From Octopus bimaculoides (taxonomy: Eukaryota): a stretch of 64,000 bases of DNA. The position numbers and the translations under genes were made by a program. The stretch covers positions 4,820,254 through 4,884,253 of the forward strand of contig NC_068985.1 in NCBI RefSeq assembly GCF_001194135.2, in the 5' to 3' direction. This document shows, piece by piece, positions 1 to 64,000 of the stretch. The notes beneath the pieces were generated by a model. That model was not told the origin of the DNA, made no database searches, and saw nothing but the letters and a program-made list of their open reading frames with translations. Each line of letters opens with the position of its first letter. Positions within the stretch are counted from its first letter, which is position 1.

Positions 1-340
1 ACGAGCTATATTGACCTTATTGTTGATGTGGGCACTCCAATCGAGATTCTTGCCAACAATTACACCCAGATCTCTGATATTGTTGGATGCCGTGAGCGGT
101 TCCCCTGAAAGAAGAGAGTATGGCTGTTTTAATATAGACTTTCTTCCAAAATGCATCAGCTCAAATTTTCCCTCGTTCAGTTTGATATTGTTTTTATCTG
201 CCCATTGACTCACAGCATATAGATCAGACTGGAGTTGGGTTCGGACTTCTTCTTCATTGATGATTTGCTGGAGTTTAGTGTCATCAGCAAATATTTTCAC
301 TTTGCAGTGATTTACGACGCTGGAAAGGTCATTTATATAA
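1..340 (-). mobile_element. CR1/L2-like LINE reverse transcriptase fragment
   Basis: Minus strand reads YINDLSSVVNHCKVKIFADDTKLQQII...LQSDLYAVSQWADKNNIKLNEEKFELMHFG, containing the non-LTR RT (Y/F)ADD motif. Frameshifted downstream. Confidence 0.85.
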
Positions 341-1263
341 ATTATAATGGTATATAAATGGTATATATCTTTACATGACTTTGTAGCGCAGAAGATTTTA
401 AAGATATAATTTCTTATACATTATTCGTTATTTGTATCAAATTTAAGATCTGTTTTCAATTTCAGCTTTATAAAAATGAGAAACTTTCATCAAAAAGCAA
501 TCAAGATTGGCAGATGATTTTATCCAAAGTTTGATGTCATCATCATCAACATCATTATCATCATTTAAAATCTGTTTACCATGTTAGCATAGGTTGGACT
601 GTTTGACTGGAGGTGGCAAGGTGGAGAGCTGCAACAGGCTCCAGTCCTCTGTTTTGGCAAGGTTTCTACAGCTGGATGCACTTCCTAATGCCAACCACTT
701 TACAGAGGGCATTGAGTGCTTTTGAGGTGGCACCAGCAGAGATACATCTTACATGNNNNNNNNNNNNNNNNNNNNNNNNNNNNNNNNNNNNNNNNNNNNN
801 NNNNNNNNNNNNNNNNNNNNNNNNNNNNNNNNNNNNNNNNNNNNNNNNNNNNNNNNNNNNNNNNNNNNNNNNNATTTTAATCAGAGTTTAAAACCTTTAT
901 TGTTCAATTCATTTCAATGTGAAGTGGGGAAAGAAATGATTCTGAATTGAAAATCCCACTCCCTTATTCTGTTTCTCCCCTGTCTCTGTTCTGTGGGTGT
1001 ATGGAATAGGCTTGAGCCTTTTGTCTTGCAGTTAAATACATACAAACAAAAATAGTGTATTAAAAGTTGCATAACCAGGACTTACTGAAGTTGAAATACT
1101 GAACATATAGATTCCATGTTGTCTCATATCAACAATGTCATGGCTTCTCTTACTATTTCCTACATTTATATTTTCTTATATTGTTATCATATTTATACAA
1201 CACAAGCTCCTCATAATTCAAAGTCAAAATCAAACTTAAGCAGAATGTTATATATTCACTTAC

Positions 1264-1328
1264 TTTGCCTCTGCCTGTCCAAAATATTTCCGATAAGCAT
1301 CCACTTCCGTTTCGAACATTTTATATTC
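1264..1328 (-). CDS. Cassette 5 long exon A (65 nt): [21 protein letters not shown](K/N); gene continues left of the window
   Basis: Type-A acceptor cttttctag, donor gtaagt. Confidence 0.88.
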
Positions 1329-4300
1329 CTAGAAAAGTTTATAACAAAAGCATTTGTTGTAACTTAATAATAAAAGTGATGATTTGACATTAATAGTTCT
1401 ATCAGGATGAATAAACAACAATAACTGTAATAGTAACAACAATAACCACAAAAATCACAGTCAATGCTCGTACTTCTACTGCTGCTGCTGCTGCTGCTGC
1501 TACTCCAACTATTTTAAAAAAGGAAGACCCCCAACAATTCACCTTAACAGCGAAACAATGCTATCTCTAAAAATGACTGTTACGGGCTCTGGTTTGAGAT
1601 AAAACAGATGAGAGATAACAAGTCTGTGGTTAGGATGCTTGTCTGTTTCAACTCACATTAACGGAGGATCTATTAACTTATTTCCAACAACTACACAAAC
1701 ACAATATGCTGCCTTGTACAAAATAAATAAATAAGAACTCACTTTTGTATATTCATAATATTTTCTTACCACCTCTCTGCAAAAGAAATAAAGGGACATA
1801 CATCACCATGACTATCATCATTAACATCATGATCATCATCATTTTTATATCTCTAGACAAAGAAAAACATCATAAGATTATAACTTTTTGTACAACTTCA
1901 TCTTGAGACATGAATTCTCTTTTAATATTGGAATCTACATTTGGACTTCATTTCAGTTGGTACTTATTTTATCAACCCTGAAAAGAAGGAAAGCAAAAGT
2001 GACCTTAGTGAGATATAAACTCAGAAAGTGAAGATGGACAAAATGCCACTAAGCACTTTGCCTGGCATAGTAACAATTCTGCCAGCTCACCACCATAGCA
2101 AACACAAGGACTTATTGAAATTGTAATACTGAATACAAATACATTTAGTTCTTTCTCACATCACCATTGCCATGGGTACTTTTACTGTTTTCTACATATA
2201 CCTTTATATTGGTTTCAAAATTTTGGCACAAGGCCAGCAACTTTCTGAGAAGGCTACATCAATTACAATGATCCCAGTGCTCAACTGTTACTTATTCTAT
2301 CAAACGTGAAAGGATGAAAGGCAAAGTCAACCTTCGCTGAAATTTGAACTCAGAATGTAAACATGGATGAAATGTCACTAAGCATTATGATTCTCCCAGT
2401 TCTTCATCTTAAAAATATCATTATATTGTGATCACATTTATACAATACAATCTCCTCATTTCATTAGCAATAAAAATCCAATTTAAACAAAATGTAATAA
2501 AAATATTTACATAGCTCTTTCTTTCTGTACATCTCGAGGACTGAACACCTGAATGTAAAACATTTCATAACCCTGCAAATATTCAAAATAAAAGTATATG
2601 TTTAGACTTTATAATAAAATTAATGATTTAACATATGCAGTTCTATTTTACCATGTAATTGACTAAAATTGTGAAGCATGTTATGTAATAACAGGCTTAT
2701 TGGATATGAGATAACAATTCAAAGTAAATAACTCTGAAAAGGGCTTTTGTGTGTTTCCTCAGGAGTGCTAGTGTTGATATATTCATGAATAGGTCACTAA
2801 GTGGATCTATTGCTTAACAAAATACTATTTACTTGTTTAAGAATTGTACTGGATAAATTGTGAAATTAACTTTAACAGTTCAAATACTAAGAAATAAGCA
2901 TATGTAATTTGATTTATACCAAATAATTTAAGAAAATGAATGGGTTATTTCCCTTGGCTTTATATAAGGATCCCTTCTAGGGGCAAATGGATTATTTCCC
3001 TTGGCTTTTAAAATAAAATATATTAGATATAAGGATCCCTTCCAGGGGCCTTATTATCGATTTTTTTTTCAACAATCTGAGTATGCCATGAGGTTTCCAG
3101 TTATGAGTTCTACACATGTGTCAAGTTTCATTAGAAGCGATAAAACAATGTAGGAAGAGTTAGCTAACAACTCCATAAACACACCCACAGACAGAATTTC
3201 CCACATATGTAGTAGATATATATAGAGACAGAGTTAAAGAGATTTATAAGCTGATAATATATAGAATGGTATTCAGCTCCCCCAACAAAATTTTTAATTT
3301 TCGAGCGGTGACTGATGCTTCGAAATTTCATTGAATGCTACACGTTACACTGTTGTGTGAGAGTAGACATTTGTCTGAGAGAGAGAGAAGCTAAGGATAT
3401 GCAATGGTGGAAGAAACTGTTGTAGAGGACAGAACAGATTTACAAGCAAAAATAATAAAGAACCAATTAATAGAACTACTATGAATTATAAGTCTTTTGA
3501 GAAACCTTCATAGATGACAGAATGTTGAAGGGTTTTGCAGGTTTAATTTTAAACCTTTAGCAGATTATTTAGTCACATGCAATGTGTATTTATCTATATT
3601 GTCCTGAATTAATTATGCATTATCTTGTAGATTTGGGATTTCGATGATGTAGATGTAAATTGATGACACCCAAACTACTGGCCATCTTTATCTCCACATG
3701 AGTACAGATGAGGACTTGTAGATTACATGTTACGGATCTTGTTCAAAACGGGGGCACCAGTTTTCATTTATGTTTTATGTAGTGTTTTTGGTACCGAAAG
3801 ACTTTCAAACTTCGTATACTTATCTATTTTGTGTTATAGAACAGAAAAAAATTTTTGTATTCAGATCTATTTCATGTAAAAAATTGTCTTATTTCGATAA
3901 TTTCAACCAATCACTGACGAGTATTCAGCTGTTTACAGTTACTCCTAAGCGGTGTAAAGCGTATTTAATCTCCATTACTTCTGACATTTTGCAGAGGCAA
4001 CACACGTGTGTTCGTTTTCCCTAACCCTAACCGACTTGCTCCTTCCCTCAAAAACCATGCCTTGTGCCTATAATAGAAAGGTTTATTAGCTACTGCCTAT
4101 ATGCTTCAGCCATTTTTTGACAAGGAAATAATAATTTTATCACCGCCGAGAATCGTTTGTTTATGTAGTCAGCACTTAATCTTTACAGCTGAATGGACGT
4201 CAGTCATTGGTTGAAATTACAGAAATACAACAACTTTAACATGAAATAACTTGCAATGTACGTTTTTTTGTTAAGAAGACTAGGAGAAAAAAAAATGTTT

Positions 4301-7300
4301 TATATGACATTCTACCAGTGTCCCAAGTTTCAAAGTGTTTCGTTAAGAAAATACTGGTGCCCCCGTTTTGAACAAGATCCCATGTTACTATTACTACCAC
4401 CACTACCACCACCATCACTACACTTTCGGAGTGGTTGGCATTAGGAAGGGCAACCAGCTGTAGAAACTCTACCAGATCAGACTGAAGTTTCGTGTAGCCA
4501 TCTGGTTTGCCAGTCCCCAGTCAAATCGTGCAACCCATGCTAGCATGGAAAGCAGATGTTAAATGATGATGATAAGAGCATGTAATCCAATATTTCCTTC
4601 CCATTGCATTTCCATAGGTGTATCTATTTCATCAGTTTATAATTAGTTAATACCAGATTTACTAACAGTTCAGTTCTCTTGTAATTGTTTAACCCCAGTC
4701 ATTCCTGATCTTCCAATATACTGCACTGAAAATAAAATATATCAACTAACCTCACGGCCTTTGAAGGATTCTTCCACAAGGTTCCTGCAAAAGAAACAAA
4801 CATATTTTCATCACATCATCATCATCATTTCTACATCAACTCACAAAAAGAACCATTACTGAACTGTTACTTTATGTTTGTACATTTTATTATTTTAATC
4901 TAAATCTAGAATTCAGTTGAATAGGTTCAATTTCTGATTATCACCAGGTATCATATTTGTGGATGTCTGTATAGTATCAAACTGGAATGTATTTAGCATA
5001 TTAAGATTTCTCTGTCAGCAAAAGCAGCCATGGTGAATGAATGTTAGTTTTAGGTATGTTTTAACTGGCTTTTGTTTTAGTTTGGTATATGTAAATAAAT
5101 GTATTTTAAACAATTACAAGTTTTCCAAATTTAGGTGCATTTTCAACAACAAATCTACCTATATATATATATATATTGGAATAAGAATAGCCTGGGCAAA
5201 GTTCAGAGAGCTCTTACCTCTGCTGGCGACAAAGGGCCTCTCACTCAGAGTAAAAGGCAGACTGTATGACACATGTGTACGAACAGCCATGCTACATGGC
5301 AGTGAAACATGGGCCGTGACTGCTGAGGACAAGCGTAAGCTCACAAGGAATGAAGCCAGTATGCTNNNNNNNNNNCAGCCATGCTACATGGCAGTGAAAC
5401 ATGGGCCGTGACTGCTGAGGACAAGCGTAAGCTCACAAGGAATGAAGCCAGTATGCTCCGATAGATGAGTAATGTCAGTGTGCATACCCGACAGAGAGTA
5501 AGTATCTTGAGAGAAAAGTTGAACATAAGAAGCATCAGTTGTGGTGTGCAAGAAAGACGATTACATTGGTGTGGACATGTGGTGAGAATGGACGAGGATA
5601 GCTGCGTGAAAAAGTGCCACACCCTAGTGGTTGAGGGAATCCGTGGAAGAGGCAGGCCTAGGAAGACCTGGGATGTGGTGGTGAAGCACGACCTTCGAAC
5701 ATTAGGCTTCACCGAAGCAATGACTTGTGACTGTGACCTTTGGAAATAAGCTGTGCGTGAGAAGACCCGGCAAGCCAAGTGAGACCAAAATCCAAGGCCT
5801 CTGCCAGGGATGTAGCCAGCCCACTTCTATACCTTTGCTTGAAATCCGTCGAGCTACCAATATATATTCTCCTTTGGCCATTATGGATTTGTACACTACA
5901 TTTATAGATTACATTATTCTGGCAACAATTTTCACTAATCGGACATTTATCTTGCCCTTTATTGGGTTTACTGCTAGCATTACTTATCATACCCCTTTCT
6001 CCCATCCCTCCATTGTCAGGATCGCCGGCATTCATTGTACTTTTGTCCAAGCCTATGTTTGGATTATTTGTCTTACTAATATTATTATCATTATTATTAT
6101 CATCATTACCACCGCCATTCTTACTGTCATTATTCATATCACCATTTGTATTTCTTGTACACCTTTCATGTTCCGTTTCACAAGGTTCCTTAATTCTGTT
6201 ACTAGTATCGATGGTGCCATTAATGAGTTTCACATTATTAAATTTAATATTCTCATCAATATTATTATTATTATTTTCATCATCATCAAATTATTACTTC
6301 TGTCATTACGATTTCTTATTTTATTCCTATTTATTGAAGCGATGATAGACCCCAGATTGGGAGTAACTGAGTACGCTAGCTTTACTGATGATTTGTTACA
6401 AATTGTGTAATATTTGTGATGCTTAGGGAAATTTTCTTTCAACAATTTGAAGAATAATTTTGGAAGACCTTTCACTCTCAGTGAAAATGGAGGGGCAAAC
6501 CAAATCACTTGACGGACTCTAGATTTGGTCTTAGAAATTGGCTTACCAAAAAGTGTTTGACTTCTGTTGCTATACGAGGAGTAGTTTACATTTTTACTGT
6601 TATTCATATTTATATTTATATCTGCATCTTCATTTTTATTGTTATTTTTGTTTTTATTTTTATTTATATCTTTATCTTTGTTTAATTTTTGTTACTATTA
6701 TCATTAGTAATATTCCTCTCATGCCATCATGTAAAATGGATATATGATGATTACTATGACACTGAGCAGTGAATGTTAGGATTTGCCTTGTCTACATTCC
6801 TGACAACAGCCCCTATTAATACTACGCTGGAAATTTTTAAAGAATTCTTAAAAGTTGTAGCTAAAAATTTTTTTTTACTTTATATAATCAAATCTGAGCA
6901 AAATGAAGATAGAACAGGTTGAGATGACAATCTCTGTTAACTGACAGATCTTGGAGATTTAAACAGGATTATTATCTTTACATGGCTTTGTAGCTCATAA
7001 AGATATAAGTTCTTATCCGTTGTTATTGGTACCAAATTTAAAATTTGTTTTAAGTTTCAACTCCATAAAAATGAGATATTTCCATCAAAAAGGAATCAAG
7101 ACTGGAGCGTTCTATCAAACGATTGATGCTGTCGTCATTGTCATTACTGTTTTCATCATCATCATTTAACATCTGCTTTTCTAGCTGGCATGGTTTAGAC
7201 AATCTGGCCGGAGCTGGCAAAGTGGAGAGCGGTAATAGGCTCCAGTCATCTGCTTTAACTAGGCTTCTCTGGCTGGGTACTCCTCCTAATACCAACCACT

Positions 7301-9394
7301 TTACAGGGTGTAGTGGGTGCTTTTATTTGGTACAAGTACAGGTGCTTTTCATGTGGCTCCAGGAAAGATGAATTTTAATTTCAATCAGAGTTTAAACTGT
7401 TTATTTTTCAATTCATTTCTTTTGTTCTTGAAAATTGTTGATCATTTCAACGTGAACTGGGGAAAGAATTGAACCCGAACTGAAAATTCTCCCCTGTCTC
7501 TGTTCTGTGTGTGTATTGAATAAGCTTGAGCCTTTTGTCTTGCAGTTAAATACATACAAACCAAAATAGTATATTAAAAGTTGCATAACTAGGACTTATT
7601 GAAGTTGAAATACTAAACATATATATTTAGTGTTGTCTGATATCAACAATGTCATGGATGCTCTTATTTATACATATTTATATGCATCACAGTCACATAG
7701 TTAAAGATAAGAATCAAGCTTAAACTGAACGTTATAAAATTACGTACCTGGCATCTATGCTTTTAATACTGAATGGATGTTTCTTGATTTTCCTCTTAAA
7801 ACGTTCATATTCCTAGAAGTGTTTACAATAAAAGCATTTGTTGTAACTTTATAATAAAAGCAATGGTTTGACATTAAAAGTTCTATTTTGGACTGGTTTC
7901 AACTCTTCAATGAAACAAAACATTACCTGACTCACAGAAACACTTTAAAAGAAAAAGCTAATCCTTTTCTCTATACATTCTAACTTCCAGTAAAGAGCTG
8001 AAATCATTGACTGATGGGGGATATTACCTAACTTGAGAAGTGATGCAGTAAAGGAACGTAACATAATACTACAAGGCATTTAATCTTGCACTGTAAACTG
8101 ATTTTGATATTCCTTTCTTAAAAGAAGATTCTATGCACTCACTAAAAGATAGCTGCAAATATCTCCCTGAAACCTTGCAGAAAAAAGGCATGGCTATGTG
8201 GTAAGAAGTCTGTTTCCCAACCACAAAGTTACAGGTTCAGTCCCACAACATGTAACCACAGGCAAGTGTTTTCTACTATAGCTTTGGGTTGACCAAAGTC
8301 TTGAAAGTGGATTTGGTTACAGAGACCGAAAGAAGCCTGCCACACATGTGTGTGTGTGCATCTTTGTTTGTCTTGAACCACTGCTTGACAACCAGTGCTG
8401 GTGTATTGATGCCCCTATAACCTAGCAGTCCACCAAAAATGATCAACAGAATAATCTTAAAAACAATAGGTACAGGGGTTGATACATTCCACTAAAAATT
8501 ATGAAAAGTGTTACCCCAGCATGGCCACAGTTTAGCGACTGAAACAAGATGAAAGGTGAAAGATATATTGGATAATGCTGTATCAAGATACACAGTGAGT
8601 CCATTAGCTTCTATTCCAAAGGAAGAATGGGTACTTCTCCTACCAGCCACAAACTCTACCTCTGCCTATCAGCTAAATTGTTGTATGTTGTGTTATCAGA
8701 TGTGAAAAGATGGAAAGCTATGTAGACCTCAGCACAATTTTGAATACAGAAATTCAAGAAAGGTGTTACGCTGTCATTTGATTGCTCAGCTAAATCTTCA
8801 TCAACTATGATCTTTAAAATGTCTTAAACAAGTTTGTTAGAAGGGGCAGGTAAGTTTCATTGATATTTTGGTAGCCCTGTCCCAGACTTGTAAGAATTTC
8901 CATGTATGTTGTTCAACGTCAACATCTGAAGGAAAAACAAATAGATGGAGAGGAAGGTGAGAGAATTCATACTAAAGGCACCCAAGAGGCAGATGGTGGT
9001 GCTAAACTGGGTGGCATGTAAAGCCTGTACCCAGTTTCATGATAAAACAGCCACATATAAAACACCTAGTAGATTCTGTAAAGTTCTCTTCCTAATGCCA
9101 ACCACTTTACAGAATCTACCAGGTGTTTTACATGTGGCACTAGGACCAGTAGAGTTGCTAGGTAACTTGCAAGTCAAAGACTGCTCAGCTGGAACCGAGG
9201 AAAGTGGCTGTGTGCCAGTTGAGAGGTTAGAGTATAATAGATGGGCACAGAGGGATAGTTGTCTAATTATAAAGGAGATACTAATCATCATCATCATCAT
9301 CATTTAACGATGACTTTGATCAGAAGCAAACAGCTGGTCATCTTATGCCCATAAAAAGGAAAATGACGACCTGTAGATTGGAAATCATCATTAC

Positions 9395-9426
<32 letters not shown>

Positions 9427-11137
9427 CAGTTTTAACATCCACATTTTATAGTTTTCATGGGTCTGGTAGAATTCATTCACGTAGATATTTTTTACAGTTT
9501 AAGGATTTAATGTGTTTCCTTGGTCTTTAGACACACATGAAAAAACAACTGGAGCTAAACAACAATAACTGTAATAGTAACAACAATAACCACAAAAATC
9601 ACAGTCAATGTTTCTGCTGCTACTGGTGATGATGCTGTTGTTTTTTAAAACAGGAACACCGTCAACAATTCACCTTCAAAAGCAAAGAGAAATCTTAAAT
9701 CTAAAAACGACTGTTAAGGGCTCTGGTTTGATGAAATAAAACAGACGACAGATAACAAGTCTGTGGTTAGGATGCTTGTCTGTTTCAACTCACATTAACA
9801 GAGCATCTACTAACTTATTTCAAACAGCTACACAAACTCAATATGCTGCCTCGTACAAAATAAAAAAGTAGTGAGAACTAACCGTGTAATTTCGAAAATG
9901 TTTCCTTCCTAGTTTTCTACAAAAGAAATAAAAGAACACACATCATCATGGCTGTCATTATCAACATAATTATCACCATCATTTTAAGTTCTCTAGACAA
10001 AGAGAAACATCATGAGAATATAATATTTTCAACAATAAATTTCATCTTTAGATATTTCAATTACTTTTGTCTCTGAACCTCATTAGGCGTTTTATTCTCA
10101 GCCATATGCATAGTATCAGACTATTAATATTTATCTCTCTGCAAAAACAGAAATATTGGTTTAAAATTTTGGCACCAGGCCTGCAATTTCAAGGGAGTGA
10201 ATAAGTCAATTACATCGACTGCGTAATTACTGGTACTTAGTTTATCAAAAACATGAAGGCCAATAGTGACCTTGGTGCGATATGAAATCAGAATGTGAAG
10301 ATGGACAAAATGACACTAAGCACTTTGCCTGTCATAGTAACAATTCTGCCAGCTCACCACCATACCAAACACAGAAATACTGAACTGATGTCACTTCTGG
10401 CCTTACTAATTGCATTATTGGTAAGACGTATATGTCCTGATTCTTTGATTCTCATGAGTTTCCCACTTTGGAATTACGAAATCTTCATTCTATAGCATTA
10501 TATTCATTCATTTCTCACTCCATATGTANNNNNNNNNNNNNNNNNNNNNNNNNNNNNNNNNNNNNNNNNNNNNNNNNNNNNNNNNNNNNNNNNNNNNNNN
10601 NNNNNNNNNNNNNNNNNNNNNNNNNNNNNNNNNNNNNNNNNNNNNNNNNNNNNNNNNNNTCGCAGTGTTTCATGTACAAGGCCTTCCATAAATGCATGGC
10701 ATGTTATAAATGCAGTTTTACTGTTCCAACTGAAACAATGCAGATGGAGATGCATAAAAAATACATTTTCATCTCAAAAGATGAAGTTAATAATCTGAAA
10801 AACTTATAATCACATCTGCAATAACTCATCTCAAGCATTTACATATTGAAGAAACATTATTCTCAAATTAAAAATACAGCCTTTCTCATTTAGAGAACAA
10901 ACAGACAAAGAAACAAAGAAAAAACAAAACATGTTATTGTGAATCTGTGTAGTTTGGTAGAGTTTTAGAGTAATTAAGAATGAGGCCAGACTGGAGTTTA
11001 TCTTCTGGCGGTCCTTGTGGTCTAAATGGACACCATACAGATTAAAGAACCAAAGCTACATAATCTTCATAAAAGAGGATCACACCTTCAACAGGTCTCA
11101 GATGTAGAATTCCAGTTGGGGCATTTGCTTACTCATT

Positions 11138-11173
<36 letters not shown>

Positions 11174-14100
11174 GTTTAACGTCCACTTTCCATGCTAGCA
11201 TGGGTTGAACGATTTGACTGAGGACTGGCGAACCAGATGGCTACACCAGGCTCCAATCTGATTTAGCAGAGTTTCTACAGCTGGATGCCCTTCCTAACGC
11301 CAACCACTCCGAGAGTGTAGTGGGTGCTTTTACGTGCCCCAAGCATGAGGGCCAGTTAGGCGGTACTGGCAACGGCCACGCTCAAAATGGTGTATTTTAC
11401 GTGCCACCTCCACAGGAGCCAGTCCAGCGGCACTGGCAACAATCTTGCTCAAATGACTTTTCAGGTGCCAGGAAAGCGAAGCTGGTAACGATCATGCTCG
11501 AACGGTGCTCTTAGTGCTCCACTGGTATAGGTGCCATCACTATTTCACTTGCCCCAATAGGTTTTCGCAAGCCGAGTTTAGTGTCCATATGCATAACAAT
11601 TTGTCTCTTTGCTAAATATTATAAATCAAGCACCAAAGATAACCTTACAGCATGTAGAGTCCATTGACTTTGGCTCTTGTTGTACATCATTACAATGTAT
11701 TCCCAAAGATTATCATGTCCCTGAAGACTGTTCCTTAGGATTCACTTTAACCATGAAGCATTCAAAATGATGTGCATAACGAAGCTTTACATTTCCCAGA
11801 GTAATCTGATTGCTAAATGGTTAATCATTGTATATTTTTATAGTATTATCATATTTAATGATGCATATTTTAATGTCCTTTTAGACTGTATTATTTTCAA
11901 AATACAACTCATAAGAATTTAACGATATAATTTGTCATAGATTATTTTATACACATTTGTATTGAACTTAATATCTTAAATTTCAAACTGAGAAAGCTGA
12001 GATATATCCATGAAATACAGGAAAACATTGATTGAATCCATCAAATGATTGAGTTTGAATTTTCAAATGTAGCTTAAAAAAGTATTTAATTGATCTTCTG
12101 TTCTCAACACTTTTTGATAATAGCAATTTGTGAAAATATCTCAATTTTAAATTTCAAACTAAAAAAAAAAGAGAGAAAAATAAATTCATCCGTCCACCTA
12201 CCCATCATATCCAGCCACTATTTGTTGTCAGGTTAGAGTATCACATCTATAGGGTCTAATCAGAAGTGACCATCACTAGACTGCCTGACTGGATTTCCAA
12301 GAATGNNNNNNNNNNNNNNNNNNNNNNNNNNNNNNNNNNNNNNNNNNNNNNNNNNNNNNNNNNNNNNNNNNNNNNNNNNNNNNNNNNNNNNNNNNNNNNN
12401 NNNNNNNNNNNNNNNNNNNNNNNNNNNNNNNNNNNNNNNNNNNNNNNNNNNNNNNNNNNNNNNNNNNNNNNNNNNNNNNNNNNNNNNNNNNNNNNNNNNN
12501 NNNNNNNNNNNNNNNNNNNNNNNNNNNNNNNNNNNNNNNNNNNNNNNNNNNNNNNNNNNNNNNNNNNNNNNNNNNNNNNNNNNNNNNNNNNNNNNNNNNN
12601 NNNNNNNNNNNNNNNNNNNNNNNNNNNNNNNNNNNNNNNNNNNNNNNNNNNNNNNNNNNNNNNNNNNNNNNNNNNNNNNNNNNNNNNNNNNNNNNNNNNN
12701 NNNNNNNNNNNNNNNNNNNNNNNNNNNNNNNNNNNNNNNNNNNNNNNNNNNNNNNNNNNNNNNNNNNNNNNNNNNNNNNNNNNNNNNNNNNNNNNNNNNN
12801 NNNNNNNNNNNNNNNNNNNNNNNNNNNNNNNNNNNNNNNNNNNNNNNNNNNNNNNNNNNNNNNNNNNNNNGCCATTAAGAATTCAGCTGGAATTCTTCAC
12901 TCTAAAAGGAAGAACATTCTTTGGGCTTGAAGAGAATATATTGACGATCTTCTCAATCTGATTAGGATAAAATCTTCTGGTTGCCATGAGGTGCATCTAG
13001 GACTAAAGACTAACCTCACAGAGGCTAGAGTCATAGAGGTGATTAAAGCATTCAAGTGTGGCAAGGCAGCTGAAGTGGATGAGATGTTAAGAAAATTAAA
13101 AAGAGAAGGTATTGTCTGGTTGATTTGTTTATAGCATGGACTTCTGAAAGGACACCAAAACAATGGCAGTCTGTGGTGATGATCCCAATTTTGAAAAAGG
13201 GAGGGAAAACTGAAGGAAACAAATGTCTGGACTAGGAATTCCTTGATTTGTATATGTGTTATTCCTTGTTTCTATTCTGGGTTGATATAAAAACTATAAA
13301 AGTTACATGACAAGGACTTAGTGAAATTCAAATACTGAATATAAATACATTTAGTTCTTTCTCACATCAACATTGCCATGGATACTTTTACTGTTTTCTA
13401 CATATACCTTTATATTGGTTTCAAATTTTGGCACAAGGCCAGCAACTTTGGGAAAAGCTCTAAGTCAATTACAATGACCCCAGTGCTCAATTCTATCAAA
13501 CATGAAAAGATGAAAGGCAAAGTCAACCTCAACAGAATTTGAACTCACGAAGTAAAGATGAATGAAATGCCACTAAGCATTATGCCAGTTGTGCTAACAA
13601 CTCTGCCAGCTCGTCACCTTATATGTATATATCATTATATCGTGATCACATTTATATAAGAATCACATCATCATCATCGTTTAACATCCTCATTTCAATA
13701 AAGTAGAAATCCGATTTAAACAAAATGTAATAAAAAATATTTACATGGCTTTTACTTTGTCAAAAGATGGAAGATCGAGCAGTTCCTTCAAAAGACCTTG
13801 AAAATCCTATAAATATTCAAAATAAAAGTATATGTTTAGAATCTTTATAATAAAATTAATGATTTAACATCTGTAGTTCTATTTTACCATGTAACTGACT
13901 CTCCAATCAAACTGGATATTGCCTAACTTCCTGAAGCAATTGGTTGTTTTGCTTCTCTACATCCACAGCAACATCAAATTTCAGATGTTTGATTCAAAAA
14001 CAGACACGAACATTGGAATAATTCCAGAACAAATTCTTTCAACCAACTTTGTACTGTAGGAAAATTAAAGTAATAATTTCTAAACAAAGCACAAGATCAC

Positions 14101-29100: not shown

Positions 29101-31523
29101 GCTGGATGAGATAAAATAGATGAGAGATAATTAATCTGTGGATAGGATGCTAGCCTGTTTCAACTCACATTAACAGAGCATCTACTAACTTATTTCCAAC
29201 AGCTACACAAACTCAATATATTACCTTGTACATAAATAAAAAGTAAAGACTAACCAGAGAGTTTATATTAAAACATTGTTCTGCTGTTTTCCTGTAAAAG
29301 AAATAAAGAAACACATCATCATCATCGTCATATTTACATCTTTAGACAAAAATAAACATCATAAGATTATAACATTTTGTACAATTGATTTCATTTTTAG
29401 ACATGAATTCTTTTTTAATATTTGAACCTGGATTTGGAGTTCATTTCAATTACTTTAACCCTTTAGCATTTAAACTGGCCATATCCGGCCAAAAGTATTC
29501 AGCCTATTCTATGTTCAAACTGGCCAGATCTGGTCTCTCACACCAACCCTACAATATGGTTTTAAAAATTAACAGCTACCTCATCAAAATCTCATAGCTA
29601 CGAGATAATGCTTGATTAGTTCAAACCAATGTGGATAAAAAAGCATTAATTATGGCAGAATAATGTGAACACTAAAGGGTTAATCTCTGAACCTCATTAG
29701 GAGTTTTATTCTTGCCTATTAATATTTATCTCTCAGCAAAGACAGAAATACTGGTTTCAAATTTTGACACAAGGCCTGCAATTTCGGTGGAGGGGTAAGT
29801 CAACTATATCAACTCCATTGATCAACTGGTACTTCTTTTATCAACCTTGAATGGATGAATGGCAAAGTTAACCTTGGCAGAATTTCTACTCAGGACAAAA
29901 TGCTGCTAAGTATCACCACCATACCAAACACAGAAATACTGAACTGATGTCACTTCTGGCCTTACTAATTGCATTATTGGTAAGACGTATATGTCCTGAT
30001 TCTTTGATTCTCATCAGTTTCCCACTTTGGAATTACGAAATCTTCATTCTATAGCATTATATTCATTCATTTCTCACTCCATATGTAATCATTAACGCTT
30101 TTCAATATTCTTCCATCCCAACCTTTAGAACATCGCAGTGTTTCGTGTACAAGGCCTTCCATAAATGCAGTTTTACTGTTCCAACTGAAACAATGCAGAT
30201 GGAGATGCATAAAAAATACATTTTCATCTCAAAAGATGAAGTTAATAATCTGAAAAACTTATAATCACATCTGCAATAACTCATCTCAAGCATTTACATA
30301 TTGAAGAAACATTATTCTCAAATTAAAAATACAGCCCTTCACATTTAGAGAACAAACAGCCAAAGAAACAAAGAAATAAACAAAACTTGTTACTGTGGAT
30401 CTGTGTAGTTCTGGAGAGTGTTAGAGTAATTAAGAATGAGGCCAGACTGAGTTTATCTTCTGGTGGTCCTTGTGGCATAAAATGAGTCCAGCTCAATAAA
30501 TGATCTACAATTGGTTGTATATAATTTAAAATCATTTTATTACATAATTTTGATGCAATAGTATTTAAACTAATACTCTTTGGTTTGATGGCACACTTTA
30601 ACTATTATGTTGGTTTGATATGCTCTGTTAAGCTTACGCTACTGAGTTCAAGGAAGTATTTTACAAATGATGGTAATTCTCATATCTCTTAGGGAATATA
30701 ACCCGCTCCTACAGCTCATCCTTTTGCTTTGATTCTGTTATTGCTCTACTCAAATCTTTCAGAGTAAAGATGTCTTCATTAATTGGTAATGGTCAAGGTG
30801 GCAAGCTGGCAGAATCGTTAGCACGCTGGATGGAATGCTTAGCGGTATTTCGCCCGTTGCTATGTTCTGTGTTCAAATTCTGCCGAGGTCAATAAATTAA
30901 GTGCCAGTGAAACACTTGGGTCAATGTAATCGACTTGTCCCCTCCCCACAAATATGAAGCCTTGTGCCTCTAGTAGAAATTGGTAATGGTTGTTCTAAAG
31001 AGCCAGTGTCAGCTACCTGTGGTAGTTTCCCCTAAAACAGAACTGAAATGTTCCTTCCAAAGATTTTTTTCCTCTTCTCTATACTTCCTTGCAGTTTAAA
31101 CATTGTATCTCTTCTACCAGTCAATCATCTACAGCTGCATGTCAAAGCTGAATAAGAAGAATTTTCAATTATTTACATTATTTACATTTGACAGATATTT
31201 GTCCTCATCTTGTTTGTCGTTAACACAACATTTCGGCTGATGTACTCTCCAGCCTTCAGATGTCCTGGGTGAATTTCAAACCTGGGTTCTCATTCCTAAG
31301 GTATTTTTCTGATGTTGCTATTATTATTATTATTATTCAGGTGACTGCCTGAAATTGAACTCAGAATCTTCGGGTTAGCAGCCCACACTCTTAACCACTA
31401 TGCTATATGCCTGTGGTCAATTATGGAGTGAATTTTAGAGCTTATAAATCTAATATTTTCCTTTCCTTTCTCAATACCGATTCCCATATGCTATTCATAT
31501 CCAAGTTTGATTCCAGGCAGTGA

Positions 31524-31572
<49 letters not shown>

Positions 31573-34500
31573 CGTCATTATAATCATCATTGTTTAATGT
31601 CTGCTTTCCATGTTAGCATGAGTTGGTTGATTTGACTGAGGACTGGCATACCAGATGGCTGCACAAGGCTCCAATCTGATCTGGCAGAGTTTCTACAGCT
31701 GGATGCCCTTCCTAACGCCAACCACTCTGAGAGTGTAGTGGGTGCTTTTATGTGCCACCGGCACAAGGGCCAGTCAGGCAGTACTGGCAACGACCTTGCT
31801 CGAATGCGTTTTCACGTGCCAGTAAGGTGACGCTGGTAATTCAAAACAATGTGAATAAATAAACATTACATTTGACAGAATCTGAATGTTGAAGGGTTAA
31901 ACAAGAAATTATAAGATTACTTACAGAACTCTATCTTTTGGAATGTATGAACGACCGAACAGTTCATTAAGAAAATTTTCATACTCCTATATTCAAAATG
32001 AAAGCATATATTTAGACTTTATAATAAAATTAATGATTTAACATATGCAGTTCTATTTTACAATGCAATTAACACTTCGATCAAAATGGATATTGCCTGA
32101 CTTCCTAAAGCAATTGGTTGTTTTGCTTCTCTACATCCACAGGAAGATCAACTTTCAGATGTTTGATTCAAAAACAGACAGAAACGTTGGAATAATTCCA
32201 GAACAAATTCTTTCAACCAACTTTGTACTGTAGGAAAATTAAAGTAATAATTTATAAACAATGCACAAGATCACACATTTTGTAGGAGTCTAGTTATTTG
32301 CCCACAGAACTCAACTAATAAAGGAATGTGGTTTACTACTTAGGGTTTTAACTTCACAATTATAAAGTAATGGCTTTGGTTCCTGGACCAAGAGGTACAT
32401 TATGCTCCTGAGTAAAACAGTTCAGTATATTTCCCTCCAGTCTACTTAGCTGACAATAAGCAACAACTGAGTGGTGCTGGAGCACTCTCTCACTCCAGCT
32501 ATCATGTCCTCACTGTTGGGTGAAAGGTAGGATGGTTGAGAAGTTGTTTGTATCAAATTGTCACTGCATAGACACATAAAACACTTAGTGAAAGTATAGT
32601 TTCAGATTATATTACTTTGTGTGAGATAACTATGGAGTTATTCTTGTGGGTTATTTTTCTAAATACATGACTAATATTATTTTCTCAAGCCTTGAAAGGT
32701 GAAAGACAAAATTGACAAATGTGGCATTAGCAGTCAAGACTACAATGGGTTGTAAGAAAATACAGCAAGGTTTTCCTCTTTTGTCTACTGATTTTTTCAT
32801 CCACATCCTTAAAGGAACGTTGAATTTAGTCATTTGACTTGTTAAAAATAGCATCAAAATCCTTGAAATCCTTGAAATCTTAAAAGAAGCAATATGAAGG
32901 TTACATTAGATGTTCTTCTGGGAAAAAAAGAACATAGAATGGCAGTGCCTTTGACTACAAAGCTATTCAGAGGTGATCTGGAACTAAACAACAACTATCA
33001 AAATATAAAAAAACTGAATGGCACTCAAGAAGGAAGCAATCAAAGGGTTTCTCTTTGATTGGCTCTTATACTGAAAGGAAAGTAGGCAGTTCTGCCAACC
33101 ACAAAACTTCCTCTGCTGTAGTTCAGAATGAAAATATTCCGTCAACTACTTCAATGCTTTTGGATCTGTAGTGAACTATTTTGTCAGTGTGGCTGTATTC
33201 AGTTGTGCTTTGGCAGGTGGCAGCCAAAGTTGGTGATGTAGCAATTTCTGCCCAACAGCATTGTGCATCTATTTTGAAAGAGTTAAATTGCAGCTCTGAT
33301 GGTGATGAAACAACACCATTTACTATAATGTACCACTGCTTCTGTATTCATCTCCAACTCGGAGAGTTTGGATTTGACATCTTGAGTCAGCATCACTCTT
33401 TCTGCTATGCTTCTTATACATTGTTCTCATTTAAACTACCACAGTTAAATACATAGTAGTAAGTCGTGTAAATCAATTCATGTCTCGTTACACATCTCTC
33501 ATTCTCTGGAAATGAACAATGTTGTTTATAAGGCAGTGATGTTCATTTCAAACCATCAGATGATGTGAAAACAAGGCTACACGCACACACACATGCAATG
33601 AGCTTCTTTCAGTTTCCATCTAACTGACCAACTCACAAGACTTTGATTGGCTAGGGGCTATAGTAGAAGACACTTGCCCAAGGTGCAGCATAGAGAGACT
33701 GAACTTAAAACCACATGGGTGGGAAGCAAGCTTCTGAACCTCACAACCACAGTTTTGCCATATGTACTAAAAATGCACTAAAATTTTCTGCTACCAAATT
33801 TCAAACACAAAATTTGATTTGACCCCAGGTTAATGTAGAAATAATTATCATAGGGGTTGAGTATTGAGAAAGAACCTGGAATCACATGATTGCTAAGTTA
33901 ACTTCTTAAATGCATATCAATGCTTGCGCCTGCTTTGTGGGTGTAAAAGTGGATGGCTTTATTTTAAACGGGTGGGATGGGTAAGATGTTCAATTTGAAA
34001 TCACATGATTCCTGATTCAATCCCATAGCACAGCACCTTGGACAAGTGTTTTCTACCACAGTTATTGTTTGACCAAGATCAGGACGAGTAAAGTCCATGC
34101 AAAAGGGCTTTCAAAGAGCTTGCAGCTACCAAATTTCATACCAAAATTTTGTTTGACCCCAGGTTAAGGTAGAACTAATTACCTTAGAGGTTGCGTATTG
34201 AGATGGAATCACATGAATCACATGGAATCACATGAATTACATGGAATCACATGATTGCAAAATAAACATATAAGGTGAGGGTTGGAAATGAGTACAGCAA
34301 TGAATTCCGGGTAGAGGTAGGGGTCCACCAAGGTTCCGTCCTCAGCCCCCTCTTATTTATCATAGTCCTCCAGGCAATCACAGAGGAGTTCAAGACAGGT
34401 TGCCCCTGGGAGCTCCTCTATGCTGATGACCTTGCCCTAATTGCGGAGTCACTATCAGAACTAGAGGAGAAGTTTCAGGTGTGGAAGCAAGGTCTAGAAT

Positions 34501-37500
34501 TGAAGGGCCTTAGAGTCAACCTAGCTAAAACCAAAATCCTAATAAGTAGGAAGGTAGATAAAACTCAANNNNNNNNNNNNNNNNNNNNNNNNNNNNNNNN
34601 NNNNNNNNNNNNNNNNNNNNNNNNNNNNNNNNNNNNNNNNNNNNNNNNNNNNNNNNNNNNNNNNNNNNNNNNNNNNNNNNNNNNNNNNNNNNNNNNNNNN
34701 NNNNNNNNNNNNNNNNNNNNNNNNNNNNNNNNNNNNNNNNNNNNNNNNNNNNNNNNNNNNNNNNNNNNNNNNNNNNNNNNNNNNNNNNNNNNNNNNNNNN
34801 NNNNNNNNNNNNNNNNNNNNNNNNNNNNNNNNNNNNNNNNNNNNNNNNNNNNNNNNNNNNNNNNNNNNNNNNNNNNNNNNNNNNNNNNNNNNNNNNNNNN
34901 NNNNNNNNNNNNNNNNNNNNNNNNNNNNNNNNNNNNNNNNNNNNNNNNNNNNNNNNNNNNNNNNNNNNNNNNNNNNNNNNNNNNNNNNNNNNNNNNNNNN
35001 NNNNNNNNNNNNNNNNNNNNNNNNNNNNNNNNNNNNNNNNNNNNNNNNNNNNNNNNNNNNNNNNNNNNNNNNNNNNNNNNNNNNNNNNNNNNNNNNNNNN
35101 NNNNNNNNNNNNNNNNNNNNNNNNNNNNNNNNNNNNNNNNNNNNNNNNNNNNNNNNNNNNNNNNNNNNNNNNNNNNNNNNNNNNNNNNNNNNNNNNNNNN
35201 NNNNNNNNNNNNNNNNNNNNNNNNNNNNNNNNNNNNNNNNNNNNNNNNNNNNNNNNNNNNNNNNNNNNNNNNNNNNNNNNNNNNNNNNNNNNNNNNNNNN
35301 NNNNNNNNNNNNNNNNNNNNNNNNNNNNNNNNNNNNNNNNNNNNNNNNNNNNNNNNNNNNNNNNNNNNNNNNNNNNNNNNNNNNNNNNNNNNNNNNNNNN
35401 NNNNNNNNNNNNNNNNNNNNNNNNNNNNNNNNNNNNNNNNNNNNNNNNNNNNNNNNNNNNNNNNNNNNNNNNNNNNNNNNNNNNNNNNNNNNNNNNNNNN
35501 NNNNNNNNNNNACTGACCGAGACCTTTGGAAATGTGCTGTGCGTGAGAAGACCCGGCAAGCCAAGTAAGATCGTTGCCAGTGCCCCTGGACTGGCTCTTG
35601 TGCGGGTGGCACATAAGATGCACCATTTTGAGTGTGGCCGTTGCCAGTACTCCCTGACTGGACTCCGTAGGATTTTCGAGCGAGATCATTGCCAGTGCCC
35701 CTGGACTGGCTTGTGCGGGTGGCACATAAAAGACACCATTTCGAGCGTGGCCATTGCCAGTATCGCCTGACTGGCCTTCGTGCAGGTGACACGTAAAAGC
35801 ACCTACTACACTCTCTGACTGGTTGGTGTTAGGAAGGGCATCCAGCTGTAGAAACTCTGCCAAATTTAGATTGGAGCCTGGTGTTGCCATCCGGTTTCAC
35901 CAGTCCTCAGTCAAGTCGTCCAACCCATGCTAGCATGGAAAGCGGACGTTAAACGATGATGATGATGATGATGATCAACGCTTCTGCTCTCTCTGTGGTA
36001 TGAAAGTGGGTGGCTGTATTTTAAATGGATGTAGGCATGGTTGGGTGGGTATGATGTTCAATTTGCAACCACATGATTCCTGATTCAATTCAAATGCACA
36101 GCACCTTGGACAAGTGTTTTCTACCACAGTAATGGTTTGACCAAGTCCTTGGGAGTAGAATTAAGTAGATGCCTGAAAGCTCATCAAACACACACACATG
36201 CATACATATATTCACACAAACATTCACACATACACAGTATCTTATCTTTTATCTTTCACTTGTTTCAGTCAATAGACTGTGGCCAAGCAAGGGCACAAAA
36301 TGTTAGTCAAATGAATCAACCCCAGTACTTATGTTTTTTAAAGCCTATTATTTTATCAATTTCTTTTGCTGAGCTGCTAAGATATGGAGATGTAAACAAA
36401 CCAGCATTGGGTGTCAGGTGGTAGTAGTGTTGGGGACCAAACACCGACATGCAGACACACACTTACACACACATGATGGGCTTCTTTCAGTTTCCATCAA
36501 CCAAATCCACTCAAAAGGCTTTGGTCAGCCTGAGGCTGTAGTAGAAGACATTTACCCAAGGTGCCATGCAGTGGGACTGAACCCAGAACTATGTGGCTGG
36601 AAACCAAACTTCTTACCACACAGCCACACTTGTGCCTTTGTATGTCATTGAAAAATGTATTAAACATTGTGAGAAACTAATACTCTTTGACATGTTAAGG
36701 TTATCTCTCCAGATTTTCTGTAGAAATTATAGCCAGCACTGACTTGTTATGATATTTTAATATCTGAAGAGGTCTAATGTAAACAATAATGCAATGAAAG
36801 ATGGGAAAATAGGTAATGGGTGTATATGCATATTTCAGGAATTTTTGCTCCTTCCTCAGCATCACATCCACCCCATTAACCATTCATGAACACTTTGCTT
36901 AAATAACCACTAAATACAGCAGTGTAACATTATTCAATTACCAATTTTACATATTAAACATATTCCCGGCAGCTGGTATGTAAATATTAATTATTTATAG
37001 GGACATCATATTTCATGATACAACCATAATATACTACAAAGTCTATTAAATGCTTTATGAGTTAATATGGCCTATAATGGTGTCACATAACTAATACCTG
37101 TAATGGTGGCACATAAAAAGCACCTTTTGCCTCACAGAGGCAATGACAAATGACCAAGACCCTTGGTAATATGCCATGCTTGGTTAGAAGACCCATCAAG
37201 CCAAGTGAAATTGTAGTCATGGCAGATACTTGTAGTTGTGGCAGATATGCAGCCGTGCCAGTGGCACATAGAAACATCCATAACATTCTCAGAATGGTTG
37301 GTGTTAGGAAGGGCATCCAGCCATAGAAACCATGCCACATCAGATTGGAGTCTGGTGTAGCCCCTCAGCTTGCCAGCCCTAGTCAATCCATCCAGCCCAT
37401 GCCAGCATGGTCAACAGATATTAAATGATGATGATGATTGTGATCAAATCGCATATTAAGGTTATCCCTACAGCTTTTCTATAGAAATCACAGTCAGTAT

Positions 37501-40500
37501 TCATTTGTTATGACAATTCGTATCTGAAGACATCTAGTATAAACAACAATGCACAGATAGGGAAATAGGTAATAGGTGTATATGCATATTTCAGATAATA
37601 TGCATATACACTCATTGTAGTATATTATGCATATACACCTTTGTGGTATATTTTGGTTGCACAACGAAATACAGTGTCTCTACATCATCATCATCAACAC
37701 TCAAAAGGAGCTCAACCATTTTGAGTGACATATTTAGTCCCAAATGCTTTCTTGTCCTTTCGCTATCAAAATTGCAGAGAATCAGCTTGTAAATGATTGG
37801 CTCGTTAGAAACAAATGATAAATGACACTATTATACACAGATTGCAATACACAAAAATAATAAATCCGTATGTCTTGTGACATTATGGATCTGCACCTGG
37901 AAACCTCCTCTGGAAGCTACAAGTTCATCTTTTTATTTTTTACTTGTTTAGCCATTGGACTATAATCATACTGGGACACTGACTTGAAGCATTTTAAATC
38001 AAATGGATGGGTACCAGTAGTTACATTTTTTTTGAAACTGGTACTTATTCTGTCAGTCTGTTTAGCCAAACCACTAAGTTACAGGGACATAAACACACCA
38101 ATACTCATCGTCAAGAAATAGTGGGGGACAAACACAAATACAAATTCGCATGCATGCACTCATGCACATGCACACACACACACATGCATGCACACACACA
38201 CACACATGCGCACGATGAACTTCTTTCTGTTTCCATCAAACCGAATCCATTCATAAGGCATTGGTTGACCTGAAGCTACAGTAAAAGACACTTGTTCAAA
38301 GAGCCATACAGTGGGACTGAACCCAGAACCATGTGGTTGTGAAGCAAGCTTCTTACCACACAACTACACCTGAGCCTACTGGAAATGGTTTTCATGAAAG
38401 GCCAGCTGGTGCATCTGCATAGAAGTGTCCACCTGGCCATACCACCAATGTTGTCTATGATAAAGATATGGGCTGATACAACTTAGGAGTTCTACAAGAG
38501 ACAAGTAATAGGAACTGATGCTAAGCTTCTAATGTAATGCTTTGACAATCTTTGTAATCCATTGCTCTCAGCTGGAACTACTATTATCAAATAAAAAAAG
38601 TATGAAAATTAAAGTCACTTTTAAATGTTTGGAACTAAAACAAATACTGCAAGGCATTCTCTCTGATGCTCAAACTAATTGGTCAATATAATGTCATAGA
38701 AATAAATAAATAGACAAATAAATGAATAAATAATTAGATAAATAAATAAAGAGTATCAACTAACCGGTAGACCTTCAAAATGATCTAATGCTAATCTCCT
38801 GCAAAAGAAAAAACACATTTTCATCGACCCATCATCACTATCATAAAAAAGAATCATTATGGTTCATATACATATGAAAAAGTTTCAATGCATCTTAAAC
38901 AAGCCATGTTGATGGCACTTTCAAACCTGCAGACATCTTCAAGAACTAGTAATGCTCCTTGGTAAAAATGCTATGTCAAGGATTACTGGTACTTTTCAAA
39001 TATCACTGGACTAAAAGTTCTCAAGAACAGAGCACTTAGTTTGTTGCCATTCCTTGAAGAATGTCATCAATCTACCCTGCTACTAGTTCATTAGTTCTTT
39101 ATAAATTACAAATGTAAAAATTCCACCAGTTGCATTATTCAGCAGCAGGTGGGTGGCTGTGAGCATTTGACAACATTCCAGATGCCAGGACAGCAGCATT
39201 GTCCAAGAGATGAGCTGAGAAAAGGTTTGCTTGACAAAAGGCATCAAAGCTTGCACAATGCAAGTGAATCTCTGTAAATGTTTTGGTCTCAGCACACATC
39301 AACAGTCATTGGATATTGGGAAATTGCACAGAGGATGTCAGCAGCAGATAAATTACCTGACACAGAAAACATTCCTTCATGATAAAGCAAATAAGGGTAT
39401 GCAAGAATTGCATAGTAAAATATTTTGTATNNNNNNNNNNNNNNNNNNNNNNNNNNNNNNNNNNNNNNNNNNNNNNNNNNNNNNNNNNNNNNNNNNNNNN
39501 NNNNNNNNNNNNNNNNNNNNNNNNNNNNNNNNNGTATTATTAGTGAATGAACAAAAAATATTTACATTAAAAATTACAGAGTTCTTTAAATGCTTCAAAT
39601 TCTCATTAATTACATTAGAAATTCTTATATAATTAGTGAACATTAATTCAAGATATTTATTCTTTGGACAAAGAGTTGACGCTTATGCAGTCAGTGAGTG
39701 TGATTTGGACAATCAAACTGGTGAAAGTAATGAGGAAAAAAGTGACTCAGTTGAACAAATACAGTTGTTGAAAGATAAGGCGATTATTATTACTCTCTTG
39801 AATTTTTCTGTCCATTAGTTTGCCTTTAATCATTACACTTGAGCTGTTTATGTAACTATCTATATTTTGCTTTGGAACCCAGGTGGAGGGTAAAGTTAGA
39901 CATAGGGGCACAAGTCTGAGAGGGTTAAACAAGATATTATAGAATTACTTACTCGGCTTCAGCTCTTTCAATACTCTTTGGAGCATCCTCTAGCTTGTGT
40001 TGAAGATCTCTATATTGCTAGAAAAGTTTACAATAAAGGTATTTGTTGTAACTTTATAATAAAATTAATGATTAGACATTAAGAGCTCTATCCTTGTATT
40101 GCTTTAGACTGTTCAATGAAAGTAAACCTTATCTGACTTGCAGAAACAATTCAGTTCTTTTACTTCTTGATGTCCATAGTAGCATCAAGTCTAACATGTA
40201 TGATTCAGAAGGAATATAAAATTCCAGAACATATTGTTTCAAACAATTCTATGGTTTACTAAAGCCAAAATAATAATTTTTAACAGGTATGTTACATTGG
40301 CAAATTTTGTAGGTGTGACATAGTCTACATATTTGATTCCAGCATGTGACTTGTACTTATCTTATCAACCTTGGTGGGATAAAAGGTAAAACCGAGTCCT
40401 GTAGGATTTGAAGGGCTAGTATTTATCAGGTCATCCCATAAGTCTGTCCGAATTTTGAATAAAGAAAACAAGTGATCAAATGTTATATTTAATTGAAATT

Positions 40501-43500
40501 TAATCATCAATGTACTTTCTCTGATTATCTATGACTTCCTTCCATCTATTTACAAGCTTTTTAATCCCATCAATGTAAAACTCTTTTGGTTTCAAAGCGA
40601 AGAACTCTGAAATGTCAGTTTCGACCTTCCTCTGGCTTGCAAAAGTTATGTCCCCCAAATGATTCTGTAAACTATGAAACAAATGGTAGTCTGAAGGAGC
40701 AAAGTCGGGAGAATAAGGTGGATGAGGAATTTTTTCCCAGTCNNNNNNNNNNNNNNNNNNNNNNNNNNNNNNNNNNNNNNNNNNNNNNNNNNNNNNNNNN
40801 NNNNNNNNNNNNNNNNNNNNNNNNNNNNNNNNNNNNNNNNNNNNNNNNNNNNNNNNNNNNNNNNNNNNNNNNNNNNNNNNNNNNNNNNNNNNNNNNNNNN
40901 NNNNNNNNNNNNNNNNNNNNNNNNNNNNNNNNNNNNNNNNNNNNNNNNNNNNNNNNNNNNNNNNNNNNNNNNNNNNNNNNNNNNNNNNNNNNNNNNNNNN
41001 NNNNNNNNNNNNNNNNNNNNNNNNNNNNNNNNNNNNNNNNNNNNNNNNNNNNNNNNNNNNNNNNNNNNNNNNNNNNNNNNNNNNNNNNNNNNNNNNNNNN
41101 NNNNNNNNNNNNNNNNNNNNNNNNNNNNNNNNNNNNNNNNNNNNNNNNNNNNNNNNNNNNNNNNNNNNNNNNNNNNNNNNNNNNNNNNNNNNNNNNNNNN
41201 NNNNNNNNNNNNNNNNNNNNNNNNNNNNNNNNNNNNNNNNNNNNNNGAACTAAGCTTTATTGCCAATTCTTCAACTGATAATGCAGGATTTTCTTCAAGG
41301 AGCTTATCATCAAACTCAACTGGATGTCCTGTTCAATCTTCATCATCAAGGCTGAAATCTCCACTTCTGAATTTTGCAAACCATCTTCTGCAAGTTCTTT
41401 CATTCAAGCATTCTTTCCCATAAACTGAGTGTATGTTTTGAGTCGCTTTGGCTGCAGAGTTTCCTTTATTGTACTTATAAAGCATTATGTACCTCAAATG
41501 CTCTTTGGATACTTCCATGTTAGAAAGGGTTTTAATCAAAGAAATTTTAATTCTATTATTCTGTAAAATTATATTTAATTAGTTTAAATGTACACAAATG
41601 CATAAAAAATAATTTAAAATTCCATTAGACATTCCAAAATGCTATTAAATCTCATTCAATTTTAAAAAAGGTAAAATTGGACAGAACTTATGGGATGACC
41701 TGATAGTTGTTGGCTTTCTGAGAAAGAACAGATGAGCCATAAATACTTCTATGGTTAGGATGCTTGTTTTTTCAGATAACATTACCAAAGTATCATTCAT
41801 TCTTTTATTCATCTATTTTTTTCATGCTATTATGACTTAGATGGAAGGTAACACTGGCAGAATTTTTACAGCCAGATGGTCTTAAAAGTGAGTGATTTAT
41901 CATTCCAGATGAATTTAAAAGTGCACAACTAGCAGATGATTTTTCATCATCATCATCATCATCATCATCGTCTTTTAATGTCTGTTTTCCATGCTAGCAT
42001 GGGTTGGACAGTTTAACTGAGATCTAGAAAGCCAACGATTGCACCAATCTAATCTAGCAATGTTTCTACAGCTGGATGCCCTTCCTAACTCCAACCACTC
42101 CAAGAGTATAAAGGGTACTTTTTTACATGCCACCAGCACAGAAGCCAGTCAGGCAAGCCTGGTATCGATCATGTTCAGATAATGCTTTTTACATGCTACC
42201 GGCACAGGAGCCAGTCAGGGGATACTGGCATCGGCTACATTAAGATAGTGCTTTTCACATGCCACTGGCACGGGAGCCAGTCAGGTGGCCCTGACAGGAA
42301 ATATCCCAAAGCATGTCAGTAGCAGGCCAGTTATAAACAATAATATCACTATATATAGCTATAGCTCAGCATAGTTTGTTAGTATTCACACACTCACACA
42401 CACACACCATTATACATATAGGGTGGGCCAAAAGTCATGCACAAAATAAATTCAATATGCTCTGGAATTGTCAGACATGCTTCAATTTTTCTAAATTTAA
42501 ATAAAATAAACAAAATGATGATTAATACTTACATACATGTACATGATGAACAAAATGAATATTAATACTAATAATGTAATATAAATAAAATGTCAAATGT
42601 TTTGGTGTGTGACTTTTGGCCTACTCTGTATATGCACATGAGAGGTTCTTTCAATTTCCATTTATTAAATTGTCTGATAAGGAACTGATTCAGTCGTGGC
42701 CATCTTGGAAAAAAACTTGCTCAAGATACCACACAGTGGCACTGAAGCTGAAATTACATGGTTGAGAAACAAATTTCCTAACTGCACATTCTCAGCTGGG
42801 CTTGAGTATTCTTACACATATAAAAAATAAATAAACAGTATGAACTAACCTTGATATCTCCAAAGTACTCTCTTGCTAATTCTCTGCAAAATAAATAAGG
42901 AAATGCAACTTTTTTTTACATCTTCAGACATAGAGAAACATAAGATTATAGCTTTTTCTACAATTTATTTCTTATTTTTCTTCTTTGCTACCATCACTAC
43001 CACCACCATCAATAACAACAAGACTACAACCATCATTATTTAATATCTATTTTCTCTTAGACATGGATTTTTTTAAATATTCAAATCTAGATTTCTACTT
43101 TATTTCAAGTAATTTCATCACTGACCCTCATTAGTAGTTTCACTCTTGGCTATGTACATAGTACCAATTTATTAATACTTATCTCTCAGCAATGACAGAA
43201 ATATTTGGTTTCAAATTTTTGCACAAGCCAGCAATTTTGGGAGAGTAGGTAAGTTGATTTTAATGACCCCAGTGATCAACTGGTACTTATATTTTGCTCA
43301 TTTCCATCTTTTGCAGTTTCATATGTTACAGTGGCATAGCAATATTTGTCTTCTTGTGAAATAAATATTGTTATTACAAAACTACTCAAGATAACTTTGC
43401 TGTATTTGAAGTTTGTTGTTGTTTAACCCTAGGACAGCCCAGATGAAGCAGACCATTGATCCAAGATATTCTAGCTATAAGCACCACTACCATCATCATC

Positions 43501-46500
43501 ATCATCATCATCATCCAATATCCATTTTCCATTCTAGCATGGGTTGGACAGTTTGACCAGAGCTGGCAAGGCAGACAGCTGCACCAAGTCACATTCTGCT
43601 TTGGTATGGTTCCTATGGCTGGATGCTCTTCCTAACATCAACCACTTTACATTGTGTCCAGGGTGCTTTTTACATGACACTGGTACAAGCACTTTGTGGG
43701 CACTGGCATGAGTGCTTTGTATGTGACACTGGCACAAGATTCTTGCAGGCCAATTCTCTTCACCAGGGGTTGTGGCCTTAATACTTCTCCTGTGGGGTAC
43801 AGATCTTCTTGAGTACAGCAAGGCATCTGGTATTTTGGTCCTTTGTCATCTTATCTGAAAGGTTTAGTGTCTTGAGGTGGTCCTTCAGTGCTTCATCCCA
43901 TGTCTTCCTATGTTTCTCTCTTCCCCATGTCCCATCCACTTTGAGAGACTAGCATTTCTTTATAGAGCTGTCAACATCCATCTGCATCACATGACCAAAC
44001 CAGTGCAGTCTTCCCTCTTCCACACTGCATCTAATTCTTCTTATGCCTAACTTTTCTTTCATTACACTAGCACTCTGTTGCACATGTACACTTGCATTAC
44101 ATATCCAGTGAAGCATATTAGCCTCATTCATCTCTAGCCTTCACATGTCTTCTGCATTCAGGGCTCACATCTCACTACCATATACATGCTTCATACAATC
44201 TGCTTTTCACTCGGAGAGAGAAATCTTTGGTTGCCAGCAGAGATAAAAGCTTTCTGAATTTTCTCCATCCTAGTCTTATTCTACCTATTACACTCTCTGT
44301 ACATCCTCCCTCACTACTAATTTTATCCCCTTGGTAGCAGAAATCATCCACTACCCCTAATGACCCTCCAGGGCATTTAAGAAAGTCAATTTCCCATGTA
44401 TCAATAGTTTTTTATGGCTCCAGTGCATCTTCATATATGAACACTACTTTTTCTCTGATAACCTTCCTATTATTCCACTGCACCTCTTGTGTGTCCATAG
44501 CTAACATCAGGTACACCAAATGGAATTCCTGCCTACATCTTCCCTACAAATCGAGCAAGGTCACCTACCTGAAGGGAGTAGTGTCCTGTTTGTTTTCTTG
44601 CTTATGAAGACCTTAGACTTTGCTAAGTTAACCATAAGGCTCTTAGATTCCAGGTTTTACTTTCAAAACTGGGAATTTCTTTTCTAGCTTTGATAAAAAA
44701 TCTGCTGTGAGGGCAAGATCATCAGCATAATAAATCCCAGGGGTTGCTGGTCTTGAATTCCCCTGTTATAGCCTGGAGGACAATGATGAGAAGGAGGGGA
44801 CTGAGGACTGAGACTTGATGAATGCCTATCTGTAAACTAAATTCTTTGTACTTGTGGTTAACTCTGATCTTACTGACAGTGTCTCTGTACATGGCCTATA
44901 CAGCTTTTACAAGCAACTTGTCAACCCCCAACCTCCTCAGAGCCCACCATATCACACAGGTGAGTTACTCTATTGAAGGCTTTCTCTAGATCAATAAATA
45001 CCAAGTATAATGGTTTATTCTTAGCTATAGTGCCACCTGGCTGGCTCCAGTGCTGGTGGCACGTAAAAAGCACCATTTGTGTGTGGCCATTTCCAGTGCT
45101 GCTTGACTGGCTCCCATGTTAGTGACACATAAAAAGCACCATTCGAGCATGGTCGATGCCAGTACCACTTGACTGGCCCCTGTGCCAGTGGCACACAAAA
45201 AGCATCCACTAGTCTTTCAGAATAGTTAGTGTTAGGAAGGGCATCAAGTTGTAGAAACCTTGCCAGTATAGATTGGAGCCTGGTACAGCCCCCTGGCTTG
45301 CCAGTCCACAGTCAAACCATCCAACCCATGCCAGCATGGAAAGTGGACGTCAAATGATGATGGTGAGGTGGTATCAAAAAGTTCCCAGATTAGTTATGTT
45401 TAATAAAAAATAACTTATTTAGCTAAGTTTTAACATCACCTCCTTCAAAATAGTCACCTTGTGCAGCAATAACTGGTTCCAGTGCTCCTACCACTTTTGG
45501 AATCTAGCCTGGAAGCCGTTTTCCGTAAGCGAGTCAAAGATCTTCTGCGATTCACTCTTGATCTCAAGACCCAATTCTTGTCACCATTGATAATACTGAC
45601 ATAAAGGATGGGTCACCAGCAGCACGCTGAAGGATATCTCGACAGACTTCAACATGATGTTCTTTCTGTTCAGTGGTCAGCAGATAAGGGGACAAACTTT
45701 GCGCTGGCTATAATTTCTATAGAAATAACTTTCACAAAATAAGTGTCATAATCTAGATTTATCATTTGATTTCTATCAAAAGTGAGTCCTGAATAACATA
45801 AGGAAGCTCAAAGGATAAGAGAGTCATGCTAACTGAAAACAGGAAAAAATTTAATGCTTATATTCAATATTATTTACATGAAGGAAATCAAACTACAATA
45901 TAAATTCACAAAACATACTCACAGCAATCTTGTTTTATGACCAGGTTTCCAAGTGTTTTTTAAACATTCATCCAATTTAAATGCATCCTGAAATTTCAAG
46001 AAACAGACAACTGAAGTTTCAAATTGCAATTTTGATAATTATATTTGTAAGTGCCATGTAAAAAGCACCCGGTACACTCTCTAAAGTGGTTGGCATTGGG
46101 AAGGGCATCCAGCTGTAGAAACCAAAACAGACAACTAGAGCCTGGGCAGCTCTCCAATTGGCCAACTCCTGTCAAACCATCCAACCTATGCCAGCATGGA
46201 AGACATATGTTAAGTGATGATGATGAGGATGAGAATGATTTGATTTCTTTCTGTGTTTGTTTATTTCGTTTTTATCTTATTTTGTCATGTAACTTTAATT
46301 ATTGATCATAAAATAATTTGTTATGTATGTGTTGTTGCTGTTTAGCCTCTAGTCCATCTGGATTCAGCAATCTTCTATGTATCTTTCCTCTTTGATTTCT
46401 TGTTTCAGTGATATGATTGCAGTCATGCTTGGCATAACTCTCTTTTACTCTTTTACTTGTTTCAGTCATTTGACTGTGGCCATGCTGGAGCACTGCCTTT

Positions 46501-46653
46501 AGTCGAGCAAACTGACCCCAGGACTTATTCTTTGGAAGCTTAGTACTTATTCTATCAGTCTTTTTGCCGAACTGCTAAGTTACGGGGACGTAAACACACC
46601 AGCATCGGTTGTCAAGCAATGTTGGGGGGACAAACACAGACACAGAAACATAT

Positions 46654-46684
<31 letters not shown>

Positions 46685-47567
46685 CATATATNNNNNNNNN
46701 NNNNNNNNNNNNNNNNNNNNNNNNNNNNNNNNNNNNNNNNNNNNNNNNNNNNNNNNNNNNNNNNNNNNNNNNNNNNNNNNNNNNNNNNNNNNNNNNNNNN
46801 NNNNNNNNNNNNNNNNNNNNNNNNNNNNNNNNNNNNNNNNNNNNNNNNNNNNNNNNNNNNNNNNNNNNNNNNNNNNNNNNNNNNNNNNNNNNNNNNNNNN
46901 NNNNNNNNNNNNNNNNNNNNNNNNNNNNNNNNNNNNNNNNNNNNNNNNNNNNNNNNNNNNNNNNNNNNNNNNNNNNNNNNNNNNNNNNNNNNNNNNNNNN
47001 NNNNNNNNNNNNNNNNNNNNNNNNNNNNNNNNNNNNNNNNNNNNNNNNNNNNNNNNNNNNNNNNNNNNNNNNNNNNNNNNNNNNNNNNNNNNNNNNNNNN
47101 NNNNNNNNNNNNNNNNNNNNNNNNNNNNNNNNNNNNNNNNNNNNNNNNNNNNNNNNNNNNNNNNNNNNNNNNNNNNNNNNNNNNNNNNNNNNNNNNNNNN
47201 NNNNNNNNNNNNNNNNNNNNNNNNNNNNNNNNNNNNNNNNNNNNNNNNNNNNNNNNNNNNNNNNNNNNNNNNNNNNNNNNNNNNNNNNNNNNNNNNNNNN
47301 NNNNNNNNNNNNNNNNNNNNNNNNNNNNNNNNNNNNNNNNNNNNNNNNNNNNNNNNNNNNNNNNNNNNNNNNNNNNNNNNNNNNNNNNNNNNNNNNNNNN
47401 NNNNNNNNNNNNNNNNNNNNNNNNNNNNNNNNNNNNNNNNNNNNNNNNNNNNNNNNNNNNNNNNNNNNNNNNNNNNNNNNNNNNNNNNNNNNNNNNNNNN
47501 NNNNNNNNNNNNNNNNNNNNNNNNNNNNNNNNNNNNNNNNNNNNNNNNNNNNNNNNNNNNNNNNNNN

Positions 47568-47609
<42 letters not shown>

Positions 47610-47611
47610 CT

Positions 47612-47651
<40 letters not shown>

Positions 47652-48648
47652 TACACACACACATCATCATCATCATCATCGTCATCATTTAACGTCCACT
47701 TTCCATGCTGGCACGGGTTGGACGGTTTGACTGAGGGACGGCAAGCCAGAAAGCTGCACCAGGCTCCAACCTGATCTGGCAAGGTTTCTACAGTTGGATG
47801 CCCTTCCTAATGCCAACCACTCTGAGAGTGTAGTGGGCGCTTATTATGTGCCAGTCAGGCAGTACTGGCATCGACCACACTTAAATAGTGCTTTTTACCT
47901 GCCACTGGCACAGGACCAGTCAGGTGACATTGGCATTGACCATGCTTAAATGGTGCTTTTTACGTGCTACTGGCATGGGTGTCAATCAGGCAGTACTGTC
48001 ATTGACCACGACAATGACTTCACTTGACTCAACAGGTATTCGCAAGCGCAGTTTATTGCCCAATGATTGAAGGCTACTCCTAAATGGGCCAGTTATGCTG
48101 CACTGGCATAGGCCACAGTTACGGTCTCACTTGGCTTGCTGGATCTTCTTAACCCTTTTGTTACTAACCCGGCCGTAGCCAGCTGAGTGTACCCATTGTT
48201 ATTTAAATGCATATTTGAACCCAAATCTCGTTAGTACATTCGTTAAAACACCTGATTTCACTTTGCAAACAGTTGAGTTATTGTCTCCAACATTGTTTGG
48301 TGTGATATTTGAACTCAGTGTATGTTTGTATATATAAATATATATATAATTGTTGAAGAGAACAACAAACATTAAAGTAAGACAAACATCTCAAGTCATT
48401 CATGTTATTATTATTGGAAGAATTCTGCTATATCGGAAATCTACAACGGTTCCATAACTCCTGTCTTAGCTATGAGCTTGGAGCCCTGGTAATCCATTAC
48501 GGCACTTACCCAGCATACCTAGTCATTTAGATCTACTGTGAAGTAAACCCCATATTTTGTTTATATATATATATATATACATATATATGTATCAGATATA
48601 TATTAATATATATATATGTATATATATATATATGTATGTATACATATA

Positions 48649-48721
<73 letters not shown>

Positions 48722-51700
48722 NNNNNNNNNNNNNNNNNNNNNNNNNNNNNNNNNNNNNNNNNNNNNNNNNNNNNNNNNNNNNNNNNNNNNNNNNNNNNNN
48801 NNNNNNNNNNNNNNNNNNNNNNNNNNNNNNNNNNNNNNNNNNNNNNNNNNNNNNNNNNNNNNNNNNNNNNNNNNNNNNNNNNNNNNNNNNNNNNNNNNNN
48901 NNNNNNNNNNNNNNNNNNNNNNNNNNNNNNNNNNNNNNNNNNNNNNNNNNNNNNNNNNNNNNNNNNNNNNNNNNNNNNNNNNNNNNNNNNNNNNNNNNNN
49001 NNNNNNNNNNNNNNNNNNNNNNNNNNNNNNNNNNNNNNNNNNNNTGTAGTTACAGCTCAGAGCTGCAGCCATGCTGGGGCACCACCGTTTTGCTACACTG
49101 TTATTACTGAGAGCCTCCTCTAATATGTAGCATTTGATAAATAACGGAGTTTGATGTTGCTACCCTCATTTGCACCTCTTGCTGCGAGGTAGGTTCATCT
49201 GGGACTCTCGACAGAAAGAGGTCCAGTTTTGATTTGAAAACACCTACATCCACTTTGTGTAGGTCTCTCAGGCTCTTTCGAAGAACATTAAAAAGTTGTG
49301 GGCCTCTGAAACCCAGGCTGTTGCAGTAACTGGTCCTGAAGCGTAATCGCATTGTTGGGATCTTTGGCACCATGCAGTGTCAACCTGTTCTAGCACTGGT
49401 ATAGCTTTCAATGCTAAAATTTAGCACAATTCCTTTCAAGATCTTTCAGATGCATGTTACTGTACACCTCTCCTGCCTTTGCTCCAGGGAGTAGAGTCTT
49501 AGCTGTTTCAGCCTTTCCTTGTAGCAATGACACGATCTTTGTAAAGCTCCACTGGATTGCTTCAAGGTCCGCAGTCAATTTTACACTGTTGGGTGACCAT
49601 AGCTGGGAGCAGTAGTCCAGATGGCTGAGGACAAATGTCCTCTAAAGGACCATCATGGTTTCCTTCTCTCTGGTTCTGAATGTTCTTAGGATCTATCCAG
49701 CCAGTCATCTGCACTTTGTCATCATCCTGGTAATGTGCACTTGGAAAGAGGTATCACTCATGTCGATACCCAGGTCCCTCGCTGATTTAGTCTCTGGGAT
49801 CGTAATCCTCTGCGGACCATTGTACTCTGTAAGTTTTATATTCAGTTTTTGATACTGGTAGCACAGGGCTTGGAATTTTTCAGCATGAAACTGCATATTA
49901 TTATTCTCAGCCCATCTGTAAATTGAGTCCAACTCCTGCTGCAGGAGTATTTTCTGCGAGACTTTCATATCGTCTGCATAGCTAGCAAGGGTGGCTATCT
50001 GGGCAGCTGAGGGCATATATGAGAGGGCCGCTATGTAAAGCAGTGGTCCCAGAACAGTTTCCTATGGAACACTGCTCACTATTTGTATTTTCTTTGAGGT
50101 GGCTCCATTGGCCACTACTGCCTGACTTCTATCTTACAGAAAATCATGTGACCACTTTCCAAGTTTTGCAGTTATGCCAAGATCATGCACTTTGTGGCAT
50201 ATCATACTATGATCCACTTTATCAAAAGCTTTTGCAAAGCCAAGGTATATTACATCCACATTTGAGTTGTTCAGTAACTGCCTCAACACGCAATCATAGT
50301 GCTGTAAGAGCTGGGTCAGGCAGCTCCTACTTAGTCTAAAGCCATGCTGGGTATCACTCAGCAAGTGGTTTTCTTCAAGGAATGTGATTAGCTTCCCTCT
50401 GACTATCTGTTCCATGACTTTGCTGATGTGTGAAGTCAGAGAGATAGGCCTATAGTTTTTGGCATCTACTCTGCTTCCTCCTTTATGGATTGGGCATATT
50501 ATGCCCCACTTCAGCTTGCTTGGCAGCCTGCCATTTGCAAGAAAGCTCTGGAAGAGAATCTGTAGTGGTTTCGCTAGGACACGCTTAGATGATTTGAGGA
50601 TTGTTGGGAAACTATCAGGAGCAGCAATTGAGTTTGCGTTCACTTCATCTATGGCTAGCAATATATCTTCTTTGCTAATGTCGATGCAATCCATTGTATC
50701 TGCCTCGCAGGTCATAGGTGAGGCAGCAAAGAAATCCACTGGTTCATTCATGTATCTGTGTTCCAAAGGAGTGGTAAAGACATTTTTGAACTGGTCATTC
50801 AGTACCTCACTGATCCTGGTTAGATTATCTGTAAGGGAGCCATCCTTTTGGAAGAGTGATCCTATTTTACAGCATACTGTTTCTTTGGCATAATGAAAGA
50901 TGGCCTTTGGGTTTGACTTAACGTTTTTTATAACCCAGGCTTCTTTGTCTGCTCTCTCCCTCACATAGGATTGTTGCAGGTTTTTTTCAATCTCCATCAG
51001 TGTTGCTTTTAGGCAGGACCTTTCACTACTTTTGGAATGTTGGTTGAAGCAATTTGCAACCTTCGTCTGTCTTCTCATGAGGATCTTCTTCTCCCTTGGA
51101 ATCTTGTTCCTTGTATTGGCCTTGTGCTCTTGGACATATTTCTGGCATATGGTTTACATAACAGACATGAAATATTCTAGTTTCATGCCAATGTCTAGTG
51201 TGGAGAGACATTTTGGCCAGTGCTGTCTGAGGGGTTTTTTTTTGGATCGATTTCCAGTCTGCTTTGTGAAAGTTCAGATTGGAGAAATTTTGGGTGCTTC
51301 TTTTAGGCTGTATGTCTCTGGCTACTTTTGGTCCATACACAGACAGCTCTATGATGTTGTGATCTGAAACTAATGTCAGTATAGTAGAAAGTGGGTTATA
51401 CATCTTTAGACGTATACCTGACTTTCCTACTATAAACTTAGAATATAACGGAACGCTGAACTCCAGACTATCAACTTAAACAACACTTTATTTAGGTGGC
51501 AAATATATACATCTTTAGTTCTTGTTGTTACAGCTTCTGTTGTTGGGACATTGTTATGTAGGTGTGAGCGAGCTGTCGAGCGTAAGTCCGAAAGATGTAG
51601 AGAGACAGCTTAACACGTAAAGAGGCTGTCTCCAGAGTTCGAATGTTAGAGACACTCTTGACACGTCCATTGCTCTATGCTGGCCAGCAAGAAAGAGAAT

Positions 51701-54700
51701 GAATTGAGCGGGAACGCTTGGTTGTTTAATTCTACGCATGCATGAGACTACGCATGCGCACGGCGTTACTACAGGGCTCCCTTGCCAGTGCGGAAACGCA
51801 CGATAAATGAAATCTGTTAGAACGCCTGAGGCAGGATGGCCACTGAAAAACCACCCACAAGATGTAGCACAAAACACACACAATGANNNNNNNNNNNNNN
51901 NNNNNNNNNNNNNGTATAAATGAAATGACAATGACAAAACAACCGTGATGACAACTGTCCAGGAAACTGGAATCACACGATGTAAAAGTCTGAGTGTTTG
52001 TTTTCCCTGAAAGGAAAGAAAATGTATGAGTGCACAAGTGTGTGTGTGAGAAGAAACACAGAACAAGTGAAAGTGTCTGTAGTATAGACTGCGAAAAGTC
52101 CCAAAACACCGAGATAGAGTACATTGATGAAGACGTCGGTGCAGGAACTGCTATAGCTGTGTTCTGTATGTGTGGTGGTAATGATGTTGACAGTGGTAAT
52201 GGGTCAGTTGAAACTTGGCGACGTCGGGGGGAATGCTTGTAGTTGGTAGTAGTCATTAAATTTCCCTCAAATTCCACCCTACCTTCTTATGAAGAAACAT
52301 ACAATGGATAACGTATACAAAAGATTAGGGTTTTACAGCTGGGACACTTTTGATCATAGGTTTACAGGATCTGTATCGACCTAGGGTTGATCAATAATCA
52401 AAACACACTCAGATGATGCTGCATTTCGACATCATCCATGCACAATCTATCAGATCAGATACACTCTATCTCCAAGAACAGAAACTGCACACAAAATCAA
52501 CAGGACTAACAGTTACTTACTATCATATTCCATTTGACTTTATCAAGAATTTTCTTAGCCGTCATCTCATCAGTACTTGTCCAATAGGTGAATGCCAGTA
52601 ACTTCGTATAATCATTTATTCTGAAAAAAAAATTTTTTTTTTTTTAAATAAAAGTGTGCATTGTTCCAGTCATTAGACTGTGGCCATGCTGGGGCACTGC
52701 TTTAAAGAATTTTTAGTTGAATAAATTGACATCAGTACTTTTTTTGTTTTTTAACCCTTGTACTTATTCTATTGATCTCTTTTGTTGAACCACTACGTTA
52801 ATGGAATGTAAACACCAACACTGGATACCAAGTGGTAGTGGGGGACAAACACACACACACACACACACAGATATACGATGGACTTCTTTCAGTTTTCTTC
52901 TACCAAAGCCATACAAGGCTTTGGTCAGTCTGATGCTAACAGTAGAAAACACTTGCCCAAAGTGTGATGCAGTGAGACCATGTAGTTGGGAAGCAAGTTT
53001 CTTGCCAGCTGGCTGGCTGTCCATTTATCAGGTTATGTGCTAGGATTGTTAAGTTAAGAATAGCCTTGTTGGATATAACAATGTCAGTTATCTCTACATA
53101 TGCTGACGTGTTGGGCCTCAAGAAGACAAAGCAGCTGAGTTCCTTTCAAGTGCTGGGCCTCATGGAGGCAATGACTGAGACCTTTGGCATTATGTCGTGC
53201 TTGAGAAGAAGACCCATCAAGCTGAGCAAAATTGGCAGATACTGGTGTCATCCAAATTGGCACATGTGCTGGTGGCACCTAAAAGCACTCATTACACTCT
53301 CGGAATGGTTAGCGTTAGGAAGGACATCCAGCTGTAGAAAATTATGCTAACTCAGACTGGAGGCTGGTGCAGCCTGGTCAAACCGTCCAACTCATGCCAC
53401 CAGCATGGATGTCGGGCATTAAAGATGGTAACAGCTTTAGCTCTAGAGATGAGGAGGGGACAAGGTTTCTAGAGTTTTGTGATGCTCATGGCTTACTGGT
53501 CTGCAACATTCACTTCAGGAAACCTACCAACCATCTGATCACTTATCAACCTGATGGGTTCATCCTCACTAGACACAGGGACAGCTGTATGCTCATAAAT
53601 GCAAGGTCAACTGATTTCTATGGCCAAAGTAAAGCCTCTGCCAGACCAAGGATGACATGGTGGTGGAACAGTGACACTGACAAGGCCATAAATGGAAAGA
53701 AACAGCTCTGGAATAGAGTGGGTAGCAAAGAATTATACCAGAAAGTTAAAAGGGAAGCTAGATGCCTGGTTTACCTGGATAAGGCAGAAGCAAAAAGGAA
53801 AAAGTATGCCAATGTCATGAAGAAGGAAGATCAGAGACTAGAGGTATTCTGGATTGCGAGACAGTGAGTCAAAATAGAATTGAGATATTGTGGGAGAGAA
53901 GTGAGTATGGATTGATAATGGTATGCTTGCACTTAGTGATTCAGACAAGAAAGAGGCATGGAAAAGATACTATGCAAAGCTACTGAATGTAGAGAATGAA
54001 TGGGATAATGCAATTCCCAACAGAGGGACCGGCTGTCCTCGTGGACACCAGTCTGGTAGATAAAGCAATTAAAGACATGACAGAAAACAGGGAAAGCCTT
54101 TGGTCCATCTGGAGATGCTCAAAATATCTGGTAAGATAGGATATGGACTAGTCAGTCACCCACTTAGTTAATCAGGTTATTTAGAAAGGCATAATATCCA
54201 ATGACTGGTGTAGCAGCATTATCGTTAGCTGCTACAAGAGTGAGGCAGATGCCTTAGAAGTAATTATAGAAGCATCAAATTGCTGGACCAACCACACTGA
54301 GAGTGTAATGGATGCTTTTTATGTGTCACCGGCACAGGTGCTGTTTACATGACACTGGTAACAGTCATGGTTACGATTTCACAGGTGCCATTTACATGAC
54401 ACTGACAATGGTCACAAGTATAGTTTCATTTGCTTTGATGAGTCTTCTCAAGCACAGCATATCGCCAAAGGTCTCTGTCACTAGTCATTGCCTCTGTGAC
54501 ACATTCGAAGATCATTCGAAGATCATGCTTCACCACTTCATTCCATGTCTTCCTGGGTCTACCTCTTCCACAGGTTCCCTTCACAATTACAAATTAGCAT
54601 TTCTTTACACAGCTGTCCTTGTCCATACACCTCACATGACTATACCAGCACATTCATTTCTTTTGTACATCACATCTGATGCCTCTTATGCCCAGTTCCA

Positions 54701-57700
54701 CTCATGCACACTGACATTGCGCATCCAGTGAAGCATACAAGCTTCATTTCTTTCAAACCTTTACCTGTCATATGCAGTCACAGGCCACATAATGGAAGTG
54801 ACCATAATTTTTTTTTATCTTCTTTCTTGACTATTAACATCCCATTACTACTATTATCACCACATCCACAACCCTTATCACCAACATCAAACTACCACCA
54901 CCACCACCACCACCATCATCATCATCAATATAACTACCACACAACCAATCACTGTCAATGCTTACCATTCATGGTAAATGCAAAGGAACAACAATTGCCA
55001 CAATCAGACCTCACCTACCTTTGCTGTGGCTACCACCAATACAACTGACAAGCATTCTATAAATCATTTTAACAGCTAAATTTACCCCAATCTTATTGCA
55101 TAATGTTGGCTGTCCGATAAGAAGCTTACTTCCCAATCGCAGTTATGGGTCCAATCCCACTGTATGGCATCTTGAGTAAGTGTCTTCTGTAACCTCAGGC
55201 AACCAAGGCCTTGTCATTAGATTTGGCAGATAAAACTGATAGAAGCCTGTCATACATACCTAAGTGTGTGAGTGTGTGTGTGTATGTGTGTGTGTGAGTG
55301 TGAGTGTGTGTGTATCTGTCTTTATTCTCCACTACAGCTTGAAAACCAGTATTAGTGTATTAACATCCCTTTAACCTAGTAGTTCAGTAAAAGAGACTGA
55401 TAGAATAAGTACCAGGCTTAAAAGTAAATAAGTACTGGGGTCGATTCATTTGACTAAAATTTGCTCAAGGCGGTTCCCCATCATGGCCACAGTTCGATGA
55501 CTAAAACAAGTTAAGAGATAAAAGACAGGATGGTCATAACAGGAATGTGTTTCATCATAGATATGCTCAATCATATAAATAAATAATATCAAATAACAAT
55601 CTTTTCAACTCTAAGCACAAGGCCCGAAATTTTAGGGGAGGGAGCCAGTTGATCAGATTGACCCCAGTACACAACTAGTACTTAATTTATTGACTTCAAA
55701 AGGATGAAAGGCAAAGTCGACCTCGGACGAATTTGAACTCAGAATGTAAAGACAGATGAAATGCCACTAAGCATTTCATCAGCTCGCCACCTTAATAACA
55801 TCAAATAACATCACAAGCACACACACACGCACACACACACACACACACAAAAGATTAGACTGTGGCACTCCATATGATAAAGTACTGTATGCTAGAGTGA
55901 ACAATATTGCTATATTTCTCTAATAGGCAGAAGTATGGCATATCTGTTGTTGTTGGTTAACCCTAGGTCAACCCTAAATGAGCAGATCTATGACAAAAAG
56001 TTCTCCAGTCATGGCCATCTTGTTCTTTTGTAAATTTAGGACTACAGTGTCTAATGTGTGCTTTGATATGGTAGGTGTGAAGGCATGTGGCTTAGTTCTT
56101 GGAGTATTAAGCTCAAGGTCGTACAGTCGTGAGTTCAATTCCTGGCAGCGTGTTGTGTCCTTGAGCAGGACACTTTATTTCAAATTACTCCAGTTCACTC
56201 AGTTGGCAAAAATGAGTTGTACCTGTATTTTAAAGTGCCAGCCTCATGAGACTGTATTATGCTGAATCTCCTTGTAAACTATGTTAAGGGTACATGAGTC
56301 TGTGGAGTGCCCAGCCACTTGCACATTAATTTCATGAGCAGGCCTTTCCATTGATCGGATCAACTGGAACACTCATCATCATAACTGATAGAATGCCAGT
56401 TTTGGTAGGTGTGATTTGAGGAATATTTGGTTGTTATTTGGAGCAGTTCAAACACCTACATGGAAGTGTTCATAATGGACCATGGTATAACTAAAAAATA
56501 AATATGTGCAAGATACACTTAGTCTTTTGAATGCAGCCTACTTGAGCTGGGGATACACAAGAAAAATAAATTACAGCAGAGCACACAAAAAGTCAACTTA
56601 CGGTTCTCCTTGCTTTATTGTATAATCTGGCGCCAATTGAACATCTTCATTAGGTTTAGCTGCAGCAACTTTTATGAAATCGAAGGACTTTTTAATGTCC
56701 TGACAAAGAAAATTTTATATGCTTTATCATGTATTATTAGAACAGTCAACGGTGAAATTGGTAGAATGGAAAATAAACTGACATTTGATATGTAGTAACA
56801 TTCCTGTCTTTTATCCTTCCAAGGTTGATAAAATATGTAACATTCAAGCATTGGGTTGATATAATTGATTACACACTCCTATAGAATTGTGAATTTGTGC
56901 CTACATTAGAAATCGTTATGTACTCATACATACCAAACGTACTCCATATAAAAGCATATGTCATATGGTATAGAGAACCCTGCCATTTTTCTAGTTGGTG
57001 AGCACATTAAACCATCCAGTTTACCTAGCCCATGAATGCCTTTGATAGAGTCCACCCTGTAGCAAGTATATAGACCAGGCTTTCAGCAAGGTGTTCCCAG
57101 AACCTACTGACACAGTTCACTTTTCACACTTCTCCAAAATATCAGTTTCAAATTTTGGCACAAGACCAGCAATTTCAAGGGAGGGAGTAAGTTGAATACA
57201 TCAACCCCACTGCACAACTGATATTTATCGTATCAACCCTGAAAGGATGAAAATCTAAGTCAACCATGGCAGAATCTGAACTCAGAATATAGAGAAAGAT
57301 GAAATACTGCTAAGCATTTGGCAAGCAAACTGCCTTACACTTCACCAGAATATCAAAAACTATAGCAAAACCCATTGGACAATTCTTCCCACCCTCTTCC
57401 TTTTTAACATTTGTAGATTTCATTCCAATTTAGATTCTACTCATTATCTCTTACTAGCTTGCAAACTGCACAACCTATTTGTCTCTGAGAAACAAATTTT
57501 TAAACCGCCATCTATGGTTCATCTCTAAACATCCAGACCATATGCTTTACTTAAACTTCACTCGGAAAGGAGATGTCTGCACATAGGTAAGCTCCAATTT
57601 CCCAGTCAATCACCACCCTCACTTGGATTTTAATCTGACTCAAAGTCTCCTTCCCTCCCTCACATACAATCACTTCTTCTCTACTCTTTGAATTCTTTAA

Positions 57701-60518
57701 ACCAACAGCAACTCTTCAACCATATCTCCTCTCAAATTTATCTCATTTCTAAAGTTATCATAGTTAGTGACTTTAATGCTCACAACTCCCCTAGTGCCTC
57801 CCAGACACATCTCATGTTGATGCTATTGGAGCAAAAAATAAATCTTTTGCAATTCTTAATTCTTCTCAGAGAAAGGAACAAGTTGTGCGGTATGCAAACT
57901 ATTAAGAATAGGATCTAAATTGGAATGAAATCTACAGATGTTACAAAAGAAGAGGGTGGGAGGAATTGTTCAGTAGGTTTAGTTCTAGTTTCTGATATTT
58001 TGGAGAAGTGTAAAAAAGTAAAGGGTGACAGTGTCTCAAGAGATCATGGGAACTCCTTGCTGGAAGCCTGGTTTAAATGCATTTCTGACCAACACACTTC
58101 TTTCTCACCTCCAAACCTAACCTCTGCTAGACCATAATTGCCTCAGTATGTATCAGGTTGTCCAATAAATACCTCATCATAACTACCCAATACATCCACA
58201 TACTACAGTATGTGGATGTATATTGGGTGAAGGCATACAGTTTAGTCGTGAAGGTATTTGGTTCATGATTATAAGGTCATGAATTCAATTCCTGGCATTG
58301 TGTAGCATCCTTGAGCAGGGCACTTTATTTCTTGTTGCTTCAGTCCACTCAGCTGGCAAAAATGAGTTGAACCTGTATTTCAAAGGACCGACCTTGTAAC
58401 ATTGTGTCACACAGAATCACCCAAAGATACATGTGTCAGTGGAGTGCTCAGCCTCTTGTGCATTAATTTCATGAGCAAGTTATTTTGTTGATCAAATTAA
58501 ACTGGAATTTGCGTCATCATAACTGACAGTGCCAGTTTGACGCAATATCCACCCACTACCATACCTAGATGCTACGCACTTCAAGTCAGTCAACTAGTTG
58601 AAGCTCCACCAGTTTTATGCAAAGTATCCCAGGTCCATCACAATTAGACAGGTGACTGAAACAATCCTTTTAGGCATCTTCCTCCACTTCCTGCACAAAA
58701 CAAAACTCAATGCCTCAAGCTCACAAGTGGTTGACTCTGAGATAATTAACAGCAGTTCAAGCCAAAGGACAGAACTACTGAACCTAGAAATTGGAGCTTG
58801 TTTACCTAGCATGTAACTCTTGCAAAACCATTGTCTAAACTGAAAAGGATGCCTTTGTGCATCACACAGTCTGCAAGCCTTCCACTTTCCAAACTGCAGC
58901 TGACCCTTTTGGTCCCTTGCTAAAAGAAACTTCTCTAAGTTTTCAGAATCCTCATTTCCTTCATTTCTCAATAATAATGGCCAAGTAAGCTGTAACTCCA
59001 TGCCTTCCATGGAGAAAGCCTCTACCTTCACTGCCTGCTTTTCATCCAACTCATGGGAAAATCTGACATTATCAGAGGCAGAGCAAGCTAGTTTCTTTGA
59101 ACATTTCCTAACCCAGGATGAGTGTTGGGTTCATCACTATATATCAGAGACAAAGAGGCAATCTATGCAGTGGAAACACCCCTCCTCACCTATTCGAAAG
59201 GAGGCCAAGGTCATTTCATATGCAGGGAAGGTGATGGCCTCAGTTCTTTTAGATCCAAAAGTAACAAGACACATCCAGTTTCTGAGTATAGTCATTGGTT
59301 GGTTTTGAAATCTTACCAATGGTAGCCCATAATCCTGCAAAGTATTCTGGCATCAAAAGAGTTTAGGTGGCTCCTAGTCCAAGTCTTGCAACTGCAGAGC
59401 AAAAGAGGGAGGACTAGTTTCAGTAGCCTAAGATAGGAAACTAGTCCATACCAGTTAACTTGCTTTTGCATGAAAAACTTGATTCTTCAAGCTAACAAAA
59501 CATTTGTCATGAACACTGTGGTGAGTTATTCAATATACAGTGACTACTAACAGTGAAGTGAACTCAACCACCAAAAATGGATACATCATATTGCTGGTAC
59601 AAAGTTGACTTAGCCATGCATACATTTTTTTACTGTTTCTAAAAGAATTACAAATGGTACAGTTGTGCTATGATACAGAAGCTTTTTCCAAAGAGAATTA
59701 ACAATATAATTGAGAGAATAAGAGTTTAATCCAGTCTGTTTTCCATGTTAGCATGGGTTGGACAGTTTGAGAGAAGCTGGTAAGGCCAGGAGCTGGTAAG
59801 GCCAGGAGCTGGTAAGGCCAGGATCTGGTAAAGCCAGGAGCTGGTAAAGCCAGGAGCTGGTAAGGCCAGGAACTGGTAAGGCCAGAAGCTGGTACGGTCA
59901 GGAGCTGGTAAGGCCAGGAGCTGGTAAGGCCAGGAGCTGGTAAGGCCAGGGGCTGTAGCAGGTTCCATTATCTGCTTTGGCTTGCTTCCTACAGCTGGAT
60001 GCCTTTTTAATGCCACACACTTTACAGAGTGTACTGGGTCCTTTTTATGTGGAACCAGCACCAGTGCATTTTATATGGCACCAGTACCAGCACCAGCACA
60101 TGTAGTTATGATGTCTACAATGCACAGCACCATTTCTATTTCCCATTTCAGTCAGTATCATTAGATAACCAGGTACAAAGACACCCAGAAAACATATATA
60201 AAAACAAATTTACAACTCCATCAAACCCACAAGATTATAGGAAAAAGTAAATTAAAATTTTGAAAAAAAAAAAAAAATTAAATTAATCTGTGTTATCATC
60301 AAGTGGGAAAATTGAATTATATATGGCCTGTCTTATTGGCAGCCACATCTGAGGTCTTTGAGTCAACTTAATTGTAGATAAAGAAACAAAATTTACCAAA
60401 AAGTAAAGAAGTAAAAAAAAATACATGAAAAGAAAATTGCCAACTCACCTCATTTTTGAATGTTTTTTCTTTATCTTTGAAAAGTTTGTAGGTCTTACAG
60501 AATTCCATCTGAGCAATC
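1264..60518 (-). CDS. Partial multi-exon gene (22 exons, ~400 aa in window): unique N-terminal exons with a UBA-like motif, then a tandem array of ~29-33 aa helical repeats; uncharacterised protein
   Basis: All 22 exons have canonical AG/GT ends with pyrimidine tracts, their phases chain without conflict, and there is no stop. Joined translation: [400 protein letters not shown]. The gene is open at both ends. No transcript evidence is available to me. Confidence 0.88.
1743..1776 (-). CDS. Cassette 4 micro-exon b (34 nt): [11 protein letters not shown]
   Basis: Acceptor tttcttttgcag, donor AAA|gtgagt. Confidence 0.88.
2511..2572 (-). CDS. Cassette 4 long exon B (62 nt): [20 protein letters not shown](I)
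   Basis: Type-B acceptor gaatatttgcag, donor gtaaat. Confidence 0.9.
3734..4380. mobile_element. Non-autonomous DNA transposon (MITE) with 28-bp perfect TIRs and an 8-bp TSD; Merlin- or hAT-like
   Basis: TIR GGATCTTGTTCAAAACGGGGGCACCAGT at 3734-3761, with its reverse complement ending at 4380. Flanking direct repeat CATGTTAC at 3726-3733 and 4381-4388. Confidence 0.9.
4751..4784 (-). CDS. Cassette 4 micro-exon a (34 nt): [11 protein letters not shown]
   Basis: Acceptor gtttcttttgcag, donor GAG|gttagt. Confidence 0.9.
5178..5825 (+). mobile_element. RTE-clade LINE 3' fragment
   Basis: [13 protein letters not shown]...LHGSETW...[12 protein letters not shown]...[10 protein letters not shown] matches the RTE C-terminal region. 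About 80 bp is repeated across the small gap at 5366-5375, probably an assembly overlap. Confidence 0.9.
5826..6545 (-). mobile_element. Penelope-like element fragment (RT C-terminal region, linker, GIY-YIG endonuclease start)
   Basis: ORF 6230..6607(-) contains [13 protein letters not shown]...[32 protein letters not shown] 5709..6233(-) contains CPISENC...VIYKCSV...[13 protein letters not shown] (GIY-YIG motif). Confidence 0.8.
7748..7812 (-). CDS. Cassette 4 long exon A (65 nt): [21 protein letters not shown](R)
   Basis: Type-A acceptor cacttctag, donor CAG|gtacgt. Confidence 0.9.
9883..9916 (-). CDS. Cassette 3 micro-exon b (34 nt): [11 protein letters not shown]
   Basis: Acceptor tttcttttgtag, donor ACG|gttagt. 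Confidence 0.88.
11140..11600 (-). repeat. Dispersed SINE-like / RTE-tail family ending in (GAT)n; representative copy
   Basis: Shared core (cat)n-tttaacgtc...ccatgctagcatgggttgg...ttctacagctggatgcccttcctaacgccaaccact, with ~40-50 bp internal subrepeats. About 20 copies (approximate positions): 555-750, 4420-4575, 7160-7360, 15170-15465, 18620-18810, 21410-22170, 22970-23250, 31590-31830, 35575-35975, 37080-37440, 41950-42300, 43490-43830, 45020-45365, 46040-46230, 47660-48150, 53180-53430, 59720-60110, 61580-61860, 63740-64000. Confidence 0.85.
13030..13215 (+). mobile_element. Decayed non-LTR retrotransposon fragment (region before the RT)
   Basis: [29 protein letters not shown], then (frameshift) [16 protein letters not shown], resembling the K-A-x-G-x-D...W...IPI-x-KKG motif. 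Confidence 0.6.
13745..13806 (-). CDS. Cassette 3 long exon B (62 nt): [20 protein letters not shown](I)
   Basis: Type-B acceptor gaatatttatag, donor gtaaat. Confidence 0.9.
16564..16628. repeat. 15/16-bp tandem repeat (GATCTTATAGATAAT[T]) x4
   Basis: Read directly from the sequence. Confidence 0.85.
17172..17205 (-). CDS. Cassette 3 micro-exon a (34 nt): [11 protein letters not shown]
   Basis: Acceptor gtttcttttgcag, donor GAG|gttagt. Confidence 0.9.
19144..19208 (-). CDS. Cassette 3 long exon A (65 nt): [21 protein letters not shown](K)
   Basis: Type-A acceptor ctcttctag, donor gtatgt. Confidence 0.9.
19347..20215 (+). mobile_element. piggyBac-like transposon, 5' part with a decayed transposase
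   Basis: Begins TTAA|CCCTTT. Acidic N-terminus ([13 protein letters not shown]) is followed by PLDFF...[10 protein letters not shown]...[27 protein letters not shown], typical of DDE_Tnp_1_7/PGBD-like proteins. Contains stops and frameshifts. Confidence 0.85.
22798..22831 (-). CDS. Cassette 2 micro-exon b (34 nt): [11 protein letters not shown]
   Basis: Acceptor ttccttttgtag, donor AAG|gttagt. Confidence 0.9.
23250..23830 (-). mobile_element. Decayed RTE LINE 3' fragment
   Basis: Minus strand has an RGRPRKTW-like motif and similarity to the RTE copy at 5178-5825. Boundaries are approximate. Confidence 0.65.
24567..24628 (-). CDS. Cassette 2 long exon B (62 nt): [20 protein letters not shown](K)
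   Basis: Type-B acceptor gaatatttgtag, donor gtaaat. Confidence 0.9.
26025..26052 (-). CDS. Cassette 2 micro-exon a (28 nt): EIAEKCFSK
   Basis: Acceptor tacttttgtag, donor AAG|gttagt. The -6 nt preserves the frame. Confidence 0.85.
27624..27682 (-). CDS. Cassette 2 long exon A (59 nt): [19 protein letters not shown](L)
   Basis: Type-A acceptor context, donor gtaagt. The -6 nt preserves the frame. Confidence 0.88.
29255..29291 (-). CDS. Cassette 1 micro-exon b (37 nt): [12 protein letters not shown]
   Basis: Acceptor tttcttttacag, donor CTG|gttagt. The +3 nt relative to other micro-exons preserves the frame. Confidence 0.88.
29459..29679. mobile_element. TTAA-flanked MITE (piggyBac-like ends), 221 bp
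   Basis: TTAA|CCCTTTAG ... CTAAAGGG|TTAA. The paralogous intron near 10055-10090 lacks the insert. Related partial copies lie near 3545-3650, 15778-15975, 16490-16570 and 18248-18400. Confidence 0.75.
31527..31572. repeat. (AAT)n microsatellite
   Basis: About 15 uninterrupted AAT units. Confidence 0.95.
31925..31986 (-). CDS. Cassette 1 long exon B (62 nt): [20 protein letters not shown](L)
   Basis: Conserved type-B acceptor context (tttcattttgaatatag), donor gtaagt. Confidence 0.9.
34268..35575 (+). mobile_element. RTE-clade LINE (RT core to 3' end; middle lies in an N gap)
   Basis: [21 protein letters not shown]...[13 protein letters not shown] before the gap (34569-35511). RTE 3' tail (gacctttggaaatgtgctgtgcgtgagaagacc) after the gap. 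Confidence 0.9.
38765..38798 (-). CDS. Cassette 1 micro-exon a (34 nt): [11 protein letters not shown]
   Basis: Acceptor ttttcttttgcag, donor CCG|gttagt. Confidence 0.88.
39953..40017 (-). CDS. Cassette 1 long exon A (65 nt): [21 protein letters not shown](E)
   Basis: Conserved type-A acceptor context (cttttctag), donor gtaagt. Confidence 0.9.
40426..41703 (-). mobile_element. Full-length mariner-like element (1278 bp) with a decayed transposase; middle lies in an N gap
   Basis: TIRs tcaggtcatcccataagt(t)ctgtcc at both ends, flanked by TA. N-terminal HTH: [34 protein letters not shown]...[14 protein letters not shown]-terminus: [27 protein letters not shown]. Confidence 0.9.
42417..42630. 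mobile_element. Tc1/mariner-like MITE
   Basis: Imperfect ~24-bp TIRs: tatagggtgggccaaaagtcatgc versus the reverse complement tacagagtaggccaaaagtcacac. AT-rich interior. Confidence 0.6.
42850..42883 (-). CDS. Micro-exon type b (34 nt, phase 2->0): [11 protein letters not shown]
   Basis: Acceptor ttattttgcag, donor AAG|gttagt. Paralogous to the other micro-exons. Confidence 0.88.
43830..45010 (-). mobile_element. Decayed RTE LINE (RT to 3' region)
   Basis: IDLEKAF near 44990, YADDLAL near 44730, and [27 protein letters not shown] in ORF 43949..44131(-). Confidence 0.8.
45365..45690 (-). mobile_element. Mariner transposase C-terminal fragment
   Basis: [29 protein letters not shown], then (frameshift) [10 protein letters not shown], matching the mariner C-terminus. 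Confidence 0.65.
45923..45987 (-). CDS. Exon 4 (65 nt, phase 0->2): [21 protein letters not shown](L)
   Basis: Acceptor tcttgaaatttcag, donor GCT|gtgagt. Same size and phase as the long array exons. Confidence 0.78.
46435..46660. repeat. Second abundant dispersed repeat family (ttgtttcagtcatttgactgtggccatgctggagcac...agttacggggacgtaaacacacc); representative copy
   Basis: Related copies at about 8185-8560, 36250-36640, 37930-38370, 52660-53000, 55110-55520, 61060-61230 and 62630-62980, usually next to (CA)n/(TA)n tracts. Confidence 0.8.
46650..47690. repeat. (TA)n/(CA)n/(CAT)n microsatellite complex around an N gap
   Basis: Read directly. A similar complex lies at 48560-48721, and other gaps are also flanked by simple repeats. 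Confidence 0.9.
48153..48320 (+). mobile_element. 5' end fragment of the same piggyBac-like family as 19347
   Basis: TTAA|CCCTTTTGTTACTAACCCGG..., near-identical to 19347-19560 apart from an internal deletion. Confidence 0.8.
49090..51420 (-). mobile_element. CR1/L2-like LINE ORF2, 5'-truncated, with stops and frameshifts
   Basis: [51 protein letters not shown] and YADD in ORFs 50134..51078, 49705..50016 and 49104..49373 (all -). Confidence 0.92.
52521..52620 (-). CDS. Exon 3 (100 nt, phase 2->0): [36 protein letters not shown]-like motif
   Basis: Acceptor is poly-T followed by cag; donor ATA|gtaagt; open frame. The A-x-x-I-L-x-x-x-x-W-N-M-x-x-A pattern continues into exon 4. Confidence 0.82.
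53430..54290 (+). mobile_element. Decayed RTE LINE fragment (endonuclease end to linker)
   Basis: [34 protein letters not shown]...WWWN...[12 protein letters not shown] in ORF 53367..53867(+). Confidence 0.75.
54470..54790 (-). mobile_element. RTE LINE 3' fragment
   Basis: Same motif as 23250-23830 (gaagatcatgcttcaccac...gtcttcctgggtctacctcttccacagg). Confidence 0.65.
56085..56400 (+). repeat. tRNA-derived SINE copy
   Basis: A-box/B-box-like head (tggcttagt...gagttcaattcctggc) followed by a shared body. Relatives at 58228-58535, 61285-61360, 30790-30980 and 28040-28270 (reverse strand). Confidence 0.65.
56602..56699 (-). CDS. Exon 2 (98 nt, phase 0->2): [32 protein letters not shown](P)
   Basis: Acceptor ttttctttgtcag, donor ACC|gtaagt; open frame. 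Confidence 0.78.
59090..59262 (+). mobile_element. Mariner transposase catalytic-domain fragment
   Basis: [29 protein letters not shown]...[14 protein letters not shown] matches the mariner (I/V)TGDETW..Y.PE.K.QS.QW...K...SAGKVM motif. Confidence 0.75.
59775..59951. repeat. 16-bp minisatellite (AGCTGGTAAGGCCAGG) x11
   Basis: ctggta recurs every 16 nt from 59777 to 59937, embedded in a SINE-like copy. Confidence 0.9.
60449..60518 (-). CDS. Exon 1 in window (70 nt, phase 2->0): [23 protein letters not shown]
   Basis: Acceptor ctttaattgcag, donor GAG|gtgagt. Also visible inside ORF-track entry 60368..60622(-). Phase fits the next exon. Confidence 0.75.
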
Positions 60519-62974
60519 CTGCAATTAAAGGTGTATGTGTACATATACATATATTTACATATATATATAAACATAAATAAATAAATAAATAAATGCATGC
60601 ATACATGCATGCATGTATGCATAAAGACATTTAAAGAAAAATGCTATCAAGGAGAAAATAAATCCTAACCTTTTTGTGTGCACAATTTGTGACAAACCAT
60701 GCCTTTCTTTTGCTAATTACTCAGCCTATCTATCTGTGTATACCTGCCAATGCCATGTATGCCATAAGGTCTGCAAATCTAATGGAGGTCTCAAAAGACA
60801 TTTTAAGATCAACAAAGATCAGAACTTAACTGCAGCTCTTGGTGGTCCAAAGCAGATATGCAATTTATGTAGGTGTCTTTTCAAAACATTGTCTGGTTTA
60901 AAAAGCCACATCAAATGCCATGATAGACCTAAGGTGTAGGTTCAAGAGGTAGTCAAACTATGTATAGGGAGTGGACTTAAAAAATAAGTACTGGGAATAC
61001 ATATATATATATACATATACACACACACACAAACACATACACACATATATATATATATATAATGGGCTTCTTTCAGTTTCCATCTACCAAATCCACTCAC
61101 AAGGCTTTGGTCAGCCCGAGGCTATACCCAAGTGTTGGTCAGCCCGACACTTACCCAAGAAGCCAGGCAGTGGGACTGAACTTGGACCCATGTGGTGGGG
61201 AAGCAAGCTTCTTACCACGCAGCCATGCCTGCACCTATATGTGTGTGTGTGTGTGTGTGTATGTGTGTGTGTGTGTGTGTGTGTAGGTGCAATGGCCTAG
61301 TGGTTAGGGCAGTGGACTTGCGGTCAGAGGATTGCAGTTTTGATTCCCAGACAGGGTGTTNNNNNNNNNNNNNNNNNNNNNNNNNNNNNNNNNNNNNNNN
61401 NNNNNNNNNNNNNNNNNNNNNNNNNNNNNNNNNNNNNNNNNNNNNNNNNNNNNNNNNNNNNNNNNNNNNNNNNNNNNNNNNNNNNNNNNNNNNNNNNNNN
61501 NNNNNNNNNNNNNNNNNNNNNNNNNNNNNNNNNNNNNNNNNNNNNNNNNTTTGAAAGGGCCGTAAATAAAATATATATATATCATCATCATTTAACATCC
61601 ATTTTCCATGCATACATGGGTAGGACGGTTGACAGGAGCTGGCCAGGAAGAAAAACTACCCAAAGCCACTGTGTCTGTTTTGGCAGGGATTTTACAGCTA
61701 GACACCAACCACTCCACTGAGTGGACATAGCGCTTTTTATCTGGCACTAGCACAGGCAAGGTTAGTTTTGGCATGATTTTTACAGCTGGATGCCTTTCCA
61801 AACACCAACCACATTACAGTGTGGACTGGATGTTTTTAATGTGGCACCAATACTGCCACTTTCTTTTCAGAATCACTAAGTGCAAGTGTACCATTATCCA
61901 TCTATACACACTTCTCTTCCTCTACTAGGAATATGTAATTATGGCATTAGATATTTCAAATTGTACTTACCTATCTCGGTCAAATGTAGAATCCTGGAGA
62001 AAAAGAATAAGAGAAAAAAATTTTGTCATAATGTTCATAACAATAATAGTGATGATGATGATGAGAATGATTATGGTGCTGGTGACTTTGACGAGATAGA
62101 TGGTATGGAAGATGTTGTTTAGTATCAAGCCACCCCTGATGGATCTGATGTTAAATGGCAGAATTGTTTCTCATGAAAATGGTTAAGAGTAGTCAACATC
62201 ATCAAATTAATGGCAATGTAAAAAGCAGTTATCAGTCAAAAATTCAAAAGGACATCAAGTTGTGCATGTGTGGCTATGTCTCTTCTTCTGTCTATCATGA
62301 CAAGAATTGACCATTAAAGATAATGAAATTTTTTTCTCCACAGCTGTAATTCTAACTGATTAAAAAAAAAAAAGAAACACAATTAAGGGCTCACTACAAT
62401 AAGTTTGTTAACCTACACTAACATCCATGAGCTTGGTTAGTCAATTGGAGATGGTTGCTTTTTACAGGACCTGAAGGAAGATGTGCTTGAGGATTCTGCC
62501 CACACAACCCTCTCAGGAATAAGTGGGTGAAGATGTGATGAGAAGAGATGAACCTACACTTAACTATCTAACAGCCTCGCTCAAATGTTTTGTTATATAT
62601 ATATATATATATATCTTTCTTTTTTCTTTTATTTGTTTCAGTCATTTAACTGCATCCATGCTAGAGCACCACCTTTAGTCAAACAAATCGACCCCAGCAC
62701 TTATTCTTTGTAAGCCCAGTACTTATTCTATTGGTCTCTTCTGCTGAACCGCTAAGTTATGGGGATGTGAACACACCAACATCAGTTGTCAAGTGATAGT
62801 GGGGGGACAAACACAGACACACACATACGATGGGCTTCTTTCAGTTTCCATCTACCAAATCCACTCACAAGGCTTTGGTCAGCCCGAGGCTACAGTAGAA
62901 GACACTTGCCCAAGGACTGAACCCAGAACCATGTGGTTGGTAAGCAAGCTACTTACCACACAGCCACTCCTGCA

Positions 62975-63011
<37 letters not shown>

Positions 63012-64000
63012 ATATAATTATTTGCGGGATCCGAAAGAATCAAAGTATTTTAATAATAAGGACAAGATAGAGTCAAGAACAGCATACTGATGTATCAACA
63101 GTGTGTTTGGACACTCGTACTTCCTAGAGTGTATACAGATTTGTCCTTTCAGTTACACATAACATCCACATGTACAAACCAAAGACACTCAACAAATGCT
63201 TAAAATCACACAAAGGTATACTCGGCATGCAGTCTGTGGTCCACTGTAGGCTCAAGATCCAATGCAGGGAATGTTCCCTGTGTGGTGTAGTATGAATAAT
63301 AACACAAATGGGCTGAGGTTCACTACAGCTGTTTCACATTTATTACTACATATATTCAACATCAAACTAGCCTCTCTCAATTTACTCTCCCAACTGGCAC
63401 CAGGATGAGAGAGTGACTATACATTCTATACTTTTGGGATGAAAAATCCTACATTTTAAATTTTGGATTTTAATTTGAATTCATTTACCTAAGGAAAACA
63501 TTTTTTTTTTAAATGATGTAATTGATTTGATCTTCAAAAAAAAAAACACGTCTGAAACAGTTGTAGCGAACCTCAGTCCATTTATGCTACTATTCATGTA
63601 TACACAGCCGTAGCCTACACTAGTGTCACATAACCAGCCCACTTAAAAAAGTACCTTTGGATCGTCGAGCAACATGCTGTGCCTGAGGAGACCTATTGAG
63701 CCAAGTACATCAAAATCAAAATCAAACCACAATCAAATGGAAATTATAGTTGTGGGTGATGCCAGTGCCACCTGACTGGCTCCCATGCTGGTGGCACACA
63801 ATAAGCATCATTCATGCGTAGGTCATTGCCAGTTACGCTTAATTGGCTCCCTGTAACGGTGGCATGTAAAAAGCACCATCTGAATGTGGTTGATGCCAGC
63901 CCCTTCACCCTGACTGGCTCCTGTGCCAGTGGCATGTAAAATGCACCATCTGAACGTGGGCGATGCCAGCACTGCCTGACTGACTCCCGTGCTGGTGGCA

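Follow-up and report, generated by a model that had tools for sequence, protein, structure and literature searches.

Is an array of alternating long and very short exons in the genome of Octopus bimaculoides part of a maintained gene, and what would such a gene encode? The window analyzed here is a stretch of 64,000 nucleotides (contig NC_068985.1, positions 4,820,254 to 4,884,253). An earlier note, made from its sequence alone, had proposed a hidden protein-coding gene with 19 alternating exons and three unique exons upstream. I recovered the minus-strand exons independently of that list, by scanning for AG..GT intervals, open frames, and motifs and then joining the intervals. As shown in Table 1, the array consists of 19 minus-strand exons that alternate strictly between ten long exons and nine micro-exons, with AG and GT at the bounds of every exon. 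The proposed lengths, phases, and GT-AG ends were reproduced exactly. The array exons joined together give 935 nt, or 311 codons, without a stop codon, and their introns are 0.4-7 kb in length. Each pair of a long exon and a micro-exon amounts to 87-99 nt, always a multiple of three, and thus a pair can be gained or lost without a frame shift. With the three upstream exons, the 22 exons add up to 1,203 nt, or 400 codons uninterrupted by a stop codon, and occupy 2.0% of the span, just as the predicted ~400 stop-free codons and coding density of about 2 percent would have it. The coding sequence runs on 5′ of exon 60449-60518, beyond the window, and the transcript continues past exon 1264-1328, also outside the window.

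Table 1. Coding exons of the window in transcript order. Class refers to the similarity of the intron flanks; identity is the number of residues identical to the Octopus sinensis orthologue.
Exon	Position	Strand	Length (nt)	Phase	Class	Identity	Remark
Unique exon 1	60449..60518	-	70	2->0		19/23	
Unique exon 2	56602..56699	-	98	0->2		17/33	
Unique exon 3	52521..52620	-	100	2->0		25/33	orthologue residues 329-361
Long exon 1	45923..45987	-	65	0->2		21/22	
Micro-exon 1	42850..42883	-	34	2->0			
Long exon 2	39953..40017	-	65	0->2	A		junctions both sides
Micro-exon 2	38765..38798	-	34	2->0	a1		
Long exon 3	31925..31986	-	62	0->2	B		
Micro-exon 3	29255..29291	-	37	2->0	b		
Long exon 4	27624..27682	-	59	0->2	A		junctions both sides
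Micro-exon 4	26025..26052	-	28	2->0	a1		
Long exon 5	24567..24628	-	62	0->2	B		
Micro-exon 5	22798..22831	-	34	2->0	b		
Long exon 6	19144..19208	-	65	0->2	A		
Micro-exon 6	17172..17205	-	34	2->0	a2		junctions both sides
Long exon 7	13745..13806	-	62	0->2	B		
Micro-exon 7	9883..9916	-	34	2->0	b		
Long exon 8	7748..7812	-	65	0->2	A		junctions both sides
Micro-exon 8	4751..4784	-	34	2->0	a2		
Long exon 9	2511..2572	-	62	0->2	B		junctions both sides
Micro-exon 9	1743..1776	-	34	2->0	b		
Long exon 10	1264..1328	-	65	0->2	A		

Could such a pattern be a product of chance? The window is AT-rich (37% G+C) and contains 13 N-gaps, and chance alone provides its minus strand with open AG..GT intervals of matching sizes, 199 of them long and 336 micro. 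Thus, GT-AG ends around an open frame are a weak argument when taken alone, and the abundance of such intervals would suit a pseudogene or a non-coding RNA whose frame is open by chance or by the choice of intervals. In contrast, the chance that 400 codons stay open across 22 independently confirmed exons is ~4e-13 for a fixed frame, the frame and the motif are kept in three related species, and the joined peptide shares 75% of its residues with a protein of O. sinensis; the pseudogene or non-coding reading is effectively refuted. The comparison with related species covers exons 1264 and 1743, which keep the frame and have no stop codons, so the frameshifts and stops that the earlier note had named as the mark of a pseudogene did not appear in them. 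Since the contigs of other species retrieved at 85% likeness included other repeat copies, only the cleanest contigs were read.

The repeat character of the peptide was assessed with a leave-one-out profile. The nine array repeats score 5.7-31 bits, compared with about 0 +/- 3 for shuffled sequences, and seven of the nine exceed every shuffle, the exceptions being the repeats of exons 45923 and 31925. The peptide of exon 52521-52620, the top splice-site and open-frame candidate within its interval, does not score as an array repeat with this profile. Queries made of an exon plus its flanks recovered exactly 10 long and 9 micro units in the window and no extra or decayed unit copies in the introns. 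Taken together, the peptide-repeat scores, the class-conserved intron flanks, the RNA junction reads, and the colinear orthologue argue that the array is non-random. An Rfam search of the window gave no match.

Is the array transcribed and spliced as modeled? The RNA data consisted of the deep RNA-seq runs X24, X38, and X39 and the RNA contigs of run X17, with seven intervals aligned; about 6% of each run was sampled, and the typical junction support was 10-57 reads per run. As the libraries are unstranded, three features gave the strand: the splice dinucleotides, the frame that stays open, and the orthologue. The spliced reads show CT..AC on the plus strand, that is, GT..AG on the minus strand. 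The claim of a spliced gene, for which RNA-seq junctions had been suggested as the check, found support at 14 junctions with spliced reads, at 4 by exact overhangs of reads or contigs, and at 1 by the length of an RNA contig.

The junctions with spliced reads are, in transcript order, 60449|56699 (29, 24, and 13 reads and an X17 contig), 42850|40017 (38, 28, and 16 reads and a contig), 39953|38798 (43, 20, and 15 reads), 29255|27682 (9, 17, and 11 reads and a contig), 27624|26052 and 26025|24628, 24567|22831 (15, 20, and 10 reads and a contig), 19144|17205 (20, 12, and 11 reads and a contig), 17172|13806 (27, 22, and 12 reads and a contig), 9883|7812 (31, 31, and 8 reads and a contig), 7748|4784 (57, 12, and 14 reads, across the gap 5366-5375), 4751|2572, and finally 2511|1776 and 1743|1328 (about 50, 25, and 18 reads each). 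The overhangs concern 45923|42883, where reads reaching past 42883 match the 3′ end of exon 45923 (47, 32, and 33 reads), 38765|31986, where the overhang of an X17 contig crosses a 943-N gap, 31925|29291, with exact overhangs past 29291 (20, 14, and 12 reads and a contig), and 22798|19208, with overhangs past 19208 (17 reads and a contig). The junction 13745|9916 was inferred from the length of the 441-nt X17 contig and from orthologue colinearity. The junctions 56602|52620 and 52521|45987 were not seen in the reads and rest on RNA words and orthologue colinearity; for exon 52521-52620, the nine sampled words are all found in 14 or more RNA runs, which come from several studies, and the adjacent intron is found in none of them.

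The reads also revealed two amino acid polymorphisms in exon 1264-1328. One is 1309 G>A (Thr7Met), in runs X39 and X17, and the other is 1318 A>T (Met4Lys), in about a third of the X24 reads; at the 1318 codon, the related species and O. sinensis have Lys.

Are the exons joined one after another, or are they cassettes to be chosen from? Conserved intronic sequence beside duplicated exons is typical of alternative or mutually exclusive clusters such as Dscam, and skipping any long-micro pair would keep the frame. However, a Dscam-like cluster contributes one exon per mRNA, while all of the junctions found here join neighbors, the X17 contigs (1,127, 164, and 441 nt) are exactly as long as serial inclusion predicts, and the O. 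sinensis protein carries every repeat in order. It is thus very improbable that the array consists of cassettes without serial splicing. In the 1,127-nt contig, exon 39953-40017 takes positions 815-880, and of the 814 nt upstream of this exon, 367 nt were placed in the window, with ~447 nt lying further 5′. The 441-nt contig fits 30+34+62+34+65+34 nt before exon 2511 and extends 22 nt past exon 1264. No exon skipping was seen in the RNA reads and contigs. An apparent skip from 17172 to 2572 was rejected: here the 441-nt contig had aligned across similar copies through 16 bases that they share, and the overhang of 182 letters is the remainder of the contig. Many partial RNA reads are recruited by microsatellites (trinucleotide CAG/CAA/ATC-type and CA; 1471-1511, 9393-9427, 22895-22943, and 55818-55851) and by high-copy repeats (e.g., 23027-23213, 15188-15373, and 41943-42083), and they crowd the junction and overhang tables. 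These reads almost certainly derive from other genomic copies.

All assembly gaps lie inside introns, at 5366-5375, 10529-10659, 12306-12870, 20344-21132, 28761-28815, 34569-35511, 39431-39533, 40743-41246, 46692-47567, 48722-49044, and 51887-51913. Do they hide further exons? The exons flanking the gaps 5366-5375, 28761-28815, 39431-39533, and 40743-41246 are joined directly by spliced reads. The gap 34569-35511 is bridged by the RNA contig running from 38765 directly into 31986, the gap 20344-21132 by 17 reads and a contig from 19208 into 22798, and the gaps 10529-10659 and 12306-12870 (in the intron 9917-13744) by the length of the 441-nt contig. The three gaps of the intron 45988-52520 are covered only by orthologue colinearity. 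Since the alignment with the orthologue is colinear with 3 gap positions, no exon is hidden in the gaps.

Two duplicates beside gaps look like assembly artefacts. An 82-nt perfect duplicate lies on either side of the 10-N gap (5284-5365 and 5376-5457), as from an unmerged overlap. Next to the gap 39431-39533, a 119-nt stretch (39534-39652) is 100% identical to 26695-26813 in the intron of a neighboring a1 unit, while the sequence around it is only 86% alike, as if reads had been assigned to the wrong repeat copy. The introns also harbor fragments of non-LTR retrotransposons (50134-51078 on the minus strand, and 34275-34568 and 53367-53867 on the plus strand).

Which protein is encoded? When the 33-residue peptide of exon 52521-52620 was used for an exhaustive HMMER search, an orthologue was found, XP_036358878.1, annotated as "uncharacterized protein LOC115212235" of Octopus sinensis and 1,935 amino acids in length. 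It was the sole true match (E = 5e-7); the other matches (P0122-P0124) are unrelated repeat proteins with only a 'YWTTTNE'-like word in common. The gene LOC115212235 has a range of 310 kb on a 135.9-Mb chromosome of GCA_006345805.1 and a coding density of ~1.9%. The 400-residue window peptide aligns with residues 273-673 of the orthologue, with 300 of 402 positions identical (75%), in a colinear manner and with 3 gap positions. With this colinearity, the order of the 22 exons is confirmed throughout. Identity reaches 90-95% in several exons (21/22, 20/21, and 10/11), and others are far less conserved (e.g., 3/10 and 12/21). The orthologue has 2 extra residues at the boundary of micro-exon 29255-29291 and long exon 27624-27682, and ~1,260 more residues beyond the window. 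The window accounts for about 21% of the coding sequence.

These results support the maintained protein-coding gene that had been proposed: the octopus gene is genuine and transcribed, and about a fifth of it lies in the window. As for its being hidden, the ORF track did miss it, but RefSeq models the O. sinensis counterpart as an uncharacterized protein. The O. sinensis gene shares the repeat order, the UBA-like module, and a similar coding density with the gene in the window; it differs at 3 indel positions relative to the window peptide and is a computed model only. In the library searched, the literature did not describe this gene. Searches of a protein word index with the joined peptides as queries gave no match, and these were false negatives, the orthologue being present in the collection. 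As a control for those searches, an intronic reverse-transcriptase ORF matched O. sinensis and Argonauta proteins in the same collection; the best named matches of this 314-amino-acid ORF are in Argonauta hians and Octopus sinensis, which points to an octopod source. A word index that misses a 75%-identical protein of 1,935 residues gives negatives that do not mean that a homologue is absent.

In summary, it is very likely that the window carries 22 consecutive coding exons (about codons 273-673) of the LOC115212235 orthologue, with a proposed array origin and a putative scaffold role as set out below. The exons are spliced in series into one mRNA. The array may have grown by tandem duplication of a two-exon module and later by duplication of a four-exon unit (long A, micro a, long B, and micro b; 66 residues, ~11-12 kb). 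A linker and a fourth UBA-like module would come from the three upstream exons. The protein would be a long alpha-helical repeat rod or scaffold, connecting N-terminal UBA-like modules (of the ubiquitin-like-binding type) to a C-terminal region and a tail.

How did the array arise? By the similarity of their intron flanks, the long exons fall into classes A and B and the micro-exons into classes a1, a2, and b (Table 1). The window contains four and a quarter copies of the A,a,B,b unit of ~11-12 kb. The pair 45923/42850 that precedes these copies is older and divergent, and the intron flanks of long exon 45923 show no similarity to those of the other units. Within a class, the 100 nt upstream of the long exons are 85-90% identical, compared with 61-65% for the exons themselves. 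Across eight independent copy pairs, 34% of the exon positions mismatch, and the 100 nt flanking the exon on either side mismatch at 19% (odds ratio 2.2, p = 1.7e-9); the most extreme values are 48% and 13%. Where two copies are closest, it is inside the exon that their identity drops. The repeats correspond one-to-one with those of O. sinensis at 73-78% average identity, compared with only ~12-40% within the array. Thus, the array predates the split from O. sinensis, and each repeat keeps its own sequence.

Exons that differ more than their introns might suggest that the repeats form a hypervariable surface and that diversifying selection acts on it, as happens in venom or recognition proteins. 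In favor of this, besides the mismatch of 34% against 19%, nearly all of the changes in exons 1264 and 1743 in close relatives alter an amino acid, and exon 1264 has the two amino acid polymorphisms mentioned above. However, the comparison with the relatives covers 99 nt, taken from two exons that are among the less conserved (12/21 and 8/11 identical to O. sinensis), the repeats are conserved one-to-one with O. sinensis, including several exons at 90-95%, and between copies both synonymous and non-synonymous differences are raised. Intron homogenization explains this pattern better, and diversifying selection is unlikely to be the cause. In close relatives, the flanks differ by ~3-8%, roughly the genome-wide level implied by shared 31-mers, and thus they do not appear to be strongly constrained. 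As the most economical reading of the sequence, I infer that the introns may have been homogenized by gene conversion or unequal exchange, while selection preserves each exon. Intron homogenization also fits a mosaic in which the best-partner copies differ upstream and downstream of each exon.

What does the repeat look like as a protein? The orthologue consists, in order, of N-terminal UBA-like modules, 33-residue repeats, a region of ~200 residues, and an Ala/Glu/Lys-rich tail. Its repeat array comprises ~33 copies over residues 362-1446 (1,085 residues), of which the 19 alternating exons of the window encode 9.5. The long exon encodes helix 1, (D/E/G)Y-x-x-F-x-x-E-L, and a loop often with Pro, and the micro-exon encodes helix 2, x-L-A-E-x-Y/H-F-x-G. 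In the orthologue, A-type repeats (EY-x-x-F-x-K-E-V-x-x-YP-x-x-F...AKKLAE-x-YFKG) and B-type repeats (GY-x-x-F/L-x-x-E-L...IDKERAK-x-LA-x-K-Y/H-F-G) alternate to give a 66-residue super-repeat. The conserved aromatic and aliphatic residues are spaced i, i+3, i+7 in helix 1 and i, i+3, i+4, i+8 in helix 2. This spacing places them on one face of each helix and fits helices packing together. With four orthologue repeats and an 8-row alignment of the protein's own repeats as input, AlphaFold2 gave two helices (~10 and ~12 residues) and a short loop per repeat (mean pLDDT 77, pTM 0.53); since the pTM is only 0.53, the packing between repeats is uncertain.

The 33-residue helix-loop-helix unit might be a diverged form of a known alpha-solenoid (TPR, Sel1, HAT, or ankyrin) beyond the reach of profile detection. 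The spacing of its small and aromatic residues loosely recalls that of the conserved residues in TPR. On the other hand, the TPR, ANK, HEAT, and Sel1 models of Pfam did not match the natural peptides at E <= 10, the repeat profile found no match among PDB sequences, and a Foldseek search of the repeat model against the PDB found no analogue (best E = 1.9, TM <= 0.34). Descent from one of these solenoids is quite improbable. Pfam and PDB-sequence searches with the joined window peptide likewise gave no family match for the repeat. The Pfam matches to an artificially triplicated repeat pair (PepSY and others) were discarded as one weak helix match repeated three times. Thus, the repeat that the earlier note did not recognize has no Pfam, PDB-sequence, or Foldseek match; the gene is already modeled in O. 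sinensis, and its repeat belongs to no described family.

In the orthologue, UBA_4 scores 33.8 bits against a Pfam cut-off of 21.8, and UBA_8 scores 29.3 bits against a cut-off of 26, its best stretch being the region that matches exon 52521-52620. The window peptide alone gives UBA_8 at 12.3 bits (E = 0.15) at this exon, an individually weak match. Three N-terminal copies of the UBA-like motif are visible by eye in the orthologue. A profile of these three modules scores 11.2 bits on exon 52521-52620, compared with -1.4 +/- 3.5 for shuffles and a maximum of 9.3 among 200 of them. The motif A-x-x-(F/Y/I)-L-x-K-x-x-W-(N/D) occurs four times, once in this exon. Exon 52521-52620 probably encodes a fourth UBA-like module. 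All three exons described as unique do lie upstream, but the third is probably one of a set of modules.

UBA_4 and UBA_8 are found at the N-termini of p47/UBX-type adaptors. The orthologue resembles such adaptors (UBA-SEP-UBX, p47/UBXN-type) in passing the UBA_4 and UBA_8 cut-offs, but SEP and UBX were not detected, and the adaptors are without the 1,085-residue repeat array and the Ala/Glu/Lys-rich tail. For UBX, Pfam gave no match in the orthologue. A SEP-like stretch seen by eye before the tail found no support; it had no Pfam or PDB match, and its AlphaFold model was unusable (pLDDT 39). The tail of ~290 residues (~1640-1935) is almost wholly Ala, Glu, and Lys. The predicted role would be that of an intracellular adaptor or spacer rather than an enzyme, with helical hairpins forming a rod of over 1,000 residues.

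How does this gene compare with known genes built from exon modules or micro-exons? Nebulin, apolipoprotein(a) with its two-exon kringle IV, and NBPF with its Olduvai doublets of a small and a large exon are genes of exon-module duplication. As in the window, their repeat is a fixed exon module with a length that is a multiple of 3 nt, first in tandem and then in larger super-units. Unlike in those genes, a ~62-nt exon and a ~34-nt micro-exon here split one 33-residue helical hairpin, and their proteins are unrelated in sequence to the window protein. Exon-module duplication is thus a known gene structure; what is unusual here is the regular long/micro split, the number of micro-exons, and the contrast between introns and exons.

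The MEGs of schistosomes have runs of symmetric micro-exons that are alternatively spliced and encode a secreted protein, and the neural micro-exons dependent on SRRM4/eMIC are very short, with UGC near the 3′ splice site and neural-specific inclusion. Both resemble the gene in the window in having many exons of <=37 nt in one gene. In contrast to those of the MEGs, the micro-exons here are 3n+1 nt in length, alternate with 59-65-nt exons, and are never skipped in the RNA reads and contigs. In the comparison with SRRM4/eMIC, the micro-exons of the window are 28-37 nt and 5 of 9 acceptors are TGCAG, the tissues of the RNA runs being coded. The micro-exon donors are the weak non-consensus GTTAGT in 8 of 9, compared with GTAAGT, GTAAAT, GTATGT, GTACGT, or GTGAGT in the long exons. 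This donor and acceptor pattern (e.g., around micro-exon 5, at 22792-22797 and 22832-22843) may bear on the recognition of the micro-exons.

What does this locus mean? The correct 22-exon model could be obtained from the raw sequence alone at a coding density of 2%, even with nine exons of 28-37 nt, a size that many aligners and gene finders drop. The protein pairs UBA-like modules with a repeat of no known family and an Ala/Glu/Lys-rich tail. If the pattern of the window holds for all of the ~33 repeats, the gene would have ~33 micro-exons, all included, and would be an extreme case of an exon-module repeat gene. The locus is useful for asking how 34-nt exons are always recognized between introns of 0.4-7 kb. 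The alike introns and unlike exons of an array older than the O. sinensis split are testable as a case of concerted evolution restricted to introns. It is possible, as a tentative proposal, that the gene is an orphan restricted to octopods or cephalopods, whose ~33 constitutive micro-exons of ~34 nt are recognized via flanks homogenized by gene conversion, with each exon conserved individually. If this were true, the gene would offer a natural, internally replicated system for the study of micro-exon definition and of intron-only concerted evolution.
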